A stretch of 64,000 bases of DNA, from the IMG/VR virus record IMGVR_UViG_3300027736_001324, positions 186,001 through 250,000 of that record; one strand, written 5' to 3'. The translations under genes were made by a program, and so were the position numbers. Below the pieces are notes generated by a model that was not told the DNA's origin, ran no database searches, and saw only the letters and a program-made list of their open reading frames with translations. This document shows, piece by piece, positions 1 to 64,000 of this stretch (the first letter of the stretch is position 1; each line of letters begins with the position of its first letter).

Positions 1-154
1 TAATAGGCCATTAATTAATCAGCTTCATATGGTAATTGAAACGTATCGTAATGAAGCCAGCAAAAAACTTGACGATGTTATGAAAAAACAAAACATTCAA
101 GGTCAAGTATCAATACAAAAAGAGGATCAAATTGGCAACAAAAATAGAACGTGA
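1..154 (+). CDS. 3' end of hypothetical protein (partial)
   Basis: Open frame from window edge to TGA at 152-154, overlapping the next gene. Confidence 0.5.
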   Translation, partial: NRPLINQLHMVIETYRNEASKKLDDVMKKQNIQGQVSIQKEDQIGNKNRT

Positions 155-737
155 ATTCGCATTCCAAGCTGGGGTTTATTTTGAAGGTGAATTCTTAATG
201 ACCATATATGAACTTGCATTAAAAATGGAAGTTGATACAGCATCTATTAAAGAACAGAATATAGCAATGGACAGAATACATTACTTCTTGCATGAATGTT
301 TGGGTAATAGTATCTTTGTACAAGATTCAGAAAAAAAAGCTATAGAAAAGTATATGCAAGCTGATATCAAAGTCTGTACATTACCTGACGAACCATATGA
401 TCAAATCATAACCATATTATTATTGCTTAAACTAAATGCAATAACAGAAGGCAAACTGCATATTACCGATATTTCACTTATGTCTGGGTTAAGTGATGAT
501 GTTAAATTTGTATATGACATAGAAAATGTGTCTAATCACCCATTTGGTAATAAGGGCTGGTGGAGTGATAGTTCTACTAATATGTCAGATATAACCAAAT
601 CTAACAAAAAGGATAAAATTGTTAGACTGGTAAAACAACATTCTGATTGGTGGAGCGTTGGGTTAGATTGGGAACAAAAAGAATATACCACTACTGAAAT
701 TATTTTTAGTAATGACCATGAAAAACAACCATTATAG
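132..737 (+). CDS. hypothetical phage protein
   Basis: 201-aa ORF, TTG start; no recognisable motif. Confidence 0.6.
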   Translation: MATKIEREFAFQAGVYFEGEFLMTIYELALKMEVDTASIKEQNIAMDRIHYFLHECLGNSIFVQDSEKKAIEKYMQADIKVCTLPDEPYDQIITILLLLKLNAITEGKLHITDISLMSGLSDDVKFVYDIENVSNHPFGNKGWWSDSSTNMSDITKSNKKDKIVRLVKQHSDWWSVGLDWEQKEYTTTEIIFSNDHEKQPL

Positions 738-766
738 TTGATTTACACAAAAGTCTATGTTATAAT
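738..766 (+). promoter_or_regulatory. sigma70-type early promoter
   Basis: TTGATT-17bp-TATAAT, with ATG 6 nt after the -10. Confidence 0.75.
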
Positions 767-772
767 ACATAG

Positions 773-1288
773 ATGAAAATTGATAATTATGGACAAATAA
801 TTCTCACAGAAGATGATCTGTGTGATTTGTATATGAGTGATCCAGCCCGCACCATTAAAGATTGTCTTGTAGATAAGCAAATAAATCTGGACAGTACGCA
901 CATCTTTCTCTCAGAAGAAAATCTACCTACATTAGTAGAATACATAGATAAAAAATTATCAGTTGAAGAATTTGATAAAGAAAATCAATCTCAGTGGCAA
1001 ATGCCCGTAGAATACTACGAAATGGATATTGCTAAATGGGTATTAGATCAATGTAAAAACGAAGAAGAACTGCAACGTGCAGGCAACGAATTAATAAAAT
1101 TCCATGATAGGGATATGTTCCCATTATTGAAGTATTTAAAATATCTAGTTGACACAATGCGTAGAAACAATATTGTATGGGGCGTAGGTCGTGGTAGTAG
1201 TGTAGCAAGCTATGTATTGTATTTGATTGGAATTCATCGTATAAATAGTTTGTACTACCAATTATCGGTAGATGAATTTTTAAAATAA
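773..1288 (+). CDS. dnaE: DNA polymerase III alpha (DnaE)-like fragment
   Basis: IVWGVGRGSSVASYVLYLIGIHRIN matches the DnaE GxGRGSxxGSLVxYxLGIT motif; only 171 aa. Confidence 0.75.
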   Translation: MKIDNYGQIILTEDDLCDLYMSDPARTIKDCLVDKQINLDSTHIFLSEENLPTLVEYIDKKLSVEEFDKENQSQWQMPVEYYEMDIAKWVLDQCKNEEELQRAGNELIKFHDRDMFPLLKYLKYLVDTMRRNNIVWGVGRGSSVASYVLYLIGIHRINSLYYQLSVDEFLK

Positions 1289-1298
1289 GGAGATTAAA

Positions 1299-1661
1299 AT
1301 GGCTATAGTTAGATCCGCAATGGGAAAAAGTGTTGATATGTCAGCACTAGTATCCAAAAATGAAAAAACAAGAGCAGTGGGTAATGTTAAAAATCTAAAT
1401 GCACGTGGTGATACCATTGATGCATTTGGTAAAGTTATCAAACCCGTGACTGAAAAGGTAAATAATGCATACAGCAAAACAGTAGGTAATCGTTCTGCTC
1501 AACCGCTAAAAAGACCTAGACCAACAATTCAACCAGATTCTGCCCCTACCCCAACACTTGATTTGATTGAGTTAACCCCAGAAGAATTGGAATTGGAAGA
1601 ATCGTTTAATGATGATTTGGAAGTTGAACAAATCAAAGCCAAAGAAACAAAGAAGAAATAA
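1299..1661 (+). CDS. hypothetical protein
   Basis: 120-aa ORF with SD AGGAG. Confidence 0.7.
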   Translation: MAIVRSAMGKSVDMSALVSKNEKTRAVGNVKNLNARGDTIDAFGKVIKPVTEKVNNAYSKTVGNRSAQPLKRPRPTIQPDSAPTPTLDLIELTPEELELEESFNDDLEVEQIKAKETKKK

Positions 1662-1662
1662 C

Positions 1663-2043
1663 ATGGAAGAAAAGAAATTAGCATTTGACCCGCATAAATT
1701 CACTAAAGACCAATTCAGACCAATCGGCGCACATATCATTGTTTATGATATGAGTTTTGATGTTCGTATTACCACTAGTGGTATACTATTACCAAATGAT
1801 GATATGAAAAGTGCAGGTATCAGGCCTCGTTGGGGAAAGATATACAAGATTGGTGCAGAGAATAAAGACCCTGATTTGTATGAAGAATTATGGGTCATGG
1901 TAAGTCATGGTCGTTGGACACGTGGTATCGACATTGAAGATGAAACGGGTAAGAAAACATTGCGTAGAGTTGATCCTAGTGATATACTATTAGCGTCAGA
2001 TGAACAAGTATATGACGAAACATTTAGCGACAAGGTGTATTAA
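1663..2043 (+). CDS. groES: GroES-like co-chaperonin
   Basis: RPIGAHIIV...TTSGILLP...GKIYKIG resembles Cpn10 (PLxDRVxV...TxSGIxLP...GxVxxVG); ATG at 1663 preferred. Confidence 0.75.
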   Translation: MEEKKLAFDPHKFTKDQFRPIGAHIIVYDMSFDVRITTSGILLPNDDMKSAGIRPRWGKIYKIGAENKDPDLYEELWVMVSHGRWTRGIDIEDETGKKTLRRVDPSDILLASDEQVYDETFSDKVY

Positions 2044-2354
2044 TGATAAATTGGTTTAAGCAAAAAGTTATTAGCTGGGTTAGAGAAGATTGGAATAAAG
2101 TCCGTTCTGACGGGGATGTAAACTTACCTTCAAAATCTATTGGTATTGGTACTATTAATTCAGGTCGTAGGATAGATCAGTCAAATGGTATGAACTTTAC
2201 AATACATTCAGCAAACGGCGGATATGTTATGGAGTACAACAAATACGATCCTAGAACAGATGAACGCAATACTGCATTGCATATCATTACTAGTGATCAA
2301 GACTTAGGTCAAGGTATTTCACACATTATAACATTGGAGATGCTTAGAAAATGA
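2043..2354 (+). CDS. hypothetical protein
   Basis: 103-aa ORF coupled to neighbours. Confidence 0.65.
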   Translation: MINWFKQKVISWVREDWNKVRSDGDVNLPSKSIGIGTINSGRRIDQSNGMNFTIHSANGGYVMEYNKYDPRTDERNTALHIITSDQDLGQGISHIITLEMLRK

Positions 2355-3277
2355 AGAACCAACTTTGGGTTGAGCGTTATCGTCCAAAATCTGTAACAGA
2401 TTATGTCTTTGTAGATGAACGACAAAAACAACAAGTAGAAGGTTGGATCGCTAATGGTTCTATCCCACATCTATTACTAAGTGGTGACCCGGGCACAGGT
2501 AAGACTACTCTTGCTAAAGTTTTAATTAATGAACTTGGTGTAGAAGATTATGATGTATTAGAAATCAATGCTAGTCGTGAGAATGGTGTGGCAGTTGTGC
2601 GTGATAAGATTAATGGATTTGCTCAAACAATGCCCTTCGGTAAGTTTAAAGTGATTCTACTTGATGAAGCTGACTATACAAGTCCAGAGTTTCAAGCAGC
2701 ATTGCGTAATGATATGGAAGCATATGCTGATACAGTAAGATTCATTCTTACTTGTAACTATGAACACAAAATCATTCCAGCATTGCGTGAAAGTCGTTGT
2801 CACAAGTTTCATATCGCTAAACCCGATCGTACTGAGTACACTGCAAGGGCAGCAACTGTTCTTGTAACTGAGGGCATTGAGTTTGATTTGGATACATTGG
2901 ATAGTTATGTTCGTGTAGCATATCCAGACTTGCGTAAATGTTTGAATCAACTACAAGTCAATAGCAGCACAGGTAAGCTATTGCCCCCACAATCAGAAGG
3001 TAATAGTGAACACGAGTTACTGTTAGAAGCAACAACATTGTTTAAAGCTGGTAAAATTCTTGAGGGTCGCCAGCAACTGATGCAATACATTGCGTTGTAC
3101 CCAACACGTATTGAAGATACTTACAGGTGGATGTATGACAACTTAGACTTATGGGGAAAGCAACAAGAAAAACGTGATGCTAGTATCATTGTCATTCGTA
3201 ATGGTCTAGCAAACTTGCCGTTAGTTGGAATTCCTGAAATCTCATTAGCAGCAACATTAGTGGAGTTAACATCGTGA
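2351..3277 (+). CDS. clamp loader subunit (RFC small / T4 gp44-like AAA+)
   Basis: LWVERYRP, Walker A GDPGTGKT, EINAS, ILLDEAD, QAALR, FILTCN, SRC. Confidence 0.93.
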   Translation: MKNQLWVERYRPKSVTDYVFVDERQKQQVEGWIANGSIPHLLLSGDPGTGKTTLAKVLINELGVEDYDVLEINASRENGVAVVRDKINGFAQTMPFGKFKVILLDEADYTSPEFQAALRNDMEAYADTVRFILTCNYEHKIIPALRESRCHKFHIAKPDRTEYTARAATVLVTEGIEFDLDTLDSYVRVAYPDLRKCLNQLQVNSSTGKLLPPQSEGNSEHELLLEATTLFKAGKILEGRQQLMQYIALYPTRIEDTYRWMYDNLDLWGKQQEKRDASIIVIRNGLANLPLVGIPEISLAATLVELTS

Positions 3278-3540
3278 GATATTTATTGATTACCTTTGTC
3301 CGTAAACCTAATGGACAGATTGATGAACAAGTTAGTATTAGTAAGCGTGTACGCACCTCTGACATTCAAACCTGCAATGTCATTTTAGATTTTAATAAAA
3401 AGAAAATTGACAAATGCGTAATTGAAAGTAAGGTAGTAGATAGTGATTGGGATAAGATGATTGAATACTACAAAAAGGTATATCCAACGTTAATTGATCA
3501 ATTACAAAAGAATAATACTGAATCAGAAGTTCAGAAGTAA
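3274..3540 (+). CDS. hypothetical protein
   Basis: 88-aa ORF overlapping the clamp-loader stop. Confidence 0.6.
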   Translation: MRYLLITFVRKPNGQIDEQVSISKRVRTSDIQTCNVILDFNKKKIDKCVIESKVVDSDWDKMIEYYKKVYPTLIDQLQKNNTESEVQK

Positions 3541-3564
3541 AAGAGGGGCATTGCCCCTCTTTTT
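3539..3564. terminator. bidirectional intrinsic terminator
   Basis: AAAAGAGGGGC-ATT-GCCCCTCTTTTT between convergent genes. Confidence 0.9.
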
Positions 3565-4345
3565 AACTGTACAAGTTTAGTACATGTTCAATGATGCGGT
3601 GCCGTTGAACATCTTTAATGTCAAAAGTACATAACTGCAACCCTGGTATCACCCCCTTCCCCAATCGATTTTGTAAGTCTAGTAGCCCATTGTCGGCTGA
3701 TTTTCTATCGGCTTGTTCAATATCGCCAGTAATTACAATCTTACTGCCAACGCCGATTCTAGTCATAATCATTTTGAGTTGACCAGGTGTTGCATTTTGC
3801 GCTTCATCTAACACTACCCAACTATGTTTGAAGTTACGACCACGACAGAATGCTAATGGAGCAATCTCTATAATCTGTTCTTCCAACATATGAGTAATTT
3901 CTGCTTGTGTGTAATACTCACGTAATACATCCATTAAGGGTCTTGTCCAAGGTTCCATCTTTTGATTGATATCACCAGGCAAGAAGCCGTGTTTTTCGTC
4001 ATCTACTCCTACAGCGGGACGAGACAATATGATTCTATCACATTCTCCGTCACGCATTGCTTTAATAGCCGCCTGCATTGCTAAATAAGTTTTACCAGTA
4101 CCGGCCGGACCAGTGACAACAACAATATCGGTGTTCTCATCTAATAGAGACATTATGTAATTTTCTTGATTTAGAGATTTGGGGACTAACTGTACGGGCC
4201 GCTTATTGATCCTTACAGATTTTGCTTGCGAGAAATCTATTGTTTTTGATTCTTTCATGTAAAAAGTTTGATTTGTTTGTTTTTTGCTTGAAAAGCGTGG
4301 ATCTTGCTGAGTAGTGCGTAAAGCACTGGTTTTCCGTTTGCTCAA
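3563..4345 (-). CDS. phoH: PhoH-family ATPase
   Basis: GPAGTGKT, RIILSRP, GFLPGD, PLAFCRGR, LDEAQN, TGDIEQ. Confidence 0.95.
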   Translation of the reverse strand: MSKRKTSALRTTQQDPRFSSKKQTNQTFYMKESKTIDFSQAKSVRINKRPVQLVPKSLNQENYIMSLLDENTDIVVVTGPAGTGKTYLAMQAAIKAMRDGECDRIILSRPAVGVDDEKHGFLPGDINQKMEPWTRPLMDVLREYYTQAEITHMLEEQIIEIAPLAFCRGRNFKHSWVVLDEAQNATPGQLKMIMTRIGVGSKIVITGDIEQADRKSADNGLLDLQNRLGKGVIPGLQLCTFDIKDVQRHRIIEHVLNLYS

Positions 4346-4504
4346 TGTAAATTCTCCTTTATAAGAGCGGGTGAGTACTCATAATACTCAATATTATTTA
4401 AAGCCAAAAATCTTGTGTAATGTATCAGACTTTTAACGCAATATTTTAGACTAAATACTTGGCTTAACAGCAAAATATTGAAATAGTGCTATTAATCAAT
4501 TAAA

Positions 4505-4512
4505 GATAAATA
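4505..4512 (+). promoter_or_regulatory. T4-like late promoter (NNTAAATA)
   Basis: GATAAATA 5 nt before ATG 4518. Same core precedes genes at 10108, 12479, 13469, 17023, 23133, 23683, 34408, 37183, 46504(-), 56885(-), 57615, 57987, 61257. Core is common in AT-rich DNA, so support is positional. Confidence 0.6.
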
Positions 4513-4517
4513 TATTA

Positions 4518-5135
4518 ATGAAGCACGAAGCCGCCGACAATTTCTTTGATAATGTTGATTATGTCAGCATTGTAGACACCGTAAAGGGTATATTTACCAG
4601 TGACGGGTCAATGAACACCCTACTAGACTTTGAACGAGTACTAGACGAATCCGATCTTTACGCCTACCGTAACTGGGAATTAGGTGAATTAGTTCAAGGT
4701 CCTAACATAAAACGCTATACAGTTAGTTGCATATTCATGTGGCCATACAAGTTAATGCCTAATCCCAAAGGTGCTAGACGTTTAGTAGCAATTGGATGTA
4801 AGGTTAAGTTTGCTAAATCTGAAGTTGAAGTTCCAGTAGAAGTTAAAGATTATGAAGATTATGTTCCTGGTACACGTTATCCTAAGATGGCACCAAAGAA
4901 AGTTTGGTTTGTTTACATAGAGATACCAAAAGACTTATTGGATGATATTAAAGAAGGCTCTATTGACTTAGCTGGGCAGACAATTGATTTGGAAGAACTA
5001 GATGATTCATATGATGAAGATTTGGATCAAGATTCTACTACTGATCAGGAAGAACAAGAACAAGATGCAGGTATGGGAATGGGTGGAATGCCTCCAGGCG
5101 CCCCACCCGGAGCACCTCCTGCACCCGCAATGTAA
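4518..5135 (+). CDS. conserved jumbo-phage protein, acidic/Pro-rich tail
   Basis: 205-aa ORF; LLDFERVLDESDLYAYRNW...GELVQGP is reminiscent of RaK2/GAP32-type phage proteins (from memory). Confidence 0.65.
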   Translation: MKHEAADNFFDNVDYVSIVDTVKGIFTSDGSMNTLLDFERVLDESDLYAYRNWELGELVQGPNIKRYTVSCIFMWPYKLMPNPKGARRLVAIGCKVKFAKSEVEVPVEVKDYEDYVPGTRYPKMAPKKVWFVYIEIPKDLLDDIKEGSIDLAGQTIDLEELDDSYDEDLDQDSTTDQEEQEQDAGMGMGGMPPGAPPGAPPAPAM

Positions 5136-5143
5136 GGTATAAC

Positions 5144-5692
5144 ATGACAAGAAGAATCATTAATGAAGGATTAGATTATTTGGATATGGTAGACCAAATT
5201 GAACCTACCGTTTCCGTAGATGAATATTCTGCTAAGATGGGTAAAGACAGTGATATTGTTACATTAGCATTTACTGTTAAAAGTGAAGCAGCAGGCAATG
5301 ATTTAGTTGATTGGTTTGAACGTGGGTATGATTGGGTACTTGATGCTAGTTTAAGTGAAGGTGAATTAAGTCCAGGCAAATATCTAGTATTTGTTGAGAT
5401 GAAACGCAGAACAAAAGTCCCAGAACGTATTGTAGAATTAATAGAAGATTTAGAAACATTAACAGATTTAAAAGTAACCGAGTGGACTATAAATATTGAT
5501 GAAGAAGATTATGATGCTGATGCAGATTTATTGAAACAAAAAATTACTATTAGTCCACATGAATATCGTGAAGAAAATGAAGATGAAGAAGGTTTAAATG
5601 AGATGCGTCATCGTGCAGGATTAGATACAATAAATCTACACGGCGAACCAGATAGCGAATTAAAAGCATTTATATCAATGGCAGGGTTATAA
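5144..5692 (+). CDS. hypothetical late protein
   Basis: 182-aa acidic ORF beginning MTRRIINE. Confidence 0.7.
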   Translation: MTRRIINEGLDYLDMVDQIEPTVSVDEYSAKMGKDSDIVTLAFTVKSEAAGNDLVDWFERGYDWVLDASLSEGELSPGKYLVFVEMKRRTKVPERIVELIEDLETLTDLKVTEWTINIDEEDYDADADLLKQKITISPHEYREENEDEEGLNEMRHRAGLDTINLHGEPDSELKAFISMAGL

Positions 5693-5693
5693 A

Positions 5694-6293
5694 ATGGCAA
5701 CTATATTAGCACAAAAGTCAACAACAGATTCAGCAGTAGCAAAGAGTGACGATCACCACGATATGTTAGCGGCTGATCCTACTATATCTCAATTTCCACA
5801 AGGAAGCACTTATGGAACTATCAGCACTACAACAGGCTTTGGTGGAAATTCAACGTTTGGAACAGGAACGTCTGGATTCAATCAAAACAGTTTTAACTCC
5901 CCAGGATTCAATCAACAACCAAGTACAGGATTTGGAAGTACACAAAACATTAATCAATCAACAGGACAGCAACCCGTATTAACTGGTGCTGCACCCACTA
6001 ATGCAGCAAGTGGTGCCGATATATTAGTTGCACATGACAAAGAAAGCGAACATTGGGTAAATTCAAAATGGCGCCCTATGATGGGATGGTTATATATGTC
6101 TACCTGTTTTGCAGATTTTATTTTGTTTCCCGTTCTTTGGAGTCTATTGCAAGCATTAAACCATGGACAAGTTACTAGTCAGTGGCAACCACTAACCTTA
6201 CAGGGTGCAGGACTATATCATATTGCTATGGGTGCTGTATTGGGTATCGCAGCATATGGCCGCACTAAAGAAAAGGTTGCCGGCGCTAATTAA
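5694..6293 (+). CDS. putative holin (GTA holin-3TM-like) with low-complexity N-terminus
   Basis: KWRPMMGW, hydrophobic segments, MGAVLGIAAYGRTKEK C-terminus. Confidence 0.6.
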   Translation: MATILAQKSTTDSAVAKSDDHHDMLAADPTISQFPQGSTYGTISTTTGFGGNSTFGTGTSGFNQNSFNSPGFNQQPSTGFGSTQNINQSTGQQPVLTGAAPTNAASGADILVAHDKESEHWVNSKWRPMMGWLYMSTCFADFILFPVLWSLLQALNHGQVTSQWQPLTLQGAGLYHIAMGAVLGIAAYGRTKEKVAGAN

Positions 6294-6298
6294 AAGTG

Positions 6299-6327
6299 TT
6301 GACAATAGCATAGTAGTATGCTATAAT
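6299..6327 (+). promoter_or_regulatory. sigma70-type early promoter
   Basis: Perfect TTGACA-17bp-TATAAT; ATG 6 nt downstream. Confidence 0.9.
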
Positions 6328-6333
6328 GTTTAA

Positions 6334-7140
6334 ATGGACCATTACAATACTTTGGGTGTTAGTAAAAATGCAACCCCTGATGAAATAAAAAAATCATATC
6401 GCAAATTGGCTAGTCAGCATCATCCTGATAAAGGCGGCGACAAGGCTAAATTTCAAGATATACAAGCGGCTTACGATACATTAAGCAGCCCAGAAAAACG
6501 TCAACAATATGATAATCCCATGCCACAAGGATTTCACCATCAGGGTGGAATGCCTCAAGGATTTGAACACATATTTGGGCAGATGTTTGGTGGCGGTAAC
6601 CCGTTTGACCCGTTTAATCAACGTAGACAACAACCACAACAACAAGTATTCCGTACTACAATAAACATATCACTAGAACAAGCATTCAACGGCGGTGAAC
6701 AATTATTGAAATTACAAACACCTACTAATGTTCATGCGGTAACTATTCAAATACCCAAAGGGGTACAAAATGGTAATCAAATGAAAATCGATAACGTATT
6801 AGATGGTGCTAGTTTAGTAGTAGATTTTCGTATCGACCCGCATCTTAAATATGATAGACAAGGTAATGATTTAGTTTGTAACCATTCTATATCAGTATTA
6901 GATTTGATTATTGGAACTACTTTTGAATTCACGACCTTATCTGGAAAAACACTTGAGGTAACAGTAAAACCACGAACACAACCCTATATACAATTGAAAT
7001 TAACAGGACAAGGTATGCCCATCTACAACACTAGTGGATACGGTGACCAAATAATCTTGCTAAAACCGTTTATTCCTGATATCATTGATGAAGCGGTTAT
7101 CAATAGCATTTCTCAACAAAAACTAAAGGAGTCTAAATGA
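6334..7140 (+). CDS. dnaJ: DnaJ/CbpA-like co-chaperone (no zinc finger)
   Basis: J-domain with HPD (YRKLASQHHPDKGG), G/F region, C-terminal domain. Confidence 0.92.
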   Translation: MDHYNTLGVSKNATPDEIKKSYRKLASQHHPDKGGDKAKFQDIQAAYDTLSSPEKRQQYDNPMPQGFHHQGGMPQGFEHIFGQMFGGGNPFDPFNQRRQQPQQQVFRTTINISLEQAFNGGEQLLKLQTPTNVHAVTIQIPKGVQNGNQMKIDNVLDGASLVVDFRIDPHLKYDRQGNDLVCNHSISVLDLIIGTTFEFTTLSGKTLEVTVKPRTQPYIQLKLTGQGMPIYNTSGYGDQIILLKPFIPDIIDEAVINSISQQKLKESK

Positions 7141-9398
7141 CACATTCACCCGAAATCGAAAACATTATTGAACAATCAATTGAGTTTGCTAAAAGTCGTA
7201 AACACCAATATGTTACAGTAGAACATTTATTGCTAGCACTAATAAGCCACACTTCATTTAAAAAATGTATAGTAAGTTATGGTGCTGATGTAGAAACTAT
7301 GATCCTGGAAATTGGTTCATATTTGGATAGTCTACATGCTATCGTAAGCAAAGAAGATGAAGTAGTTCCACGCAAAACAAATAGTTTGGAACGTGTAATG
7401 AATCGTTCAGTAACACAAGTTTTGTTTACTGGTCGTAGACAAGTCACTACAGTTGATTTATATCTAAGTATCGCATCCGAAGGCAATAGTCATGCTCATT
7501 ATTTCTTATTGAAGTATGGAATTAGCAAAAATGAATTCGTAGCACATTGGCAGAAAAATTATAAACATAACGAAACTACTAATCTAACAGATGGTCAAGC
7601 TGACGAGATCCTTGAGGAATATACAATCAATCTAACTCAACTAGCAGCACAGGGCAAACTTGAACCATTGATCGGTCGCACAAAAGAACTTGATGATATC
7701 ATTAACGTACTTGCTAAACGTTTCAAGTCAAACGTATTGATGGTCGGTGATCCTGGCGTTGGTAAAACAGCAATTGCTGAAGGTCTAGCACAGATGATGA
7801 TTAACAAAGAAGTTCCAGAATTTTTGCAGGATCATCAACTATATAGTTTAGAAGTGGGTAGTTTGCTTGCTGGTAGTAAGTATCGCGGAGACTTTGAAGA
7901 AAAGGTCAAAGCAGTATTAGATGCACTGAACACAAAGAAAAAGACTATTCTTTTCATTGATGAAGCACACACTATGCAGGGTTCAGGTGGCTCAAACAAT
8001 GGGTCAGTTGACTTTGCTAATATGATTAAACCCGCAATCACTAAGGGCACTCTTAAAGTTATTGCTAGCACAACTTGGGAAGAATACTACGAAAGTTTTG
8101 AGAAGGATCGTGCATTGATGCGTAGGTTCTATCGTGTAACTGTTGACGAACCTAACCATGATACAACAATTCGTATTCTGAATGGGTTGAGTAGCCGACT
8201 GAATGATTTCCACAACGTTGAAATCACAGATGAAGCTATCAAAGCAGCAGTTGAAAGTGCTGACCGTTACATTCATGACCGAAAGAACCCGGACAAGAGT
8301 ATTGATTTGCTTGATGCCGCTTGTGCTAAACAACGTGTAGCAGAGAACAAGGGCGCAATGATTACTAAAGAACTTGTGTTTGACCAAGTTGAACGATTCA
8401 CTGGCGTACCTGCTGATAAGATGAAGGGTGATAACTTTGAATTGATTCATAAATTAGAATCAAACATTAAGGACAAACTATACGGACAAGATGAAACTGT
8501 ACAACAGGTACTTGAACGTGTTTATGTTTCATTTGCTGGTATCGGCAATGATAAGAAACCTACAGCAAGTTTCTTATTCTTAGGACCAACTGGTACTGGT
8601 AAGACTGAACTTGCTAAACTATTGAGTAAGAACTTAGATATGCCATTGCTTAAGTATGATATGAGTGAGTATGGAGAGAAGCATAGTGTTAGCAGTTTGA
8701 TTGGACCTCCTCCTGGATATGTTGGCTTTGGTGACAGTCAAGTGAGTGGTGGACGATTGATTAATGACTTGAGTAAGAACCCACATAGTATCATGTTATT
8801 TGATGAAGTTGAGAAAGCACATCCAGATATCTTTAATATCTTCTTACAGATGTTGGATGAAGGTCATATCACTGGATCTAATGGCAAGCAAGTTAACTGT
8901 AAGAACAGTATCATTATCATGACCAGTAACTTGGGTAGTAGTGATAGTGAACGCAACAACATTGGATTTGGTAATCAAGAGAAGACCGGTGAAGATGATA
9001 GAGCATTGAAAGAATTCTTTAAACCTGAGTTTAGAAATCGTGTTGACTTGATTTGCAAGTTTAACAAGTTAGATACCCTTGCTATTAAGAAGATTGTTAT
9101 CAAGTTTACCGATGACTTGAAAAAGAGTTTGGTTGATAAGCATGATATCACATTGAACTTGAGTGAGCCAGTAGTTGAGTATTTGGCAGAACAAGGTTAC
9201 GATAAGAAAATGGGCGCACGACCATTAGCACGTAAGATTGATGAATTGATTCGGGTGCCTCTAAGTAAAAAAGTATTGTTTGAACGCATTAAATCTGCTA
9301 CAATCAATGTTGTGATGACAGACGGTGCAATTGATTTTGCAGTAACACAAAAATTAACAGCGAAAGTAAATGAAAATGGGATTATTGAGGTCAGTTAA
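7137..9398 (+). CDS. clpA: ClpA-like AAA+ chaperone
   Basis: EHLLLAL N-domain, GDPGVGKT and GPTGTGKT Walker A, FIDEAH, DMSEY, GPPPGYVG, FDEVEKAH, MGARPL. Confidence 0.93.
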   Translation: MTHSPEIENIIEQSIEFAKSRKHQYVTVEHLLLALISHTSFKKCIVSYGADVETMILEIGSYLDSLHAIVSKEDEVVPRKTNSLERVMNRSVTQVLFTGRRQVTTVDLYLSIASEGNSHAHYFLLKYGISKNEFVAHWQKNYKHNETTNLTDGQADEILEEYTINLTQLAAQGKLEPLIGRTKELDDIINVLAKRFKSNVLMVGDPGVGKTAIAEGLAQMMINKEVPEFLQDHQLYSLEVGSLLAGSKYRGDFEEKVKAVLDALNTKKKTILFIDEAHTMQGSGGSNNGSVDFANMIKPAITKGTLKVIASTTWEEYYESFEKDRALMRRFYRVTVDEPNHDTTIRILNGLSSRLNDFHNVEITDEAIKAAVESADRYIHDRKNPDKSIDLLDAACAKQRVAENKGAMITKELVFDQVERFTGVPADKMKGDNFELIHKLESNIKDKLYGQDETVQQVLERVYVSFAGIGNDKKPTASFLFLGPTGTGKTELAKLLSKNLDMPLLKYDMSEYGEKHSVSSLIGPPPGYVGFGDSQVSGGRLINDLSKNPHSIMLFDEVEKAHPDIFNIFLQMLDEGHITGSNGKQVNCKNSIIIMTSNLGSSDSERNNIGFGNQEKTGEDDRALKEFFKPEFRNRVDLICKFNKLDTLAIKKIVIKFTDDLKKSLVDKHDITLNLSEPVVEYLAEQGYDKKMGARPLARKIDELIRVPLSKKVLFERIKSATINVVMTDGAIDFAVTQKLTAKVNENGIIEVS

Positions 9399-10104
9399 AG
9401 ACGTTCCTAATATTGATTATTATGAATATAAGGAAAACAACTATTACGGTAAATATAGATATCGTGCTAAATTCAGAATAGATGGGTTGGGTCTTTCTAG
9501 CTATGTTGAAACTCCAGAAGATTTAGTAAAACGAATAGATTCTACTGGATACAATAGATTAAGAGTAGATAGAAAAGCTATGGTTGTAGGAAATTTCAAC
9601 GAAATTACTAACTTCATTGATTGGCGTAATAGTAACAAAAAGCCCGGATCAATAACGTTTAGACTTGAGGGTGATACATCTTCAGTTTATAGTAATGATT
9701 TAGAATTATTGCTGACATTAAAGGACCTTGGACCGATTACTGTAAAAATTACTGAGGTACAAGTAGAGCAGTTTGCTGGTACAAAATACTATGTTAATAA
9801 GCCAAAGCATAACTACAGGATTTACTTAAAAACTGCGTACATTGAAGATAAAACTTTTGTTAAAGATTTATATGATACTGTTAGTAAAAGTAAAGAATTA
9901 GTCCCTAGCGATGCGCTATGCAAATGGTTAGACGGGTATGTTAAACGGCCGATTGCTGCACTTAACAGTTGGAGTTATCGTTATACTAGTGGAACTCATT
10001 CTATTGATTACGATAATGAAAGTACATTAAGTTATCTGGTGCTAATGTATGGCCATATGCTTGGAAAACGATACAAATTAGAAAAACGTCCCGATCCTGT
10101 CTAA
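9370..10104 (+). CDS. hypothetical protein
   Basis: 244-aa ORF. Confidence 0.65.
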   Translation: MKMGLLRSVKDVPNIDYYEYKENNYYGKYRYRAKFRIDGLGLSSYVETPEDLVKRIDSTGYNRLRVDRKAMVVGNFNEITNFIDWRNSNKKPGSITFRLEGDTSSVYSNDLELLLTLKDLGPITVKITEVQVEQFAGTKYYVNKPKHNYRIYLKTAYIEDKTFVKDLYDTVSKSKELVPSDALCKWLDGYVKRPIAALNSWSYRYTSGTHSIDYDNESTLSYLVLMYGHMLGKRYKLEKRPDPV

Positions 10105-10132
10105 AATGATAAATACTCTATGGAGTATTATC

Positions 10133-10300
10133 ATGGCACAAATCGTAGAAGATGTAATCGTAATCAAATTTAGTTCGCTTGTAAAAGACGGGGCAGCAGA
10201 GCAAACAACCTGCATTTCCGAAGAAATACAAGCGGCAATTGAGCAAGTTGCCCAAGAATTAGTGGGACAACACGTGGTAGTTGAAGTGGTAAAAGCATAA
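10133..10300 (+). CDS. small late protein
   Basis: ATG 10133 with GGAG SD after late promoter 10108. Confidence 0.65.
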   Translation: MAQIVEDVIVIKFSSLVKDGAAEQTTCISEEIQAAIEQVAQELVGQHVVVEVVKA

Positions 10301-10659
10301 TGAGCCAATCTACTACACTTATTCTGTTACCACAAACAGCCTATGTAAATCCAGGCAACGGAGCACCTTACACAGTTGTGGGGAATGCTCAACCAGCCGC
10401 AGCATATTATTTAGGGAACAGAGATTTACAGACTGTTAATCTTAGTGTAACCAATATTATTGGAAACATTGTTATACAAGCAACACTAGCGAATCCTGCA
10501 ACAGTGGATAATCAATGGTTTGATGTATATGAGTTTAACGGGAGCGACAATCCAAACGCTACACAATACACAAATGTTACCGGTAACTTTGTATATATGA
10601 GAGCAAAGATTGTAGATTTCAATCAAGGTTTAGTTAATTACGTTAAATTAAGTTATTAA
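10300..10659 (+). CDS. hypothetical, possibly virion, protein
   Basis: 119-aa beta-rich ORF in late operon. Confidence 0.6.
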   Translation: MSQSTTLILLPQTAYVNPGNGAPYTVVGNAQPAAAYYLGNRDLQTVNLSVTNIIGNIVIQATLANPATVDNQWFDVYEFNGSDNPNATQYTNVTGNFVYMRAKIVDFNQGLVNYVKLSY

Positions 10660-10669
10660 GGAAAATAAA

Positions 10670-11116
10670 ATGGACGAGAATGTTAGTGAATTGTTTAGAA
10701 AATATATTGACATGATTAATGAAAACATGGACATTAGCCAGCTAGCACAGATTAGTGACAAGGCATTAGATGACAAATATCACTATGGTCGTAGTAGTCC
10801 TGGTAACACATTTGGATGGCAAGCTAATTTAGCCAGCGCCGCCTATGCTAAACAAGCAATTGAATCTGGTATTACTAATATTGATCAAATAAGTGATGCT
10901 GTTCATAAAGGTTGGTGGTCAGTGGCACAAAAATTTGTAGACGATCCTGATCAATTTGATGATACCGAGACGTTACGTGCAAAAGGAAAGTTTGATAAAA
11001 AAATGGCTGATAGAATAGCACAAATGGTGCCATTTAATCAATTAACAAAAGACCAACAAGACATAGACCGCGTAGTAGCAGAAGCGTTATTACAGGCAAT
11101 AACAAGCGGACAATAA
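10670..11116 (+). CDS. RyR-domain-like protein
   Basis: SDAVHKGW...MVPFNQLTKDQQDIDR fits RyR pattern AxxxHxxW...LVPyxxL..xxKxxDR. Confidence 0.5.
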   Translation: MDENVSELFRKYIDMINENMDISQLAQISDKALDDKYHYGRSSPGNTFGWQANLASAAYAKQAIESGITNIDQISDAVHKGWWSVAQKFVDDPDQFDDTETLRAKGKFDKKMADRIAQMVPFNQLTKDQQDIDRVVAEALLQAITSGQ

Positions 11117-12459
11117 TGAGTACAATAGTAGTAATGCCCGGAGGCTTTCACCCGTTTCATGCAGGGCATGCCTCACTATATCAATCAGCATTGAAAACAT
11201 TTCCCGGTGCTGATGTATATGTGGCTGCTACTAACGATCAAAGTGAAAGACCTTTTCCTTTTGCTATTAAAGAAAAATTAGCTAAAGTAGCAGGTGTTGC
11301 TCCAGGACATTTTGTACAAGTTAAAAGTCCCTTTCAAGCAAAAGAAATAACACAAAATTATGATCCTGAAAATGATGTATTGATATTTGTTCGTAGTAAG
11401 AAAGATCGTAATGAACAACCAAAGCCCGGAGGCACAAAGAAAGATGGTAGTCCAAGTTACTTCCAACCCTGGACAGGAAAAAATCTACAACCATTCGGTA
11501 AACATGCTTATATAGATTATTTAGACACAGTTGAGTTTGGGCCTGGTATGAAACATGCTAGCCAAATACGTAATGCATGGCCTACCTTGAATGATAGGCG
11601 TAAGACAGCAATGGTTATGAGTTTATATCCTGCAACACAAAAGAACCCTAAGTTAGCAGCAAATGTTGTTAAGTTATTAGATGCTGGTATGGGAGTAGAA
11701 GAACAGACCTTAGATGAAAGTACAAGTAAAGATTCTACATTAAGAGCCGTTGTCAATGACATTAGTGAACCTATTGCTAGCGTATATAACAATATGCTAA
11801 TGCAAGCTGAGAAATATGTTGATAATAATGGTGCTTTAGATAAAGGATTCAGATTAATCGTAGCAGGGATCGGTGGTCGTTGGACACAGAACATGTACAT
11901 CAATAAACTTAAGAATGAATTATACGATTTGTGCAAGGTATATCCATCACAAACAAACGATTTGAAAGATTTCTTGTCTGGCAAAGAGAAGCATGGTGTG
12001 GTAGATATGCATAAATCATTTAGTATAATTGCTAAAGAATTACCAGTGATACTAGAAAGATTAGGTAGACATATTAATTCACCTGAATTGTCTAAAGCAG
12101 CAAAGCGCTGGGAACATAACAGAGAAGTGTATAAAGATTACGTAAGAGACAATTGGGACTCTGAAGAAATTGAAGTTACCCCTCCAGTAAAAAAACAAAA
12201 AAGCAATATTATTGGTCAACAGAATGCAGTAGTTGATAAGATTATTAATGATGTATTAGCTAAAATCAAACCTAGTGATGCAGGCAGTATCCGTAATACA
12301 TTAGCTAATGTTCCAATTAATAATAGATTAAATGCTTTACAAAAGATACTGTCTGATATGAACATGACAGTTAATGAGAAGATGAAGATGGGTGCTACGA
12401 TTGAGCCCATTGAAGAATCTAATATCTCCGAAAGCCTGGATTATTTAGAAGAAAAATAA
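11116..12459 (+). CDS. HxGH nucleotidyltransferase (cytidylyltransferase-like) fused to unknown modules
   Basis: PGGFHPFHAGH at N-terminus; C-terminal half unrecognised. Confidence 0.7.
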   Translation: MSTIVVMPGGFHPFHAGHASLYQSALKTFPGADVYVAATNDQSERPFPFAIKEKLAKVAGVAPGHFVQVKSPFQAKEITQNYDPENDVLIFVRSKKDRNEQPKPGGTKKDGSPSYFQPWTGKNLQPFGKHAYIDYLDTVEFGPGMKHASQIRNAWPTLNDRRKTAMVMSLYPATQKNPKLAANVVKLLDAGMGVEEQTLDESTSKDSTLRAVVNDISEPIASVYNNMLMQAEKYVDNNGALDKGFRLIVAGIGGRWTQNMYINKLKNELYDLCKVYPSQTNDLKDFLSGKEKHGVVDMHKSFSIIAKELPVILERLGRHINSPELSKAAKRWEHNREVYKDYVRDNWDSEEIEVTPPVKKQKSNIIGQQNAVVDKIINDVLAKIKPSDAGSIRNTLANVPINNRLNALQKILSDMNMTVNEKMKMGATIEPIEESNISESLDYLEEK

Positions 12460-12509
12460 TTCGTACCCCTCTTCCTGATGTAAATAATTATATCTTAATA
12501 GAGGACCTT

Positions 12510-13436
12510 ATGGCAACAAAGAAATCAAAAGCATCAGAAGAAAAAACAGTACCAGTAGAAATGGTACAAGAAATCGCTGAACAGGCGGCAGCAGAGCAAG
12601 CAGAAAAAGCAGCAGATGCTCCTGCTGAAGCACCCGCAGCAGGGCAAGTTCAAGTAAATGTAGACTTTCTACGTACAACCAAAGTGCATATCGCTATGCC
12701 CTGTTATGGTGGTATGTTGACTGAATCAACATTTATGAGTTTCATCAAGTGGGCTAACACAGCCCGTCAATTAAACATTGACTGGACATTAGAAACAATG
12801 GTCAATGAAAGTCTTATCAGTCGTGCCCGTAATACACTAACTGCTAAGTTCTTAGACATGCCAGACGCAACACATTTGTTCTTTGTTGACGCTGACATTG
12901 GTTGGGAGCCATGGCATTTACTAGTATTGTTAAATCGTGACGTAGATGTTATTGGTGGATTGTACCCAATGAAAACTATGCCAATCAAATGGGTAGTTAA
13001 TGGATTTGATGGTGCTGAAGAAGGACCAGACGGATTACAAGAAGTATCTAAAGCAGGTACTGGATTCTTGTTAATGAAGAAACATGTATTTGAGAAATTA
13101 AAAACTCATCCAGCAGTTAAGCAATACAAGAACGACATTGGATTAGATCCAAAGTTTGATCAACACTTGAAAACATATTTTGACACTGCGGTTCGTCAAA
13201 ATCGTTACTATAGTGAAGATTGGACATTCTGTGAAAACTGGCGTGACCTAGGTGGTCGTATCTGGATGGACAAACGTGTTCTATTGCGTCATAGTGGATC
13301 ATATGTTTTCTGTATGGAAAATCAAGAACACTTGATGAATACAGTTGGACCTATGTTCTTAGAACGTCAGCAAGGCATGGGATTAAAACTAGTTGACAAA
13401 GACGGCAACGAAGTTAAATCAGTCAAAGCAGCATAA
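12510..13436 (+). CDS. GT-A fold glycosyltransferase-like protein
   Basis: IAMPCYGG, ISRARN, LFFVDADI (DxD), GTGFLL, SEDWTFC. Confidence 0.72.
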   Translation: MATKKSKASEEKTVPVEMVQEIAEQAAAEQAEKAADAPAEAPAAGQVQVNVDFLRTTKVHIAMPCYGGMLTESTFMSFIKWANTARQLNIDWTLETMVNESLISRARNTLTAKFLDMPDATHLFFVDADIGWEPWHLLVLLNRDVDVIGGLYPMKTMPIKWVVNGFDGAEEGPDGLQEVSKAGTGFLLMKKHVFEKLKTHPAVKQYKNDIGLDPKFDQHLKTYFDTAVRQNRYYSEDWTFCENWRDLGGRIWMDKRVLLRHSGSYVFCMENQEHLMNTVGPMFLERQQGMGLKLVDKDGNEVKSVKAA

Positions 13437-13460
13437 GAAGGCCCCGAAAGGGGCTTTTCT
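13437..13460 (+). terminator. intrinsic terminator
   Basis: GCCCC-GAAA-GGGGC-TTTT, GNRA loop. Confidence 0.88.
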
Positions 13461-13481
13461 AATATATGACTAAATATAGAT

Positions 13482-13565
13482 ATGAGTTGGTTTAGACATA
13501 AGCCCCCAAAATATCCCCCTAAACCACAGAAGCCTGATCCCAAAAATGAACCTAAAAGAACTTAA
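13482..13565 (+). CDS. 27-aa Pro/Lys-rich micro-ORF
   Basis: MSWFRHKPPKYPPKPQKPDPKNEPKRT; ATG 5 nt after TAAATA; overlaps start of 13546 ORF. Confidence 0.45.
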   Translation: MSWFRHKPPKYPPKPQKPDPKNEPKRT

Positions 13566-16500
13566 TAGTTTTAAACTAAGTGACGCAGTTACATTCCACG
13601 ACAAACTTAACCCTAAGTTATGGAATAGCACTAAGTTGCGCCCAGATGTTAGAGAACGGCTATTAATAATAGCACAAGACTTTTTACAAGAATTAGGGGT
13701 AAACGATTTAGATGTTAAAGATATAACAATATCTGGCAGTAACGCAGCGTTTAGTTACACTAAGCATAGTGATTTGGATTTACATATATTAGTAGACATG
13801 GGTAACTTACCTGTAGATGAAGTATATAGAGAATTATTTACAGCAAAGAAAACAATATATAATGACACACATGACATAAGAATTCATACTATTCCAGTAG
13901 AATTATATGTACAGGATAGTAGACAACCTGTAGTAAGTTTAGGTGAATATAGTGTAATGAACGACCAGTGGATAAGAATACCCACTAAGCGTAGAAGTGA
14001 TTTTGACCAAACCGCCACCAAAAGCAAATATGAAAAGTTATTAAGTTTAATAGAGATCGCCCTCAAGTCAAAGAAGTATAGCAAAGTAAAACATATAATA
14101 GACACAATCAAAAGATATAGACAAGCAGGTTTAGATAAAGGTGGTGAGTTTGGTCCTGAGAATTTAGCATATAAGATGTTGCGTAGTCAGGGATATATTA
14201 CGAAGTTATATGATTTAAGAGACAAGTTACATAGTGAGAAGTTATCGTTTGAGACTATGTATCAGAATATAGATGAGAATGAAGAAACAAATCATTGGTA
14301 CGATGCTGGCGTGAAGGATGCTACTCGTGGTGCTAGACCTAATCCACGCACATATTTGCCAACACTTAAAGACAAGCAAGCAAAGCATCCAGAAGAAGTA
14401 TATTTTTATATGAATGGGTATAAAAGTGTTAAGCAAGGTGTGGCGGAAGGCTCCGAGAACAATAACCCAATAGCAAATAAAATATTCTTTGCTCGTAGTA
14501 ATAAAACACCCAAAGGATGGAGTTATGACCATGTGGGGTTTATAACTCAAGATGGAAAACAAATTCAAATGAGTGGGCATAAAGGCAATGATGTATATGT
14601 CACTAACGATGTGACTGATGATCCGGAGTTTCCCAAACAAAATATCAAAATTGTATCATTATCAAAACCAGTATCGGTTCCTACAACTAACTCAGTAGAA
14701 GCAGAAAATTGCGGAACATTTGTGGCAAATGTATTACGAGCCAATGGTATAAAAGATTTTGATACACAAAAACTATATAGTGTGTTCAAAAAGCCTCAAG
14801 AGCAAGGTGTGGCGGAAGATAAAGAAAATAACAATTCAAGATTAGATGAAATTTTATATAAGTTATGTAATATTGTTAAAAAAGAAATAAAAGAAAAGAC
14901 AGGGGAACACGCTGTTGCTGCTTGTATTATTGATCCTGATAACAGAATAGTAGCAAAAACAAGTAAAGACAAACACAGTAGATGGATTCATGCTGAACAC
15001 AATGCCATTGATACATATGAAAAAAAGTATGGTGAAGTACCAGAAGGCAGTATTATAGTAACTACATTAAGCCCCTGCAATGAATATGATGATAGAACCT
15101 CCGATGAAAGATTTGGTGAAAGTTGTACAGATTACATAAACAGCAAAGGCATTAAAAAAGTCTATTGTGGATATATGGATCCTACACAAGATAATTATAA
15201 CAGAGAATTTAATGTCATAGAAACTAGTGACACCGACCTTCGTAGGCAATGTAAACAGTTTGCTGATACTTTTTTGAAGAAAAATATAGATGAAGCGTTT
15301 GATACTCCACTTCCAATAACATGGGAGAAAGGTATGCATGGTGATATTGATGCACTTGCTAAATTACCCGATGGATCAAATTTAAGCATTATGTTTAATA
15401 AACAAGATAATATTAAACCTGATGACAAGACATGGATGGTTGAATTTTATAGAAACAACAGTCAAGAAGTAACAGGTGAGGGTGACGCACAAAAAGTATT
15501 TTCTACTGTGCTAGTTGCTATTCAACAATTCATTAAAAAATACAAACCACTAAAAATCTATTTCTCAGCAAGCAAAGAGATGGATCCGACTATAAATTAC
15601 GGCCCAGATGATGTTGTGCCTAATCCTGAAAGCCGTGCTAAGTTATATGATAGAATGGTACTGCGTTATGCTAAATCTTGGGGATATAAGTTTTTCCGTG
15701 CTGATAACGGTTCTTCTGTTATATATCAATTGTCAAGAATACCAAAACAAACGGCTGTGGGTGAAGATTACACCATGCAATTTGCTGCTGAAAAAACTCC
15801 ACCAGTAAGTCCCTATGCCGGCGTTAAAGATAATCAATATCGTGGTGGAATAAGTGAAGCCTCTGGTAAAAAAATCAGTTTCAAAGTACAAAAAGGCAAT
15901 GGAAAATTCTCTACCACTTTAACTGTTAACAATACACCAGCTGGAATATATCAATATGACAGTAACACTGGGCGTAGCATTGCTGAAGTTTATCCAGAAT
16001 TCAAAGGAAAAGGACTAGGTAAATTATTAGTTTTACATGCTATCTACACCGCAGCAAAATTAGGATTAGATTTCCAAGAAGATGAATCAAGAACCAGTGC
16101 TTATGATAATGTGTTAGATAGTTTAAGCAGCAACGGTTATATTGTAGATGATGATGGATATTGGTATGTTACAGGTGACGGGGAGCAATATCTAAAACAA
16201 GCATTGAACGAAGCAAGTGGGTATATCCCAAGCGAAAAAACTCCTGCAATAAATCCATACGGCGGTCTTAAAGATAACCAATTTCGTGGTGGGATAAGTG
16301 AAGCAGTTTCTCCTAAATATGTAACTAGAGTTGATATGACACCCATTAAAGATTTTGAATCTGGTATGAAAACATATTATGGAACAGATGATTGGCATGA
16401 AAGCGGGTTAGAAAAGAAAGATAACTTCACACAAGAAATGAAGGGTTTATATGCAGGTGAACCACATCGTACAGCATTATATGCTAGTGGCAATGCAAGT

Positions 16501-17001
16501 AAAACTAGATTCTTAGAATTGAATGATCCTAAAACAGGTCAACCTGTCGTATATTTTGATAAGAAAGATATCCCTAGAATTCGCAACACAAAGACATATG
16601 TTAGTGTGTTTGATGCTAGTAGATTTAAAAAGTTACCAACAGGGGAATACTTTAGTGAGAACCCTGGTAAACCATTGAAACAAGAAGAAATAACCGATCC
16701 TTTCAAGTATATGACGAACAATGGTTGGGTAGTAAGAGTAACTGATGATATTCAAAAAGAATTCAAAAAGGCACAACAACTACATAAAGCAGGCAAGATA
16801 GACCATTATGGTGGTGAAAACTTGACGGAAGCAAGTGGGTATATCCCAAGCGAAAAACAAAAGAATGATCCTAGATATAGCACCGCACTAACAATAGATG
16901 TACACCCAGATTCTATAAAAAAGAACGCAAAAGCCTTCTATTGGAACACCAGTAGAGCAGGAATCCCCCCAACTGCTAAAGCAAACGGCAAAATCTATTA
17001 A
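13546..17001 (+). CDS. multi-module polyprotein: Pol-beta nucleotidyltransferase, permuted NlpC/P60-like, Zn deaminase, GNAT and unknown modules
   Basis: GSNA..DLDLH..VELYVQD; DHVGF..NCGTFV; HAE..PC..C; VYPEFKGKGLG; modules joined at xxE and QGVAE repeats. Confidence 0.8.
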   Translation: MNLKELNSFKLSDAVTFHDKLNPKLWNSTKLRPDVRERLLIIAQDFLQELGVNDLDVKDITISGSNAAFSYTKHSDLDLHILVDMGNLPVDEVYRELFTAKKTIYNDTHDIRIHTIPVELYVQDSRQPVVSLGEYSVMNDQWIRIPTKRRSDFDQTATKSKYEKLLSLIEIALKSKKYSKVKHIIDTIKRYRQAGLDKGGEFGPENLAYKMLRSQGYITKLYDLRDKLHSEKLSFETMYQNIDENEETNHWYDAGVKDATRGARPNPRTYLPTLKDKQAKHPEEVYFYMNGYKSVKQGVAEGSENNNPIANKIFFARSNKTPKGWSYDHVGFITQDGKQIQMSGHKGNDVYVTNDVTDDPEFPKQNIKIVSLSKPVSVPTTNSVEAENCGTFVANVLRANGIKDFDTQKLYSVFKKPQEQGVAEDKENNNSRLDEILYKLCNIVKKEIKEKTGEHAVAACIIDPDNRIVAKTSKDKHSRWIHAEHNAIDTYEKKYGEVPEGSIIVTTLSPCNEYDDRTSDERFGESCTDYINSKGIKKVYCGYMDPTQDNYNREFNVIETSDTDLRRQCKQFADTFLKKNIDEAFDTPLPITWEKGMHGDIDALAKLPDGSNLSIMFNKQDNIKPDDKTWMVEFYRNNSQEVTGEGDAQKVFSTVLVAIQQFIKKYKPLKIYFSASKEMDPTINYGPDDVVPNPESRAKLYDRMVLRYAKSWGYKFFRADNGSSVIYQLSRIPKQTAVGEDYTMQFAAEKTPPVSPYAGVKDNQYRGGISEASGKKISFKVQKGNGKFSTTLTVNNTPAGIYQYDSNTGRSIAEVYPEFKGKGLGKLLVLHAIYTAAKLGLDFQEDESRTSAYDNVLDSLSSNGYIVDDDGYWYVTGDGEQYLKQALNEASGYIPSEKTPAINPYGGLKDNQFRGGISEAVSPKYVTRVDMTPIKDFESGMKTYYGTDDWHESGLEKKDNFTQEMKGLYAGEPHRTALYASGNASKTRFLELNDPKTGQPVVYFDKKDIPRIRNTKTYVSVFDASRFKKLPTGEYFSENPGKPLKQEEITDPFKYMTNNGWVVRVTDDIQKEFKKAQQLHKAGKIDHYGGENLTEASGYIPSEKQKNDPRYSTALTIDVHPDSIKKNAKAFYWNTSRAGIPPTAKANGKIY
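14434..14451 (+). repeat. QGVAEG junction repeat copy 1
   Basis: CAAGGTGTGGCGGAAGGC. Confidence 0.95.
14803..14820 (+). repeat. QGVAE junction repeat copy 2
   Basis: CAAGGTGTGGCGGAAGAT. Confidence 0.95.
15790..16304 (+). repeat. 71-bp imperfect direct repeat flanking GNAT module
   Basis: 15790-15860 vs 16234-16304 (EKTPxxxPYxGxKDNQxRGGISEA). Confidence 0.9.
16210..16857 (+). repeat. 30-bp perfect direct repeat
   Basis: GAAGCAAGTGGGTATATCCCAAGCGAAAAA (EASGYIPSEK) at 16210-16239 and 16828-16857. Confidence 0.95.
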
Positions 17002-17022
17002 GTTTCCATATTGTGGTATTTT

Positions 17023-17030
17023 GATAAATA
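17023..17030 (+). promoter_or_regulatory. T4-like late promoter
   Basis: GATAAATACTCTAT identical to 10108-10121. Confidence 0.65.
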
Positions 17031-17053
17031 CTCTATAACTTTGGGAAACCGTC

Positions 17054-18616
17054 ATGAGATTTAAGCAAATAGTAGAAAATTCAACAACAGCAGGATCAGT
17101 CGCAACCGTAGCACAGCCTATGATGACTCAAACCCGTGAAAGTGTAGATGTCAAGGGACTAAAGCCCGTAAAACAATTAATGAAGGGCACTAAAAAGAAA
17201 GGTCCCTACGCTAATAGTATTGTTGAAGGAAAAGTTAAAGAACTTATCAGCGATTTAAAAAACTTAACTTCTTATGATTTTGAAAAGAAACACAAACAAT
17301 CTAAGGCTGACGTTAGAGCCGACATGAAGAAAGTCACCGAAGATGATCTTTCAGAACAAGACTTAATCGTTATCCCAGGACAAGGTAGACTAAGAGGTAC
17401 TGGATTTACAAAGCATGACCCTGATCGTGCTGAACATGAAGGTCAAACACTAAAGAATAGTTTACACACTATCATTCGTTTAGCAACTCATTTAGACAAA
17501 GAATTAACAGTAAGAGATAACTTCCCAGAATGGGTGTCAGAGAAAGTCGGTTCAATCAAGGGTGACATGCTTTCTGTAATGAACTATATAATCAGCAGCC
17601 AAGAAATGCGACATGATCCAGATACTATAAATGAACTCAGTTCTGCTCTGTTACAAACAGCCGCACAAGCTGCTACAGACAAACGTAATCAAGCAATGGA
17701 TCCCGAGTTACATAATGCATTAGGTGGCGGCTATATGAATCCATTAGCAAAACATTATGATAATGTATCACAAAAAATGGACAATAGGGCAGCACAAGTA
17801 AAAAGAAAAGAAACGATACAAAATATCGCTTCTAAAATCGCTTCTCCGGCGGTGATGCGTAAGATGGGTATGAATGAAGGCTCACAACGAGTTGATTCAA
17901 TTGTTACTGACGCATTACGAGTAATGAAGGGTCCAGAAGTAAGTGATGCTGTACTAGCATTAAAGAGAGTATTAGGCGACAGAGCATATAATGAGCGCCG
18001 CGGCTTTTATAGTTTCTATGTTGATCAAATACATGATATGTACGGTCAGCAAGGCGTGGCGGAAGGCGAGTTAGAAGAAGATTTAAGCCGTAGAGGATTT
18101 TTAAGAGGCTTGGGCGCGGCAACGTTAGGTGCTACAGCATTAGGTGCTGCAAGTAAAGCACAGGCAAGTCAAGATTTAGGAAACGGATTTGTTTTAACCA
18201 CTGTTGACGTTTTTGGTGGAAAATTTAAAGCAGTATTAGATACACAATCTGATATACATTATTTGCCAAATCGTCACGAAGGCGGTGGCGCTATTGTTAG
18301 AAGCATGGCTCCTTTTATTATGATAAAGAACGGTCAGACAAACACTGCTATGAATGTTGGGCCAGCTGTTCAGGCTGCATTAAAGAAAGCTGGACTATTG
18401 AAAGGTGTAGAAGAAGGTGTTAAAGAAGGCAAAATTGACTTTGCTAAGAAATTACAAAAGAATGTAGATAATCATAACAAAGCTGTAGTACAAACTAAAA
18501 AAGCTGTAGGTAGCAGAATTTCTGACATTGGCGCCGGCGGCAAAGAATACAATGTAAAGACTGATGCTGCATGGGATGCTGCTAAGAAAAAAGTTAGTGA
18601 AGGTTTAAGGAAATAA
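17054..18616 (+). CDS. multi-module putative internal head protein with internal Tat-signal module
   Basis: MRFKQIVE start, xxE-delimited modules, QGVAEG then SRRGFLRGLGAA...AQA. Confidence 0.7.
   Translation: MRFKQIVENSTTAGSVATVAQPMMTQTRESVDVKGLKPVKQLMKGTKKKGPYANSIVEGKVKELISDLKNLTSYDFEKKHKQSKADVRADMKKVTEDDLSEQDLIVIPGQGRLRGTGFTKHDPDRAEHEGQTLKNSLHTIIRLATHLDKELTVRDNFPEWVSEKVGSIKGDMLSVMNYIISSQEMRHDPDTINELSSALLQTAAQAATDKRNQAMDPELHNALGGGYMNPLAKHYDNVSQKMDNRAAQVKRKETIQNIASKIASPAVMRKMGMNEGSQRVDSIVTDALRVMKGPEVSDAVLALKRVLGDRAYNERRGFYSFYVDQIHDMYGQQGVAEGELEEDLSRRGFLRGLGAATLGATALGAASKAQASQDLGNGFVLTTVDVFGGKFKAVLDTQSDIHYLPNRHEGGGAIVRSMAPFIMIKNGQTNTAMNVGPAVQAALKKAGLLKGVEEGVKEGKIDFAKKLQKNVDNHNKAVVQTKKAVGSRISDIGAGGKEYNVKTDAAWDAAKKKVSEGLRK
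18050..18067 (+). repeat. QGVAEG junction repeat copy 3
   Basis: CAAGGCGTGGCGGAAGGC. Confidence 0.95.
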
Positions 18617-18617
18617 T

Positions 18618-21293
18618 ATGAAAACAAATGAATTTTTAACAGAATTATCTAACGACAAGTTAGGAAAGTACAAAACCGCTGCAGGAAAAGATGCTACTGC
18701 TGCTGATAAAGCTGGTAATTTTAAGCGCGGCAATAAGCGTATGAGTGGCATTACCAATGCAACTAAAAAAGAATTTGCAAATGATGCTAAAAAGGTATCA
18801 GAAAGTAAGCAATTTGTTTTAAATGAATCTTTATTAATGGAAGATCCCATTTATCGTCAATTTAAAAGTGTAAGTAAGTATATTGCTGAACGTAGACTTA
18901 GCAAACAAGAAATCTATCAAATATTTGCTGATGCTGAAACCGGCATGACAAGTAAAGATACTGGTGCTAATCGTACAATGCTTGGCCGTGGTAAAGATGT
19001 AACAGGTAAAGCAGTTACCAGTGTTAAAGATGCTGTATCAGGTGTTTTAAACTCTATACAATCTTCTGCTCCAGTAGCAGCCGTTGATGTTGCATATGAT
19101 CAAGCTACAGCTGCCTTAGGAAAATTAACCGGCGGAGATAAAAGCAAGATAATGAAATCTATCATTGGATATCGTAATCTTGCTAAACAATATCCTAAAA
19201 CAGCAGGATTTGCTAAAGCAGCATTGGTTGCTGCTGTAGGACTTGCTACCGGTGGAGCAGGACTACCTGCTATTGCAGGTTTAACTTATGCACTTGATTC
19301 TGCAATTAGAGGCGATAAGTTATCAAGTGTAATTGGTAAGGGTGCCGGCGCTGCTGCGTTAGCATACGGTGGACAAGCTGCGGCACAATATGCTCAAGGT
19401 GGCGCTGATATTCCAGGAGCAAATCCACATCAACTTGATCCGTCACAAATGCAACAAGGCCCAGGTGGTGGAGGAGGTGGCGGTGCAGGTGGTGCTGATA
19501 TTCCTGGAGCAAATCCACATCAATTAGATCCATCACAAATGCAATCAGGATCCGGTGGTGCTGATATTCCTGGAGCGAACCCGCATCAATTAGATCCGTC
19601 ACAAATGCAACAAGCAGCAGGCGGTTATAAGGAAGTAATAAAGACAGTAGCAAAAGGAGATACATTAAGTAATATTGCTCAACAATACGAAACTAGTGTT
19701 GAAGCATTAATGAGAGCAAATCCTCAAATAACAAATCCCGATGCTTTAGCAATAGGAACTAAACTTAATATACCTCCAGTAAATGCTGATACTTATCTGC
19801 AAGGTGTAGGTACTGCTGCTGATACTGCTGCCAAAACTGCGTCTGGCGCATATGATAGTGTACCGGCTGCATTAGGTAAACAAGCAGCAGCCAATCGTGC
19901 CGGTGTTACTGAAAGTATTTGGAAAAATCATTCTCCTAAACTAGATAAAAACATTATAGAATCTATTAATTTTAAAAAGTTATCAGCATATGATTTAATA
20001 GACAAGAAAACTACTGCGTTCAACTGGGCATTAAATGAAAGTATTGGTAATAAAAATAGAAATATAAATTTAACTACAGTAGGGGTATATACTATATTTG
20101 AAAATGTTGACCGTTACCGTCTTGCTGTAATGGAAGTAGCAGGAGTTCCGGGCAGCACTCGTCCAGAGCAGTATCGTCCAGATGAGCCGGAAGGTAAAGG
20201 TAAGGAAAGCAAACCAGGTTTAATTGGTAGAGGACTTAATTGGTTAGACAAAACTGCCGGCAAAGTAGGCGGCGCATTAAGTAATTTTGGACATCAGTTC
20301 ACTACAAACGTTACAAAAGAAAAACTAAAAATGAATTGGACTCAAAAAGGTGAGCCAAGTGATTCAGATGAAGTAGCGGCTTTTATGAAAAGTCAAGGTG
20401 TACCAGAAGATGTAATTTCAACAGTATACACAAAGATGGGTCTACCTTTTACTATGACTCCCGCTGCAGCCGCAACTGCCCCGGCGGCAAACACAGGATC
20501 AACAAGTGCTAATACTAGTGGTGCTGGTGCAGGCGCATTTAGTTCAATGGCAAATCAATTACCTAAATCAACTAATACATCATCTACTGGCGGCACAACT
20601 ACAAATACATCAACTGGATTAACACATACAAGCAAAGCAGTTGCACCAACATCAGGTGGTGCAGGTGGGACAAGTAGTGTAGGCGGTATGTCACAACCAT
20701 CACAGCCTAATAGTCCTAGTCAACAACAAGCAGTGGCTCGCACAGTAAGACAACAGATTGATGACATTATGCATACCATAATGACTCAACATAATGACGA
20801 CCAACCATCATTAGTAAAATATTTGCGCCAACGTCTTGATAGTAGTTTTCCCGGTGATGCTACAAACGCAGCAGCACCAAAAAGAGCAGCACCTAAAAAA
20901 GCAGCACCTAAAAAAGCAGCGCCCAAAACAGCAGCACCTAAAGGCAAAAAACCTGACAACACAGTAGCGATGCCAAAACGTGAAAAATTCCGTATAGGCA
21001 AAGACGAAATCAAACCCGATAATCCCATGTATGATAAAATTAAGGCCGCTAGCGGGACAAATGAATCATTAGGATTAAACTATCCAGAAACATATGAACA
21101 AACTAATGATAAATTTAAAAGCAAAGGTCAACGTAGAGTTGCTGCACTAACCAATGAAGAAGAAAAACAACGTTTAGATCCTAAATGCTGGACTGGTTAT
21201 AAAAAGCAAGGCACTAAGATGAAGGGTGGTACTAGAGTTAATAACTGTGTCCCAATAAAAGAATCAGCAATATTACAAGGCTTAAGAGGATAA
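18618..21293 (+). CDS. multi-module putative virion/ejection protein with LysM domain
   Basis: MKTNEFLTE start, Gly/Ala hydrophobic segment, LysM (VAKGDTLSNIAQQY...NPQITNPDALAIGTKLNIP), AAPKK repeats, KCWTGY..NCVP module. Confidence 0.72.
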   Translation: MKTNEFLTELSNDKLGKYKTAAGKDATAADKAGNFKRGNKRMSGITNATKKEFANDAKKVSESKQFVLNESLLMEDPIYRQFKSVSKYIAERRLSKQEIYQIFADAETGMTSKDTGANRTMLGRGKDVTGKAVTSVKDAVSGVLNSIQSSAPVAAVDVAYDQATAALGKLTGGDKSKIMKSIIGYRNLAKQYPKTAGFAKAALVAAVGLATGGAGLPAIAGLTYALDSAIRGDKLSSVIGKGAGAAALAYGGQAAAQYAQGGADIPGANPHQLDPSQMQQGPGGGGGGGAGGADIPGANPHQLDPSQMQSGSGGADIPGANPHQLDPSQMQQAAGGYKEVIKTVAKGDTLSNIAQQYETSVEALMRANPQITNPDALAIGTKLNIPPVNADTYLQGVGTAADTAAKTASGAYDSVPAALGKQAAANRAGVTESIWKNHSPKLDKNIIESINFKKLSAYDLIDKKTTAFNWALNESIGNKNRNINLTTVGVYTIFENVDRYRLAVMEVAGVPGSTRPEQYRPDEPEGKGKESKPGLIGRGLNWLDKTAGKVGGALSNFGHQFTTNVTKEKLKMNWTQKGEPSDSDEVAAFMKSQGVPEDVISTVYTKMGLPFTMTPAAAATAPAANTGSTSANTSGAGAGAFSSMANQLPKSTNTSSTGGTTTNTSTGLTHTSKAVAPTSGGAGGTSSVGGMSQPSQPNSPSQQQAVARTVRQQIDDIMHTIMTQHNDDQPSLVKYLRQRLDSSFPGDATNAAAPKRAAPKKAAPKKAAPKTAAPKGKKPDNTVAMPKREKFRIGKDEIKPDNPMYDKIKAASGTNESLGLNYPETYEQTNDKFKSKGQRRVAALTNEEEKQRLDPKCWTGYKKQGTKMKGGTRVNNCVPIKESAILQGLRG
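19398..19613 (+). repeat. three coding repeats GGADIPGANPHQLDPSQMQ
   Basis: Copies start at 19398, 19488, 19554. Confidence 0.9.
20871..20945 (+). repeat. five 15-bp AAPK(K/R/T/G) tandem repeats
   Basis: GCAGCACC(T/A)AAAAAA-type units. Confidence 0.9.
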
Positions 21294-21295
21294 TT

Positions 21296-21736
21296 ATGTT
21301 AACAGAAGATTTAAAAGTGTTATTGGCAAGTGTTAACTCATTATCCATCAAAGCACAAAACTTTCATTGGAATGTAGAGGGAGATAACTTCCCTCAATAT
21401 CACGAATTCTTTGGCAACTTCTATGAAGAAATATACAGTTCAGTAGATAAAATTGCTGAATACATTCGTACATTAGACAGTTATAGTCCTGGCAGCTTAA
21501 CACGCTATGCTGAATTAACTATCATTCAAGATCAACTTAAGATTCCACGTGCTGAATTAATGTTTGCTGAATTGTATGAAGATAATGCTAGAATGATTGA
21601 TTTGCTTAATCATTGCTTTGCTTCTGCTACACAAGAAAATAAACAAGGTATCGCTAACTTTATTGCTGAAAGGTTAGATGCTCACGAAAAACATCAATGG
21701 ATGGTTCGTAGTGTTCTAAAGAAAGCCCGTGCATAA
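21296..21736 (+). CDS. dps: Dps/ferritin-like protein
   Basis: HWNVEG..F...H..F...Y, DKIAEYIR, HEKHQWM. Confidence 0.9.
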   Translation: MLTEDLKVLLASVNSLSIKAQNFHWNVEGDNFPQYHEFFGNFYEEIYSSVDKIAEYIRTLDSYSPGSLTRYAELTIIQDQLKIPRAELMFAELYEDNARMIDLLNHCFASATQENKQGIANFIAERLDAHEKHQWMVRSVLKKARA

Positions 21737-22290
21737 TGAGAGCAAGAGAGTTTTTATCTGAGTCCTATCGCTCGGGTATAAATGAAGAACTCAGGGTCGA
21801 TGTGCCTAACGAAGAATGGTTACAAGACGCAATTGACTATGCTAAAAGTAAAAGTCCCGATCGCAATGGTCTACCTTACATGGGAAAGACCACTGCTACA
21901 GTTAGGAACGTTGTGGTTCCGGTCAGCATATTAAGACGGATACCAGGCATGCGTCAAGAGCAATCAAAGGTAAGACACCACGATCTTGCTGCTATTAGAA
22001 AAATTATGCACACTACAGGTAAACTGCCATTACACGGACATACTGGACAAGAATATAAACCTTTTATTAATGTAGCATATGATGGTAGTGCTTGGGTCAA
22101 TGAAGGTAATCATAGGATCATGGCTGCGGCCGAACTTGGTTGGGAGTCATTGCCAGTGGAAATTTCATACTTTGACGGCGGTGAAAGAATCAAGTCAGGT
22201 CCAATGTATCCGGGTAAGATTGGGCTTGCAGAAGCAATGGATCAAGGAACTAGATGGACCGGTGATGAACCATATAGACAAACGGATTAA
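21736..22290 (+). CDS. ParB/Srx-like domain protein with capsid-targeting-like N-terminus
   Basis: EGNHRIMAAAELGWESLPV; starts MRAREFLSE. Confidence 0.7.
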   Translation: MRAREFLSESYRSGINEELRVDVPNEEWLQDAIDYAKSKSPDRNGLPYMGKTTATVRNVVVPVSILRRIPGMRQEQSKVRHHDLAAIRKIMHTTGKLPLHGHTGQEYKPFINVAYDGSAWVNEGNHRIMAAAELGWESLPVEISYFDGGERIKSGPMYPGKIGLAEAMDQGTRWTGDEPYRQTD

Positions 22291-22296
22291 ACCTAC

Positions 22297-23112
22297 ATGA
22301 AAAAATTATTAGCATTAACATTACTCGCAGTATCATTTACCGCATCAGCTTGGACACAACGAGCACCAAATCCACCTCAACAATGTCAAGTACACGCCCC
22401 ATATGGATTCCCTCAAACGGCATTAGCGGTACAGCCCATTTGTCGTCAAGCATATCTAGTTGGTTATGATCCTGTCGCAAAATTACCAAAGTATGTAACA
22501 TATGAACTTCTTCCGCAAAACGCACTAGGATGCGTGGGTAGAACAAATGCTTTTGCTGCTGATCAATCTATACCAAACGGACCTAAACCAGATGACTATG
22601 CGGGAACAGGCTACGATAAAGGACATATGAGCCCAGACGGTGATCTATCTTGGGATGTTCAAGTTGAGTTTGAAAGTTTCTTAATGACTAATATGGCTCC
22701 GCAAGCTGGTTCATTGAATCGTGGCATATGGAAATTGTTAGAAACAAGTGTGCGTGGTTGGGCAGTTCAACGCAATCAAAGTTACACAGTTTATGTTGGT
22801 GGAGTATATAATGCACAAGATAAGAAAATCGGCAACGGTGTTGTTGTTCCGCATGGTTATTATAAAATTGTTATCAATAATCAAACTAAAGAAATAGCAG
22901 GATGGGCATTCCCCCATGTTGCTCCTTATCCTAACTTAGGCAATGATTTATCTAAGTTTAGATTATCCGTAGTGCAGATTCAACAAGTAGCAGGTGTACA
23001 TTTTGGATTCCCTCAGGGTGCTAAAGAATTGTCTCCGGGCCAAGAATGGCCAGTTGACTTTGGTGCTCTTACAAAAGCTAAGAGAGCCAAGTGTGGTAAG
23101 GATGATGATTAA
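22297..23112 (+). CDS. secreted DNA/RNA non-specific endonuclease (NucA/EndA family)
   Basis: Signal peptide MKKLLALTLLAVSFTASA; YDKGH, SFLMTNMAPQ, LNRGIWK, VPHGYYKI. Confidence 0.92.
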   Translation: MKKLLALTLLAVSFTASAWTQRAPNPPQQCQVHAPYGFPQTALAVQPICRQAYLVGYDPVAKLPKYVTYELLPQNALGCVGRTNAFAADQSIPNGPKPDDYAGTGYDKGHMSPDGDLSWDVQVEFESFLMTNMAPQAGSLNRGIWKLLETSVRGWAVQRNQSYTVYVGGVYNAQDKKIGNGVVVPHGYYKIVINNQTKEIAGWAFPHVAPYPNLGNDLSKFRLSVVQIQQVAGVHFGFPQGAKELSPGQEWPVDFGALTKAKRAKCGKDDD

Positions 23113-23145
23113 TATTAACACCAATATATCATACTAAATATCAGT

Positions 23146-23598
23146 ATGAACATCACAAAATTAGGCAAACTCGTGGGCGATTGGAGTAATATCAATGATA
23201 CTTTACTTCAACAAATAAGCAATCTATTCAAACTTAGAGATTGTAATATTAATTTGGATATACAAAAACCAAATAAAGTAACCCCTTTCATTAAAGACAA
23301 CTTAGAACATTATAATTTGGATAATCCCTTTACTATTAAAAGAATCTGTATTCATTTAACAGATTGGGAACCGGGGCATTTCTATTGCTTTGACAAAGAC
23401 ATTCATACTGGATGGAGCGCAGGGGATGTGTATAGTGTTGATTGGCACAAAACTTCTTATGCTAGTGCAAATGCAGGAGCTTCTGATAGAATCATACTAC
23501 AACTAACTGGAATAGTATCAGAAGAATCCAATGAATTCTTAGCACGATTAAAAAGATTTGATACATACACCATGGAACTTAAAGAAAGTTCTTGGTAA
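23146..23598 (+). CDS. degenerate 2OG-Fe(II) oxygenase-like protein
   Basis: RICIHLTDWEPGH..WSAGD..DW..ANAG..RIILQLTG jelly-roll pattern; metal ligands not evident. Confidence 0.45.
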   Translation: MNITKLGKLVGDWSNINDTLLQQISNLFKLRDCNINLDIQKPNKVTPFIKDNLEHYNLDNPFTIKRICIHLTDWEPGHFYCFDKDIHTGWSAGDVYSVDWHKTSYASANAGASDRIILQLTGIVSEESNEFLARLKRFDTYTMELKESSW

Positions 23599-23676
23599 GA
23601 ACACACCTTAGGGCCGTGTGGCCGGCTGCTGGCCAACGAATAGGAATCGCTACCCATTTAGTTCGTTAAAGTGAGC
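23588..23676 (+). ncRNA. candidate structured RNA (unnamed)
   Basis: GC-rich intergenic island with stems CACAC/GTGTG, GCCGG/CTGGC, AACGAA/TTCGTT; strand uncertain. Confidence 0.4.
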
Positions 23677-23694
23677 ATATTTGATAAATACATA

Positions 23695-24279
23695 ATGCTT
23701 ACCGAACACATCATTATTGAATCCGCAGCAATTGAATTAGCGAAAAGATTGCCGTCATTAGAAAAACATGACTACAATACCATTGACAAATTGATGCAGG
23801 ATATCGCTAGTAAACACCGTATTACTGGTAAAGCATTACATGACTTGTTTGTACATAAATTTAGAAAATCACCTGATGATTGGGTTAAAAGTAAATTAGA
23901 TGAACAAGATAGTGAAACAGACTTCTTAGCAGATAACCCAATAATGCAAAAATTCATTAAATGGGCAAGTCAAAAACTTAATCTTCAATCTACACCCAAA
24001 TTTGAATTCAGTTACAATACTGAAGAAGCACAGGCAGGTCATCATACTGGTCGTCATTCCGAAAACGACAATAGCGTTTGGGTATACGTTGCTAATCGTA
24101 ATATGGTTGATATTATGCGTACCGTTTTTCATGAATTGGTTCATGTCCGTCAAGGAGAATTGGGTATGATTAAACCAGGTGACAGTTATCCTGGTAGCCC
24201 AATTGAAATGCTAGCAGATATGGGTGCGGGCAAATACATGAAAGTATTTGGCAAAGATCATCCAGAAATCTTTCAATAA
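23695..24279 (+). CDS. two-module protein with HExxH zincin-like metallopeptidase domain
   Basis: RTVFHELVH..Q and downstream IE; ATG 23695 is 4 nt after TAAATA. Confidence 0.65.
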   Translation: MLTEHIIIESAAIELAKRLPSLEKHDYNTIDKLMQDIASKHRITGKALHDLFVHKFRKSPDDWVKSKLDEQDSETDFLADNPIMQKFIKWASQKLNLQSTPKFEFSYNTEEAQAGHHTGRHSENDNSVWVYVANRNMVDIMRTVFHELVHVRQGELGMIKPGDSYPGSPIEMLADMGAGKYMKVFGKDHPEIFQ

Positions 24280-24305
24280 AATACATTCTATGCTATAATG
24301 CATAG

Positions 24306-24914
24306 ATGCTTAAACTACTCTTTCCATTACCAAAAGATATTGTTGTCGCACTTAGCGGAGGCGTTGACTCTGTTGCTATTACAGATTTCCTTTCTCAAAA
24401 ACACAATGTAACTTGTGCTTTCTTCCATCATGGAACAGAGAATAGCGAACGTGCATTAGAATTCGTTGCACACTTCTGTACCGAACGCAATCTTCCACTT
24501 ATGATTGGGATGATTAAAAATAGTAAACCCAAAGAACTCAGCACAGAAGAACATTGGCGTAATGAACGCTATGACTTCTTAGATAGTTTTGGTAATTCAT
24601 TAGGACCAATCATTACTGGTCATCATTTAGATGACTGTGTAGAAACATATGTCTGGTCATCACTTCACGGACAACCAAAAGTTATCCCATCAAAACGAAA
24701 CAATGTTGTACGTCCGTTTCTAACAACAAATAAAAGTGAATTCACTAATTGGTGCAAACGTAAATCTATTGATTGGTGTCACGACAATAGTAACGATGGC
24801 ACAAAATATATGCGTAACTATGTAAGAACACATCTAATGCCACACGCATTACATATTAACCCAGGCCTGCACACTGTGGTTAAAAAGATTGTAGAAAATA
24901 AGCAAAATGTTTGA
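24306..24914 (+). CDS. tilS: TilS-like PP-loop ATPase (catalytic domain only)
   Basis: ALSGGVDS, RNERY, TGHHLDDCVET, RPFL, DNSN...YMRNYVR. Confidence 0.85.
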   Translation: MLKLLFPLPKDIVVALSGGVDSVAITDFLSQKHNVTCAFFHHGTENSERALEFVAHFCTERNLPLMIGMIKNSKPKELSTEEHWRNERYDFLDSFGNSLGPIITGHHLDDCVETYVWSSLHGQPKVIPSKRNNVVRPFLTTNKSEFTNWCKRKSIDWCHDNSNDGTKYMRNYVRTHLMPHALHINPGLHTVVKKIVENKQNV

Positions 24915-24939
24915 CTTTTCTACACAAGGCATGTATACT
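24911..24939 (+). promoter_or_regulatory. sigma70-type promoter
   Basis: TTGACT-17bp-TATACT. Confidence 0.8.
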
Positions 24940-24962
24940 AATTACTTTAACAAGGAGAAACT

Positions 24963-25220
24963 ATGAGTAAAATGTTTACTGGAGAGCAAAAGATTAAGTT
25001 GACTCAACTTATCAACGAGGGCATGGTAGTCCTACATGAAATCGATACCCTACGTGAGGGGCTAAGTGATACTGTGAAGGCTATCGCAGAAGAACTGGAT
25101 GTAAAGCCGGGGATTCTTAAGAAGGCAATATCTGTTGCACACAAAGCAAGTCTTGGTCAAACAAATGCTGACCACGAGGAATTAAATACTATCCTTGAGA
25201 CAGTGGGTAAAACAATTTGA
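24963..25220 (+). CDS. DsbA/GapR-like dsDNA-binding protein
   Basis: 85-aa helical; DTVKAIAEELDVKPGILKKAISVAHK pattern resembles T4 DsbA. Confidence 0.5.
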   Translation: MSKMFTGEQKIKLTQLINEGMVVLHEIDTLREGLSDTVKAIAEELDVKPGILKKAISVAHKASLGQTNADHEELNTILETVGKTI

Positions 25221-27922
25221 GTTACGTGGATGCGGTTCATTCTAGGGATGACGATAGAATTTTTGTAGTTGAACGAGACCAGAACGGAAAGCGTCAATAC
25301 AAAGAATATCCCACAAACTATGTACTCTACTATCCCGATCATAAGGGAAAGTATCGCAGTATATACGGTGACCCTGTAAATCGTTTCAGTACACGCAAAC
25401 GACAAGAGTTTGAAAAAGAACGCAGAATTCATTCAGGTAAGAAATTATTTGAAAGCGATGTGCCAGTAGTGTTTCGCTGCCTTAGTGAAAACTATCTTAA
25501 GGCAGACGTTCCTAAACTACATACATGCTTCTTTGACATTGAGGTAGACTTTGATCCTGAGAAGGGTTTCAGTCCTACAACTGATCCATTCAATCCAGTT
25601 ACTGCTATCTCATTGTATTTAGATTGGCAAGATACATTGGTTACATTGGTCATTGCTCCCAAGCATATGTCACCAGAGACAGCACAGGAAATATGTAATG
25701 AGTTTAATAATTGTATGCTTTTCACTAATGAAAAGGATATGTTTGATGTTTTCTTTCAACTCATTGAAGATGCTGATGTAATGACTGGCTGGAATTCTGA
25801 AGGATACGACATACCTTACATGGTTAATCGTGTCACAAGAGTAATGAGTAAGGATGACACACGCAAGTTTTGCTTGATGGGTCAACTTCCTAAGCCAAGA
25901 GAGTACGAAAGATTTGGCAAAAGTGAAACTACATACGACTTAGTAGGTCGTATTCACATGGACTATTTGCAACTCTACAAGAAATACAACTATGAATCAC
26001 GACATTCATATAAGTTAGATGCTATTGGTGAGATGGAAGTAGGTGAGAACAAAACTCAATATGAAGGTACACTTGATCAGTTGTATAACAAAGACTTTAA
26101 AAAGTTTATTGAATACAATAGACAAGATACCGTGCTGTTAGTGAAGATCCACAACAAACTCAAATTCTTAGAACTTGCTAATCAATTGGCGCATGAGAAC
26201 ACAGTACTGCTTCCAACAGTAATGGGTTCTGTAGCAATGATTGAAATGGCAATTTTTAATGAAGCCCACGAACGTGGATTAGTAGTGCCAGACAAAAAAA
26301 GAAGGAATGAAAATGCAGAAGAAACAACGCCAGCAGCAGGTGCCTTCGTTGCTACGCCGAAAAGAGGTATGCACGAATACGTCGGAGCAGTTGACATTAA
26401 CTCGCTCTATCCCTCGGTTATTCGTAGCCTCAACATGGCAGGAGAAACCATTATTGGTCAAGTCCGTCAGACATTAACTGACAAATATATGCTTGACAAA
26501 GGCAAGCAACTTGCTAGCCTTAAGAAGCGTTTCAAAGAAGGCGACGATGACGTTACTGGTGCTATTCTATGGGAAAACTTGTTTGGTGTATTAGAATACA
26601 CATCAATTATGAATCAAGAACGTGGCACAATTCTTACTATAGATTACGAAGATGGTCGTAGTGAGGAATATAGTGCCGCTGAAATATGGAAGATGATCTT
26701 TGATAGCAATCGCCCATGGATGCTCTCTGCTAATGGTACTATCTTTACTTACGAAAAAGAGGGCGTAGTTCCAGGACTATTGTCTCGCTGGTACTCAGAT
26801 CGTAAAGTAATGCAGAAGAAACTTAAAGAATCTACTACTGATGAAGATAGAGACTACTGGGATAAGCGTCAACTTGTTCGTAAGATTTTGTTGAACTCGG
26901 CGTATGGCGCACTATTGAACGAACATTGTAGATTCTATGACAAACGTATCGGTCAAAGTGTTACACTAAGTGGTCGTCAGATTGTTAAACATATGATGAG
27001 TACCATCAATGAAACAGTTACTGGTGATTATAACCATGAAGGCCCTGCAATTGTGTATGGTGATACTGACTCCTGTTACTTTACCGCGTATCCCATTCTC
27101 AATTCGCAAATAGCAAACGGTGATATTAAATGGGATAAAGAAAACTGTATCACATTGTATGATGGTATTGCTGACCAAGCAAACGAATCATTCCCTGCAT
27201 TCATGGAAAAAGCATTTCATGCTCCAAGAAAGAATGGCGCAATCATTAAAGCTGGTCGTGAATTGATCGGTGATCGTGCTATCTTTATCACAAAGAAACG
27301 CTATGCTATCAATATCTTTGATAAAGAGGGTAAGCGTAAAGATACAAACGGTAAAAACGGTGATATCAAAGCAATGGGTCTTGACTTGAAACGTGCTGAT
27401 ACTCCTAAATACATTCAAGAATTCTTAATGGATGTACTTACTAAGGTCCTCGCTGGTGAGCAACGTGATAAAGTTATTGAAATGGTTAAAGAATTCAAAA
27501 CTAAACTATCTGAACAAGATAGTTGGACAAAGGGTAGCCCAAAGAGTGTTAATAACTTAACTAAGCACACTATTGAATTTGAAAAGACTGGTAAGTGTGG
27601 TGTGGGTCATGCAAGAGCAGCAATTAACTGGAACTATCTACGCAGAGTATACGGTGACAACTATAGCCAAAAGATTATAGATGGCATGAAGATTGTGGTG
27701 TGTAAACTCAAAGATAACGCATTGGGTTTCACTAGTATTGCATATCCAGTAGATGAATTGAGATTGCCAACATGGTTCAAAGAATTACCATTTGATGATT
27801 TACTAATGGAATCAACATTGGTGGATGAAAAGATTGACAACTTACTTGGTGTATTAGATTGGGATATCAGAAGCAATACAGATGTTAACTCAATGTTTGA
27901 TGAACTATTCACATTCGGTTAA
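25217..27922 (+). CDS. family B DNA polymerase (gp43-like)
   Basis: Exo FFDIEVD, GWNSEGYD, YNRQD; pol DINSLYPS, KILLNSAYG, YGDTDS, KKRY. Confidence 0.97.
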   Translation: MSYVDAVHSRDDDRIFVVERDQNGKRQYKEYPTNYVLYYPDHKGKYRSIYGDPVNRFSTRKRQEFEKERRIHSGKKLFESDVPVVFRCLSENYLKADVPKLHTCFFDIEVDFDPEKGFSPTTDPFNPVTAISLYLDWQDTLVTLVIAPKHMSPETAQEICNEFNNCMLFTNEKDMFDVFFQLIEDADVMTGWNSEGYDIPYMVNRVTRVMSKDDTRKFCLMGQLPKPREYERFGKSETTYDLVGRIHMDYLQLYKKYNYESRHSYKLDAIGEMEVGENKTQYEGTLDQLYNKDFKKFIEYNRQDTVLLVKIHNKLKFLELANQLAHENTVLLPTVMGSVAMIEMAIFNEAHERGLVVPDKKRRNENAEETTPAAGAFVATPKRGMHEYVGAVDINSLYPSVIRSLNMAGETIIGQVRQTLTDKYMLDKGKQLASLKKRFKEGDDDVTGAILWENLFGVLEYTSIMNQERGTILTIDYEDGRSEEYSAAEIWKMIFDSNRPWMLSANGTIFTYEKEGVVPGLLSRWYSDRKVMQKKLKESTTDEDRDYWDKRQLVRKILLNSAYGALLNEHCRFYDKRIGQSVTLSGRQIVKHMMSTINETVTGDYNHEGPAIVYGDTDSCYFTAYPILNSQIANGDIKWDKENCITLYDGIADQANESFPAFMEKAFHAPRKNGAIIKAGRELIGDRAIFITKKRYAINIFDKEGKRKDTNGKNGDIKAMGLDLKRADTPKYIQEFLMDVLTKVLAGEQRDKVIEMVKEFKTKLSEQDSWTKGSPKSVNNLTKHTIEFEKTGKCGVGHARAAINWNYLRRVYGDNYSQKIIDGMKIVVCKLKDNALGFTSIAYPVDELRLPTWFKELPFDDLLMESTLVDEKIDNLLGVLDWDIRSNTDVNSMFDELFTFG

Positions 27923-27929
27923 ACTGGTG

Positions 27930-27958
27930 TTGACTATCGCAATATATTCCATTATAAT
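27930..27958 (+). promoter_or_regulatory. sigma70-type promoter
   Basis: TTGACT-17bp-TATAAT. Confidence 0.8.
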
Positions 27959-28000
27959 ACGTGATAGGAACTCCTAAATATTTTAAACAAAGGAAACAAA

Positions 28001-28732
28001 ATGAAAGATTATTTAAAAGACTTAATTGACCATACTCTTGGTCTTGGCACTATTGAACTTATTAAGGTCACTGGTACAGATACTGTAACTGCAATCAATG
28101 CAGTAGCAGAAAACAAAAGTGTTATCATTAGTGGTACATTCAAAGACCCGATCGCCGACTTCATTGGTGTATTCGGTATGCCTAACTTGAACAAACTCAA
28201 AACAATTATTGGGTTTGATGAATATGATGAAACATCTAAAATCAATGTTGTTCGTACTCAACGTGATGGTGTAGATGTGCCGTCTACTATTCACTTTGAA
28301 ACAAAGACTGGAGACTTTATTAACGATTATCGTCTTATGCTTAAAAGCGTAGTTGATGAAAAAGTTAAGAGTGTATCATTCAAGGGTGCTAAGTGGAATG
28401 TTGAATTTGAGCCTACAGTTGCTGGTATTCAACGGCTTAAGAAGCAAGCACAAGCAAACAGTGAAGAAGAACATTTTGTGTTCAAAACTGATGGTAGTGA
28501 TTTGAAAGTATTCTTTGGTGATGCGTCAACACACAGTGGTAACTTTGTATTCAACACTCCAGTAACTGGCACACTAGCTGGTACACACAAGTGGCCTGTT
28601 AAAGAATTCTTGAGTATCATGGATCTAGTTGGTGACAAGACAGTAAAGATTAGTGAACAAGGTGCGACTGAAATCACAGTTAATAGTGGTATCGCAACTT
28701 ATGTTTACTTATTGCCAGCTAATAAGAAATGA
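28001..28732 (+). CDS. putative sliding clamp (gp45/PCNA-like)
   Basis: 243 aa, beta-rich, directly after PolB, ends YVYLLPA like clamps; sequence evidence weak. Confidence 0.55.
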   Translation: MKDYLKDLIDHTLGLGTIELIKVTGTDTVTAINAVAENKSVIISGTFKDPIADFIGVFGMPNLNKLKTIIGFDEYDETSKINVVRTQRDGVDVPSTIHFETKTGDFINDYRLMLKSVVDEKVKSVSFKGAKWNVEFEPTVAGIQRLKKQAQANSEEEHFVFKTDGSDLKVFFGDASTHSGNFVFNTPVTGTLAGTHKWPVKEFLSIMDLVGDKTVKISEQGATEITVNSGIATYVYLLPANKK

Positions 28733-29106
28733 TCAAGAACATTTCTAGTTCCGGTAAGTACATAAATGTAATTGGTGAATCTGTTGCCAATTACATTAAT
28801 AATTATTCAGGGGCGCAAGGTGTCGGCAATATAAGATTCAATACAGTTAATCAAAGTATGGAAGTGTATGACGGTAATGGTTGGATACTACTTCAGATGG
28901 GACACGTTAATGTAGGGCTAAATGCTGAAGCAGAATCAATACTTGATTGGGCTAAAAAGAAGCGTGATGAAGAAATAGAAATTGATTTATTAGCTGCGGC
29001 CAATCCCACTGTCAAAAATTTACTTGAGCAAATAAAAGAAAAAGAAGACCAAATACAAATGGTCATGACCTTGATTAAGAAAGAAGTTTCAATTGAAACA
29101 AGATAA
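28729..29106 (+). CDS. hypothetical protein
   Basis: 125-aa ORF, C-terminal coiled coil. Confidence 0.65.
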   Translation: MIKNISSSGKYINVIGESVANYINNYSGAQGVGNIRFNTVNQSMEVYDGNGWILLQMGHVNVGLNAEAESILDWAKKKRDEEIEIDLLAAANPTVKNLLEQIKEKEDQIQMVMTLIKKEVSIETR

Positions 29107-30634
29107 TCTATCACAAAAACATAACCCAGACTGGGCATTATTTTTACCCGCAGTAAGTAGTTTTTATATTGCTGGCTTGGGTAAACAACGCAAGGGTGAA
29201 CAGTACTTTGATGCTGCACGTATCCCTGTAAGTTTCAATGGTGATGTTGAGAAACTAAACTTTCTTAATAGCAAAGAAGGTCTTTACTATTACAAGTGGG
29301 GATTGTACAGTGCTGGTCATGCTAACTTAGATACTACAGTTGATGATCCAAGTGAATCTATCATACGTGAACGTGAAGAAGGTACATTCATGTTGGGTGA
29401 TAGTGGTGGATTTCAGATTTTAAAAGGTCAATGGCCCGCAGACTGGAAAGATCCTAACTGTCCACGTGCCATGGTAAAGCGTAAAGCAGTATTGAAGTGG
29501 ATGGACACATACATGGACTATGGTATGTGCTTAGATATTCCTTCTCAATCATTAACTACGTTTGGCATGAAAGATAAGAATGGTAATAGCCTGCATGGTA
29601 TCAGTACTATTGAAGAAGCAATATCTGCCACACATATTAATAACGAATACTTTATAAATAATCGCTCAGGGAAATGTAAGTTTTTAAATGTGTTGCAAGG
29701 TCGCAATCATACTCAAAGTGATGATTGGTATGAGGAGATGAAGAAGTACTGTGATCCAAACATCTATCCAGACAATCATTTTAATGGTTGGGCATTTGGT
29801 GGTCAGAACAAGATTGACATTCATTTGACCTTGCGTAGATTGGTTGGTATTATCCATGATGGATTACTACAAGAAGGCAAGCACGACTTGATTCATTGTT
29901 TGGGTACAAGTATATTGGAGTATGCTGTATTGTTTACTGATATTCAAAAAGCTATACGTAAGTATCACAATCCAAATCTACAAATTACATTTGATTGTGC
30001 TAGTCCATTCTTTAGTGCTGCTAAGGGTCTTGCTTATTTCAATACAACTATTGAGCATAACAAGAAATGGTCTTATCAAATGGAAAAGACTGCTGAAAAG
30101 AAAAGTTATGCTAATGATATGCGTAAATATCGTGATGCTGTATTGGCTGATGGTGTACATAAATCATTTACTGATAGTCCGGTAACTGATGCATTAGTAA
30201 TGAAAGATATGTGTTATCGTGGTGTGGGCTTCTTAGGACAGCACGGTAAAGAAACTAAAACAAGCTGGGATACACTAAGCTACACATTGATTCAAAGTCA
30301 TAATGTTTGGATGCACATGAATGCGGTACAAGAGGCTAATCGTCAATATGAAACAGGTGTAGTTCCAAAGATGTTGGTGCATAAGTTTGAAGGTGATAAC
30401 TTCTTTGGCAATATTATTGATGAAATCTTTTCTAAAAAAACAAAGCAAGAGTCATTAGAGTTGATTGATTATCATAGTAGTTATTGGAAACAATTCCAAT
30501 CAGGTAGTCAGGGTATTAGCGGTAAGAAAACGGTTAATGCTATGAGTATGTTTGAAGAATTGTTTACAGTAGATGAAGAACCAATTGAGGAAATAGAAGA
30601 TAGCGATGAAGCTATGTCATTAGTTTTGGAGTAA
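29093..30634 (+). CDS. dpdA: TGT-fold guanine transglycosylase (DpdA-like)
   Basis: MLGDSGGFQ (TGT DSGG motif), CLDIP, LNVLQG, GWAFGG, IHCLG, FDCAS; beside QueD/FolE/QueE genes. Confidence 0.8.
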   Translation: MKQDNLSQKHNPDWALFLPAVSSFYIAGLGKQRKGEQYFDAARIPVSFNGDVEKLNFLNSKEGLYYYKWGLYSAGHANLDTTVDDPSESIIREREEGTFMLGDSGGFQILKGQWPADWKDPNCPRAMVKRKAVLKWMDTYMDYGMCLDIPSQSLTTFGMKDKNGNSLHGISTIEEAISATHINNEYFINNRSGKCKFLNVLQGRNHTQSDDWYEEMKKYCDPNIYPDNHFNGWAFGGQNKIDIHLTLRRLVGIIHDGLLQEGKHDLIHCLGTSILEYAVLFTDIQKAIRKYHNPNLQITFDCASPFFSAAKGLAYFNTTIEHNKKWSYQMEKTAEKKSYANDMRKYRDAVLADGVHKSFTDSPVTDALVMKDMCYRGVGFLGQHGKETKTSWDTLSYTLIQSHNVWMHMNAVQEANRQYETGVVPKMLVHKFEGDNFFGNIIDEIFSKKTKQESLELIDYHSSYWKQFQSGSQGISGKKTVNAMSMFEELFTVDEEPIEEIEDSDEAMSLVLE

Positions 30635-30638
30635 TAAT

Positions 30639-30848
30639 ATGTATAAACAACGAATTGCTAAACTACAACAGAGGGCCATAGACCTTGATAAAGAAATCTT
30701 GAAGGCAGAAAAGGATACTAACTTTAACAAAGACGCCCTTAAAGCTATGCTGATAGACAGAAATGATGTATACTCTGAGATAAGAAGATATACAAAACTT
30801 CAATGGGATGAAGACCACGAAAGTGTTAATTTTGAGGATGATAGATAA
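30639..30848 (+). CDS. hypothetical protein
   Basis: 69-aa coiled-coil ORF. Confidence 0.6.
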   Translation: MYKQRIAKLQQRAIDLDKEILKAEKDTNFNKDALKAMLIDRNDVYSEIRRYTKLQWDEDHESVNFEDDR

Positions 30849-31300
30849 TGGAACAACAAGAACAAGCTGATATGGAAAAGCGTCAACGCATTAAAGATAA
30901 AGCATTTCGTACAATCTTTGTACGATTTCAAAAAGAAGGTATTCATAAATACCCCGCAGCAGCAACAGACCCGTCACTTGCTACAGGTGATGAGTATGAT
31001 GTTAGCTTTTTAGCAACTCCACATCGTCACATATTTCATTTTGAAGTGACAATTGAAGTATTTCACAACGACCGTGATATTGAGTTTATTCAATTCAAAC
31101 GATGGTTAGAGAATCAATATTCTCAAGGAATCTTAGCATTGGATTACAAAAGTTGTGAAATGATTAGCGATGACCTTTATGAAGTTATTGCAACTCGGTA
31201 TCCAAATCGTAATATCAAAATCAAAGTCTCTGAAGATGATGAGAATGGTGCTACGATTTCTTATAACAGAACTCAACCTTATCGTAACCTCGCTATTTAA
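30848..31300 (+). CDS. QueD-like T-fold protein (second paralog)
   Basis: EGIHKY..PHRHIFHF, SCEM, VSEDDENG. Confidence 0.7.
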   Translation: MEQQEQADMEKRQRIKDKAFRTIFVRFQKEGIHKYPAAATDPSLATGDEYDVSFLATPHRHIFHFEVTIEVFHNDRDIEFIQFKRWLENQYSQGILALDYKSCEMISDDLYEVIATRYPNRNIKIKVSEDDENGATISYNRTQPYRNLAI

Positions 31301-31312
31301 AGGAAATATAAA

Positions 31313-31519
31313 ATGGCAAAACAAACTTTTCAATCAAACCCACGTGTTACTCAAATCTTTGAGGACCTAGAAAAATATCTAGAATTCTGCGTGGATTACG
31401 GTTATAAATACAATGAAGCAGAACTCTATGATCAACGGAGTTATGTATATCGTCAGTATAGTAAATTTGCTACAGGCAAATTTGCTAAAGATCAATGGCA
31501 GGAAAACGCTCGTCCATAA
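31313..31519 (+). CDS. hypothetical protein
   Basis: 68-aa ORF with SD AAGGA. Confidence 0.65.
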   Translation: MAKQTFQSNPRVTQIFEDLEKYLEFCVDYGYKYNEAELYDQRSYVYRQYSKFATGKFAKDQWQENARP

Positions 31520-31523
31520 TGTT

Positions 31524-32102
31524 ATGATTAACCACCCCGTTAATAATTCTGACTTATCAGTTTATGAATATGATTTGCTACCGGAGTTTGACTTCACTAA
31601 GTTGGCTAGTTATATAAACGAATACAAAGAACAATATCCTAAAAATTATTATACTGATGGATATTGGGACGGGGGTAATTGGTGGCATTCAGACTATATT
31701 GTACATTATCAAACTGATAAATTTAACGACTTAATAGCAAATATAGAAGAAAAGGCAACATCTATAATGCCCTCACAGAATATAAATGTTAGTTTGGAAG
31801 TGAAAGAGTCATGGATAATTGATTATAAAAGATTAAGTTTTCACAAAGAACATGATCACAGTCCAATTGGATTTAGTGCAGTATGTTATATAGATACAGT
31901 TTATGCATCTGATATTTGGTTTAACAAAACTAAAATAACACCTGAAACCGGGAAGTTAATAATATTTCCCGGCTCACTAAAACACAAAGTTAGCCCAATG
32001 ACAAATTCAAATGGACATAGATTGATAATGGCTTTTAATTTATTTCCGAAAATAAACTATGACAAGCTAAACAAATATATAGATGATATAAAAAATGCGT
32101 AA
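31524..32102 (+). CDS. 2OG-Fe(II) oxygenase-like protein
   Basis: HKEHDH..FSAVCY, PETGKLIIFPGSLKHKV, RLIMAFN. Confidence 0.78.
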   Translation: MINHPVNNSDLSVYEYDLLPEFDFTKLASYINEYKEQYPKNYYTDGYWDGGNWWHSDYIVHYQTDKFNDLIANIEEKATSIMPSQNINVSLEVKESWIIDYKRLSFHKEHDHSPIGFSAVCYIDTVYASDIWFNKTKITPETGKLIIFPGSLKHKVSPMTNSNGHRLIMAFNLFPKINYDKLNKYIDDIKNA

Positions 32103-33282
32103 ACTATTTTACATGGGTCTTGAACCCTACAAAGCAAGGTATACTCTACAGTTACAAGACTGGAATACTACTGTGTTTGATAAAAGAGGCATCAACTATG
32201 TTGTAGTCTCTGGTGAAACACTAAGTAATGATCAAGCAATTGTGACAGGTCAAGTATTAGATGCACATGGTCGTACATATTTTGGTATGTCACAATTGAT
32301 GAATCTAATCAAAATGATGAAACAAGGAGAATTAAATAATGAAGATGTTATCTACTTTGAGGACATGTTTCAACCCGGTATTGAAAGCCTTCCTTATATC
32401 CTCAATCAAATCGATGCTAGTCACCGGCCTCGTATTTTTGTTCGCTGTCTTGCCCAGTCTATTGATCCTGACGATTTTGTTCATGTGTGGAATATGCAAG
32501 AGTTTATGGGTCATTATGAAAAGATGGTGGACTCATTTGTGGATGGAGTACTCGCAACTAATGAAGAAATGGTAATGCATATGAAGATTGCAGGTTGGAA
32601 GGCACCAATCTACAATATCAGTGGGTTAGCATTTGGCAAGAGTGAAGTGCAAGGTCGTGTCGCAAGTATCAAACCATTCAATGAACGCAAGAACCGTGTA
32701 GTATTTTCTGCACGATGGGATCAGGAGAAACAACCTGATTTCTATATGGATTTAATTGAGCAATGGTACAGCAAAGAAAATCCAAATCATCCTATAAGTA
32801 GTATTGAATTCTGTGTATGTAGTGGTGGCAAATTAAAATCCAATAGCGACAGTTATATGCAACGAACTCGTGACATGCAATCACGCGGGTTATTGAAAGT
32901 TTATGAGGATCTAGAAAAGAATGACTACTACAACATTGTTAATGATAGTCGGGTTGTATTTAACTGTGCGTTACAGGACTGGGTTTCAAACACAGTCAGT
33001 GAGGCTGATGCTCTCGGATGTAATGTTCTCTATCCTGCTTATCGCAGTTTCCCTGAAACTTTCGCTAACGATCCTGAACGTTTGTATATTCCTTGGTCTA
33101 TTGATAATGCTATTGGTAAGTTGCGTCGGCTATTACAAGAGCCTCATAAGAATATGGGAAAGATAAGTGACCGAAACGATAGCACAGTAGATAGAATCTG
33201 TGATATACTTGAAGGCAAGGGCGAGTCTATGCTACGAATGGGTGTAGACTATCGTAAATATACTAGAGAAAGCAAATACTGA
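32095..33282 (+). CDS. GT-B fold glycosyltransferase
   Basis: VVFSARWDQEKQP, FNCALQDWVSNTVSEADALGCNVLYP. Confidence 0.8.
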   Translation: MRKLFYMGLEPYKARYTLQLQDWNTTVFDKRGINYVVVSGETLSNDQAIVTGQVLDAHGRTYFGMSQLMNLIKMMKQGELNNEDVIYFEDMFQPGIESLPYILNQIDASHRPRIFVRCLAQSIDPDDFVHVWNMQEFMGHYEKMVDSFVDGVLATNEEMVMHMKIAGWKAPIYNISGLAFGKSEVQGRVASIKPFNERKNRVVFSARWDQEKQPDFYMDLIEQWYSKENPNHPISSIEFCVCSGGKLKSNSDSYMQRTRDMQSRGLLKVYEDLEKNDYYNIVNDSRVVFNCALQDWVSNTVSEADALGCNVLYPAYRSFPETFANDPERLYIPWSIDNAIGKLRRLLQEPHKNMGKISDRNDSTVDRICDILEGKGESMLRMGVDYRKYTRESKY

Positions 33283-33283
33283 T

Positions 33284-33571
33284 ATGTCAAGAATTCCAAC
33301 AGACCTAACAGATGAAGAAATTGAAGAATGCATTGATGGCAGCAGCGATGTTGATATGATACGTGAAATCATGACCATGGAAGATGTGTGGGATAAAGAT
33401 AGTACTCATATAAATGAAGAAAACTTTGCTACACGTTTTGCTTATGCGATTGAAGGCTTCATTGATGCTGATGATCATACCCCTGAATATGATGAAGCAT
33501 GGGATAACAACTATGAGTGGGCAATGAGTATTGCCGAGAACATTAACGATTTATTAACTGAGGAAGAATAA
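33284..33571 (+). CDS. highly acidic small protein
   Basis: 30 D/E versus 4 K/R in 95 aa. Confidence 0.65.
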   Translation: MSRIPTDLTDEEIEECIDGSSDVDMIREIMTMEDVWDKDSTHINEENFATRFAYAIEGFIDADDHTPEYDEAWDNNYEWAMSIAENINDLLTEEE

Positions 33572-33572
33572 A

Positions 33573-33989
33573 ATGACAACATGGACATTAAAAACTCAAC
33601 ATAAAAAGAGTGCAATTGAAAAACAACACTGGTACAAAGACGGTAAAGAAATTATCCGTACTGAGGGTTATCGTTGGGGGATATTCTATTGCGAAAGTGA
33701 TACACAACCTAAAATTGATTTAGTCAATGAGGATGGTTATCAGATTGGTAGCGATGATTATGAATGGGAACTTGAACATCTAGATGATGGTTGTTATGCT
33801 GATTGGGAATTCCCTGAGGATATGAGTGAAGAAGAACAAGAAAAAATAACAGAGGCATGGGAAGAAGAATTCTATGATGGGCTAGAAGAATTGGGTTGGA
33901 GTTGTGATGATACAGATTACATACTTGAAGGTCCTCTAGAGTTGTTAGATGAAGATGATAATATTGTGGGTCAAGGCGATCCAAGCTAA
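33573..33989 (+). CDS. acidic hypothetical protein
   Basis: 138 aa, about 40 D/E. Confidence 0.7.
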   Translation: MTTWTLKTQHKKSAIEKQHWYKDGKEIIRTEGYRWGIFYCESDTQPKIDLVNEDGYQIGSDDYEWELEHLDDGCYADWEFPEDMSEEEQEKITEAWEEEFYDGLEELGWSCDDTDYILEGPLELLDEDDNIVGQGDPS

Positions 33990-34011
33990 ATAAATTTTTA
34001 AAGGAAATAAA

Positions 34012-34200
34012 ATGAACGCACATAATGATATTAAAACACAATTGGCAGCATACGAAGCCGAACATGAAAAGTTTGAAAAGGGTAATGCAGCAGCAGGAAC
34101 TCGTGCCCGTAAAGCGTTGGGTGAACTAGCTAAAGCAGTTAAGGCTCGCCGTAACGAAATCACCGCTGAGAAAGCAGCACGTAAAGAAGCTAAGGCTTAA
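34012..34200 (+). CDS. histone H1-like (Hc1-family) protein
   Basis: FEKGNAAAGTRARKALGELAK resembles the Hc1-family N-terminus. Confidence 0.6.
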   Translation: MNAHNDIKTQLAAYEAEHEKFEKGNAAAGTRARKALGELAKAVKARRNEITAEKAARKEAKA

Positions 34201-34202
34201 TC

Positions 34203-34409
34203 ATGGCAACCCGCAAAAAGAAAACAGAAACTATTGATGCTACTGGACAAGATGTAGTAAAGATAGTTAAAGGTACACACTTGACAGTTACAACATTTCC
34301 AAATGGCAAAACTGAATTAGTTTGGGACGATGAAGCCCTATTGCGGGAAGTTACTGAAGCTATTGCTAGCGTTAAGCCAGCAAAAAAATCAAAAGCAAAA
34401 TCAAAGTGA
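34203..34409 (+). CDS. hypothetical protein
   Basis: 68-aa ORF with basic ends. Confidence 0.6.
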   Translation: MATRKKKTETIDATGQDVVKIVKGTHLTVTTFPNGKTELVWDDEALLREVTEAIASVKPAKKSKAKSK

Positions 34410-34418
34410 TAAATAAAT

Positions 34419-34446
34419 ATGTAAGCAGCACAACGGTTGCTTACAT
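34419..34446 (+). promoter_or_regulatory. 5' leader hairpin upstream of folE
   Basis: ATGTAAGCA/TGCTTACAT 9-bp stem right after GATAAATA. Confidence 0.55.
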
Positions 34447-34481
34447 TTCAAAACACAAACCATCACAAAGGAAGGTTATCT

Positions 34482-35162
34482 ATGAGTTATAATAAAACAA
34501 AAACAGATCCAGAGTTGGGTCAAAAAGTACACGAACATTTGATTAAGATGGGAGTTGAAACTCCAATCAAAGACGGAGGTCAAATTGTTGATCGTAAAGG
34601 CAAAGTACAAGTTATTGAAACTTTATTTGCTGACATTATGGTAGCGTTGGGTCTTGACTTAACTGATGACAGTCTTATGGACACCCCAAAGCGTGTAGCA
34701 AAGATGTATGTCAACGAAATCTTTTGGGGTCTTGATTATGAAGCATTCCCTAAATGTACCGCAGTTGATAACAAAATGAAGTACAACGAAATGGTATGCG
34801 AACGCAATATCAATGTACAAAGTAACTGTGAACATCACTTTGTCGTCATTGACGGTCTTGCTACTGTAGCATATGTTCCCAATCAAAAGGTGCTTGGATT
34901 GAGTAAAATCAATCGTATCGTAGAATATTTTAGCAAGCGTCCACAAATTCAAGAACGATTGACTGAACAAATCTTTCACGCATTGCAATATATTCTGGAA
35001 ACAGAAGATGTTGCGGTTATGATTGACGCTAAACATTACTGTGTAGCCGCACGTGGCGTAGAAGATACTGGTAGTAGTACTGTCACTAGTAAGTTGGGCG
35101 GAGGATTTAAATCTGACCCGGCAGCAAGAGCAGAATTCTATCAACTGGCTAGGAAACAATAA
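34482..35162 (+). CDS. folE: GTP cyclohydrolase I
   Basis: DTPKRVAKMY, SNCEHH, GLSKINR, RPQIQERLT, HYCVAARG. Confidence 0.95.
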   Translation: MSYNKTKTDPELGQKVHEHLIKMGVETPIKDGGQIVDRKGKVQVIETLFADIMVALGLDLTDDSLMDTPKRVAKMYVNEIFWGLDYEAFPKCTAVDNKMKYNEMVCERNINVQSNCEHHFVVIDGLATVAYVPNQKVLGLSKINRIVEYFSKRPQIQERLTEQIFHALQYILETEDVAVMIDAKHYCVAARGVEDTGSSTVTSKLGGGFKSDPAARAEFYQLARKQ

Positions 35163-35329
35163 TGGAAGTACAACCTAAAGATACAAGCAAGGGACATTTT
35201 TATGTTAGCCTTGTAAAGAGTGCCATCCGTATCGTAGCAGGTGCTTGCTTAATTGGAGGAAACTTGTTAATGGCAGGATATTGTCTAATCATAGCAGAAA
35301 TGCTTGGTATTGTTGAGGAGTTAGTATAA
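35162..35329 (+). CDS. small membrane protein
   Basis: 55-aa hydrophobic ORF (MEVQPKDTSK...) coupled to both neighbours. Confidence 0.6.
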   Translation: MEVQPKDTSKGHFYVSLVKSAIRIVAGACLIGGNLLMAGYCLIIAEMLGIVEELV

Positions 35330-35565
35330 TGGGATTTCATAAACCAATGGACTATAACAGTGTACATCATCAAATTTATATGGCCGGAGTAGAATTACAT
35401 TCTAGTCATAATGACGGATTCACTACTTGGGAAATCAAAAAAGATTTACATCGTATCAAGTGGTTGTTAGATGAAATCATGGCTGATGCTCCGACCTTTG
35501 CAGGAGAAGAAGAATTCTTAGATGAACATTCTAAAGTAAAGATGTGGAGAACATTGAAAAAATGA
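35329..35565 (+). CDS. hypothetical protein
   Basis: 78-aa ORF. Confidence 0.65.
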   Translation: MGFHKPMDYNSVHHQIYMAGVELHSSHNDGFTTWEIKKDLHRIKWLLDEIMADAPTFAGEEEFLDEHSKVKMWRTLKK

Positions 35566-36026
35566 TATTCAATAGAATTAAAGAATTAAAACTACAAGGC
35601 TTAAAGATAGGTATTGTATTCTCACAATTTGATATTCTACACGCAGGACATATCGCAATGCTTAGTGAAGCCAAGAATCATTGTGATTACCTAATTGCTG
35701 GATTACAAAACAATGCACAATGGGATAGACCAGATAAGAATGCACCCATTCAAAGTATTGTTGAAAGACAAATCAGTTTAAGTGCTGTCCGTTTCGTAGA
35801 TGAAATTGTTGTTTACAATACTGAAAAAGATTTGGAAGACATACTGTTGACATTGCCTGTAGATGTGCGTATACTAGGGGTTGAGTACATGGAGAAAGAC
35901 TTTACCGGACGAGCAATCTGTGAGAAGCGTAAGATTGAATTAGTATTCAATAGTCGTGACCATAGTTTCAGCAGTAGCAGTTTGCGTAAGAGAGTAGCAG
36001 AAGCGGAACAAAATAAGGTGAAATAA
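35562..36026 (+). CDS. cytidylyltransferase (TagD-like)
   Basis: FDILHAGH, DYLIAGLQ, PIQSIVER, VDEIVVY, FSSSSLR. Confidence 0.85.
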   Translation: MIFNRIKELKLQGLKIGIVFSQFDILHAGHIAMLSEAKNHCDYLIAGLQNNAQWDRPDKNAPIQSIVERQISLSAVRFVDEIVVYNTEKDLEDILLTLPVDVRILGVEYMEKDFTGRAICEKRKIELVFNSRDHSFSSSSLRKRVAEAEQNKVK

Positions 36027-36337
36027 TGGACAGAGAAGAAGATCAGTTTACTAGAAATTTTGATGTTAAAAGAATTTCAAGAAGTTATTCTAATGCCCGT
36101 TCTCATTACGACTCATTTAATACTTATGGTCACAAATCTTATACTTATTATAGCCATGATGATGAAATGCTAGATGTTGAAATGTCTAGACGAGGCTGGG
36201 ATGAACTTATGCGCTATTATAGAATGAATGAAAAATGTTCAGCACTAGAAACTTACGAACACGTTATGCGAGAAAAACATCCTGCTATTAAAGATGCATA
36301 TGAAAAATATCAAATGTTAATGGAGTTATACAGATGA
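36026..36337 (+). CDS. hypothetical protein
   Basis: 103-aa ORF. Confidence 0.6.
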   Translation: MDREEDQFTRNFDVKRISRSYSNARSHYDSFNTYGHKSYTYYSHDDEMLDVEMSRRGWDELMRYYRMNEKCSALETYEHVMREKHPAIKDAYEKYQMLMELYR

Positions 36338-37191
36338 CAAAGAAAATACTTATTATGGGCTTGCCTGGCGCAGGCAAAACATTCTTAGCTACGGCATTGA
36401 AGAAATACATTGAAGAAAATTCAGGTATTCATCATTTTCCAATGGATCGTGCTGTTAATATGGAATATGTTCCACATAACTATAAATGTAGTGTAGATTG
36501 GTTCAATGCCGACGAAATTCGTAAACGATTTAATGATTGGGACTTTAGCCGTGAAGGTCGTATTCGTCAATCATTGCGTATGGCTGAGTTTGCATTAAAA
36601 TGTACTAGTGACTTTGTTATATGTGACTTTGTTGCACCATTAGTTGAGATGCGTAATAACTTCAAAGCTGATTGGACTATCTGGGTCGATACTATTGACC
36701 AAGGTCGCTTTGATGACACAAACAAAGCATTTATTCCACCAGATGTATATGATTTCCGTGTGACTGAACAAAATGCTGACAAGTGGGCAGAGTTTATTGG
36801 TCAACATATACTAGACAATCGGCGTAGACCAGTCTTTGATTGGAAGAAAGAAACGGTACAGATGTTAGGTCGTTGGCAACCATGGCATGCTGGTCATCGT
36901 GCATTGTTTGAAAGATTGATAGCAAAAACTGGGCAAGTTGTTATTCAAGTACGTGATGTACAAGGATGGCAAGGAAGTAATCCTTTTGCGATTGAACAAG
37001 TTAAGGGGTTTATTCGTAAAGATTTGGATCCAATCTATCAAGGCCAATATGAGATACAAGTTGTACCCAATATTGTCCATATCGGATGGGGTCGTGGAGT
37101 AGGTTATACATCGGGTGAAGAAACATTTGATGAAAGTATTACTCAAATTAGTGCTACTAATATCCGAAAAGAAATGAATTTAGGTAAATAG
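36334..37191 (+). CDS. APS-kinase-like P-loop kinase fused to HxGH nucleotidyltransferase
   Basis: GLPGAGKT, NADEIR, DFSREGR, CDFVAP; C-terminal GRWQPWHAGH. Confidence 0.8.
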   Translation: MTKKILIMGLPGAGKTFLATALKKYIEENSGIHHFPMDRAVNMEYVPHNYKCSVDWFNADEIRKRFNDWDFSREGRIRQSLRMAEFALKCTSDFVICDFVAPLVEMRNNFKADWTIWVDTIDQGRFDDTNKAFIPPDVYDFRVTEQNADKWAEFIGQHILDNRRRPVFDWKKETVQMLGRWQPWHAGHRALFERLIAKTGQVVIQVRDVQGWQGSNPFAIEQVKGFIRKDLDPIYQGQYEIQVVPNIVHIGWGRGVGYTSGEETFDESITQISATNIRKEMNLGK

Positions 37192-37192
37192 A

Positions 37193-37260
37193 TATAACCG
37201 GTCTCTTATGGGCTCATCCCGGTATACAAATTCTGCGTCCTATGCTATAATAACATAGGA
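37193..37260 (+). promoter_or_regulatory. structured leader upstream of queD
   Basis: ACCGG/CCGGT stem, then TCCTATG/CATAGGA stem covering the SD AGGAG. Confidence 0.5.
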
Positions 37261-37267
37261 GAACATC

Positions 37268-37741
37268 ATGGCAAAATATATTTCAACAAAGACTTACAAG
37301 CAGATAGGTCCAGTAGCTTATCGTCAATGGCGTGCAGATAGTCATTGCAATCTAATACATGGCTACGCACTTTCATTTCATTTTGAATTTGAAGCTGATA
37401 CATTAGATGCCCGTAATTGGGTAACAGACTTTGGTGGACTAAAGCCTCTAAAATCTGTATTAGAAGATTGGTTTGATCATACATTACTAGTCGCACAAGA
37501 TGACCCAATGCGTGAACATTTACTTGAGTTGGGTAGACTTAAGCTAGCAAAGATTACAGAAGTTGAAAAGACTGGCTGTGAGGGTATTGCTGATTTCTTA
37601 TACGAATACATTAACACTATTCTATTGCCTAGCTTTGGTGCTAGTGAAGCAGAACGTGTTTGGTGTAGCAAAGTAGAAGTAAGAGAAACAGATGCTAACA
37701 TGGCAATGCGTGTTGGGCATAGAGAAGATAGGGAGTTTTAA
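37268..37741 (+). CDS. queD: 6-carboxytetrahydropterin synthase
   Basis: SHCNLIHGY, WVTDFGGLK, FDHTLL, GCEGIA, VEVRET. Confidence 0.88.
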   Translation: MAKYISTKTYKQIGPVAYRQWRADSHCNLIHGYALSFHFEFEADTLDARNWVTDFGGLKPLKSVLEDWFDHTLLVAQDDPMREHLLELGRLKLAKITEVEKTGCEGIADFLYEYINTILLPSFGASEAERVWCSKVEVRETDANMAMRVGHREDREF

Positions 37742-37745
37742 TAAT

Positions 37746-38519
37746 ATGTCTATTAATAACATGAAATCGCCAATTAATTATTTCCCACTTAAAGTGGGAA
37801 ACACTGAATTAAAAAAAATTAGAAATACGTTTAGTCTACATGATATTAATCAAAAATGGATGGGATATAATCTAGAAAATAAAGAAAATAAAGAAAATGA
37901 TTGGCAGGCACATTGGCAGGCACGTGAATTTTTTATAGAATTAGAATTGGCGTACGGCAAATGTGTTACTAGTGGACTGGGATTAGGAGTAATACAAACT
38001 TTATTAGCGGAGAAAGATAACGTTACTGAAGTAATTGTATATGAAAAAAATCCAGATGTTATTGAAATGTTTAAAATTTTAGCCGAGAAATCAAATATTG
38101 ATACTTCTAAAATCGTAATAATAAATGAAGATGCGAATAATATAAAAAATATTACATGTGATTGTTTATTTTTGGATCATTTTGAATATGAACCCTTTAG
38201 TGAAATAGAAGAAACAGTTAAAAGAATAGCTTCTCAAAATACAATCAATATAGTATGGTTTTGGCCTGCATGGCGTGTGTTTTCACTATATTGTATAGAT
38301 ACGAATAAAGAGATAAATGAAAATTCTTTTTTAGAATGGACATCAACTTTAAACATATCTAAATTTCCAAACCAGATACCATCTCACTTGTTTGATAATT
38401 TAATTGAATTTATTAATCCTATTTGGGATAACTTAAACGCACCAAACAAACATAAAATTGAAGCAAATAAACAGAAGAATGAGTTAATTAATTTTTTTAA
38501 AAAACGCAATACAAATTAA
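37746..38519 (+). CDS. class I SAM-dependent methyltransferase-like (spermidine-synthase-like)
   Basis: TSGLGLG, VIVYEKNPDV, INEDA, LFLDH. Confidence 0.6.
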   Translation: MSINNMKSPINYFPLKVGNTELKKIRNTFSLHDINQKWMGYNLENKENKENDWQAHWQAREFFIELELAYGKCVTSGLGLGVIQTLLAEKDNVTEVIVYEKNPDVIEMFKILAEKSNIDTSKIVIINEDANNIKNITCDCLFLDHFEYEPFSEIEETVKRIASQNTINIVWFWPAWRVFSLYCIDTNKEINENSFLEWTSTLNISKFPNQIPSHLFDNLIEFINPIWDNLNAPNKHKIEANKQKNELINFFKKRNTN

Positions 38520-38534
38520 TTAAGGAACATATTA

Positions 38535-39383
38535 ATGGCAAAATTAAAAGTCGCAGAATTATTCTATAGCATTCAAGGTGAAGGTCGCTATATGGGCGTC
38601 CCTTCTGTCTTTCTACGCACATTTGGATGTAACTTCAAATGTGCAGGGTTTGGTATGCCTAAGGGCGAACTAAGCAAAGAAGTAGAAGATATCGCTAGTC
38701 GCATACATTACTATACTGATTATAAACAACTACCATTGGTCAGTACAGGCTGTGATAGTTATGCTAGTTGGGACCCAAGATTCAAAGACTTAAGTCCGAT
38801 GCTTGAAACAGATAGTATTGTTGATAGCATTATGGATATGCTACCACACAATCGTTGGTTGAGTGAACATCTTGTTATCACAGGCGGCGAACCATTATTA
38901 GGTTGGCAACGTAGTTATGTTGATTTGCTTTCACATGAAAACATGCGCGGATTACAAGAATTAACTTTTGAAACTAACGGAACACAAGAATTGCAACAAG
39001 ACTTAAAAATCTTTTTACATAAATGGTGTATCAGTCGTAGCATGGGTGCAATAACATTTAGCGTCAGTCCTAAACTAAGTATCAGCGGAGAGAAGTGGGA
39101 AGAAGCAATAAGACCTGAAGTTGTATATGAATATACTCAAGTGGGTCATGTATATCTTAAATTTGTTGTAGCAAACAAACAAGACGTAGAAGAAGCACAA
39201 GAAGCGGTTAATGAATACAGTAAGCGTGGCTTTAGAGGTCATGTATATTTGATGCCTTGCGGCGGTGTTGAAAGTTTATATAATATGAATGCTAGAACAG
39301 TTGCTAATGAAGCAATGCGTTTAGGCTGGCGTTATAGTGATAGACTTCAGGTACCTCTTTTCAAGAACGCATGGAATACTTGA
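38535..39383 (+). CDS. queE: 7-carboxy-7-deazaguanine synthase (radical SAM)
   Basis: ELFYSIQGEG, FLRTFGCNFKC...CDS, TGGEP, ETNGT, SVSPKL. Confidence 0.92.
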   Translation: MAKLKVAELFYSIQGEGRYMGVPSVFLRTFGCNFKCAGFGMPKGELSKEVEDIASRIHYYTDYKQLPLVSTGCDSYASWDPRFKDLSPMLETDSIVDSIMDMLPHNRWLSEHLVITGGEPLLGWQRSYVDLLSHENMRGLQELTFETNGTQELQQDLKIFLHKWCISRSMGAITFSVSPKLSISGEKWEEAIRPEVVYEYTQVGHVYLKFVVANKQDVEEAQEAVNEYSKRGFRGHVYLMPCGGVESLYNMNARTVANEAMRLGWRYSDRLQVPLFKNAWNT

Positions 39384-39477
39384 TGAATTTCTTTTGGGGA
39401 TTCTTACTTGGATATATAGTAGGTGTATTATACATGTGCTATCGTTCCAATATAGATGCTAGAGTGGATAGAGAATA

Positions 39478-39735
39478 ATGCCCTCAAGTGATTGGACTAC
39501 ACAATCAGCCGATGCTTATCATTTTAAAAGATGTGTTATGGGTAGAAAATTAAAGTTTACCCTATTGCCTAGACGATGCTATGTAACAAAGCGTATAATG
39601 TGGTTAGAGAGTGCATATTGTATTACCGCAGGATACAGAGCACGAGCACATTTTGGTGATAGCATTTATGTTTATGAACATCGTTGGTATGATAAAGATG
39701 AATATTTAATAGCAAGATTAAGGGATTTAGTATGA
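39478..39735 (+). CDS. hypothetical protein
   Basis: 85-aa ORF. Confidence 0.55.
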   Translation: MPSSDWTTQSADAYHFKRCVMGRKLKFTLLPRRCYVTKRIMWLESAYCITAGYRARAHFGDSIYVYEHRWYDKDEYLIARLRDLV

Positions 39736-39926
39736 GATTTGAAATGCGTTGGCTTATTACAGCAGGATGGGATGGGCCTGAGAAGATATTACAATATCGT
39801 TATCAAACAGAAATAACAGACTATGCTTCACAGAATCCTAGAACAGGTGGATTTCTTAAACGGGCAGGATTTACCGAATGGGTTACTGTTCCTTCAGTAG
39901 ATGAGGTATGGAATGCGGACATATAA
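39732..39926 (+). CDS. hypothetical protein
   Basis: 64-aa ORF. Confidence 0.55.
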   Translation: MRFEMRWLITAGWDGPEKILQYRYQTEITDYASQNPRTGGFLKRAGFTEWVTVPSVDEVWNADI

Positions 39927-41271
39927 CAAAAGAATAGGCTTTCTAATTGCCGATCAGCACTTTATCCCGCATGGTGGCATAGGTCAATTCGCTAAAGGCT
40001 TTACTGAAATGTGTCAACGTATCAACTGGAAAGTTGATATTATACTAGACAAACAACCAACAAATGAATTTAGCGACTATGTAAAATCGTTAGGTGCTAA
40101 CATTGTCTATCCATCTAATCCATTACGCTATTCATCACATACAGCTACATTCGCATTTAGTGATAGCATTAACTTTGAGAAGATGGTTAACTTTAGAGAA
40201 AGTATACTACAGGCTTTTCAAACAAATATCTATGATATGTTAGTATGTAATACACAGGAAGCAATGAGTGCTGCTTATGCCATGGGTATAGGCAAGTATA
40301 TCCCAGTAGTATTCTATACACATTCATACAGCATGGTCTTCCGTGATGAACAAGATTTTAGTGACGTATGTATAGATGAGTATCATAACTTTTTTAATAA
40401 GCATATGGAACTATCACATAGTTTTGTAGGAACTCAAAGTCAAAAGAACGTTGATGAGATGACCAAGTATGGAGCAAAGAATGTTTCATTGTTGCGTATG
40501 CCATTAAGTGAACGTGGATTACTGGACCCTAGTATTGGTCCTCGCAAGGGTGTATTGTTTATTGGACGATGGGAAGAACGCAAGAACCCGTCTGCCTATA
40601 TCAAAATAATGAAAGAAACACAACTACCCTGTAAAGTAATGACTAATAGTAATGGTGCTAAGAAGTTTGAGAAAGCATTTAGTGAAGCTGGTATTACTGA
40701 TTACGAAATTAAAATTGCTATCGTTGGACAAGAGAAAGTAGATTTCATTAAGAGTTGTAAAGTATTCTTTATGCCAGCATTGGGTGAGAACTATCCATTT
40801 GCTTTTAGTGAATGTTTGGGGCATATGCCATGTGTTGTTTTAGATAATCAAGAATGGTCTGATAACTTTGATAGTAAGTATTTCTATAAAGAGAAACTAG
40901 CCAATGCTGGAAATCTAATTAAATTATTATACAATGTTGACAACTACTATGATACCGGCGCATTAGATTATATCAAGCAATTAGATAATGATACTGCACA
41001 AGGTTGGATACAATTCTTAGATAACTTTGTAGCAAAGCGTAGCAATACTAATGCCGCAAAGATTAACAACTATGATACAGTATGCTATAGAGATTATATT
41101 AAAGAATTAGATCGTGGGCATTTGGCTCGGGAAGATTTTGAAAGTGTATTGGCTAATCGTCATAAGTTTATCATTAATACATACACAGATGATAATAGCT
41201 ATTTAAGTAAAGACCCGGTTTATAAACCAATTGAAGAGGAAACAGGCGAGAGTCTGTTTGAATTTGTATGA
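39913..41271 (+). CDS. GT-B (GT4-like) glycosyltransferase
   Basis: PHGGIGQF, LFIGRWEERKNP, FMPALGENYPFAFSECL. Confidence 0.82.
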   Translation: MRTYNKRIGFLIADQHFIPHGGIGQFAKGFTEMCQRINWKVDIILDKQPTNEFSDYVKSLGANIVYPSNPLRYSSHTATFAFSDSINFEKMVNFRESILQAFQTNIYDMLVCNTQEAMSAAYAMGIGKYIPVVFYTHSYSMVFRDEQDFSDVCIDEYHNFFNKHMELSHSFVGTQSQKNVDEMTKYGAKNVSLLRMPLSERGLLDPSIGPRKGVLFIGRWEERKNPSAYIKIMKETQLPCKVMTNSNGAKKFEKAFSEAGITDYEIKIAIVGQEKVDFIKSCKVFFMPALGENYPFAFSECLGHMPCVVLDNQEWSDNFDSKYFYKEKLANAGNLIKLLYNVDNYYDTGALDYIKQLDNDTAQGWIQFLDNFVAKRSNTNAAKINNYDTVCYRDYIKELDRGHLAREDFESVLANRHKFIINTYTDDNSYLSKDPVYKPIEEETGESLFEFV

Positions 41272-42089
41272 AAAAAGTATTAATAACAGGTAACAGTGGT
41301 TACATCGGTAGTCATCTTAGTAAGATGCTACGCACAGATTATCAAATATATGGATTGGATATTAATCCATCACAATACTCCGTTACCGATCATTATCAAC
41401 TCAATATCAATAAGGTGTTTAATATTGATATGGAATTTGACGCAGTAATTCATTTAGCAGCATTAGTTAATGTTAGTGAAAGTGAAAGAATGCCCATTCA
41501 ATATTACATCACTAACTTAAATGGTACAATGAATGTTATCAATAAAGTAAAGACAAAGAACTTTATCTTTGCTAGCACTGGTGCTGCACAAGATTGTGAA
41601 AGTGCATATGGTATCAGTAAACGTGCTGCTGAGGATGTGGTGCGTGAGTATTGTACAGTACACAATCCCAAAGATTACACTATCTTTAGATTCTATAACG
41701 TAATCGGTAGTGATGGGTTTGCGCCAACTAATCCAGACGGATTGATGTATAACCTGATGAAGGCTAAAGAGAGAGGCGAGTTTACTATCTACGGTACTGA
41801 CTATGGTTCAAGTGACGGTACTTGTGTGCGTGATTACGTTCATGTTAATGAGATATGTGACGCATTATCTAGTGCTATTGAAAAGCCAAGCAATCAGATA
41901 GAATGCTTGGGGCATGGAGTTGGACATTCAGTTAGAGATATTGTTAATCTATATAAAAAGGTTAACAACGTTGAATTTCTAGTAAAGCACGGACCAAGAA
42001 GAAAGGGTGACTTAGCAGTATCTGTATTAGATAATGTGTCACCCTATATGAAAGAGTTATACTCTTTGGAAGAACTACTTAAGGTCTAA
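41268..42089 (+). CDS. NAD-dependent epimerase/dehydratase (GalE-like)
   Basis: ITGNSGYIGSH, HLAA, YGISK (YxxxK), FRFYNV, RDYVHV. Confidence 0.92.
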   Translation: MKKVLITGNSGYIGSHLSKMLRTDYQIYGLDINPSQYSVTDHYQLNINKVFNIDMEFDAVIHLAALVNVSESERMPIQYYITNLNGTMNVINKVKTKNFIFASTGAAQDCESAYGISKRAAEDVVREYCTVHNPKDYTIFRFYNVIGSDGFAPTNPDGLMYNLMKAKERGEFTIYGTDYGSSDGTCVRDYVHVNEICDALSSAIEKPSNQIECLGHGVGHSVRDIVNLYKKVNNVEFLVKHGPRRKGDLAVSVLDNVSPYMKELYSLEELLKV

Positions 42090-42461
42090 AAACTTTATTT
42101 GGTTTGTTGAAAACACAACATACCAAACATCATCTCCCTCATCGTGTTCAGCAATGATACTATCATATCCGTCTGCTATTAATTCTTCACGTAGTTCTAA
42201 ATAATCTTCTTTCTCTAGTCCTACTAACTCATCCATTGTTGCTTCATATGTCTTGTTCATGGTCAATGACGCAGATATGATATATTTTCCGTATAGTTTT
42301 GCTTCACGAATAGAAGTAGTAAAAAAATGTCCTAGTACAGCATTTGGATCTCCTGTACTAGTTCCTAGCGTAGCATTATCAAATGACGAGAATTTATTGT
42401 TAGTACCGTGATAGGCAACAACACCCGAACTACTTTCAGCAATAAATTCTCTTGCTCTCAT
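42075..42461 (-). CDS. ADP-ribosyltransferase (ART-PolyVal-like) with capsid-targeting-like N-terminus
   Basis: MRAREFIAE; YHGT, GHFFT, AKLYG, GYDSI, YVVF..NQIK. Confidence 0.8.
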   Translation of the reverse strand: MRAREFIAESSSGVVAYHGTNNKFSSFDNATLGTSTGDPNAVLGHFFTTSIREAKLYGKYIISASLTMNKTYEATMDELVGLEKEDYLELREELIADGYDSIIAEHDEGDDVWYVVFSTNQIKFLDLK

Positions 42462-42462
42462 T

Positions 42463-43971
42463 TTAGTGTCTTAACAATAGTGTACTTAATACACCAGGAT
42501 CGTTAGCACTAACATCACCTTCGCCCGGAGCAACAATAACATTGTACTTCATTCCAGTTGGGATTGAATTTCTCTTAGCCATATATTCAGTATAACTTAA
42601 AATACTTGAAGCACTGATTCCATATTCTGTAGCAATACGTTGTTTCATTTCTTTAAGTGCGGCTTCATCAGCAGGTTGCCATGCTCCGTCATCAGTTTTC
42701 TTCAAGTTACCCTTCTCATCCTTAGCTAACAAGTCATAGAATAGTTTCTCTGGAACAATACGACTATTCTTTGTTGTATCTAATTTAGGGTCTTGCGCCT
42801 TTATTTTCTTCTCTTGCTCAGTGTTAGCACCTTCGCTCCAATTGATAATAAAGTTGTCTGGTTTCTTAGCTAATGCTGCTCCAGCCATCTTAGTGTAAGC
42901 ATAGAACTTAACATCAGGGTGTTTAGCAGCCATCTTTAATGCCATGTCTAAATATTCTGGACTAAAGAAGTCACCGGCATCATGCCAACGAACTGTTGTT
43001 TGCCAACCATCAGGGAATTTCTTATCACCCTTTGCTCCTGCACTTGCTTCTTTTGATATCTCACTACTTAATTGATTAAAGAATCCATCAGGATCATTCA
43101 ACAGATATGTTAATATACGACCATCACTTTGCCATGCTGCTTTAAACTGAATCTTACCGCCCTTCATAGCAAAGCATTCTACTTTACATGAACCTGCACC
43201 CGGGCAAGTATTAACAATGATTAATTTATTGGTTTGTTCATCAAGTGCAATTCCTACTAATGCCGCAAATCCAACATTGAAGAATTGTTCAAACTCTCCG
43301 TTACTATGCTTCATCTTTTCATTTTGCTTTAATAATGATTTAGGACGAATTGCTAATGTTTGTTTAACTGCATCTTCATCATATGTTTTACCATCCGGAC
43401 TCATGTAAGTAACTACGCTACTACGATGGATGTAGGGCATTTTGTATTTGTCACCTTTGGTCTTGCCAGTAGTATACTTTTCGTTACCTTTTTTATCTAT
43501 TTTAACATTACCGCTTTTATCTAAATCAGGAGTACCAACGATACGCTTCATGTAATCTTGAAATTCTTGGCTATCCAAATCACGGGTTTGTGCTGGTAGT
43601 TTAGTTGCTTCATCTAGCCCAGATAGACTACGAATTCTATCTAAGTGTTCCGAGCCTTCCGCCACACCTTTGCGATAATCTGGAAATCCAAACTTGCGAT
43701 AGTATGCTAATGCGTGACCAAACATCTTTTTGTATTCTTCAGTACCCTTTTTGTAACCTTTTGTAGCCAACTCATTTTCAATATGACGAACCATTGGCAT
43801 CTCTGCTTTTAGTAATTCTGGAGCACCTTCCGCCACACCTTGTTCTGATTCTTCATCAGGTTTTGAATCACCTGCACTAGCAACAAATTGCTGAGGTGTC
43901 ATAATCTTTATGCCACTAGGGGCTCCTGGCATCTTTGGCTCTGCGCCCTCTAATAGTTCTTTAAAGTTCAT
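42463..43971 (-). CDS. modular protein with C-terminal GP88-like domain
   Basis: MNFKELLE, two GVAEG junctions, CPGAGSCKVECFA, VRWHDAGDF, YAYTK. Confidence 0.72.
   Translation of the reverse strand: MNFKELLEGAEPKMPGAPSGIKIMTPQQFVASAGDSKPDEESEQGVAEGAPELLKAEMPMVRHIENELATKGYKKGTEEYKKMFGHALAYYRKFGFPDYRKGVAEGSEHLDRIRSLSGLDEATKLPAQTRDLDSQEFQDYMKRIVGTPDLDKSGNVKIDKKGNEKYTTGKTKGDKYKMPYIHRSSVVTYMSPDGKTYDEDAVKQTLAIRPKSLLKQNEKMKHSNGEFEQFFNVGFAALVGIALDEQTNKLIIVNTCPGAGSCKVECFAMKGGKIQFKAAWQSDGRILTYLLNDPDGFFNQLSSEISKEASAGAKGDKKFPDGWQTTVRWHDAGDFFSPEYLDMALKMAAKHPDVKFYAYTKMAGAALAKKPDNFIINWSEGANTEQEKKIKAQDPKLDTTKNSRIVPEKLFYDLLAKDEKGNLKKTDDGAWQPADEAALKEMKQRIATEYGISASSILSYTEYMAKRNSIPTGMKYNVIVAPGEGDVSANDPGVLSTLLLRH
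43654..43842 (-). repeat. GVAEG junction repeats copies 4-5
   Basis: 43654-43671 (AAAGGTGTGGCGGAAGGC) and 43825-43842 (CAAGGTGTGGCGGAAGGT) on minus strand. Confidence 0.95.
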
Positions 43972-46448
43972 TTCTTATTGTTCCTAATGTATTGTTCAGC
44001 AAGCATTACTAATTCATGTAGTTCTTCAATGCTTTCGCAATGCCATCTACGCAAACTTTTATTTATATTGCTATTTGGATCGTGTGCTGTTTTTGCACCA
44101 GTACGATGTTTCTTCATTCCACGCATTCTAGCACAGAATGATTTACGACGGGCAGCGGCTTTGCTACCTTTTTTAAGTTTGCTTGGTTTAGTTGTTACTG
44201 CTGTTTGAATCTTGCTGCCTGGATGACTACGGCGATAACTGGCTACACTCTTTTTACTCATCCCACCTGCACGTTTATTATTGTGCTTTGACCAATTCTC
44301 GCCCTCATCAACTTCTTTCTTTGCCATGCCGATACCATCACAAGCACCGCATTTATACTTTTTAGCGCCCGGTACGTCATTAGCAGGAAGAATTTTTCCG
44401 TCAGGTGCTTTCCATAAAGTACCACGACCGTTACATCTTTTACAACTAGTATTAGGGTTCTTTACAGTGGCACCTGGCATGTAGTCACTCTTGCTGAAAC
44501 CGCCTGGCAAGCCTTCCGCCACACCTTGCTGACCCGGCACTGTATCAACAATGTTTATCATTTTATCAGGAACTATTTGTACAGGAACATTGCCGTTGTA
44601 TCCGGCGGCTTGGTATGCGATAAATCTATGATTCCCATCTATTACAAAAAGTTTACCCTTGTTATTCCAAACAACTAACGGACCTAATTTCCCATTTTGT
44701 TTTAGTTGTGGTAAAAGATGGTTATTGACCCATTGAGCAACCTTTGGATCCTTCATTGACTTACCATTTTCCCACATTTGTAATTTATTAAAAGGTGCCT
44801 CAGTTACTGGCAAACTTTTCTTTATCCTGTCATCAACAGTAGCACCTTTATAAGCAGGATTTGTATAGATAGTTACTAGTTGCTGTTCCAAGCCTTCCGC
44901 TACACCTTGCTGTTGTTCTGCCTTTACAAATTGATTGGGTCTTGGCATATCTAACCTGCGTGGATCATTCATTATGGCAGGATCTTGCATTAATTTGCTT
45001 TTAGGATTAATCCAGAATCCAACCATTGTTCCTTTTAAGGGTAATGAACCTTTTGGAACAACTACTGCTTCTTCAAATTCACCACCTGCTTTGGCAGTAG
45101 GTTCAGCATATTTTGCTTTGCCTTTTGCGTTAGTTCTTGCCATTGGGTCTGTGTTCTGTGACCGTGCTTCACCGTCTTTTTTTAGATACGGGTTAAATGC
45201 TAGACCTTTGATATTTGTACTTTGACTTGTACCTAGTGTTTTGAAATTGCTTTCGACTGCATTACGATCTAAAACTAGTATTGCATCTCTACCAATGCCA
45301 GCCATTTGATTGCTTGCATTTGATCCACTGGCATAGCCCCAATCTCTGGTCACGCTTACTGTAGGCAGTTTAGTCTGAGCCGAGGTTGCTGCCTGCGGAC
45401 TAGTTGCTGATCGGATACTACCGGACGATAGCATTCCTTTAAGACCGTTTGCATCCGTAGCATGATAAAGATAGTTTCCGCCTATACCTTCATTTAGCCC
45501 TTCCGCTACACCTTGCTTGTCAATACTTCCCCGTATACCGCATTTAGCACAATGATATTGTGTTAGCGTTGGGTGTTCTTTTTTCTTTACAGGACCATGG
45601 CAATGTGGGCAGGTACCTGTGGCCATTGCCTTGACTTCTTTACTCATATCTTCTTTGGAGCCTTCCGCCACACCTTTTGATGAAGCAGTTGGAGATTGCA
45701 GTGCCCTAGTTTTAACTCCAGGCATGCCACCTAATGTCGCTAATTTTTTAACCCAGCCTTCAGCGTCAGTATCATTAAGAGATGTAACTACAGTGCCATC
45801 GGGGTCAATAGAATCTATACCAGTAAGTTTATCGCTAGCATATCCTGTATTATCAAAATAATGTCCAGGTACTGTACCAACTTTATTAGAACGATCTAAG
45901 CGAGTTTTATACTCAGCATCCCCTTTTTGTTTGTGTACCTCTAAACCTTTAGAAATTGCTGCACGAACTTGTTGTTGTTGTGTGGTTTCAGTAGAGCCTT
46001 CCGCCACACCTTGTTCTTCAATATTAGGGTTATTGATTTGTTCTGCTACACTATTCAATTTGTCATTGCTAACTGTAACAAAACTATACATCCAACCATC
46101 TAAACTAACACCCTTATCTAATTGATTCTTAATATGTATAGCATTTTTAATAATTTCACGAATCTCGCCTTGAGCCATTCCATCAATTTGCTCATCTTCC
46201 ATAGCATAACCTTCGGTTTTGGGCTTCTTCCCAGCCTTTTTCATGGCAATGGCAATTGCGGCCTGTCGTTTTGGGTTAGCCGCTTCATCTGTTGCTGACT
46301 TTTTTAATGCATCCGCTGTTGGAGCACCTTTACTTCCGGGCTTACGCATATGTTCACCGGAACCATTCTTGATTCGGTCACGCTTGGCATGTATGTTTGC
46401 CCATAACCCAGGCTTTTTGTTTTCGGATATAATTTCACTAAATCTCAT
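43968..46448 (-). CDS. multi-module polyprotein: Zn ribbon, ART-like, ParB-like, CxxCxGxG and basic modules
   Basis: MRFSEIISE; five GVAEG junctions; CPHC..CAKC; LYHAT..SVTR..EEAV; IDGNHR; CKRCNGRG..CGACDGIG; RRKSFCARM. Confidence 0.8.
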   Translation of the reverse strand: MRFSEIISENKKPGLWANIHAKRDRIKNGSGEHMRKPGSKGAPTADALKKSATDEAANPKRQAAIAIAMKKAGKKPKTEGYAMEDEQIDGMAQGEIREIIKNAIHIKNQLDKGVSLDGWMYSFVTVSNDKLNSVAEQINNPNIEEQGVAEGSTETTQQQQVRAAISKGLEVHKQKGDAEYKTRLDRSNKVGTVPGHYFDNTGYASDKLTGIDSIDPDGTVVTSLNDTDAEGWVKKLATLGGMPGVKTRALQSPTASSKGVAEGSKEDMSKEVKAMATGTCPHCHGPVKKKEHPTLTQYHCAKCGIRGSIDKQGVAEGLNEGIGGNYLYHATDANGLKGMLSSGSIRSATSPQAATSAQTKLPTVSVTRDWGYASGSNASNQMAGIGRDAILVLDRNAVESNFKTLGTSQSTNIKGLAFNPYLKKDGEARSQNTDPMARTNAKGKAKYAEPTAKAGGEFEEAVVVPKGSLPLKGTMVGFWINPKSKLMQDPAIMNDPRRLDMPRPNQFVKAEQQQGVAEGLEQQLVTIYTNPAYKGATVDDRIKKSLPVTEAPFNKLQMWENGKSMKDPKVAQWVNNHLLPQLKQNGKLGPLVVWNNKGKLFVIDGNHRFIAYQAAGYNGNVPVQIVPDKMINIVDTVPGQQGVAEGLPGGFSKSDYMPGATVKNPNTSCKRCNGRGTLWKAPDGKILPANDVPGAKKYKCGACDGIGMAKKEVDEGENWSKHNNKRAGGMSKKSVASYRRSHPGSKIQTAVTTKPSKLKKGSKAAARRKSFCARMRGMKKHRTGAKTAHDPNSNINKSLRRWHCESIEELHELVMLAEQYIRNNKK
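44511..46013 (-). repeat. GVAEG junction repeats copies 6-10
   Basis: 44511-44528, 44892-44909, 45498-45515, 45660-45677, 45996-46013. Confidence 0.95.
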
Positions 46449-46466
46449 GTTTTTGTCCGTAAATAG

Positions 46467-46495
46467 TTGACTTTATTGCGTAATTCTGTTACACT
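46467..46495 (+). promoter_or_regulatory. sigma70-type promoter for uvsE, overlapping a divergent late promoter
   Basis: TTGACT-17bp-TACACT; GATAAATA on minus strand at 46504-46511. Confidence 0.65.
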
Positions 46496-46497
46496 AT

Positions 46498-47553
46498 ATG
46501 TATTATTTATCACTTTGGACTTTTATCTTGACAAATCAATCTATCAAACGTATCGGTTTCGCTTGTAAGTTTAGTGAACTAAACAGTAAGGGTGAAATCT
46601 GTTCTATCAAAGAACTAAACACAGGCGGCACAACTCGTGCCTGGGTCAATAGACAAACTCAAAGTGTAGCGGAAGAAAAGGTGCTAGATGTATCAAAACA
46701 AAACATTCTACATACTCACAATCTAGTTAAAAAAGTGTCATCACTGGAACCCGCATTGCGTATGGTTCGTCTTACATCGGATATGTTGCCTTTCTATACA
46801 ATGGATGGCTGGCAAGAGTTTTGGCAAGATAAATCAATGCAGGATAATCTAGCACGATGGTTTGCACCCATCGGTGAAACTGCACGGGCTAATGATGTTC
46901 GTCTTAGCTTTCACCCTGACCAATTTGTAGTTTTAGCGAGTGACCGTGAAGAAGTAGTAAATAAGAGTATAGAAGAATTTGAATATCATTGTGACATGGT
47001 TCGTTGGATGGGCTATGGCAAGACATTTCAAGACTTCAAAGTTAATGTACACATCAGTGGTCGTAAAGGTCCACAGGGCATTCGTGATGTATACAATCGT
47101 TTGTCACCCGAAGCCCGCAACACACTTACACTAGAGAATGAGGAATACACACATGGACTTACAGACTGCTTATCATTATCTGACCTCGTACCTACGGTCC
47201 TGGACATACATCACCACTGGATTAGGGAAGGTGAATATATTCAACCTACTGATGACAGGGTTAAGAGGGTTATTGATAGTTGGCGTGGCGTGCGCCCTAC
47301 TATGCATTACAGTGTTAGCCGCGAAGATGTACTCACAGGTCATTCCACTACACAATTACCCGATCATGGTGCGTTGATTGCAGAAGGACACAGTAAACAG
47401 AAACTCAGGGCACATAGCGACCAATATTGGAACGATGCTGTGAACGATTGGGCATTGACATTTGTTGATAACTTTGATACCATGTGTGAATCAAAATGGA
47501 AAAATCTTGCCAGCTTTAAATTATTTGAAAGATACAAAAATGGGATTATTTGA
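46498..47553 (+). CDS. uvsE: UV-damage endonuclease
   Basis: RIGFACK, MVRLTSD, RLSFHPDQF, NVHISG, LTLENEE, VLDIHHH, PTMHYS, RAHSD; true start may be slightly downstream. Confidence 0.92.
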   Translation: MYYLSLWTFILTNQSIKRIGFACKFSELNSKGEICSIKELNTGGTTRAWVNRQTQSVAEEKVLDVSKQNILHTHNLVKKVSSLEPALRMVRLTSDMLPFYTMDGWQEFWQDKSMQDNLARWFAPIGETARANDVRLSFHPDQFVVLASDREEVVNKSIEEFEYHCDMVRWMGYGKTFQDFKVNVHISGRKGPQGIRDVYNRLSPEARNTLTLENEEYTHGLTDCLSLSDLVPTVLDIHHHWIREGEYIQPTDDRVKRVIDSWRGVRPTMHYSVSREDVLTGHSTTQLPDHGALIAEGHSKQKLRAHSDQYWNDAVNDWALTFVDNFDTMCESKWKNLASFKLFERYKNGII

Positions 47554-47983
47554 TAAACTATTTGGCAAAAAGCCAGAACCAGTGGTAGAGGCACCAAAGC
47601 CTGTAACGGAAAAGAAACCTCGCAAACCTAAGATAAAGAAGGAAGCACCTACTTCATCTGATAAGGAAAAGGCCAATGCAGAGGGACTACCCTATGTTAA
47701 CATTCTCAAAATGGAAATCGATCCATACGATATTAACAGTGGTGCGTTTGAACTTGACTTTAACGACAAATTCGTATTGAATCTGATTCGTGCAGGGTAT
47801 AAAATTCGTGATGACGATACTGATACTATCATTGTGGATCGCTGGTTCCAAACAGTTTGTCGCAATGTAGCACTTGAACTGTATGAACAGCAACAAGCGG
47901 ATCCGGAAAACCGAGCAATGGCCTCAGATATGAGAGTGGTCCGTGCTAAGGATTTGGGTGATGGACGTACAGAGGTAAGTTGA
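47540..47983 (+). CDS. hypothetical protein
   Basis: ATG 47540 overlapping uvsE stop. Confidence 0.65.
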   Translation: MGLFDKLFGKKPEPVVEAPKPVTEKKPRKPKIKKEAPTSSDKEKANAEGLPYVNILKMEIDPYDINSGAFELDFNDKFVLNLIRAGYKIRDDDTDTIIVDRWFQTVCRNVALELYEQQQADPENRAMASDMRVVRAKDLGDGRTEVS

Positions 47984-48423
47984 TGAGAAGATCAGTTTTT
48001 AATACTTTTATAGAGAGTAGCGTATATAATATATTGAATCGGAATAAGGAACATGTTAATTGTCCCTTGATAATTAAAACATCATACAAGACTCTGTATC
48101 GCCGAGCATTGTATTGTGCAGAGCATGATTTTTTTCTTACTTGGGTTAATGAAAATCATTATGATGAGTATAAAGAATTAGGAATCAATCATGTAGAATA
48201 CCCCGATGATAATTATTATTTCTCATTGTTACACCAGACCAACTCTAAAAATAATAACTGGGCAGTAAAAAACTTGTTAACAATGGGTGATCCTGAAATA
48301 ACAACAAAAGTAAAAAACTATAGAAATGGCAAAAAAGTTGATTTATGGGTAGCTTTCAAGGGAGACCCATGTCGTGATCCTTCAATGCCTGAATATTGGA
48401 AATTTATTGAGAAATTTGTATAA
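47980..48423 (+). CDS. hypothetical protein
   Basis: 147-aa ORF. Confidence 0.55.
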   Translation: MMRRSVFNTFIESSVYNILNRNKEHVNCPLIIKTSYKTLYRRALYCAEHDFFLTWVNENHYDEYKELGINHVEYPDDNYYFSLLHQTNSKNNNWAVKNLLTMGDPEITTKVKNYRNGKKVDLWVAFKGDPCRDPSMPEYWKFIEKFV

Positions 48424-48453
48424 TTTTGTTGTAAAAATGCAACAAACTAATAG

Positions 48454-48482
48454 TTGACATTAATATCAAACTACTGTATACT
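48454..48482 (+). promoter_or_regulatory. sigma70-type promoter
   Basis: TTGACA-17bp-TATACT. Confidence 0.85.
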
Positions 48483-48509
48483 TAAGGCTTATTAACTCAA
48501 ATATACAAT

Positions 48510-49121
48510 ATGTCTAATAATTATGAAATTGACCCTAAGATAATTTCAAAATTGAAATCATTTGATTGGGATTTTATTATTGATTTTGGATTCAATAAAG
48601 TAAATCATATCAAGGGAAATCAATATAATTTTTGGAGAGGTACACTAATGGAACAAATAGTTGCCCTGCAAGATACAAAATTGAAGTTTGTGGGTGGTGA
48701 TACTCATCATAAAGATTTTGACTGGGAACGGTTTGGAGTAACTTTAGAACTTAAATCTTTACTTACTAAAGAGATGTACACTAGACGCGGTGCTCTTAAA
48801 ACAAATTTTAAATTAAATCTTACCAACTTACGAAGTACACGAGAATTAAAGGAATCAGAAATTTGTGATATAATTTTAGTTATTATGAAAGATGGTACTT
48901 TCATAATTCCTAAACAAATAGCTTTCCAAAATCGTATACAAAACGGCAAAAAAGTTGATATAATTGTGCCATCTAAGTATATTATTGAAATTTCAGGTAG
49001 AAAAAGTTTAAGTCTTGTAAATCAAAAGGTAGATATCAACGAAATGATACGAGATTTTAGTAAACATACTATTGAACTAGCAAAAGAAGATTTTATTTCT
49101 CGGCAAAAACTAAAGGTGTAA
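48510..49121 (+). CDS. putative PD-(D/E)xK nuclease
   Basis: GTLME...KDF...LELKS pattern. Confidence 0.4.
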   Translation: MSNNYEIDPKIISKLKSFDWDFIIDFGFNKVNHIKGNQYNFWRGTLMEQIVALQDTKLKFVGGDTHHKDFDWERFGVTLELKSLLTKEMYTRRGALKTNFKLNLTNLRSTRELKESEICDIILVIMKDGTFIIPKQIAFQNRIQNGKKVDIIVPSKYIIEISGRKSLSLVNQKVDINEMIRDFSKHTIELAKEDFISRQKLKV

Positions 49122-49124
49122 ATT

Positions 49125-50402
49125 ATGGCTACAGCAATTTTTAACAAGCCTCAGGGCAAAATTGATATTTCAAAAATTGATAATGTTCTTATTAAGCCCA
49201 AAGGAACATTTAAAAAATATACAGTACAAGATTGGGGCGATATGCTTATGTTAGATAAGGAAATTAAAAATATCCTTAATACTGATAAGGCAAATGATGT
49301 TGCAAATACAGATTCTAGATTTGACCCCGCAGTAATGGGTGTTACTGGATACACCTTGCTTAAGGAATTCTTTTATGATGAGGAATATCAACGATTAATG
49401 GAAATGAGCAATTCAAAAAGATTGCTTAGAACTTTTGATTTACGATTCTTTACGTGTGTATTTTGTGTTAAGGTAATAAACAAAAAGAATAAACCTTTTA
49501 CTATCATAGACGGCGCAGGCAATGCAATGGTTCTTTATATGAACACGGTTGACGGATGGCACCATTTAGTTGACTTGTACCTTGAACTACGTGCAGGAAA
49601 TATCAAAGGATGGGATCCTGAAGATTGGGGAGACTTTCCTGTGCCCACACAAACATGGACAACCGATGATCCTACTTTACCGGGTCTTATTGCACTTATG
49701 TTAAACGGTGAAGGACAGTCTAAATGGGGTGAATTTGAATATTTGAGAATTCATAGCAATAATTATAGATTGTATCCCAAACAAGCAACTGAGCAGGATA
49801 AATTAGCATACGACCAAGTAATGACTTGTCTCCAGGCAGGTAATACTGCACTACTACCTAACAATCATACTGATGCTAAAGAAGCCGGGGTGTTTTCACA
49901 CATTGGGGCAGTAACGCAAAGTGCTAATGCAGAAATACCCCGTCTGGAGTTTATCATGTCTCAAAATGAAAAATGGTGGCCTTTAGAGGAAAGAAGTAGT
50001 GCAATGTTTGGGTTTTATGGTAACATATACGATGAGTTTGTTCGCAATCACAAACCACTTGGTGGCACCGCATTTGACGATCAAATGCTAAATTATCATT
50101 ATATCCTACAACAAGTATTTGGTAATTTAAGCAAGGCAATGAAAGCTATTAAGGGTAAACACGGGGCATTGAAAAAATTAGAGACATTATCTAATCAAGG
50201 TTGGAAAGCACCAAGTGGTGACACTGAAGTATTGGCAGTAGTAGAAATCATTTATAAGGATTATTTAAAGGGTACTCATAAAATTTCTGCGATACGTGGA
50301 AGTTATGTTTGGACTAATACAAAAAAGCAACAACAAACAGTTGTGGATGCTTTAATGAAACTTCCAAATACTACTTATGCTCAAATAATTAGTTCCTTAT
50401 AA
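49125..50402 (+). CDS. hypothetical protein with ParB/DndB-like motif
   Basis: TVDGWHHL resembles DGxHR; 425 aa. Confidence 0.4.
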   Translation: MATAIFNKPQGKIDISKIDNVLIKPKGTFKKYTVQDWGDMLMLDKEIKNILNTDKANDVANTDSRFDPAVMGVTGYTLLKEFFYDEEYQRLMEMSNSKRLLRTFDLRFFTCVFCVKVINKKNKPFTIIDGAGNAMVLYMNTVDGWHHLVDLYLELRAGNIKGWDPEDWGDFPVPTQTWTTDDPTLPGLIALMLNGEGQSKWGEFEYLRIHSNNYRLYPKQATEQDKLAYDQVMTCLQAGNTALLPNNHTDAKEAGVFSHIGAVTQSANAEIPRLEFIMSQNEKWWPLEERSSAMFGFYGNIYDEFVRNHKPLGGTAFDDQMLNYHYILQQVFGNLSKAMKAIKGKHGALKKLETLSNQGWKAPSGDTEVLAVVEIIYKDYLKGTHKISAIRGSYVWTNTKKQQQTVVDALMKLPNTTYAQIISSL

Positions 50403-50403
50403 G

Positions 50404-50432
50404 TTGACTTTATTCAAATACCAGTATATAAT
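50404..50432 (+). promoter_or_regulatory. sigma70-type promoter
   Basis: TTGACT-17bp-TATAAT; ATG 6 nt after. Confidence 0.8.
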
Positions 50433-50438
50433 ACACGT

Positions 50439-51434
50439 ATGAAATACGCATTAATTGATACCGCAAATACTTTTTTTCGGGCCCGTCACATTGCATCACG
50501 CAGTAGTACGGTTGACGAGAAGATAGGGATGGCAATTCATCTTACACTAGCAAGTACTAATCAAATCGTTAAACGTTTTGGAATTGATCATGTTGTGTTT
50601 TGTCTCGAAGGTAGGTCGTGGAGAAAGGACTTCTATGCTCCATATAAGAAGAACCGTGTAGTAGATACGCTATCGCAAACAGAAGCGGAAGTGGAAGAAA
50701 ACACCATGTTTTGGCAAACGTATGAGGCCTTCACAAATTACCTTAAAGACCGCACAAACTGTAGTGTATTGCGTGATCCTAAGGCTGAAGCTGATGATCT
50801 CATAGCCCGCTGGATTCACTTGCATCCAGCAGATGAACATTTTATAATTTCAACCGACAGCGATTTTTACCAATTAATTTCTCCTACAGTAAAACAATAT
50901 TCGGGTGTCACTGGTGAACTAATTACGCTAGAGGGATTTTTCAAAGAAAATGGTAAGCCCGTATTGGATAAGTTAAAGAATCCGAAACTATTAGAGGATC
51001 CACAATATATATTATTTCGCAAAATAATGCGCGGTGACGCAACCGACAACGTATTCAGTGCTTTTCCCGGGGTACGTGAAAAAGGTTCAGCAAAGAAAGC
51101 TGGATTGATTGAAGCATATGCTGATCGCCATAAGCAAGGCTATGCGTGGAACAATATGCAACTTTCCCGCTGGTCCGACCATGAAGGAAATGAGGTCCGT
51201 GTCAAGGACGCATATGAGAGAAATCGTACCCTAATTGACTTGACAGCACAGCCCGATGATGTTAAACTGTCAGTAGATACAAACATCCGTGAAGGTGTTC
51301 GTACAACTACTATTCCTCAAGTGGGCCTACACTTACTAAAATTTTGCGGGAAGTATGAACTGCAAAAAATTGCAGATAACGCGGAGACATACGCAAAATG
51401 GTTGAACAGCCCTTATGTAGGAGTATTGAAATGA
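50439..51434 (+). CDS. 5'-3' exonuclease / T4 RNase H-like
   Basis: LIDTAN, SWRKDFYAPYKKNR, EADDLIA, STDSDF, GDATDNV..PGV. Confidence 0.92.
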   Translation: MKYALIDTANTFFRARHIASRSSTVDEKIGMAIHLTLASTNQIVKRFGIDHVVFCLEGRSWRKDFYAPYKKNRVVDTLSQTEAEVEENTMFWQTYEAFTNYLKDRTNCSVLRDPKAEADDLIARWIHLHPADEHFIISTDSDFYQLISPTVKQYSGVTGELITLEGFFKENGKPVLDKLKNPKLLEDPQYILFRKIMRGDATDNVFSAFPGVREKGSAKKAGLIEAYADRHKQGYAWNNMQLSRWSDHEGNEVRVKDAYERNRTLIDLTAQPDDVKLSVDTNIREGVRTTTIPQVGLHLLKFCGKYELQKIADNAETYAKWLNSPYVGVLK

Positions 51435-51634
51435 ATAACAGAGTAAGAGAATTAATTAAAGAACACGGTAGTGATTCTAGTGGCAAGTGGGTAGCAATTG
51501 ATAAGGTAGAATTGATTGCCGAGTTGATTGCTTACGAATGTATGGACCTTGCTCTGGGGTCTAGTCATAGAGAAGATGATATGGGTGCTATTATTGCTAA
51601 TAAGATTAAGAAACATTTTGGAGTAGAAGAATGA
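51431..51634 (+). CDS. small protein, FGVEE-ending paralog family
   Basis: MNNRVREL..AELIAYEC..IKKHFGVEE. Confidence 0.65.
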   Translation: MNNRVRELIKEHGSDSSGKWVAIDKVELIAELIAYECMDLALGSSHREDDMGAIIANKIKKHFGVEE

Positions 51635-52068
51635 GAAAAATTATTGAAGATACAATTACTAGAAACAAAGACTTTCAAGAAGAAAGACGGCTGAGAGTAA
51701 AAAGATTTAAAGAACTAAAGGCTCCCGATATCATAATTGAAACTGAAGAAATGATTTCAAAGATGACTTTAGCAGAATATAACATCTACTGCCAGCAACT
51801 TGAAGAAGAAGATAAAAAAGTTAAATTGGAATATGCTAAAAATAATCCTATTCAACAATCTATAGTTGATGAGATTTATAATAGAGAAAGTAAATTAGAA
51901 TATGATTATTTCATTTATTCATCTAATGTTCATCTGGCAATGGCTATTGATCCTTTGAGTTTTATGAGCAACGAAGATTATGAAAATGATTTGTATAGAA
52001 CCTTTTTAGAACACGCCAAAGAACTTTATAGAAATAGATTCAAAGAACAGTTTGGAGTAGAAGAATGA
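51631..52068 (+). CDS. hypothetical protein
   Basis: 145 aa, ends FGVEE. Confidence 0.65.
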   Translation: MRKIIEDTITRNKDFQEERRLRVKRFKELKAPDIIIETEEMISKMTLAEYNIYCQQLEEEDKKVKLEYAKNNPIQQSIVDEIYNRESKLEYDYFIYSSNVHLAMAIDPLSFMSNEDYENDLYRTFLEHAKELYRNRFKEQFGVEE

Positions 52069-52349
52069 AATTTAAAATTTGCGGAATAGATTACGAAGTA
52101 AAATATAAAACATCGGAAGAAATGCAAGGCACTATTGGCTTAGCACGATTCAATGACCAAGAGATTTGGATTGGTGATCAATTTACTGAACAAACTAAAA
52201 AGATTGCATTGTGGCATGAAGTATTACATATACTAGACCATGCATACAATCTAAAGATGACAGAAGAACAGGTGAAGTTTCAAACACATGCATTAATTGC
52301 ACTAGTAGAAGATAACCCGGAAGTATTTAAAAATGGCACAACACAGTAA
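52065..52349 (+). CDS. small HExxH metallopeptidase-like protein
   Basis: ALWHEVLH. Confidence 0.55.
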   Translation: MKFKICGIDYEVKYKTSEEMQGTIGLARFNDQEIWIGDQFTEQTKKIALWHEVLHILDHAYNLKMTEEQVKFQTHALIALVEDNPEVFKNGTTQ

Positions 52350-53178
52350 TTACTGGTCATGCACACCCTTTGCTGATTGGGTGCGCGGTATGCCAAAAGG
52401 CGGAGCCAAGACTAGTGAAGGTTGGGATGAATGGAATAGTGAAGCTAAACAATACCATCCTGTTCGTTATTGGTTAGCAGAAGAAGGTCTTGATAAACTT
52501 CAAGATTTTGTAACATATCCTGTCAGAAAAATATATGATGTCAAATATTACATTAATAACAGGTACGTTACTCGTACTCATGCTCTCACCGCTCATAGCC
52601 GTGATATTAAGCCTGGTTCTTGGTCTGATGTTGGGAGTCGCTTCCTTCCATGCTTATTTAATGAGTTGGTTGATTTTGTCGAGGTCGAGCAAGCCTGGAG
52701 CCACATCGCATGGGGAAGTAAAGAAGATAGAAAGAAGTATGATGCTCCTTTTTATGCTACTGGGTGGTGGCGTTGGCGCACTTGGCGTTGCCCTCAAGCA
52801 GGTATCGATCATCTTGACTGGGCAATGACACTTACTCTTGATAAAGATATGGGTGTAGATCCAGATAACCCAGAATATGGCAAGCCTACTGGTCAAGCAT
52901 TACGTGCTAAAGAAATTAAAGAACTGTATACATGGTGGACAGTAACATATCGTAATCGTCCGGACCCTCACGATGCAAGTGGTTGGAGTGAATACTGTGA
53001 AAGTTTACGAATCAAGTTTGGTACAAACTGGATTGGTAGATCCGATAAAGATACTGCAAGTAAAAAAGCAGGTGATAAGGCTCTTAAACTTACTACTAAG
53101 ATTGAAGCAGCCTACGACAAAGAAGATGAACAAATGATGATCCGTTTAATTAAAATTCGTGATAGTTTGTGGACATGA
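52333..53178 (+). CDS. Trp-rich hypothetical protein
   Basis: 281-aa ORF. Confidence 0.7.
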   Translation: MAQHSNYWSCTPFADWVRGMPKGGAKTSEGWDEWNSEAKQYHPVRYWLAEEGLDKLQDFVTYPVRKIYDVKYYINNRYVTRTHALTAHSRDIKPGSWSDVGSRFLPCLFNELVDFVEVEQAWSHIAWGSKEDRKKYDAPFYATGWWRWRTWRCPQAGIDHLDWAMTLTLDKDMGVDPDNPEYGKPTGQALRAKEIKELYTWWTVTYRNRPDPHDASGWSEYCESLRIKFGTNWIGRSDKDTASKKAGDKALKLTTKIEAAYDKEDEQMMIRLIKIRDSLWT

Positions 53179-53179
53179 T

Positions 53180-53629
53180 ATGAAAAAGATTTACTACGAA
53201 AAAGTAGGACGTAAGTATGTACCTGTTGCAGAATACGATAGCGACTGGATGGACAGTTTTCATAAAGGTACACACCTTTTGATGGTATATCCGGGTGGGC
53301 AGAGTCGTAGGTTTAATATTGATCCCAACTATGCAGCTATGATTGCAGCCAGCCGAGTAGCCGAAGAAGCTATAATTCAGGCTATGCACAAAGCTAGTGA
53401 ATTAAAGCCTACCCAAACTCCGATAACAGAAGGTCAACGCAAGGCATGGAAGAAACTAGCAAAAGAGTTTGGTAATGAACTTTGTACCTTGAACGGAGCC
53501 AGTTCACACGATATTGCCGAAGCAGGTGTGAAAGCTATGATGGCAGAAGCTGATCAGTTAATGACTAACCCTGCTGTAAAGAAAGCCTACGAACATTTTT
53601 TATTGGTTGCTGAATTGACAAAGGATTAA
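53180..53629 (+). CDS. hypothetical protein
   Basis: ATG 53180. Confidence 0.65.
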   Translation: MKKIYYEKVGRKYVPVAEYDSDWMDSFHKGTHLLMVYPGGQSRRFNIDPNYAAMIAASRVAEEAIIQAMHKASELKPTQTPITEGQRKAWKKLAKEFGNELCTLNGASSHDIAEAGVKAMMAEADQLMTNPAVKKAYEHFLLVAELTKD

Positions 53630-53631
53630 GT

Positions 53632-53823
53632 ATGACAGTAGATGAATACGTTAAAGAATTAGAAGTACAACTTGAGGCAGATGTAATTGAAAAGTTTAAA
53701 GACTGGCCAGTTGATACTAAGTTGTATATGTACTTACATCATATTCAACTACAATTCATGGCAGATTACATGGACGCCCTTAATGTTGCTATGCAAATTT
53801 ATAGGTCAAAAAAGAATGCGTAA
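53632..53823 (+). CDS. hypothetical protein
   Basis: 63 aa. Confidence 0.55.
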   Translation: MTVDEYVKELEVQLEADVIEKFKDWPVDTKLYMYLHHIQLQFMADYMDALNVAMQIYRSKKNA

Positions 53824-53931
53824 ATATATAACCAACAAATTCAATAGTGTATTTCTTCCTTACGAAGAAGGCATGATTGAATGGCTTAATGAAAACTACC
53901 CGCACAGTAAATATGTTGTTGTTGAGGTTGT

Positions 53932-54135
53932 ATGAACGAACGAATTAAACTACTAAAAGAACAGTCTATGGAATGGGTGCCTAATATGGCTGACCCAGAT
54001 ACCAAGATTCGGCTGCTCAATGCTGAAAAGTTTGCCGAGTTGATTATAAAAGAATGTGCTACTGCGGTAGCCAAAGCCAACAATCCTCTTGGACGCAATA
54101 TTGATAAACTATTTGAAATGCACTTTGAAAAATGA
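53932..54135 (+). CDS. small protein, same paralog family as 51431
   Basis: MNERIKLL..EKFAELIIKEC. Confidence 0.65.
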   Translation: MNERIKLLKEQSMEWVPNMADPDTKIRLLNAEKFAELIIKECATAVAKANNPLGRNIDKLFEMHFEK

Positions 54136-54356
54136 TTGAAATTTTTATACCTGTATTATTCATGTGTCTAAATGACAATTGTAATTTCATGCAATCACAG
54201 AATGTTTATAAGTCGGAAGCACAATGCAGATTATCAATCGATAATCAAAAAAAACACATGCTTGAAGTTGCCAATCAAGCTGGTCAGCCAAAGATAACTA
54301 TACTTGAAGGTACTTGTATTAATACGAAAATTGAAAATACAGGAAAGAAAATATGA
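54132..54356 (+). CDS. small exported/membrane protein
   Basis: Hydrophobic N-terminus, Cys residues. Confidence 0.55.
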   Translation: MIEIFIPVLFMCLNDNCNFMQSQNVYKSEAQCRLSIDNQKKHMLEVANQAGQPKITILEGTCINTKIENTGKKI

Positions 54357-54631
54357 TATACGTTAAACTACGTTTAACTAATCCATGGAGTCCAACTTGG
54401 GAAGTATTAAAAACTATTAGTGGACAATTTACTAAAAATAAAGCATGGGAATTTAATATATATCACAGTAATGAATTATTAGGTATAGAATTTGAATATA
54501 CACTACGAACCGATCATGCAGGGCTTGGGTTAACATTGTCATTTTTTAATTATACCTTTGAGTATAAAATTTACGATATAAGACATTGGGATTATACAGA
54601 AGATAAATGGAGTACTACCACGTATGCGTAA
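54353..54631 (+). CDS. hypothetical protein
   Basis: 92 aa. Confidence 0.55.
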   Translation: MIYVKLRLTNPWSPTWEVLKTISGQFTKNKAWEFNIYHSNELLGIEFEYTLRTDHAGLGLTLSFFNYTFEYKIYDIRHWDYTEDKWSTTTYA

Positions 54632-54917
54632 TCAAGCAGATTATTTTAAAGAAAATCGTCACGTAGCCAAATATGAATTTGGTCAACGTATCTTTGGATA
54701 CTGGAATAGTATTCCATTCGTGGGTACGGTTGGCAATGATACTGTAATCAACGACACAATTGGACCACAATACAGTATCCATTTAGATTTACCAATACGC
54801 TTTGAGAATACTACCTATAATGTTATAGTAGACAAACAAAGTAATTTTAAAAAGATTACAAAATTAATAGAAATGGAAGAAGATGTCAAAACCACTAATC
54901 GCAAAACCCGTCGTTAA
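54624..54917 (+). CDS. hypothetical protein
   Basis: 97 aa. Confidence 0.6.
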   Translation: MRNQADYFKENRHVAKYEFGQRIFGYWNSIPFVGTVGNDTVINDTIGPQYSIHLDLPIRFENTTYNVIVDKQSNFKKITKLIEMEEDVKTTNRKTRR

Positions 54918-55341
54918 AAATCAATTTTGGATTGTTACTGATGGCAAAGAAAAAGTAGGAAATGTAATTGCTGATGGGTCTGGCTTTGAAGTAAAACTCA
55001 ACGGCAGTAAAACTCATTTCAAAAATACTAATGCAATTAAAAAACAAACTAGTATACAGTTTGAAACAACCAAGGTAGATAAGAATAAAAAAGAAATACC
55101 TTTCAACGAATACCCGACTACAAAGAAGGTATTTAACTCTATACTTGATATCAAGCGCAAGATTCATCTATTCACAAAGACCCAGAAAAGCAAGTGTTTT
55201 CACGCCGCAGGGTGGTATGTTTTGTATCAAGGTGATGAACCAGTTGTAACATTTTGCCCTAAATACATCTTTATTCAGCGTTATGAGTATCTAGGTCCGT
55301 TCAAAACAGAGGATGAGGCAAAAAAACTGATAAATATCTAA
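54883..55341 (+). CDS. hypothetical phage protein
   Basis: 152 aa. Confidence 0.65.
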   Translation: MSKPLIAKPVVKNQFWIVTDGKEKVGNVIADGSGFEVKLNGSKTHFKNTNAIKKQTSIQFETTKVDKNKKEIPFNEYPTTKKVFNSILDIKRKIHLFTKTQKSKCFHAAGWYVLYQGDEPVVTFCPKYIFIQRYEYLGPFKTEDEAKKLINI

Positions 55342-55541
55342 TGATTCATATCAAACGATTTATTGATAGAGTAGCAAGTATTGAGAGTAGACAGGGTAAA
55401 GATGTGGTTATTCCATTATCTGATGCTCGTGGACTACGTGACGAATTAGCTAAACTACTAGTAGATCACTATGAGGTTACTGAAGGAAAGAAGAACACTT
55501 CCGAAGTTATTCAAGTTGAACTAGTCGGAGGTAAATTTTAA
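55341..55541 (+). CDS. hypothetical protein
   Basis: 66 aa, coupled. Confidence 0.6.
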   Translation: MIHIKRFIDRVASIESRQGKDVVIPLSDARGLRDELAKLLVDHYEVTEGKKNTSEVIQVELVGGKF

Positions 55542-55834
55542 TGAGTAGAACACAACCAAAAGTATTATTGGAACTTGTAGATAAAAATACATACAAGTGC
55601 GATCAAATTGTAGAAGCCAGTGGCATATGGGCTGTATTCTATGATGGCCAACCTATTAACTTAAAGTCACAACACTATCAAGATCCAGACGCTACTCCTA
55701 AATATAAGAAAACAAGTTTTAGTAATCCGGGTCATGCACGTAATCTTTGTCGCAAACTAAACACACAATTTAAAACAGATAAATTCACGGTTGTGTTTAT
55801 GAATAATGGTACTACTGTGTACCCAGATGAGTGA
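55541..55834 (+). CDS. hypothetical phage protein
   Basis: 97 aa, YKKTSFSNPGHA motif. Confidence 0.65.
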   Translation: MSRTQPKVLLELVDKNTYKCDQIVEASGIWAVFYDGQPINLKSQHYQDPDATPKYKKTSFSNPGHARNLCRKLNTQFKTDKFTVVFMNNGTTVYPDE

Positions 55835-56216
55835 TAGAAAAAAACTAAAATACACTATCACTAGAGCAGTTATGGATCAACTGCCTAGCAATAACATCCC
55901 AATTGAAACAATCATAAGTGATTGGTGGTTCACCAAATCAGGTGATAGCCTGCGCCTGACGCCACAGGGCGATATAAAATTCAAAGAAGCACAGATAGAA
56001 TATTTTGACCTACCTGTCAAAGTTAAGAAAACTAATTGGTATAAGTTTCTAACTGAATGTAATAGAAAAATTAAATGTCCATATTACTTTAGTGTAAATA
56101 AAAATGTAGAGTCAAAAGAACCTTTCATAAGACTATACGATAGTAAGATAGCAATGATGCTAGCACTATACGGTGATATAGAAAGTTATTTAGAATCAGT
56201 GAGGATACGACAATGA
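55827..56216 (+). CDS. hypothetical protein
   Basis: ATG 55827 overlapping upstream stop. Confidence 0.6.
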   Translation: MSDRKKLKYTITRAVMDQLPSNNIPIETIISDWWFTKSGDSLRLTPQGDIKFKEAQIEYFDLPVKVKKTNWYKFLTECNRKIKCPYYFSVNKNVESKEPFIRLYDSKIAMMLALYGDIESYLESVRIRQ

Positions 56217-56389
56217 CAGAAGAAAAGAAAAGCAAGAACCCATTCATTGCAATGGCACAAGAAGCTAAAAAGAAAAACGCACTAGCAAATCCTGGATTAG
56301 GTAAGGCCCCTAAAAGTCAAGGACCTAAAGCAAACACTAAGGGATTTGGTGGGGCAAATGTTACACGTAGAGCAGGTCGCGGTGGTTAA
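56213..56389 (+). CDS. 58-aa basic protein (not in supplied ORF track)
   Basis: MTEEKKSKNPF...TRRAGRGG. Confidence 0.55.
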   Translation: MTEEKKSKNPFIAMAQEAKKKNALANPGLGKAPKSQGPKANTKGFGGANVTRRAGRGG

Positions 56390-56880
56390 TACCACTCACC
56401 TTCATTACGCATACGTTTAATAAAAGACAAGTAATTACTACATACACCAAAACAACGTAGGTGTACTGTAGAATACATTCCTCTATCCTGTATCTCGGGT
56501 AGAAATATAACACTAGAATTATCTATCGCAACAGTTCCGGGAGTGATAATTTTTCCATTGCTTGCTGTTACGGGAGTACTTTCTGTGTCAGTGGGGAACC
56601 AAAAGTAATTTGGATATAATTTACTTGGTTGAGTTACTATCCAAGTTTGCATCTCATCATTCATAGCATTAAGCCAAAAACGAGGACCTTGAAGATATTT
56701 TTCGGTTACTTGAGTTATGGGTTGATCTACGCCCAAATATAGAATTCCACTATCACGCCAAACATTGACCATAGTGCTGAACCCAGCATTCATTGATTTG
56801 GTTATTTGTTTTGGGGTAGCAGCATCCTCAAAATTGGTGCCGTCGTAGATTCCCTGATAAGAGATATATTGTAAACGCAT
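56386..56880 (-). CDS. degenerate glycerophosphodiester phosphodiesterase-like protein
   Basis: ISYQG (cf. AHRG), AGFSTMVNVW, LGVDQP (cf. LGHD). Confidence 0.5.
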   Translation of the reverse strand: MRLQYISYQGIYDGTNFEDAATPKQITKSMNAGFSTMVNVWRDSGILYLGVDQPITQVTEKYLQGPRFWLNAMNDEMQTWIVTQPSKLYPNYFWFPTDTESTPVTASNGKIITPGTVAIDNSSVIFLPEIQDRGMYSTVHLRCFGVCSNYLSFIKRMRNEGEWY

Positions 56881-57120
56881 TTAGTATTTAGTCTTGTCAA
56901 CGGAAGTACGGTCTGCCGCGTTATATATATATGCAAGACAAAAATCAACTTGATGATTACGAAACGAAAAAGGATAAAACCGAACCGTTTATGGAACAGT
57001 ATTTGCCCACTAGTTACGATTGGAGATTATCCAATTGTGATGAAAGGCGTAGTGGTCCATGTAAGATCAAAGATGAATATGTTAAGCATAAATTTCATTA
57101 ACACTAAAAGGAAACTTCAA

Positions 57121-57414
57121 ATGAAAACAATCGCTACTCTTATCGCTACTTTGGTAACTACTGCTGCTTTTGCAACTGAGCCTGCTAAGACCCCCGCAGC
57201 ACCGGCTGCTCCCGCTGTAACTGCTTCCGCTGTAACTGTTTCCGCCCCTGCTGCTCCAGCTAAGGAAGAAATGAAGTTAGCCAAGAAGAAGGAGGACAAG
57301 AAAGCTGATGCCACCAAAAGTGCTAAGCCAGCTAAACCTACCCAAGACAAAACGGCTACAGCTAAAACTGAGTCTGCAACACCAGCAGCGCCAGCAGTAC
57401 CCGCTACTAAGTAA
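57121..57414 (+). CDS. secreted Pro/Ala/Lys-rich protein
   Basis: Signal peptide MKTIATLIATLVTTAAFA; SD AAAGGA. Confidence 0.7.
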   Translation: MKTIATLIATLVTTAAFATEPAKTPAAPAAPAVTASAVTVSAPAAPAKEEMKLAKKKEDKKADATKSAKPAKPTQDKTATAKTESATPAAPAVPATK

Positions 57415-57673
57415 TACAATAATAGAGGAAGATGATGACGATGATGGTCCAGAAGAATTGGATTATCATCGTGCATATGGTCGTCCTAAGGTTTACTATG
57501 TAGATGAAAAAGTTATAGATTTAGGTGATGAACCATTATCTGATTATGTAACTGTTAGGTTAGCCCTTTCCAGAGCAAAAGCCTTGCTAAAATATAGAGA
57601 AACCTATACAATTGTATAAATACAGTTAAGAGTTCTGTACAAAAACTCTTTAACACACTTACACGGAGAATAT

Positions 57674-57847
57674 ATGTTAAACCAACTAGCGGGCTATTTT
57701 TGTAGCCTACTCAATAACTTCAGCAGACCACAGACTTATGGTACTGCATTAGAAGAATACATTGTTAGACATGCACCCCAAAATGCATGTGATGTAGACC
57801 GTCTCACCCGTCAATTTGAAATACAACAATCTGGTAGAGGATGGTAA
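57674..57847 (+). CDS. 57-aa DUF3563-like protein
   Basis: LEEYIVRHAPQNACDVDRLTRQF; SD GGAG. Confidence 0.5.
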   Translation: MLNQLAGYFCSLLNNFSRPQTYGTALEEYIVRHAPQNACDVDRLTRQFEIQQSGRGW

Positions 57848-57849
57848 TC

Positions 57850-57984
57850 ATGCAAGTATTAAAAGCAATATACAATTTTTTTGGTGCAATGAGACAGGCC
57901 CGAGCAGCCTCAACATTAGCACACAATGGAGATCATAAAGGCGCACGTAAACTTATTATGTCTGACTTTAAGGGCTGGATCTAA
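57850..57984 (+). CDS. 44-aa small protein
   Basis: MQVLKAIYNFFGAMRQARAAS... Confidence 0.5.
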   Translation: MQVLKAIYNFFGAMRQARAASTLAHNGDHKGARKLIMSDFKGWI

Positions 57985-58016
57985 TAACTAAATAACATAC
58001 TAACAAAGGATCCATT

Positions 58017-58262
58017 ATGTTTACACCTGATTTTTATATAGAAATGTTCCAGACCTCAAAAAGGATGGCAACTAATCAAATTTTCAAAGACGAGAGATTA
58101 AATAAGGTTGCCAACGACTTTATAGATGCCCAAACAGTCTTTGCAAAGATGATGGCAAAGAATACAATAGAGATGTTAACTTATGCTGCTGACAGCATGA
58201 GTAAAACAATTTATCCTCAAGGTGAGGATGAAACAGTCAAGGCAAAGACTGCGAAAAAATAA
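58017..58262 (+). CDS. phasin-like protein
   Basis: Amphipathic 81 aa; FIDAQTVFAKMMAK pattern. Confidence 0.4.
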   Translation: MFTPDFYIEMFQTSKRMATNQIFKDERLNKVANDFIDAQTVFAKMMAKNTIEMLTYAADSMSKTIYPQGEDETVKAKTAKK

Positions 58263-58303
58263 GCTATTTTTACACACACCGACATTAACACAAGGAGATT
58301 AAT

Positions 58304-58576
58304 ATGTCAACATTTGATACACCAAAATTACCCGAAGTAAAATTAAACAAAAACGGTTACGAAATCCGTGCCGACATTCTAGACATGGCCAAAGGCTTAG
58401 TTAGTGAAGATTATCACTCTAAATTCCGCGGTTGGGAAATGACTGTCGCTAAGGATGAAAAGACTGGACAAATCGTTACCAAAGTTGGTATGCCCGAATT
58501 CCCAGGTCTAGACAAGATTTTGGAAACTGCTGAAAAGATGTATGGTTTTGTAAACCAAAATACAACTAAGAAGTAA
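58304..58576 (+). CDS. hypothetical protein
   Basis: KNGYEIRADILDMAK..ILETAEKMYGFV. Confidence 0.65.
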   Translation: MSTFDTPKLPEVKLNKNGYEIRADILDMAKGLVSEDYHSKFRGWEMTVAKDEKTGQIVTKVGMPEFPGLDKILETAEKMYGFVNQNTTKK

Positions 58577-58586
58577 TTCTACCCCA

Positions 58587-58610
58587 AAATGCCCCAAAAT
58601 CGGGGCATTT
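58587..58610 (+). terminator. stem-loop / probable terminator
   Basis: AAATGCCCC-AAAATC-GGGGCATTT. Confidence 0.65.
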
Positions 58611-58626
58611 CCACGGGTAAAAAAGG

Positions 58627-58683
58627 TTGACATTAAATGGATTTGGGTATATAATAGAGGCTTAGACAGTCAACAAACGGAGT
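58627..58683 (+). promoter_or_regulatory. early promoter-RBS cassette copy 1
   Basis: TTGACA-17bp-TATAAT...CGGAGT. Confidence 0.9.
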
Positions 58684-58688
58684 ATTTT

Positions 58689-59021
58689 ATGATGATTGAA
58701 AAAGAAACTAAACACAAGTCTGCTGGCAATTTTGCTTGGTTCGCTGAACGTGATGCAAGATTGCGTAGTGCAGTTAATAGTTCTTTGTTTACTGAAATAC
58801 AGAAAATTCGTGCTGAACAAGTCAAATTGGGCCTGGAAATGGTCTATAGTGCTGATAGAGTTTATGTTGAATTTCGCAAAACATTTATCAGCGTCAAAGT
58901 AGAAAAGCCCAATGTGCGTGATCGTAAGGGCCTAGCAATGCTAGAAACTTGCTATGCAAACGAAGATTTTGAAAAGTGCAAGACTGCACAGGGTGTTACT
59001 TATCGTCTGTTTCGCAAATAA
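58689..59021 (+). CDS. early hypothetical protein
   Basis: 110 aa. Confidence 0.65.
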   Translation: MMIEKETKHKSAGNFAWFAERDARLRSAVNSSLFTEIQKIRAEQVKLGLEMVYSADRVYVEFRKTFISVKVEKPNVRDRKGLAMLETCYANEDFEKCKTAQGVTYRLFRK

Positions 59022-59023
59022 AC

Positions 59024-59080
59024 TTGACAATAAATGGATTTGGGTATATAATAGAATCTTAGACAGTAACAAAACGGAGT
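59024..59080 (+). promoter_or_regulatory. early promoter-RBS cassette copy 2
   Basis: 51/57 identical to 58627-58683. Confidence 0.9.
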
Positions 59081-59085
59081 TAATT

Positions 59086-59313
59086 ATGAATCTCAATATC
59101 AATGATGCAATTTCTTGGACTAGTGCTGCTGGCAACCTGTCAGGCTATATCACTAATATTTGCTTGAATCTCAATGCTGCTAATCAAATTGTAGCTTGGA
59201 TTGATGTTACATATATGCACGAAAACGGCCGTGAATGTAGTGTCCGTCTTTGCGCTACTGAATCAAATCTCAAGGCAATGCGTGTTGCTAAACTTAACGC
59301 TGAATCTGTTTAA
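59086..59313 (+). CDS. early hypothetical protein
   Basis: ATG 59086 after GGAG. Confidence 0.6.
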   Translation: MNLNINDAISWTSAAGNLSGYITNICLNLNAANQIVAWIDVTYMHENGRECSVRLCATESNLKAMRVAKLNAESV

Positions 59314-59323
59314 GGAGTAAATT

Positions 59324-59521
59324 ATGGCAATCGTATACAATGTTCAAATGCACCCTGTATATGAAGGGCATATCAATGACCATAAGGTCCTGACTGAGCG
59401 TGAGTTTACTACCTGTCAGGATGCTATTGACTATGTGGAGTTCTTTAACTCAATGGGAGCCCATGGAGTCATTGCTGTCTATACTGGTGCCATTGATACA
59501 GTCTCTGGTGAAAATCTATAA
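59324..59521 (+). CDS. early hypothetical protein
   Basis: 65 aa, SD AAGGAG. Confidence 0.6.
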   Translation: MAIVYNVQMHPVYEGHINDHKVLTEREFTTCQDAIDYVEFFNSMGAHGVIAVYTGAIDTVSGENL

Positions 59522-59536
59522 ACTAAAGGAATTGTA

Positions 59537-60178
59537 ATGTCTCGCTTTCAAAAACCTGCTCCCCTCAATCTTAATGCCGATGATGTTTGGGCGGCTGCTT
59601 GCATGGCACAACGGTTAAATCAAGGCTACATAAAGGTTAGTGAAGATGCCCCAATGGGGCAAACAAACCGTAATCTAGTAACGCAATATATTGCCGACAC
59701 TAGTAAGATCACCAACGAGGATCGTGAAGAAGGTAAATTGGTTCGCAAATTCTATCAAGCATATACATTCAAAATACTTAAAGGTATCAGGTTGTCTGAA
59801 TTTGACAACACCGCAATGTTACTTGCTAATCGTGAAACTATTGATACCGGGTTTGATATAGCAGTAATTACTAGTTTGCCCTCAGGCTATGTTCGTGGCA
59901 TGAAACGTCAAACAGTGGACCAGCGTATCAATTTTGCTAACGGCGGACTAATCGGTAGTGTAGGTGACAAGGTGTCTCCTTCTATTGAGGTACTCAAATC
60001 CGTATTCTCGCAAACTTGGAATACACATTACATCACCGGTATTACTAGTGATGACCAAGTGTTGTTCTTTGCGTACAAACAACAACTAGAAGTGGGCAAG
60101 CAGTTTGATATTTATGGAACTGTCAAAGCACACCGTGATAATACTACTCAACTTAACCGTGTAAAGGTAATCGTATGA
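59537..60178 (+). CDS. hypothetical protein with probable C-terminal OB fold
   Basis: GTVKAHRDNTTQLNRVK ending. Confidence 0.55.
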   Translation: MSRFQKPAPLNLNADDVWAAACMAQRLNQGYIKVSEDAPMGQTNRNLVTQYIADTSKITNEDREEGKLVRKFYQAYTFKILKGIRLSEFDNTAMLLANRETIDTGFDIAVITSLPSGYVRGMKRQTVDQRINFANGGLIGSVGDKVSPSIEVLKSVFSQTWNTHYITGITSDDQVLFFAYKQQLEVGKQFDIYGTVKAHRDNTTQLNRVKVIV

Positions 60179-60318
60179 AAACAAAATTGGTATCGGCAAT
60201 GTTGCTATTGACTTTTATTGCAGGATGCAGTACAATAGCGGGGACAGTAAAGGGAGTCGGTGAAGATGTTAAATCGGGAACTGATTCGTTATCTAAAATA
60301 ATCAAACCTAATCAATAA
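60175..60318 (+). CDS. entericidin-like small lipoprotein
   Basis: MKTKLVSAMLLLTFIAG-CSTIAGTVKGVGEDVKSG; lipobox plus EcnA/B-like GxGxD. Confidence 0.55.
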   Translation: MKTKLVSAMLLLTFIAGCSTIAGTVKGVGEDVKSGTDSLSKIIKPNQ

Positions 60319-60320
60319 TT

Positions 60321-60452
60321 ATGAGAAACTTTTTTCTAGGAACAATATTTGGTATCGTTATCGCTACTGTGGGTTTTAGCGGAATTGCTAAACTACTTGA
60401 CGGTGGTGTTAACAAAGTTAAATCAATCACGCAAGAACAGGTGAAAGAATGA
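60321..60452 (+). CDS. small membrane protein
   Basis: 43 aa, N-terminal TM helix. Confidence 0.55.
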   Translation: MRNFFLGTIFGIVIATVGFSGIAKLLDGGVNKVKSITQEQVKE

Positions 60453-60543
60453 TAGCTTGGATAGCAGTCATTTTGATGATTATATATGGTCATGTTTGGC
60501 TTGCTCTCCTGTTAGCATTACTCATTATATTTTCTGATTAACT

Positions 60544-60909
60544 ATGCACGAAAAATTATCATTGTTTCCGGGACTAGATGAGAAGGGTCGCAGATTAGGT
60601 GAGATTCGTGTCCCTACACATACCATGGAAGCATTGGATAATTACTTCCTCAGGGGTTATGAACCGGGCGATTTCCTTACAGGTATACTTACTAACAATT
60701 TGTATCGTGCGGTGGCTAGTGCAGATTTGGCTAATCGTCATGCTATCTGGGAAATAGTTAAATGGTTGACTACTAACCCGATAGTACCGGAACATAGCTG
60801 GGGAACTCAGCATTGGGTTAATTGGTGGTTAAATGATACTGAACAAGTTAGAACCAAGTTTGTAGAGAAGATTGAAAAAGAATATATTTGGAAAACACTG
60901 AAAGGTTAA
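60544..60909 (+). CDS. hypothetical protein
   Basis: 121 aa. Confidence 0.6.
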   Translation: MHEKLSLFPGLDEKGRRLGEIRVPTHTMEALDNYFLRGYEPGDFLTGILTNNLYRAVASADLANRHAIWEIVKWLTTNPIVPEHSWGTQHWVNWWLNDTEQVRTKFVEKIEKEYIWKTLKG

Positions 60910-60910
60910 T

Positions 60911-61261
60911 ATGAGTGGCTGGAATACAATTCGTCAAATTCATATCTTAGAAGAACGAGCAGATAAACTTGGGCTAAAGTTTGCCGCATACAAACATGAT
61001 GATAGCTTTGGTGCCAATGTAGCATTAGTTCCCAAAGATAGTGATGTATTGCCCATCTATAGCCGTGATGCGGTAATGTATGTTGGCACATTAGAAGGTG
61101 CTGATAGTTGGATGCGAGGTGTATTGTGGGCACGAGAATATGATCGTATGACCATTGATCGTAAGCTGGATGAAAAGCGTGAACGCAAAGAACAAGACGA
61201 ACGCAACAAGCAAATGGTTAAAATCTTGAAAGAAGAAAAACTAAGTTTAGTGCAGACATAA
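60911..61261 (+). CDS. hypothetical protein
   Basis: 116 aa. Confidence 0.65.
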   Translation: MSGWNTIRQIHILEERADKLGLKFAAYKHDDSFGANVALVPKDSDVLPIYSRDAVMYVGTLEGADSWMRGVLWAREYDRMTIDRKLDEKRERKEQDERNKQMVKILKEEKLSLVQT

Positions 61262-61269
61262 ATAATGTT

Positions 61270-61488
61270 ATGATTAAAAATGTAATTATTGCAGGGTTAT
61301 CATTGATTGTTGTAATGTGCTGGATTAAAGTTGATCCGGAATGTGTTAATAACGGTGAGGATCCAAATGCAGTAACTATAGAATATCAATGCTCTGATTT
61401 AGAAGATTACGAAAATGTCCCGCCCGAGGTCATGGAAGAATGCATTAAACGGGCAAATGAATTCACAAATCGAAAAACTAAACCTTGA
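61270..61488 (+). CDS. small membrane-anchored protein
   Basis: N-terminal TM, Cys residues; ATG 5 nt after TAAATA. Confidence 0.6.
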   Translation: MIKNVIIAGLSLIVVMCWIKVDPECVNNGEDPNAVTIEYQCSDLEDYENVPPEVMEECIKRANEFTNRKTKP

Positions 61489-61513
61489 CAACATTGCTAA
61501 TATATAGTATAAT
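61485..61513 (+). promoter_or_regulatory. sigma70-type promoter
   Basis: TTGACA-17bp-TATAAT. Confidence 0.88.
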
Positions 61514-61536
61514 ATTAGCATATATAGGAGTTATAA

Positions 61537-62871
61537 ATGTCAGCAAGTTGGATTAAAAAATTAAACGAGAGTGATAGTCGCCTACACAAAGAAGATGTAT
61601 TAAGACAAGCATTAGAAGCAAGTGTCCTAGGCAGCACAAACGCAATCAATTTTTTAAAATTTACTAAACTTTGTTACAATCCCTATGTTACATTTGGGGT
61701 GCGTCAAGTCCCTGATTCAAAAAATGTTTTTAATAAAACTAATCCATGGGATCAGTTTGAGGAATTGTTAACAAAACTTAGCAATAGAGAATTGACAGGT
61801 AATGCGGCACTAGATGCTATCACATCCCTTGCATGGAATTTTGATAGTGAAGAATGGATGAACTTTGTTTTGCCTGTAATTACCAGAGACCTTCGTGCTG
61901 GCATCAGTGATAAAACCATTAACAAGGTATGCAAAGGCACTGAATTTGAAATTCCAGTCTTTGGTTGTCAACTAGCAACAACCTGTGAAGATCGTCCAGA
62001 GATGAAGGGCACTAAACGTTTAGAACCTAAATTAGATGGTGTTCGTGTATTGATGGTATTCACTCCTAATCTTAAAGGCGAGGCATCTGTTATTAGTTTC
62101 AGTCGCAATGGCAAAGAGTTTGACAACTTTACTACAATTGAAAACCAAATCTCTAGTCGATTCAAAGAAATTATCGGCACAAATGCACGTACATTAAAGA
62201 ATGGATTTGTATTTGATGGTGAGGTTGTTGGTAATTCTTTTCAAGAATTAATGAAACAAGCACGTAGAAAGAAAGATGCAAAGGCAGATGATAGTGTTTT
62301 TCATATCTTTGATATTATTCCAATTGATGAATTCTACAAAGGTATATACGAGGAACCATTAAGCAAACGTCTAAAGATATTAGACAAAATGAATGGTATC
62401 ATTGAAGAATTGCCAAACGTAGAGTTTCTAACTAGTATCAAAGTTAATTTAGATACTGCGGCAGGTAAGAATCAATTAGACAGATATGCCAAAAACAAAG
62501 TTGCAGAAGGCTTTGAAGGCATTATGATTAAGGACCTCGATGCATATTACGAATGTAAACGTAATACATCTTGGATGAAATGGAAGCCTACACTTACTGT
62601 AGATTTGGAGGTCATTGATGTTCAAGAAGGCACTGGAAAAAATAAAGGACGACTTGGAGCTCTTGTTTGCGCCGGCCACGACCAAGGGGTCGATATTTCA
62701 GTCAATGTTGGTAGTGGGTTTAGTGATGACAATAGACATGATTATTGGGATAACAGTGATAGTGTTATTGGTCGAACTGTTGAAATCTTATGTGATGCCG
62801 TAACACAAAACAAAGACGGAACATATAGTTTGCGCTTTCCCAGATTCGTTCGTTTTCGTGACGATAAGTGA
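61537..62871 (+). CDS. ATP-dependent DNA ligase
   Basis: EPKLDGVR (KxDG), FDGE, EGIMIK, WMKWK, VGSG, SLRFP. Confidence 0.95.
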   Translation: MSASWIKKLNESDSRLHKEDVLRQALEASVLGSTNAINFLKFTKLCYNPYVTFGVRQVPDSKNVFNKTNPWDQFEELLTKLSNRELTGNAALDAITSLAWNFDSEEWMNFVLPVITRDLRAGISDKTINKVCKGTEFEIPVFGCQLATTCEDRPEMKGTKRLEPKLDGVRVLMVFTPNLKGEASVISFSRNGKEFDNFTTIENQISSRFKEIIGTNARTLKNGFVFDGEVVGNSFQELMKQARRKKDAKADDSVFHIFDIIPIDEFYKGIYEEPLSKRLKILDKMNGIIEELPNVEFLTSIKVNLDTAAGKNQLDRYAKNKVAEGFEGIMIKDLDAYYECKRNTSWMKWKPTLTVDLEVIDVQEGTGKNKGRLGALVCAGHDQGVDISVNVGSGFSDDNRHDYWDNSDSVIGRTVEILCDAVTQNKDGTYSLRFPRFVRFRDDK

Positions 62872-62879
62872 TATAATAC

Positions 62880-63098
62880 ATGAAAGCAAATATCAAAGAA
62901 TTAGCCGCCAAAGCAGGATTGGCTAAGGTTATAATCCATCCTACTTCGGACAGTGGAGTTTTTATTTCACTTGATCCTGAGTCGGAAAATAAATTAAAAG
63001 AATTTGCTAAATTGGTTGCGGTAGAATGTTCTACAATTGCTGATAAAGCAGAACCATATAAAGCATCTGATTTAATAAAAAAACATTTTGGAGTATGA
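62880..63098 (+). CDS. small protein, FGV-ending paralog family
   Basis: IKELAAKAG..FAKLVAVEC..IKKHFGV. Confidence 0.65.
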   Translation: MKANIKELAAKAGLAKVIIHPTSDSGVFISLDPESENKLKEFAKLVAVECSTIADKAEPYKASDLIKKHFGV

Positions 63099-63286
63099 CA
63101 ATGGCATTATTCGCAGTAGGTGATAAAGTAGAAAAAGTCAGTGGTTACAAATGGCCCGGTATAGTTGTGTCAGTATTTGATACGCTTGACGGTCAACGCA
63201 GAGTTGTTGTAGAATGTACTACTCCAGAAGTAGCAGGTGCTTTGCACATCTATAACGAAGGTCAATTAAGAATTTCTTTGGAGTAA
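63095..63286 (+). CDS. hypothetical protein (SH3-like)
   Basis: FAVGDKVEKVSGYKWPGIVV. Confidence 0.55.
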   Translation: MTMALFAVGDKVEKVSGYKWPGIVVSVFDTLDGQRRVVVECTTPEVAGALHIYNEGQLRISLE

Positions 63287-63289
63287 ATC

Positions 63290-64000
63290 ATGGTATCAGT
63301 TGTTAAAAGTGAATGGCATCAAGTAGAGAAACGATATGGCATTGAAATTGATGCCGATCTATTAAGTGAAATTTATCCTGAATTGGATGAAGATGAAATT
63401 GAAGCAAAACTTGCCGCACTAGAATCAGGTGAGGAAGATGCTGAAGAAGTTATCAATGAAGCATGGAACAATGATGTAGATATTGATTGGGATTATCTCA
63501 ATGAAGATGATTGGTGGACCGATCGTAAAGGTGGATATGAAGTTACTTACAAAGTAGAAGAATGGAAAGTACATGAAGATTATGTATCTCCCGTTACTCA
63601 CAAATGTACAAAGTGCAAGTGGACTGGAACACAGTATGATGCTGCATGGTCTTGGCAAGATAGTGACGGTAATGAGATAGATGATCCAATCAAGATTTGC
63701 CCCATGTGTGATAGTGCTACTGAATTAACAGAAGTAGGTGTTGAAGAAGCCGCAAAGGATGCTGCTAATAAAGCTAAATGGGCTAAGATTGAAGAAGATG
63801 AAGTGGAAGAAGATGATGAAAACGTCGGTACTCCGCCGAGTGATGAAGAAATGAAGGAGCAAATAGAAGCACTTGACGCACTTGTTAATGAGAAGGTTGC
63901 TAGATGGCCCTTTGATAAAGAAGCGGTAACTGAAGCAGCAGATTTACTTCCAAACTATCCAGCTGGTGAATATACTATTCGTATCTGGGGTCGTACCCGT
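63290..64000 (+). CDS. acidic Zn-ribbon protein (partial, runs off window)
   Basis: ATG 63290 after GGAG; CTKC..CPMC; no stop before end. Confidence 0.7.
   Translation, partial: MVSVVKSEWHQVEKRYGIEIDADLLSEIYPELDEDEIEAKLAALESGEEDAEEVINEAWNNDVDIDWDYLNEDDWWTDRKGGYEVTYKVEEWKVHEDYVSPVTHKCTKCKWTGTQYDAAWSWQDSDGNEIDDPIKICPMCDSATELTEVGVEEAAKDAANKAKWAKIEEDEVEEDDENVGTPPSDEEMKEQIEALDALVNEKVARWPFDKEAVTEAADLLPNYPAGEYTIRIWGRTR

Follow-up and report, generated by a model that had tools for sequence, protein, structure and literature searches.

The locus described here raises the question of why a phage gene should encode a string of unrelated small enzymes in one polypeptide, and in what form those enzymes act. 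The window, meaning the whole 64,000-nucleotide stretch that was analysed, belongs to the 264-kb genome of a T4-like jumbo phage from freshwater. A sequence-only reading had called the gene in question, P0001, as a single frame carrying several enzymatic modules. The frame is confirmed from ATG to stop (Table 1), and its length is far above the chance expectation for an open reading frame in sequence of 36% GC. A terminator-like hairpin, read by eye from the sequence, follows the upstream gene, and therefore P0001 may have its own transcript start, separate from that gene. There are more than 560 relatives in the databases, from metagenomes; the architecture and junction counts given below come from 121 of them. 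We put at about 0.7 the probability that P0001 is a head-packaged polyprotein, which the prohead protease would cleave in trans to give effectors that are injected into the host.

Table 1. Features of the P0001 locus and of related genes in the window (↓ follows the Glu of a module border or of a leader or internal site).
Feature	Position	Strand	Description
Terminator-like GC-rich hairpin and T-run	13439..13459	+	3' of upstream gene
Polyprotein gene P0001	13546..17001	+	1151 aa, ATG to stop; from ORF list and translation
Module A, aa 1-244	13546..14277	+	Pol-beta-type nucleotidyltransferase-like domain; end NIDE↓N
Module B, aa 245-301	14278..14448	+	small module; end QGVAE↓G
Linker DNA repeat D2	14432..14449 and 14801-14818	+	18 identical nt encoding QGVAE; flank module C
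Module C, aa 302-424	14449..14817	+	permuted papain/NlpC-P60-like, His-His before Cys, 'NC' motif; end QGVAE↓D
Module D, aa 425-583	14818..15294	+	zinc deaminase (HAE ... PCx15C), dCMP/RibD type; end NIDE↓A
Module E, aa 584-740	15295..15765	+	GNAT-fold domain, invariant TGxGD and LY motif; end VGE↓D
Spacer l1, aa 741-771	15766..15858	+	end GGISE↓A; kept after module E in family; DNA repeat D1
Module F, aa 772-889	15859..16212	+	minimal GNAT-like domain, motif KGKGLGK; end LNE↓A
Linker DNA repeat D3	16204..16239 and 16822-16857	+	94% identical, E↓ASGYIPSEK; flank l2 and module G
Spacer l2, aa 890-919	16213..16302	+	end GGISE↓A; DNA repeats D1 and D3
Module G, aa 920-1095	16303..16830	+	DUF6886-related domain; end NLTE↓A
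Tail Z, aa 1096-1151	16831..16998	+	basic C-terminal peptide, pI 9.8, about 55 aa
520-aa neighbour protein	17054..18616	+	QGVAE↓G (site 337), KGVEE↓G (site 454)
891-aa protein	18618..21293	+	T4-CTS-like leader MKTNEFLTE↓L; LysM domain
128-aa protein	42075..42461	-	CTS-like leader MRAREFIAE↓S; ART-PolyVal ADP-ribosyltransferase PF18760, E 4.7e-14
826-aa protein	43968..46448	-	CTS-like leader MRFSEIISE↓N; five internal [QK]GVAE↓G sites

P0001 is a string of independent enzyme modules. The first, module A, is kept in 120 of the 121 relatives. G64-S65, D76-x-D78 and E119 are invariant, giving the pattern hG[GS]-x(9-13)-D-h-[DE]-h and a third carboxylate. The module matches phrog_36119 (E 5e-43), and its standalone homologues in phages bear the annotation nucleotidyltransferase. 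No Pfam model matches it in a search of P0001, and its profile finds the DrrA AMPylase domain among PDB entries weakly (E 0.15), aligned on the motif. The earlier Pol-beta nucleotidyltransferase (NTase) assignment holds as far as the motif goes, while the profile matches are weak, and we describe the module as motif-supported, Pol-beta-type NTase-like. Module B is found in 20 of the 121 relatives and is followed by at least eight different modules, each starting right after the Glu. Module C was modelled alone with AF2, and the core is confident (pLDDT 80-94) with linkers below 50, which we count in favour of the head-packaged polyprotein. The Cys sits at the start of helix 100-110, after both His, and D-H, H and N-C (H40, H56, C100) are invariant in alignment A1. 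The top six matches in a VIA search, all permuted papain-like, are YiiX, a C92-type peptidase, PPPDE, TseH, PLAAT4 and Aichivirus 2A, with Z from 6.7 to 4.5 before a drop to 2.9; a Foldseek search with the same model gave nothing significant. The model and the VIA matches support the permuted papain/NlpC-P60 fold (YiiX, PPPDE, LRAT/PLAAT clan) that had been proposed from the letters.

The zinc deaminase call for module D is borne out by Pfam (PF00383 dCMP_cyt_deam_1, E 9e-12, aa 435-542, 45.2 bits, above the cut-off of 25), and all of 19 homologues keep HAE and PCx15C unchanged. RibD 2hxv is matched at E 4.8e-6 and NCBIfam gives weak dCTP-deaminase and RibD matches, so the module appears nearest to nucleotide/RibD-type deaminases. 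Module E had been left as unknown and is here corrected to a GNAT-fold domain. It matches DUF6934 in Pfam weakly, its AF2 model (module alone) has a pLDDT of 82.5, and nearly all of the top 50 structures found by Foldseek and VIA are GNATs (Z up to 8.5, Foldseek E 4e-4). The fold of this DUF6934 module is thus GNAT by the model; acyltransferase activity is only predicted. The module also resembles, at the level of fold, part of Alt-like proteins. For module F, the GNAT assignment is weak in P0001 itself (Pfam E about 0.1), whereas its close relatives match GNAT families PF13508, PF14542 and PF00583, and its profile finds GNAT 1yvk at E 0.008; a mini-GNAT is weakly supported. Module G had been read as weakly ART-like, a reading that finds no backing here: there is no ART match in Pfam, and hhalign against the ART-PolyVal protein of the same genome gives a probability of 0.1%. 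The module is related to DUF6886, with PF21820 at E 5e-5, under the cut-off, in P0001, and relatives that do carry PF21820. A representative search gave 169 relatives, many of them standalone with CTS-like leaders, and R9, S34, Y60 and E115 are conserved among relatives. For an ART fold, which would call for an R-S-E or H-Y-E triad, a language-model neighbour at 0.87 is a lead only. Two spacers of about 30 aa, which the sequence-only reading did not mention, flank module F. The second is a chimera, as judged by repeated k-mers, of ASGYIPSEK from the start of the tail and the end of the first. Rather than one interdependent fold, what we see are two modules that fold confidently when modelled alone, with disordered linkers, and catalytic residues that are conserved in homologues of modules A, C and D.

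The borders recognized earlier are correct, and all nine of them fall directly after [LIV]-x-E (aa 244, 301, 424, 583, 740, 771, 889, 919 and 1095). This is a short motif, and it occurs 21 times in P0001 in total, 12 of them inside modules. The 121 family members have 523 module junctions, of which 473 (90%) show [LIV]-x-E no more than 4 aa away, compared with 15% for random positions; counted by junction type, the figure is 152 of 179, and a small minority of junctions is without it. The junction logo of the family reads Q-G/N-[VIL]-x-E↓A/D/G/S, and an identical NLTE↓AFD junction is found in ORF276 of Vibrio phage ValKK3. The L/I-x-E motif of the T4 prohead protease gp21 and the 10-aa capsid targeting sequence (CTS) of T4 are on record (PMC9026906). 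The borders of P0001 carry this [L/I/V]-x-Glu motif, and cutting there is predicted. Neither the borders as putative prohead-protease sites nor the cassette array described below figured in the sequence-only reading.

The same linkers might be flexible spacers or recombination hot-spots and nothing else, in which case the whole 130-kDa chain would be packaged and injected as an uncleaved or end-trimmed polyvalent protein. A class of polyvalent proteins that combine NTase, GNAT, ART and peptidase domains is established for phages and conjugative elements (Iyer, Burroughs, Anand, de Souza and Aravind 2017, PMC5512222), the linker DNA repeats could by themselves account for cassette exchange, and cleavage of P0001 is so far something that we infer. 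We nevertheless consider an uncleaved chain unlikely. The linker variants (QGVAE, NIDE, GGISE, SLNE, NVNE, NLTE) keep just the residues that proteases of the gp21 type require, a hydrophobic P3 and Glu at P1, while the remainder varies. The same motif closes the CTS-like leaders of other genes in the genome and occurs in the N-terminal region of the capsid protein. Moreover, a folded chain of 130 kDa would be hard to fit through the tail channel, and units of 13-28 kDa are like the T4 internal proteins.

A protease of the required kind is encoded in the genome. It is of the gp21 type (Peptidase_S77, PF03420, 99 bits, above the cut-off), and its gene adjoins those of a Gp23-type capsid protein (PF07068, E 3e-99), a scaffold and a T4-type portal (PF07230, E 3e-104). 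In the capsid protein, LLAE↓SSAG stands upstream of the conserved core. Six genes of the genome, P0001 excluded, start with M[RK]xxE[FI][ILF]xE and match the T4 ipII/ipIII leader MKTYQEFIAE↓A, as read from NC_000866, and CTS-like leaders are also borne by standalone relatives of modules C and G. The sequence [QK]GVAE↓ is found 12 times across five large proteins of the genome. The 520-aa neighbour, which has no match in Pfam and PHROG searches, is probably another processed head protein. By its leader and internal sites, the 826-aa protein may be a second polyprotein, and the 128-aa ART-PolyVal protein would, by analogy, be a miniature T4 Alt.

With a papain-like fold and a conserved His-His-Cys set in the chain, module C (aa 302-424) could itself be imagined to cut the linkers, by analogy with RNA-virus polyproteins or with polyvalent proteins bearing a zincin-like MPTase, embedded peptidases being the release mechanism proposed for the latter. 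We regard such self-processing as very improbable. Only some 4 of the 121 members contain module C, while the linker motif is universal; the nearest folds (YiiX, PLAAT, PPPDE, TseH) are amidases and acyltransferases rather than Glu-specific endopeptidases; and the linker motif fits the specificity of the protease encoded in the genome.

The position of the gene could suggest a different life for the protein. P0001 lies in a conserved block with genes for DnaJ, a ClpB-like AAA+ protein, DNA polymerase and ligase, far away from the head module. It starts with MNLKELNSF and lacks a T4-type N-terminal CTS (MKTYQEFIAE-like), and a late-promoter signal for it was sought with none established. All of this would suit a cytoplasmic, non-virion set of enzymes that remodels nucleotide pools or host proteins, either unprocessed or cut by another protease such as the ClpB/DnaJ-associated machinery upstream. 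However, ClpB and DnaJ are not known as site-specific endoproteases. Neighbours in the same block bear CTS-like leaders and GVAE sites, the leaders on standalone relatives of C and G point the same way, and the T4 ip and alt genes are likewise outside the T4 head cluster. In addition, a virion protein of phage PA5oct, annotated as structural and found by ESI-MS/MS, falls in the same PHROGs as module E. This link to P0001 is an indirect hint from distant homology and concerns module E alone. We find a cytoplasmic role quite unlikely. Taken together, the protease, the CTS leaders, the border motifs and the PA5oct virion homologue give strong indirect support to P0001 as a source of injected effectors.

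The family is strongly mosaic. The 121 relatives show 76 architectures made from about 50 modules. The more than 560 relatives have in common a fixed frame of the N-terminal NTase, the DUF6934 module (E, in 112 of the 121), a spacer and the tail of about 55 aa, kept in 120 of the 121 and always preceded by E↓ASGYIP. The tail is a candidate for a removable targeting peptide. Contigs from lake metagenomes join positions 14445>15292, 14448>14800, 14453>15287, 14276>15770 and 15855/15860>16828, every joint lying some 20 nt or less from a module border; 14448>14800 is seen in two lake metagenomes and 15855/15860>16828 in three runs. The P0001 gene is a hypervariable cassette array on a fixed frame. 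A broader idea, to which we give somewhat less than even odds, is that the T4-superfamily jumbo phages of lakes have a plug-and-play capsid cargo, in which small enzymes flanked by [LIV]-x-E can be inserted into a constant carrier made up of the NTase, the DUF6934/GNAT-fold module and the basic tail. The linker would double as a prohead-protease site and a recombining DNA repeat, and the DUF6934/GNAT-fold module or the tail would be a packaging signal independent of a CTS. If this is true, the double role of the linker would give the population a constantly reshuffled arsenal of injected counter-defence enzymes.

As we picture the head-packaged polyprotein at work, the precursor would be incorporated into the prohead, where the gp21-type Peptidase_S77 would cleave it after Glu in the [L/I/V]-x-E linkers. 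About seven folded products would result, namely the NTase (28 kDa), module B (6.6 kDa), the permuted papain-like enzyme (13.6 kDa), the Zn deaminase and the GNAT-fold protein (18 kDa each), the mini-GNAT (13 kDa) and the DUF6886-related protein (20 kDa). The two spacers, of 3 kDa each, and the 6-kDa basic tail would be freed as well. The folded products would be retained in the capsid and accompany the DNA into the host, to act as early host-modifying or counter-defence enzymes like T4 Alt and IPI, and the cassettes between frame elements would be swapped through recombination at the repeated linker sequences. We infer the cleavage, packaging, injection and targeting signal in this scheme, and likewise all of the enzymatic targets; tRNA, nucleotides and immune signals, named as targets before, are guesses.

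One of the nearest models is the set formed by IPI, IPII and IPIII, which are internal proteins of T4, together with Alt, with which the genome of P0001 shares T4-type head genes, an S77 protease and the L/I-x-E↓ motif. The T4 proteins are small enzymes and inhibitors held in the head and injected, from scattered genes, and P0001 is presumed to be alike; Alt is cut at both ends. Unlike in T4, where each cargo has a separate gene and its own N-terminal CTS, P0001 fuses up to seven modules with internal sites, and in place of an N-terminal CTS it has the conserved frame of NTase, DUF6934 module and tail. Jumbo phages with a gp21 homologue and Glu cleavage are also the source of the inner-body or ejection proteins that gp175/gp245 process in phiKZ, 201phi2-1 and SPN3US. 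Many of these head-internal proteins are cut at an S/A-x-E motif, a single substrate having several sites, and they pass into the host by ejection (related reports: PMC5694885, PMC10052503). They differ in belonging to the nucleus-forming chimallivirus lineage and in the P3 preference, and what is cut there is for the most part a set of paralogous structural or inner-body proteins that carry propeptides, whereas P0001 consists of recognisable enzymes with cassette exchange. The Dar proteins of phage P1 are anti-defence head proteins, some processed (DdrB), that are injected with the DNA, to which P0001 may be likened; they differ in having separate genes and an ordered incorporation hierarchy, and they lack a T4-type protease motif as well as a modular string. 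Polymorphic toxin systems have in common with P0001 a constant trafficking frame, exchangeable enzymatic modules and high population diversity, but those are secreted bacterial toxins that have a single toxin domain, at the C-terminus, and come with immunity genes, while P0001 is a phage protein with several modules, for which no immunity partner was seen.

Finally, P0001 is like the polyvalent proteins in placing unrelated effector domains in one chain (there, Pol-beta NTase, GNAT, ART-PolyVal, ParB_N, peptidases and nucleases), in strong mosaicism, in predicted delivery with the DNA and in the analogy to viral polyproteins. Its NTase and GNAT, and the ART-PolyVal, ParB_N, M48 and GIY-YIG domains of its relatives, belong to that repertoire, and its seven folded modules lie within the range of 2 to 15 effector domains in the class. 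T4-like phages are noted there solely for solo Alt-type ARTs (PMC5512222). Release of polyvalent proteins is thought to be by embedded peptidases, mostly zincin-like MPTase and rarely a C-terminal assemblin-like domain. A Pfam search of P0001 found no embedded MPTase or assemblin-like processing peptidase; instead, each of its junctions bears the motif of a prohead protease that has a gene of its own. A head-packaged cargo polyprotein of this kind would be a new form of both the polyvalent proteins and the T4 internal proteins.

The polyprotein P0001 is encoded by an intact frame (translation table 11) and consists of modules A to G, two spacers, l1 and l2, and a basic tail, Z (Table). Each of the module borders drawn in the sequence-only reading turns out to lie directly after an [L/I/V]-x-Glu tripeptide, of which the whole protein contains just 21. 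Three linker strings, QGVAE[GD]xENNN, NQ[YF]RGGISEA and EASGYIPSEK, occur twice each, and the repetition extends to the DNA, where the repeated stretches measure 71 nt (83% identity), 36 nt (94%) and 18 nt (identical). In T4, gp21 cleaves after the Glu of L/I-x-E, the head cargo proteins IPI-III are directed by an N-terminal capsid-targeting sequence (CTS) of 10 residues that is then removed, and Alt is cleaved at each of its ends (PMC9026906). The T4 record gives MKTYQEFIAE/A for ipII and ipIII and MKTFKEF... for ipI.

Table. Positions of the features discussed. Positions are those of the window, except that G000:C1 denotes the whole virus record and L005 and L007 denote comparison loci from other phages; a slash marks a proposed cut after Glu.
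Feature	Position (strand)	P0001 residues	Junction at C-terminal end	Length
ORF, then ClpB-like double-AAA+ protein	6334-9398 (+)			268 aa, 753 aa
P0001	13546-17001 (+)	1-1151		1151 aa
Module A		1-244	NIDE/N	
Module B		245-301	GVAE/G	
Module C		302-424	GVAE/D	
Module D		425-583	NIDE/A	
Module E	15295-15765	584-740	VGE/D	
Spacer l1		741-771	ISE/A	
Module F		772-889	LNE/A	
Spacer l2		890-919	ISE/A	
Module G		920-1095	LTE/A	
Tail Z		1096-1151		
Protein directly downstream of P0001	17054-18616 (+)			520 aa
Leader ORF	18618-21293 (+)			
Ferritin/Dps-like protein	21296-21736 (+)			146 aa
Leader ORF	21736-22290 (+)			
Leader ORF, ART-PolyVal	42075-42461 (-)			128 aa
GP88 domain protein	42463-43971 (-)			502 aa
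Leader ORF, DUF6321	43968-46448 (-)			826 aa
Single long ORF	G000:C1:53007-72800 (+)			6597 aa
Leader ORF	G000:C1:117507-117881			
Leader ORF	G000:C1:117878-118264			
Protein with QGVAE/ sites	G000:C1:120931-123996			1021 aa
PA5oct EST35_0349	L007, 4892-5317 (-)			141 aa
ValKK3 ORF276	L005, 3500-4420			

The window covers bases 186001-250000 of the virus record, which has 263,709 bp (69% complete by the CheckV estimate), is about 97% coding and has a GC content of 36-38%. Its nearest phages by MCP-based tblastn, at 62-66% identity, are jumbo members of the T4 superfamily: Vibrio 2.275.O, Sinorhizobium Phosso, Pseudomonas PA5oct and the 350-kb phages of E. coli. The head module is T4-type: its capsid protein is of Gp23 type (E 3e-99), it has a scaffold protein and a T4-type portal, and its Peptidase_S77 prohead protease exceeds the Pfam cut-off at 99 bits. 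The capsid protein has KKQLLAE/SSAG about 25 residues ahead of its conserved core, which appears to be the expected position of gp23 maturation. The late-promoter motif of T4, TATAAATA, shows no enrichment. The genome ORF list also contains, outside the window, a single frame of 6597 aa (Table).

Six ORFs of the genome start with the T4-like capsid-targeting pattern M[RK]xxE[FI][ILF]xE, as MRAKEFITE/, MRANEFIVE/, MKTNEFLTE/, MRAREFLSE/, MRAREFIAE/ and MRFSEIISE/, and on this pattern they are likely to be head-packaged cargo. The MKTNEFLTE/ ORF has 891 aa and a LysM domain. The MRAREFIAE leader precedes an ART-PolyVal ADP-ribosyltransferase (Pfam E 4.7e-14), making that protein a small, minimal analogue of T4 Alt. 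The motif [QK]GVAE/[GDE] occurs 12 times in 5 large proteins of the genome. Since the leaders are T4-like and this motif recurs, it is very probable that this phage relies on T4-type targeting and cleavage, and P0001 is predicted to be one among several multiply-cut substrates. The 826-aa leader protein, with five internal [QK]GVAE/G sites and a C-terminal DUF6321, and the adjoining 502-aa protein, with two GVAE/G sites, look like further polyproteins. QGVAE/ sites are also found in the 1021-aa protein and in the 520-aa protein downstream of P0001; the gene at the latter position varies greatly in length among relatives (428, 520 and 1921 aa). P0001 itself has no N-terminal CTS. That it is a cytoplasmic protein absent from the virion is improbable.

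The gene order DnaJ, ClpB-like AAA+, further genes, polyprotein and then more large variable proteins is the same in three other contigs. Phage-encoded chaperones are unusual. A related 356-kb contig (L008) keeps the DnaJ-then-ClpB order. The ferritin/Dps-like gene (Pfam Ferritin, E 4e-22) sits between two CTS-bearing genes, a position conserved in relatives (L009, L010). The P0001 gene DNA is present in many freshwater and lake metagenomes, and a megablast against 50,697 phage records returned nothing. By tblastn, matches to P0001 are limited to its first 240 residues, module E and part of module G. None of its modules has a paralogue in its own genome.

A word-index search in which 8000 candidates were scored identified at least 564 relatives of 634-1573 aa. 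When the best 120 of the 564 were mapped together with the query, the 121 proteins showed 76 distinct architectures assembled from about 50 module clusters. A constant frame runs through them, with module A in 120, module E in 112, the 30-aa spacer in 107 and a 55-aa tail after E/ASGYIP in 120. The cargo between is variable: the deaminase is found in 30 of the 121, the mini-GNAT in 28, module B in 20, module G in 7 and module C in 4, and relatives add DUF5661, an NT5C-type nucleotidase, an M48 peptidase, ART-PolyVal, ParB_N and GIY-YIG. Identity between relatives ends exactly behind Glu; behind the ...KQGVAE of module B, at least eight unrelated continuations occur. An [LIVM]-x-E lies within 4 residues of the junction in 473 of 523 instances (152 of 179 types), against 15% for random positions. 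The starting modules had been cut at the borders of the sequence-only reading, making the test not fully independent there, while about 90 more came from homology gaps. The junction logo shows Q at P5, G/N at P4, V/I/L at P3, E at P1 and A/D/G/S at P1', and most junctions without the motif are artefacts of crude segmentation. A second conserved C-terminal tail, ...GVAE/NFADG[KR]..., stands behind C- or G-type modules in metagenome proteins of other phages (P0124, P0142, P0143, P0145 and P0147). Removable tails may exist in several alternative versions.

Contigs from four lake metagenomes (Logan) were aligned to window 12400-17900, and their joints (14276>15770, 14445>15292, 14448>14800, 14453>15287 and 15855/15860>16828) have ends about 20 nt or less from a module border. 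They represent variants without C, without C and D, without B to E, or without F, l2 and G, in arrangements that match ones in the protein family. Some other joints, with short sides (about 20 nt) and running into the next gene, are taken to be cross-matches between linker repeats. Contigs at the locus are very short (200-700 nt), with many variants and many loose ends at linker positions, which fits high micro-diversity breaking assemblies at cassette borders.

The most economical reading of these patterns is that the P0001 precursor would be packaged in the prohead, where the S77 protease would cut it in trans into module-sized proteins, which would then travel with the phage DNA. We put the probability that P0001 is processed prohead cargo at about 0.7. 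Self-processing by the papain-like module C is rejected as highly improbable because so few members of the family possess that module.

Of the enzymatic assignments in the sequence-only reading, that of module D holds up, that of module C is supported by a model and that of module A by its motif. Module A is a putative nucleotidyltransferase at the level of motif, with G64-S65, D76-x-D78 and E119 invariant. It matches phrog_36119 (5e-43). Cyanophages, Maribacter phages and Lak phages have standalone homologues, and some of these carry a nucleotidyltransferase annotation; against the PDB, its profile aligns the motif weakly to the AMPylase domain of DrrA (E 0.15). The AF2 model of module C has a core pLDDT of 80-94 and flanking linkers both below 50. 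Foldseek of this model against the PDB gave nothing at E <= 0.001. Exhaustive structure comparison (VIA) ranked YiiX (Z 6.7), a C92 peptidase (6.6), the PPPDE deSUMOylase (5.2), the T6SS effector TseH (5.2), PLAAT4 (4.6) and Aichivirus 2A (4.5) ahead of the next match at 2.9. D-H, a second His 16 residues on and an N-C at a helix start are invariant. This H-box/NC arrangement is that of the LRAT/PLAAT-type permuted NlpC/P60 enzymes. The VIA ranking and the conserved residues favor the permuted papain-like assignment, and module C could be an amidase, acyltransferase or peptidase. Module D matches Pfam dCMP_cyt_deam_1 (9e-12) with HAE and PCx15C invariant, as expected of the zinc deaminase proposed for it. 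Since its closest solved relative is RibD (4.8e-6), and NCBIfam gives weak matches to anti-phage dCTP deaminase and RibD models, it is predicted to be a nucleotide-type deaminase and not a tRNA-type one. Module B, both spacers and the tail, which is basic (pI 9.8), have no assignable function. Language-model atlas searches gave just unnamed viral clusters.

Module E had been listed as unknown. It is a GNAT-fold domain: matches of its AF2 model (pLDDT 82.5) by Foldseek and VIA are nearly all GNAT acyltransferases (1vhs, Z 8.5, E 4e-4), and it has TGxGD at the beta4-alpha3 position and an invariant LY in the next helix. A match to the BamA-like 9hjm (E 0.0035) was judged spurious. Profiles of modules E and G against PDB sequences gave nothing useful. 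In BFVD, 52 phage proteins match module E at E <= 1e-3, and a large share of them are multidomain (Zeta toxin, ParB, deaminase, RadC-JAB); several are Alt-like RNA polymerase ADP-ribosylases of T4-like phages (E ~1e-4, TM 0.5-0.56), some part of which resembles module E at fold level. By eye, the T4 Alt N-terminus, MELITE/LFDEDTTLPIT..., resembles the module E start, E/AFDTPLPIT...; T4-genome profile search, hhalign, BLASTP, a reverse search in the P0001 genome and PHROGs gave no sequence link between the two. The PA5oct protein EST35_0349, annotated as "structural protein, ESI-MS/MS", shares its PHROGs with module E; it is a standalone virion protein and begins MHLFE/LFDQ. ORF276 of the KVP40-like Vibrio phage ValKK3 has two modules, with NLTE/AFDRP ahead of a DUF6934-like half.

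Module F, with KGKGLGK, is a minimal GNAT; the evidence for the GNAT assignment is weak in P0001, but relatives score GNAT Pfams. By hhalign, modules E and F show no relation (probability 1%); therefore, these two GNAT-like modules did not arise by recent duplication. Module G is related to DUF6886, and an exhaustive representative search found 169 relatives. Many of them form part of other polyproteins, and many others stand alone, at about 180 aa, and have MKxFxEFxxE leaders. Its suggested likeness to ADP-ribosyltransferases finds no support in the profile comparisons: hhalign to the ART-PolyVal protein of the same genome gives a probability of 0.1%, and these searches gave no ART link.

Most of the approximately 50 module types in this family alone are without assigned function and, if P0001 is processed as proposed, are likely candidates for counter-defence activities. 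In that case, [LIV]-x-E-flanked modules together with an S77 protease in the genome would form a simple sequence rule for mining injected phage effectors in metagenomes, and the linker-plus-frame design would be a natural template for loading foreign proteins into phage heads. Our literature search found no description of the family, DUF6934 or DUF6886 as such cargo. Iyer et al. proposed embedded peptidases as the means by which polyvalent proteins are released (PMC5512222), whereas P0001 has no embedded releasing peptidase. That P0001 is a polyvalent protein that stays uncleaved is unlikely. Processing as prohead cargo merges two known ideas, the T4 internal proteins with Alt and the polyvalent proteins. 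If true, it takes the T4 principle, targeting to the capsid with cleavage by gp21, beyond single small proteins and applies it to whole multi-enzyme polyproteins, and it ties the bioinformatically defined polyvalent proteins to that principle, with a concrete release route that needs no embedded peptidase.

Follow-up and report, generated by a model that had tools for sequence, protein, structure and literature searches.

Several genes within the 64,000-nucleotide stretch of DNA analysed here (the window), which comes from an uncultivated T4-related giant phage, appear to encode polyproteins of the T4 capsid-targeted type, that is, cargo that would be cut after glutamate by a prohead protease, and we give this reading a probability of about one half. 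Packaging, cleavage, injection, targeting and the effector roles of the individual modules are suggested by patterns in the sequence. In the pathway that we envisage, a short N-terminal leader would act as a capsid-targeting propeptide and dock the protein on the scaffolding core of the assembling prohead, and a gp21-type prohead serine protease would remove this leader by cutting after Glu in a hydrophobic-x-Glu motif. The same protease would cut the in-frame QGVAE/G and related h-x-E/[GSA] linkers (h, hydrophobic; the slash marks the predicted cut), so that the modules would be freed inside the head. The released modules (ART-fold, ParB-like nuclease, deaminase, nucleotidyltransferase, GNAT-like, GP88, Tat-signal and others) would then leave the head together with the DNA and be active from the outset of the following infection.

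Polyprotein genes and their N-terminal leaders

On the plus strand, ORF A (13546..17001) encodes a leaderless polyprotein of 1151 aa, in which nucleotidyltransferase-like, CHAP-like (weak), cytidine/dCMP deaminase, DUF6934-like, GNAT-like (weak) and DUF6886 modules are interspersed with short repeated spacer peptides. ORF B (17054..18616, 520 aa) is followed, 1 nt past its stop, by ORF C (18618..21293, 891 aa), with a LysM domain and three copies of a 19-aa repeat. Further along are ORF E (21736..22290, 184 aa), with a ParB-like nuclease module, and ORF H (23695..24279, 194 aa from the ATG), which has an HExxH motif at 24130-24144 and no family match. The minus strand carries ORF K (42075..42461, 128 aa) with an ART-PolyVal ADP-ribosyltransferase domain, ORF J (42463..43971, 502 aa) with a GP88 domain, and ORF I (43968..46448, 826 aa), whose modules include Zn-ribbons, ART-fold, ParB-like and a C-terminal DUF6321. 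The sequence-only reading had taken the whole interval 13546-46448 as the feature, from which the portion at 24.3-42.0 kb has to be removed; this portion contains DNA polymerase, sliding clamp, GTP cyclohydrolase and other genes. The polyprotein and leader genes of the window are located among replication genes, not head genes, and the 64-kb window contains no prohead protease or MCP gene of its own. Pfam searches with single modules gave mostly sub-threshold matches, and a Foldseek search with the whole 826-aa ORF I model returned noise only.

Seven window ORFs begin with a leader of 8-9 residues that follows the pattern M-[RKN]-x-x-[EDQ]-[FIL]-[ILV]-(x)-E, and all seven N-termini quoted in the sequence-only reading are indeed present. 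On the plus strand these are MRFKQIVE (17054-17077, ORF B), MKTNEFLTE (18618-18644, ORF C), MRAREFLSE (21736-21762, ORF E) and MLTEHIIIE (from 23695, ORF H, this ATG being the first within a longer ORF that starts at GTG 23671), and on the minus strand MRAREFIAE (42435-42461, ORF K), MNFKELLE (43948-43971, ORF J) and MRFSEIISE (46422-46448, ORF I). The strict pattern is found at 4 of the 97 window gene starts, compared with a frequency of 0.0006 at all other ATG contexts in the window (binomial P ~6e-7), and three more window leaders are variants shorter by one residue. A leader is present in 42 of 103 homologues without N-terminal homology to ORF I, and a search of IMG/VR with the leader DNA pattern recovered >120 loci with 226 leader ORFs (median 130 aa), which are frequently in tandem. 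Leader and linker each occur on >120 IMG/VR contigs, all from uncultivated phages, and within loci chosen for GVAE the leader is associated with GVAE proteins (odds ratio 5.9, P=5e-12). The virion-structural ORF 5144 has a leader-like N-terminus, MTRRIINE, but was discarded as a leader gene because its GAP32 homologue has no such start.

The first 10 residues of the T4 sequence are sufficient for capsid targeting, and T4 gp21 cleaves after L/I-X-E (PMC9026906). The proposed likeness of the leaders to the T4 capsid-targeting sequence (CTS) is genuine, and comparison with the T4 record extends it to further N-termini of the prohead core: IPII and IPIII start MKTYQEFIAE/A, gp22 MLKEQLIAE/A, gp24 MAKINELLRE/STTT and gp21 MNEPQLLIE. 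Residues P5-P1 of the ORF K leader (EFIAE) are identical to those of IPII/IPIII, the ORF B N-terminus MRFKQIVE/NSTTAG is similar to that of gp24, and the ORF H leader is similar to that of gp22; the remaining window leaders likewise resemble the N-termini of gp22, gp24 and gp21. An N-terminal propeptide of ~10-20 residues ending in L/I-X-E characterises a T4-type CTS, and the seven window ORFs show this form with a leader shorter than the T4 CTS by one residue. It is very improbable that the leader is instead a feature of the nucleic acid or of translation initiation (a 5' coding region that is A-rich and unstructured), or a chance likeness with no role in targeting. Its codons are A/T-rich and the motif is short, but the amino-acid pattern is kept across hundreds of genes while individual residues and codons vary, and neither the enrichment in the window (P ~6e-7), the co-occurrence with GVAE proteins nor the P5-P1 identity to IPIII fits such an origin.

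The promoter-like motif behind the description of these genes as late-promoter genes is found at some of them. The motif GATAAATA lies directly upstream of ORF B (17023..17030, plus strand, 23 nt upstream), ORF H (23683..23690, plus strand, ending 4 nt before ATG 23695) and ORF I (46504..46511, minus strand, 55 nt upstream) only, whereas the other leader genes are located within operons, and GATAAATA is absent upstream of ORF A. The label derives solely from GATAAATA, which is similar to the T4 late promoter. The motif also precedes the virion-structural gene at 4518 in the window and the first gene of a leader-gene array in a related locus (L229, see below), and three GATAAATA motifs lie just 4-5 nt from an ATG, an unusual spacing for a promoter. 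The classical late promoter TATAAATA, which is found upstream of the MCP gene of Vibrio phage 2.275.O, is neither enriched nor located at these genes, and scans for sigma-70 promoters and terminators performed equal to or worse than on shuffled sequence. Tandem stop codons were considered as an explanation of TGATAAATA and rejected, TGATAAATA lying within the reading frame at 55329.

Linkers, module junctions and the glutamate register

Six-frame translation of the window gives 10 occurrences of the tetrapeptide GVAE, all of them within ORFs A, B, J and I, and the linker DNA GGTGTGGCGGAAGG has 10 window matches at <=2 mismatches where 0.08 are expected. Two of these linkers are in ORF A (KQGVAE/GS, 14437..14448; EQGVAE/DK, 14806..14817, which coincides with a homology-block boundary) and one is in ORF B (QQGVAE/GE, 18053..18064), all on the plus strand; on the minus strand ORF J has two (43828-43839, 43657-43668) and ORF I five (45999-46010, 45663-45674, 45501-45512, 44895-44906, 44514-44525). 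Further junctions in ORF A, also on the plus strand, are NIDE/A (15283..15297, with 14 clustered HSP ends), AVGE/D (15754..15768), GISE/AS (15847..15864, the end of a repeated spacer peptide), LNE/ASGYIPSEK (16204..16218), GISE/AV (16291..16308) and LTE/ASGYIPSEK (16822..16836). ORF E retains a relic linker, GLAE/A (22222-22236, plus strand), and in ORF I a junction EVDE/G (44301-44315, minus strand) precedes DUF6321. The module borders read as VAE, IDE, ISE, LNE, LTE and VDE by the sequence-only reading do match homology-block boundaries against related loci, and the junctions are of the hydrophobic-x-Glu type, which is the motif of T4 gp21 (L/I-X-E; PMC9026906). In an AF2 model of ORF I all five linkers (5/5) are within or border coil with pLDDT<50. 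A 2A-like ribosome-skipping peptide was rejected as an explanation, there being no NPGP-type motif.

The GVAE codons are near-invariant (GGT GTG GCG GAA): outside the seed, GGT is used in 94%, GTG in 78% and GCG in 79% of linkers, versus background values of 43%, 21% and 10%. BLAST block ends cluster at the linkers of ORF I: 56 blocks start at linker 313 and 48 end at linker 515. The suggested second role of GVAE as a recombination site is backed by both the near-invariant codons and the block boundaries; since the linker is near-identical as DNA, we propose that it also serves as a short homology patch, through which modules would be swapped between genes and phages. Recombination alone could explain the strong codon conservation (e.g. 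GCG, 79% vs 10%), which in this respect counts against the packaging model.

These properties would also be expected of uncut, multi-domain polyvalent proteins in which QGVAEG is a flexible linker, its DNA a recombination patch and the Glu incidental, and some classical polyvalent proteins, N4 vRNAP among them, are delivered intact (PMC5512222). We nevertheless regard this as quite unlikely, because Glu and a hydrophobic P3 survive divergence of the linker. Both are retained in GMAE, DLAE, NFAE, PVDE, GVTE, SVSE, LDE and other diverged linkers, which points to selection on the peptide. Moreover, these modules also occur singly, in genes of their own that start with a leader, and there the leader-Glu is in the register of the linker-Glu. 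Among 102 proteins with the ParB-like module, 86 have a Glu 3-7 residues upstream of the anchor; P3 is V, L, I, M or F in 71 of these 86 (background 24%), and P1' is G, S or A in 61. Leader and linkers of this module share a common register, as in the leader MRANEFIVE/GTLSVDVPN and the linkers TVTE/GTLSVDVPN and QGVAE/GLRVDVPN, and leader-Glu and linker-Glu likewise occupy the same position at the ART-fold module. The substrate pattern of gp21/S77-type proteases (Glu at P1, small or hydrophobic P3) is thus seen, at the level of sequence, at both leaders and junctions.

Candidate internal twin-arginine (Tat) signals also bear on whether the proteins are cut. Tat-exported proteins have, at the N-terminus, an S/T-R-R-x-F-L-K motif with a hydrophobic stretch and an A-x-A site. 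In ORF B the signal SRRGFLRGLGAA...AQA (18086..18166, plus strand) lies 7 residues past the linker Glu and would become N-terminal only after the linker is cut; at a position past residue 340 of a 520-aa protein it should be non-functional unless freed, which argues against an uncut protein. The motif SRRGFLRGLGAA...AQA recurs in 11 contexts, 2-7 residues after an N-terminal leader or after a linker of the GVAE/ or a variant type, although its match to Pfam TAT_signal (E=0.12) is below threshold. Putative Tat modules unmasked by cleavage could pass into the periplasm. If the protein is made late and targeted to the head, however, a Tat signal would put it at risk of export from the producing cell, and this consideration counts against the packaging model.

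Head-gene context in relatives and the predicted place of cleavage

In two related loci (L229 and L221), a co-oriented array of six leader genes comes after the genes for portal, core, gp21-like protease, scaffold and MCP. One gene of the array shows 63% identity over its full length to window ORF E, and a second has its homologue in an internal module of ORF A. Three further loci (L028, L012 and L048) have the same head module, with an xAE/G polyprotein occupying the array slot. The MCP of L229 and the DNA polymerase of the window are closest to the same cultured clade. ORF A and the NMNAT-headed homologues (P0014, P0025, P0043 and P0086) contain linkers and have no leader, so leader targeting cannot be universal.

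If cutting at the same Glu sites took place in the cytoplasm, the products would act in the same infection, unpackaged and uninjected, and the leader would be a processing or recognition peptide; the protease could be free prohead protease, another phage protease (e.g. the HExxH protein of ORF H) or a host enzyme. We consider this unlikely, although the linkers kept by leaderless polyproteins such as ORF A and the NMNAT fusions speak for it, as does the position of the window genes among replication genes, and the Tat modules would be readily understood if synthesis and export took place in one cell. Phage prohead proteases reportedly activate CBASS immunity (PMC12991175), which would imply activity on a non-virion substrate. 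Set against this is the conservation of the leader far past a minimal h-x-E, with matches to T4 capsid-targeting residues that include F7 of IPIII, and the fact that in related loci the leader-gene arrays come immediately after the cluster of head genes. A zincin-type HExxH protease is not expected to select Glu at P1, and this argues against ORF H, itself without a family match, as the enzyme responsible.

Among 50,697 records of cultured phages, megablast with 13546-21293 and tblastn with ORF K, ORF B and the ART-fold module gave no match, and no phage with a virion proteome can therefore be linked to the system. In the corresponding tblastn searches ORF I and ORF A gave single-domain matches only (DUF6321 and nucleotidyltransferase), in cyanophages, pelagiphages, Maribacter phages and Lak phages. 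In the cultured relative Vibrio phage 2.275.O, an array of MRAxEF genes is absent beside the MCP gene. Literature searches on GVAEG, on phage polyproteins with prohead protease and on jumbo-phage capsid targeting returned no description of the system.

Relation to known systems and wider meaning

The closest parallel is with the T4 internal proteins IPI, IPII and IPIII and with Alt, which bear the CTS, are processed by gp21 and share with the present proteins a short N-terminal propeptide with a hydrophobic-x-Glu end, a conserved leader followed by varied, unrelated cargo, an ADP-ribosyltransferase among that cargo, and a T4-superfamily background. Unlike in T4, many cargo domains are joined here in one reading frame to give polyproteins (up to 1151 aa) in which the internal sites are repeated, the linker is conserved as DNA in many phages, some polyproteins have no leader, and the system is known from sequence alone.

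Polyvalent proteins are multi-domain proteins predicted to be injected, with ART-PolyVal, ParB-like and deaminase domains among their cargo (Iyer et al. 2017, PMC5512222). For the classical representatives either autoprocessing by embedded zincin-like or other peptidases or intact delivery has been proposed, and the polyvalent N4 vRNAP is delivered uncut (PMC5512222). The proteins described here resemble them in their strings of ART-PolyVal, ParB-like, deaminase, GNAT and nucleotidyltransferase domains, their extreme mosaicism and their predicted entry into the host with the DNA, and distant homologues of the window ParB-like module are found within proteins of 2000-4900 aa. With at least two phage-encoded conflict-type domains each, ORF A (deaminase, DUF6934, DUF6886, nucleotidyltransferase-like) and ORF I (ART-fold, ParB-like, DUF6321) qualify as polyvalent. 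An embedded peptidase is frequent in such proteins without being obligatory; the polyproteins studied here showed no match to a peptidase family, the sole candidate being the separate ORF H. The stereotyped Glu-ending linkers between modules and the T4-type N-terminal leader set the present proteins apart from the classical polyvalent proteins.

Ejection and inner-body proteins of the giant phages phiKZ, 201phi2-1 and SPN3US are processed by gp21-like proteases (PMC5694885, PMC10052503). Cutting is C-terminal to Glu in a three-residue motif (S/A-X-E or A-X-E), with multiple sites per protein, and a prohead-targeting role has been suggested for the propeptides, as proposed for the leader here. 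In contrast, these propeptides are mostly >100 residues, cutting strips them off and does not split effector domains, and both the P3 preference and the phage lineage differ. The MARTX toxins, which are secreted by bacteria and cut by their own cysteine protease domain after Leu, likewise carry multiple effector domains in one polypeptide, which proteolysis of the linkers between them sets free once the toxin has been delivered, but involve no capsid and show no homology. T4 PeSL cassettes are intergenic and regulatory, with short conserved boundary sequences that drive modular shuffling. As here, recombination breakpoints fall on short DNA repeats that flank the modules; unlike PeSL, the present repeat is in frame and coding, and is also a candidate protease site.

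Tentatively, and with less confidence than in the capsid-targeting reading itself, we suggest that an uncultivated clade of T4-related jumbo phages may have turned the internal-protein system into a combinatorial one, delivering dozens of anti-host effectors, in which the 12-nt/4-aa GVAE element would serve as both cut site and swap patch and masked Tat signals would allow re-export to the periplasm. To our knowledge, the protease-cut polyprotein strategy has so far been linked to RNA viruses and some bacterial toxins. If our reading is correct, tailed phages would deliver sets of pre-made effectors as protease-cut polyproteins, and the combination of leader and h-x-E junctions would allow injected proteins, which form the first line of counter-defence, to be catalogued in uncultivated phages. 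The linker would represent a case of dual coding, in which one short sequence is selected as both peptide signal and recombination site, and leaders and linkers would provide portable, natural tags for capsid targeting and cleavage, of use in packaging proteins into non-model phages.

Linker sequences as borders of homology blocks

On similarity to other phages we assign the window to the genome of a large member of the T4 superfamily. Its DNA polymerase (25217-27922) shares 43-48% identity with the polymerases of Phosso, Atu_ph07, Vibrio phage 2.275.O and the RaK2 group, all jumbo myoviruses. Families annotated "virion structural protein" in this group are matched by ORFs 4518 and 5144, and the 826-aa minus-strand ORF 46448- is recorded on a 263,709-bp contig. 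No DNA-level match to the region was found among cultured phages. The sequence-only reading had given the interval 13546-46448 for ORFs with Glu-ending N-termini (leaders) or internal GVAE motifs (linkers); 24.3-42.0 kb of it (about 18 kb) is occupied by unrelated replication and metabolism genes. A PP-loop ATPase (24306-24914, +) near the polymerase, a GTP cyclohydrolase downstream of it (within 34437-39383, +) and ORF 38535, a putative radical-SAM enzyme judged by its N-terminus, might together belong to a 7-deazaguanine (queuosine-type) pathway of DNA modification. At 6334-9398 (+) a DnaJ-like ORF adjoins a 753-aa Clp/Hsp100-like ORF, both assigned from N-terminal sequences only; a review of jumbo phages speculates that AAA+ chaperones of this kind aid protein movement into heads (PMC7824862).

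The GVAE repeat was recovered as ten copies in the six-frame translation of the window, all within four large ORFs. Matches to the underlying 14-mer, at up to 2 mismatches, number 10 where 0.08 would be expected; the codons are nearly invariant, and at the peptide level the consensus reads x-[KEQ]-Q-G-V-A-E-G-[LS]-x-[ED]. An exact 17-mer, CAAGGTGTGGCGGAAGG, occurs in >120 IMG/VR contigs; at GVAE sites in these loci other than the search seed, GGT is used in 94% (background 43%), GTG in 78% (21%) and GCG in 79% (10%), an excess indicating that linker DNA is conserved beyond the needs of the peptide. Linkers also delimit homology. BLAST blocks between ORF 46448- and 119 homologues have their limits at linkers (56 start at linker 313 and 48 end at linker 515), and the borders IDE, ISE, LNE, LTE and VDE, named from sequence alone, lie at starts or stops of homology to related loci, as does a further one, VGE. 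In syntenic loci of close relatives the same slot is filled by differing module sets. The AF2 model of ORF 46448- (mean pLDDT 58) places all five linkers in or bordering coil with pLDDT <50; values of 85-96 are reached by the module that linkers 313 and 515 enclose. The C-terminal DUF6321 module of this ORF (44301-43968, -) is the sole polyprotein part with many cultured-phage matches (354 records, from cyanophages, pelagiphages and roseophages), where it is mostly a small separate protein.

Many homologues of ORF 46448- (e.g. P0014, P0025, P0043 and P0086) open with an NMNAT-like domain followed by GVAE-linked modules, so the leaderless cytidylyltransferase/NMNAT-like ORF at 11116-12459 (+), which begins MSTIVVMPGGFHPFHA, comes from the same mosaic pool; it has a candidate junction, TLDE|S (| marking a putative cut), near aa 199. 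In ORF 18618 a 19-aa unit, GGADIPGANPHQLDPSQMQ, occurs three times (19398-19610, +) directly before a LysM domain, which suggests an extended, peptidoglycan-binding protein. In ORF 13546 a spacer peptide of ~23 aa (EKTP..PY.G.KDNQ.RGGISE) occurs twice (15769-15858 and 16219-16302, +), and ASGYIPSEK stands immediately past both LNE| and LTE|; if every site were cut, these peptides would be freed as fragments.

T4-like leaders and the head-gene neighbourhood

All seven N-termini previously picked out as leaders were found at their positions (ORFs 17054, 18618, 21736, 23695, 42461-, 43971- and 46448-). Under a strict definition (M, then 2-4 residues, E/D/Q, two hydrophobic positions, x and E) 4 of 97 gene starts qualify, against a rate of 0.0006 at other ATG contexts (P ~6e-7), and three further leaders are shorter variants. 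According to the T4 record, the N-termini are MKTYQEFIAE|A in IPII and IPIII, MKTFKEFTSTTT...ITE|A in IPI, MLKEQLIAE|A in gp22, MNEPQLLIE in the prohead protease gp21, MEGLIE|A in gp67 and MAKINELLRE|STTT in gp24. The proposed likeness to the T4 capsid-targeting sequence is borne out by EFIAE, common to MRAREFIAE and IPIII; MLTEHIIIE resembles gp22, and MRFKQIVE|NSTTAG (homologues MRIQQILENSTTTG and MKINSLLESQT) resembles gp24. The first ten residues of IPIII are enough for head targeting, in which residues 4 and 7 play a part; residues 8 and 10 have a role in processing, and gp21 cleaves after L/I-X-E (PMC9026906). Window leaders match F7, I8 and E10 of IPIII, but Y4 has no counterpart.

Among 103 homologues of ORF 46448- sharing no N-terminal homology with it, 42 have a strict leader and many more have near-variants. 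A DNA pattern for MRAxEF[I/M]xE retrieved >120 IMG/VR loci with 226 leader ORFs (median 130 aa), at least two of them in 69 of 116 loci; like T4 internal proteins, most leader proteins are thus small, single-domain and encoded in arrays, and the GVAE polyproteins represent an elaboration specific to their lineage. The logo reads M-R-A-x-E-F-I-x-E, then S/G/A/D, and we regard the leader as a widespread, portable element.

In the related loci L229 and L221, genes for portal, acidic core protein, gp21-like protease, scaffold and major capsid protein (MCP) are followed by a 497-aa ORF and six co-oriented leader genes. One of these (MRAIEFIIE, 160 aa) is 63% identical to ORF 21736 over its full length, and another is a homologue of the internal DUF6934-like module of ORF 13546. 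The head module is shared by loci L028, L012 and L048, where a polyprotein (junctions GVAE|G, VAE|G, MAE|G and ITE|A) fills the array slot, so that this late-head-gene site holds separate leader genes in some related phages and a linker polyprotein in others. MCPs of L229, L221 and L012 are 79-91% identical to that of L028, and the L229 MCP shares 67-71% identity with its counterparts in Vibrio phage 2.275.O, Phosso and PA5oct, the clade also indicated by the window polymerase. In L028 an inserted GIY-YIG homing-endonuclease-like ORF (7870-8592) separates the linker polyprotein from the MCP gene; in T4, segD occupies the corresponding place after gene 23.

The window has seven copies of the motif GATAAATA (4505, 10108, 17023, 23683, 34408, 46511(-) and 55329), always on the sense strand and 4-66 nt 5' of an ORF start (single-site chance 0.04); six of them read TGATAAATA. 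It precedes ORFs 17054, 23695 and 46448-, the virion-structural ORF 4518 and the first gene of the L229 array, and TATAAATA precedes the MCP gene and a core gene of Vibrio phage 2.275.O. These placements are consistent with a T4-type late promoter. Three copies stand just 4-5 nt before the ATG (ORFs 4518, 23695 and 55341), which would imply leaderless mRNAs or a non-promoter role. An unlisted 55-aa ORF (10133-10300, +; N-terminus MAQIVEDVIV) with an upstream GGAG ribosome-binding site and GATAAATA had been masked in the greedy ORF call by a spurious minus-strand ORF. The leader-gene operon also contains a ferritin/Dps-like gene (21296-21736, +) and a Sec-signal DNA/RNA non-specific endonuclease (22297-23112, +), both without leaders.

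Leader and linker at equivalent module boundaries

The key result, seen in three independent module types, is that leader and linker are interchangeable as boundaries. The ParB-like module of ORF 21736 has 508 relatives in a library of 1.8 billion proteins; the proteins that contain it are 103-4913 aa long, and its position in them is N-terminal, internal or C-terminal. In 86 of 102 proteins its anchor VDVPN is preceded, at a distance of 3-7 residues, by a Glu; P3 is V/L/I/M/F in 71 of these 86 junctions (background 24%), and G/S/A stands at P1' in 61. The leader MRANEFIVE|GTLSVDVPN and the linkers TVTE|GTLSVDVPN and QGVAE|GLRVDVPN share one register. Distant relatives within giant polyvalent proteins have no Glu junction, and the junction is therefore no part of the domain. 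The commonest module (GGNYLYHAT...) has QGVAEG in front in 26 of 55 contexts and is N-terminal in four; the other 25 mostly show variants retaining Glu and a hydrophobic P3 (variants include GMAE, DVAE, DLAE, NFAE, PVDE and SVEE). Its AF2 model (pLDDT 74) matches only ART folds (DarT, Tpt1/KptA and PARP), weakly (E 0.02-1, probability <=0.84). Thirdly, twin-arginine (Tat) signals (RRGFLRGLGAA...) lie 2-7 residues past GVAE| in ORF 17054 and three other proteins, after variant linkers, and directly behind N-terminal leaders (MRATEFVTE|MDRRGFL and MRASEIIAE|DLTRRGFL). A predicted Tat signal behind 340 residues should be functional only once freed, and we consider these internal signals the best in-silico argument for cleavage. 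Uncleaved polyvalent proteins, with linkers serving recombination, would account for the codon conservation, but would leave unexplained both the internal Tat signals and the Glu with hydrophobic P3 kept in diverged linkers; we think this distinctly improbable.

In several genes for stand-alone cargo the reading frame stops shortly (a few residues) past a linker-like h-x-E, namely GLAE|A... (22222-22236), KVSE|GLRK-stop (18590-18604) and SAAE|GKLIK-stop (L229 ~1075-1064), and many ParB-like homologues have their C-terminus exactly at IGL or IGLA. These endings suggest that genes split and fuse at linkers.

A proposed model of packaged and processed cargo

From the observed motifs, statistics, boundary positions, leader/linker equivalence and gene neighbourhood we infer targeting, cleavage, packaging and injection, as well as module roles. 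The leader would dock the protein onto the prohead core, and a gp21-like protease would take off the leader and cut the linkers. Against this, ORF 13546 and the NMNAT-headed homologues have linkers but no leader, no GATAAATA was found upstream of ORF 13546, and the window's cargo genes sit amid replication genes, with the protease located outside the window. Processing in the cytoplasm without packaging would accommodate leaderless polyproteins and Tat modules, but leaves the T4-like leader and the head-gene neighbourhood unexplained; we judge it unlikely, if somewhat less so than uncleaved proteins.

The T4 capsid-targeting sequence, internal proteins and gp21 specificity are known, as are giant-phage ejection proteins that undergo processing (PMC5694885, PMC10052503) and proteins of the polyvalent kind (PMC5512222, PMC7824862). 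The literature searched gave no account of a T4-type leader on polyvalent-type cargo, of effectors fused in frame into polyproteins by a stereotyped linker ending in Glu, of DNA-level conservation of such a linker across many phages, or of Tat signals behind leaders or linkers; no cultured phage members of the system were found.

In the packaging model, the freed modules would leave with the DNA at ejection and act early, and the conserved linker DNA would serve as a crossover patch.

What the first reader, a model, noticed from the sequence alone, without database searches (positions are those of the whole stretch)
14434..46013. An 18-bp in-frame repeat (CAAGGTGTGGCGGAAGGC = QGVAEG) joins unrelated effector domains in four giant ORFs: a candidate domain-cassette shuffling system
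Seen: ten near-identical copies at 14434, 14803, 18050 (+) and 43654, 43825, 44511, 44892, 45498, 45660, 45996 (-). All are in frame, sit exactly between unrelated domains, and spacings within an ORF are multiples of 3 (369, 171, 381, 606, 162, 336). Conservation exceeds what the peptide needs: Ala is GCG in 10/10 and Val GTG in 8/10 in an AT-rich genome that elsewhere appears to favour GCA/GCT and GTA/GTT. Inference: the repeat is a recombination junction letting whole domains be gained, lost or reordered without breaking frame, like an integron array working inside proteins. Polyvalent phage proteins are known; a fixed DNA junction for them is not known to me.
Basis: partly seen in the sequence, partly recalled or inferred. 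Interest (0 to 1): 0.92.

Follow-up and report, generated by a model that had tools for sequence, protein, structure and literature searches.

The report
Recombining linker in phage cargo polyproteins
A fixed 18-base coding sequence (peptide QGVAEG) joins independent protein modules in large proteins of uncultured T4-like giant phages; it marks exactly where modules have been swapped between phages, and is probably also where the phage head protease cuts the chain into separate injected proteins.

Summary
There are ten in-frame copies of CAAGGTGTGGCGGAAGGC in four ORFs (chance 0.03). They use GCG and GTG, which make up only 7% and 11% of Ala and Val codons in this genome.

The motif is not private to this phage. 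It occurs in at least 120 IMG/VR contigs, almost always in frame in long ORFs, and is essentially absent from 596 Gb of cellular genomes. In 80 loci fetched by protein homology alone, 74 distinct GVAEG sites use GGT 74/74, GTG 69/74 and GCG 71/74.

Modules are shuffled exactly at the motif. Of 248 distinct junctions, 142 pairs share the upstream module and 199 the downstream one, but only 1 pair shares both. One module follows 15 different partners. BLAST homology blocks between syntenic relatives end at the motif (p about 1e-45).

Old junctions decay at synonymous sites but keep a hydrophobic residue at P3 and Glu at P1. Motif-bearing ORFs start with T4-like capsid-targeting leaders (MRAREFIAE against T4 MKTYQEFIAE). 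A sister contig of the same phage carries T4 gp13, gp15 and gp18.

Best reading: capsid-targeted cargo polyproteins whose cleavable linker is also the crossover site. This is a new variant of known T4-type shuffling devices. The mechanism is inferred, not shown.

The parts
14434..14451 (+). motif copy, QGVAEG, between module A1 (nucleotidyltransferase-like) and A2
14803..14820 (+). motif copy, QGVAED, between A2 and the cytidine/dCMP deaminase module
18050..18067 (+). motif copy, QGVAEG, in ORF B, directly before a Tat-signal module
43654..43671 (-). motif copy, KGVAEG, before the GP88-family module of ORF D
43825..43842 (-). motif copy, QGVAEG, after the 43-aa N-terminal leader of ORF D
44511..44528 (-). 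motif copy in ORF E, between the ParB-like module and the zinc-ribbon/DUF6321 module
44892..44909 (-). motif copy in ORF E (Val codon GTA)
45498..45515 (-). motif copy in ORF E (Val codon GTA)
45660..45677 (-). motif copy in ORF E, KGVAEG; 3' boundary of module E2
45996..46013 (-). motif copy in ORF E; 5' boundary of module E2
13546..17001 (+). ORF A, 1151 aa, about 7 modules (NTase-like, CHAP-like?, deaminase, DUF6934, GNAT-like, DUF6886, tail). Later junctions use L-x-E|A and I-S-E|A instead of the motif
17054..18616 (+). ORF B, 520 aa, leader MRFKQIVE; one intact and several decayed motif copies
18068..18166 (+). twin-arginine (Tat) signal-like peptide starting 6 residues after the motif. 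The same module follows the motif in 3 other loci
   Evidence: weak Pfam TAT_signal hit
18618..21293 (+). ORF C, 891 aa, leader MKTNEFLTE, LysM; only decayed motif copies (19902, 20181, 20397). Its first and last modules sit next to intact motifs in other loci
21736..22290 (+). 184-aa ORF with CTS-like leader MRAREFLSE
42075..42461 (-). 128-aa ORF, leader MRAREFIAE followed by an ART-PolyVal ADP-ribosyltransferase domain (layout like T4 Alt)
42463..43971 (-). ORF D, 502 aa: leader, motif, 52-aa cassette, motif, GP88-family module
43968..46448 (-). ORF E, 826 aa, leader MRFSEIISE, six modules separated by five motif copies
17867..17880 (+). decayed motif (GMNEG) at the position where L007 and L015 have an intact QGVAEG before the same module
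15754..15767 (+). decayed motif (AVGED) at the A4/A5 module boundary
16210..16239 (+). EASGYIPSEK junction, copy 1. It is 30 nt identical to copy 2 inside this genome, but its codons drift between genomes (control)
16828..16857 (+). EASGYIPSEK junction, copy 2
11040..11120 (+). gene boundary (stop/start) in the window. In a sister contig of the same sample the same upstream module is fused in frame through QSGVAEE to other modules

Best explanation
The four ORFs, and their neighbours with the same kind of N-terminus, are cargo polyproteins of an uncultured T4-superfamily giant phage. Each has a short T4-like capsid-targeting leader followed by a string of independent modules: deaminase, nucleotidyltransferase-like, ParB-like, zinc ribbons, GP88-family, DUF6321, a Tat-exported module and others.

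The 18-base element encodes the linker Q-G-V-A-E|G. It has two proposed roles.

(1) Shown by comparison: it is the place where modules are gained, lost and exchanged in frame, within and between related phages.

(2) Inferred: the exchange is homologous (microhomology) recombination across the GC-rich 18-mer during mixed infection or between copies in one genome. This works like PeSL cassettes or the gp38 glycine-rich motifs of T4-type phages. Every newly made junction carries the consensus DNA, which explains the uniform synonymous sites. Junctions that then persist drift away from it.

(3) Inferred: the peptide V-A-E|G is a site for the T4-type prohead protease, which needs an aliphatic P3 and Glu at P1. 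One leader could therefore carry many modules into the prohead, where they would be cut apart and later injected with the DNA.
For: Junction role:
- Among 248 distinct junctions, 142 pairs share the upstream flank and 199 the downstream flank, but only 1 shares both. Pseudo-junctions shifted by 41-60 aa share both in 21-85% of cases.
- The GP88 module follows 15 different partners and the D leader precedes 13 different modules.
- BLAST block ends between the window and relatives fall within 12 nt of a motif copy in 111/310 cases, against 7.5% expected (p=8e-46). For ORFs A-B the figure is 8/61 against 2.5% (examples).
- A cassette is replaced between the two motif positions in orthologues.
- There is a strain-level fusion/fission at a motif.

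DNA uniformity:
- 74 sites ascertained by protein homology use GGT 74/74, GTG 69/74 and GCG 71/74. Background usage is 0.54, 0.10 and 0.06.
- Conservation is sharply limited to the 18 nt.
- A control peptide in the same genes drifts.

Recency rather than site-wise selection:
- At one homologous junction in 44 contexts, core mismatches are 0:11, 1:8, 2:0 and 3-8:25.
- Consensus junctions each have a unique partner. Decayed ones are shared by diverged relatives and use ordinary codons.

Protease and capsid targeting:
- Decayed junctions keep Glu at P1 in 19/23 and V/I/L/M at P3 in 13/23, but lose Gly at P4 (5/23) and Ala at P2 (4/23). These match the positions that decide processing of the T4 CTS (PMC9026906).
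- Leaders such as MRAREFIAE, MRAREFLSE, MKTNEFLTE and MRFSEIISE resemble T4 IPII/IPIII MKTYQEFIAE.
- Such leaders occur on 58/118 motif-bearing ORFs against 189/1530 other ORFs.
- An ART-PolyVal domain sits behind such a leader, as in T4 Alt.
- ORF A's other junctions read L-N-E|A, L-T-E|A and I-S-E|A.
- A Tat signal begins 6 residues after the motif in 4 contexts.
- T4 gp21/gp23/gp20 homologues lie on motif-bearing contigs L022, L048 and L073.
- T4 gp13, gp15 and gp18 families are on the sister contig of this phage.
Against: - No recombination event, excised circle or cleaved protein has been observed; everything is comparative.
- 18 bp is short for efficient homologous recombination.
- The 3' positions of the motif co-segregate with neither flank. 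Only positions 0, 5 and 8 follow the upstream module, so the crossover point inside the motif is not resolved.
- Some replacements in close relatives have no intact motif at their edges (L135).
- The prohead protease and capsid genes of this particular genome were not reached.
- (V/I/L)-x-E is a common tripeptide. The conserved Glu-Gly/Ser could instead belong to the downstream module.
- Some junctions have lost the Glu (GVAGG, KGTAGN).
- A Tat-exported fragment is an odd cargo for a capsid.
- The genes lie among replication genes, not in a head module. Eighty head-module loci hold only one motif copy.
Confidence: 0.6

Rival explanations
1. The motif is only a peptide-level linker or cleavage site. 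Its uniform DNA reflects recent common descent of the copies, and it plays no part in recombination. Modules carry their own linker when moved by illegitimate recombination.
For: Peptide constraints persist in decayed copies. Some cassette replacements lack intact motifs. The 3' motif variants are not linked to either flank.
Against: Breakpoints pile up within a few nucleotides of the motif. Nearly every consensus-class junction has a unique partner combination. Illegitimate joins would not reproduce one identical 18-mer at hundreds of different junctions. The mismatch distribution is bimodal with no 2-mismatch class.
Confidence: 0.13
2. The 18-mer is a nucleic-acid signal under direct selection at every site. 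Candidates are an RNA element (Shine-Dalgarno-like pause, internal initiation, RNase site) or a DNA site (Chi-like hotspot, binding site). Its reading frame would be secondary.
For: There is extreme synonymous conservation. The sequence contains AGGTG and GGAAGG, which resemble ribosome-binding sequences. The codons used are rare in this genome.
Against: At a homologous junction the DNA decays freely to ordinary codons while the peptide positions P3 and P1 stay. The motif is always in one frame and at module edges. ATG occurs within 4 codons downstream in only 20/218 cases, against 12/218 in a control. There is no conserved flank that could form a structure.
Confidence: 0.1
3. A dedicated site-specific system (a true protein-level integron): a recombinase or nuclease recognises the 18-mer and moves cassettes as circles.
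For: The sequence is fixed across many genomes and cassettes are bounded by it. An occupied versus a single-motif arrangement is seen (window against L131). GIY-YIG-like genes lie near a motif-bearing ORF in L022 and L048.
Against: No integrase-type family appeared among the ORFs scanned. The 18-mer is not an inverted repeat and has no conserved flanks. T4-type phages shuffle at short conserved motifs using general recombination (PMC2839356, PMC3157838).
Confidence: 0.1
4. Metagenome assembly chimeras at a shared repeat create the apparent shuffling.
For: All data are metagenomic contigs.
Against: 18 nt is shorter than assembler k-mers. The frame is always kept. The same junctions recur in independent samples (L121/L122; L134-136). 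Decay series and linked leader variants are biological patterns.
Confidence: 0.02

Closest known systems
T4 internal proteins IPI-III and Alt: capsid targeting sequence plus gp21 processing
   Same: A short N-terminal leader of the same pattern ends in aliphatic-x-Glu. The cargo behind a conserved leader is diverse (PMC3012670). An ADP-ribosyltransferase sits behind such a leader. The virion genes are of the T4 type.
   Different: In T4 there is one cargo per leader. Here up to seven modules follow one leader, separated by a repeated internal site. Packaging and cleavage are not shown here.
Glycine-rich motifs of gp38 adhesins (and His boxes of gp37) in T-even phages
   Same: Short conserved in-frame motifs separate variable segments, and crossovers within the motifs swap the segments (PMC3157838, citing Tetart 1998).
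   Different: The glycine-rich motifs form the structural core of one domain in one gene. The present motif is a linker between independent modules, in many genes and many phage genomes, and is identical at synonymous sites.
PeSL mobile regulatory cassettes of T4-type phages
   Same: Repeated conserved DNA flanks small non-essential units. Recombination between copies deletes, inserts or replaces them. The authors themselves compare PeSLs to integrons (PMC2839356).
   Different: PeSLs are intergenic, about 100 bp, and consist of a promoter plus a stem-loop, moving whole genes. Here the element is 18 nt of coding sequence and moves protein modules in frame. Mini-circles have not been tested here.
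Polyvalent proteins of phages and conjugative elements (Iyer, Burroughs, Anand, de Souza, Aravind 2017)
   Same: Many unrelated conflict-type domains sit in one phage polypeptide. The ART-PolyVal, ParB-like, deaminase and NTase themes are shared. That paper proposes injection with the DNA and proteolytic release.
   Different: That paper invokes built-in metallopeptidase domains and never mentions a linker (0 occurrences). No fixed junction sequence is described.
Integron gene cassettes
   Same: The outcome is the same: an ordered array of exchangeable units bounded by a recognisable site.
   Different: There is no integrase and no attC hairpin. The units are protein modules read through in one frame, not promoterless genes.
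Junction motifs of polymorphic toxins (VENN of CdiA, the Rhs core-end motif); from my own knowledge, not checked here
   Same: A conserved peptide and its DNA demarcate a variable module. It serves as the crossover point for displacing modules, and in Rhs also as a cleavage site.
   Different: Those are bacterial secreted toxins with one variable C-terminal module and immunity genes. Here the proteins are phage-encoded, carry multiple modules, and no immunity genes were seen.

Membership tests
Polyvalent proteins (Iyer et al. 2017) | several unrelated domains in one polypeptide encoded by a phage | tested here: met
   ORF A has about 7 modules, ORF E 6, ORF D 3 and ORF B 2. The modules have different family hits and independent homologues.
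Polyvalent proteins (Iyer et al. 2017) | hallmark conflict domains of the class | tested here: met
   ART-PolyVal PF18760 scores E=4.7e-14 in the adjacent leader-bearing ORF 42075-42461. A deaminase scores E=9e-12 inside ORF A. The ParB-like hit is only weak.
Polyvalent proteins (Iyer et al. 2017) | delivered into the host with the DNA | not testable with these tools
   This needs virion proteomics of a cultured relative. None is present in the phage collection searched.
T4-type capsid-targeted internal proteins | N-terminal capsid targeting sequence of about 10 residues | tested here: met
   MRAREFIAE, MRAREFLSE, MKTNEFLTE and MRFSEIISE resemble T4 MKTYQEFIAE. The pattern is enriched on motif-bearing ORFs, 58/118 against 189/1530. 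This is similarity only.
T4-type capsid-targeted internal proteins | aliphatic-x-Glu processing site | tested here: met
   The leader ends and linkers fit the pattern. P3 and P1 are retained in decayed junctions. Cleavage itself was not tested.
T4-type capsid-targeted internal proteins | gp21-type prohead protease in the same genome | tested here: inconclusive
   The protease was found on motif-bearing contigs L022 and L048, at 35-37% identity to T4 gp21. The sister contig of this phage has T4 gp13, gp15 and gp18. Head genes were not reached in about 62 kb of walking.
T4-type capsid-targeted internal proteins | protein present, processed, in the virion | not testable with these tools
   No cultured representative and no proteome are available.
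Integron | IntI-type tyrosine recombinase next to the array | tested here: not met
   No such family appeared among the ORFs scanned. Small ORFs were not all scanned.
Integron | attC site with imperfect inverted repeats | tested here: not met
   The 18-mer is not self-complementary, and its flanks carry no conservation.
PeSL cassettes | intergenic early promoter plus stem-loop of about 100 bp | tested here: not met
   The element is 18 nt of coding sequence inside ORFs.
PeSL cassettes | recombination between copies inserts, deletes or replaces the flanked unit | tested here: met
   This is supported by comparison only.
PeSL cassettes | excised mini-circles | not testable with these tools
   This needs inverse PCR or reads from infected cells.
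gp38-type intragenic recombination motifs | short conserved in-frame motif between variable segments, with crossovers in the motif | tested here: met
   Searches support this. Positions 0, 5 and 8 of the 18-mer follow the upstream module.
gp38-type intragenic recombination motifs | motifs form the structural core of one domain | tested here: not met
   The flanking units are independent modules. They occur alone or in other orders elsewhere.

The most novel reading that the evidence does not exclude
The 18-mer defines a self-propagating, plug-and-play cassette system for injected phage proteins. Protein modules bounded by it circulate among giant phages of a habitat, possibly as excised circles or with the help of a dedicated nuclease or recombinase. 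Each cassette insertion automatically supplies the protease site that releases its product in the capsid. This would be a protein-level analogue of the integron that lets phages reassort anti-host cargo within a few generations.
Probability: 0.22. Interest if true: 0.9.

Novelty: new variant of a known kind. Interest (0 to 1): 0.74.

Why it matters
It would show how large phages reassort what they inject, one protein module at a time, without breaking reading frames. It ties together three ideas that have been studied separately: T4 capsid-targeting leaders, polyvalent proteins, and motif-mediated shuffling.

It also gives a simple sequence tag (GGTGTGGCGGAAGG in frame, plus a leader of the form M-R-x-x-E-F-I-x-E) for finding hundreds of candidate injected modules in metagenomes. 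Many of these modules have no known function and are likely to act on host defences.

The linker may be a natural design for multi-cargo packaging in T4-type capsids, which are already used as protein delivery vehicles.

Tried and rejected
- Internal translation start after the motif: ATG lies within 4 codons in only 9% of junctions against 5.5% in a control.
- Conserved RNA or DNA structure: there is no conservation outside the 18 nt.
- Direct selection on the DNA at each site: contradicted by the decay series.
- Prophage or cellular origin: the exact 18-mer gives 56 loci in 596 Gb of genomes. Nearly all are single hits in GC-rich genomes; only one misbinned phage contig carries several copies.
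- Known defence or anti-defence families: there are no PADLOC hits.
- Close cultured relative: there is no near DNA match, and only single modules match in phage records.
- Motif as a head-module feature: 80 loci around gp21-like proteases hold one copy in 480 kb.
- Walking from the window towards head genes: six look-ups reached tail and neck genes and then replication genes, but no capsid or protease.
- Mapping the crossover inside the motif by linkage of variants: only the 5' half gave a signal.
- Module E4 as a second ADP-ribosyltransferase: it has no similarity to the ART-PolyVal ORF.
- Literature: the string GVAEG appears in no phage paper in the library. Searches on polyvalent proteins and linkers, or on internal proteins and polyproteins, found no description of this junction. 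Repoila et al. 1994 could not be read.

Full report
**1. The observation**

A search for the 18-mer with up to 3 mismatches returns exactly the ten listed copies, each with 0-2 mismatches. The shuffle expectation is 0.03. No further copy with 2 mismatches to the 14-nt core exists in the window.

All ten copies read [QK]GVAE[GD] in the frame of long ORFs:
- ORF A, 13546-17001 (+), 1151 aa, 2 copies
- ORF B, 17054-18616 (+), 520 aa, 1 copy
- ORF D, 42463-43971 (-), 502 aa, 2 copies
- ORF E, 43968-46448 (-), 826 aa, 5 copies

In 61 window ORFs, GCG is 7% of Ala codons, GTG 11% of Val and GGC 20% of Gly. The motif nevertheless uses GCG in 10/10 copies and GTG in 8/10.

**2. Where the window comes from**

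The window is positions 186,001-250,000 of a 263,709-bp metagenomic contig, JGI 3300027736 Ga0209190_1000002. It carries these genes:
- a family-B DNA polymerase, 43-48% identical to those of giant T4-related phages (Phosso, Atu_ph07, RaK2, 121Q)
- an ATP-dependent DNA ligase
- a Clp-type ATPase

No cultured phage in the collection is close at the DNA level. Only single modules of the four ORFs have matches in phage records.

A sister contig from the same sample shares the start of the window. Upstream it carries T4 gp18 sheath, Phage_T4_gp13 and T4-gp15 families. The virion is therefore of the T4 type. Capsid and protease genes were not reached.

**3. The motif is widespread and virus-specific**

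Almost all hits lie in frame in long ORFs, often several per ORF. Q, E or K precedes the motif.

The exact 18-mer finds 56 loci in 596 Gb of bacterial and archaeal genomes. Nearly all of these are single hits in GC-rich genomes. Only one misbinned phage contig holds several copies.

**4. The synonymous conservation is real, and it is not ascertainment**

- In the pattern-fetched loci, 162 of 185 in-frame GVAEG peptides match the DNA pattern. A zero-truncated estimate gives 0.78. Even the 23 non-matching copies stay close to the consensus.
- Conservation stops abruptly at the edges of the 18 nt.
- Eighty loci were fetched purely by homology to the GP88-family part of ORF D. They contain 74 distinct GVAEG sites, compared with background usage in the same ORFs:

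| Codon | In motif | Background |
|---|---|---|
| GGT | 74/74 | 0.54 |
| GTG | 69/74 | 0.10 |
| GCG | 71/74 | 0.06 |
| GAA | 63/74 | 0.76 |
| GGC | 49/74 | 0.22 |

- A control peptide at another module edge of the same genes, E[AS]SGYIP, has freely varying codons between loci.

**5. Modules are exchanged exactly at the motif**

- Among 248 distinct junctions, 142 pairs have similar upstream flanks and 199 have similar downstream flanks. Only one pair is similar on both sides.
- At pseudo-junctions shifted by 41-60 residues, 21-85% of pairs similar on one side are also similar on the other.
- The GP88-family module follows 15 different upstream modules. The ORF D leader precedes 13 different modules. 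Several other modules show 4-6 partners.
- In orthologues of ORF D the leader and the GP88 module are conserved. The stretch between the two motif positions holds zero to several unrelated cassettes.
- At the nucleotide level, BLAST block ends between the window and relatives fall within 12 nt of a motif copy in 111 of 310 cases for ORFs D-E (7.5% expected, p=8e-46) and in 8 of 61 for ORFs A-B (2.5% expected).
- In L134-136, module E2 is matched from one flanking motif to the other.
- Other frequent block ends coincide with decayed motif copies.
- Two strains in one sample differ by a fusion. The window has a stop and a new gene at about 11,116. The sister contig continues in frame through QSGVAEE into other modules.

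**6. Why the DNA is uniform**

The junction before the GP88 module was examined in 44 distinct contexts from the homology-fetched loci. Mismatches to the 14-nt core were distributed as follows:

| Mismatches | 0 | 1 | 2 | 3 | 4 | 5 | 6 | 7 | 8 |
|---|---|---|---|---|---|---|---|---|---|
| Contexts | 11 | 8 | 0 | 4 | 1 | 6 | 7 | 6 | 1 |

- Junctions in the consensus class each have a different upstream partner.
- Decayed junctions (KGMAES, LTFKES, AANES and others) are shared by diverged relatives and use ordinary codons.

The sequence is therefore not held constant at a site over time. Uniformity marks junctions that are young. This is what is expected if new junctions are made by crossing over within the consensus sequence.

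The first, sixth and ninth bases of the 18-mer co-segregate with the upstream module (p=0.0015, 0.027, 0.004). The 3' variable bases follow neither side. The crossover point inside the motif is therefore only partly mapped.

**7. What the peptide is for**

Decayed junctions keep Glu at P1 (19/23), Ser or Gly at P1' (17/23) and V/I/L/M at P3 (13/23). Gly at P4 survives in only 5/23 and Ala at P2 in 4/23.

In T4, processing of the capsid targeting sequence depends on its residues 8 and 10, that is P3 and P1 (PMC9026906). Known gp21 sites are ITE, LTE and LIE (PMC5694885).

The T4 IPII and IPIII leaders read MKTYQEFIAE. The window has these comparable leaders:
- MRAREFIAE on ORF 42075-42461, which is an ART-PolyVal ADP-ribosyltransferase with E=4.7e-14; this recalls T4 Alt
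- MRAREFLSE on ORF 21736-22290
- MKTNEFLTE on ORF C
- MRFSEIISE on ORF E
- MNFKELLE|G on ORF D
- MRFKQIVE on ORF B

Across all loci such leaders head 58 of 118 motif-bearing ORFs, against 189 of 1530 other ORFs.

Further points that fit the protease reading:
- The later junctions of ORF A read L-N-E|A, L-T-E|A and I-S-E|A.
- In L013 and L039, QGVAEG stands where the window has NEASGY after the same module.
- A Tat-type signal peptide starts six residues after the motif in ORF B and in three other contexts. This makes sense if a new N-terminus is created there.
- Homologues of T4 gp21 (35-37% identity), gp20 and gp23 lie on motif-bearing contigs L022, L048 and L073.

**8. Synthesis**

Shown:
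- the repeat
- its frame
- its synonymous uniformity
- its wide and virus-specific distribution
- its coincidence with module exchange points
- decay at old junctions with P3 and P1 retained
- T4-like leaders on the ORFs

Inferred:
- exchange occurs by homologous recombination across the 18-mer
- the polyproteins are targeted to the prohead, cut at V-A-E|G and injected

**9. Against the model**

- Nothing has been observed directly.
- 18 bp is short for homologous recombination.
- Some replacements lack intact motifs at their edges.
- Some junctions have lost the Glu.
- The head genes of this genome are unseen.
- Aliphatic-x-Glu is a common tripeptide.

**10. Comparison with what is known**

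- T4-type phages have capsid-targeted internal proteins with diverse cargo (PMC3012670).
- They also have crossovers in the glycine-rich motifs of gp38 (PMC3157838).
- PeSL cassettes form mini-circles (PMC2839356).
- Polyvalent proteins are described, but without any linker (PMC5512222).
- The string GVAEG appears in no phage paper in the library. Targeted searches found no description of this junction.

I therefore file it as a new variant of a known kind. It works like the T4 shuffling motifs and like a capsid-targeted polyprotein. It is not an integron.

Noticed in passing
window 34482-35162, 37268-37741, 38535-39383, 24306-24914, 29093-30634: A probable 7-deazaguanine (preQ0-type) pathway: GTP cyclohydrolase I (E=6e-62), a PTPS/QueD-like protein, a weak radical-SAM QueE-like protein and a PP-loop ATPase. 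The 513-aa ORF contains a DSGGFQ stretch but has no family hit. This suggests modified DNA.
   Followed up: partly
window 6334-7140, 7137-9398; L348 17631-19977 (just beyond the window end): The phage encodes a proteostasis set: DnaJ, a ClpA/B-like double-AAA ATPase and, downstream of the window, ClpX-like, ClpS and HSP20 proteins plus a ribosomal protein S21.
   Followed up: no
window 18068-18166: A Tat-type signal peptide lies in the middle of ORF B, right after the linker. How a capsid-packaged fragment would use Tat export is unexplained.
   Followed up: partly
window 19397-19560 and 20870-20942: ORF C has a 90-nt tandem repeat (1.8 copies, GGADIPGANPHQLDPSQMQ units) and a 15-nt AAPKK repeat (4.9 copies). 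It also has a LysM domain.
   Followed up: no
window 16210-16239 and 16828-16857: A 30-nt exact direct repeat encoding EASGYIPSEK occurs twice in ORF A. This is a second, genome-local junction repeat, and its codons differ in other genomes.
   Followed up: partly
window 11040-11120 versus L339 19742-19900: Two contigs of one sample are identical up to about 10 nt before a motif copy that only one of them has. One has two genes there; the other has a fused multi-module ORF. The window's CAAGCGGA at that spot might be a remnant of the motif.
   Followed up: partly
window 21170-21290 (C-terminus of ORF C); L009, L038, L066, L075: A cysteine-containing C-terminal peptide (KCW..K..GTK.KGG.RVNNCVP) is common in aquatic phage proteins. 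In other loci it is followed directly by EGVAEG and further modules.
   Followed up: no
window 43971-44320 and 46300-46448; cyanophage and pelagiphage records: The first (about 45 aa) and last (DUF6321) modules of ORF E lie within about 215 bp of each other, under adjacent annotated small genes, in Prochlorococcus phage P-SCSP1 records. The DUF6321 module alone also matches Synechococcus and Pelagibacter phages. Here five linkers and four extra modules lie between them.
   Followed up: no
window 21296-21736, 22297-23112, 46498-47553, 3563-4345: Other genes in the window: a ferritin-like protein, a signal-peptide-bearing non-specific DNA/RNA endonuclease, a UvdE UV endonuclease and PhoH.
   Followed up: no
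L022 3241-3987, L048 7870-8592: A GIY-YIG-like gene sits between the capsid gene and a motif-bearing ORF. Whether such nucleases stimulate exchange at the motif was not examined.
   Followed up: no
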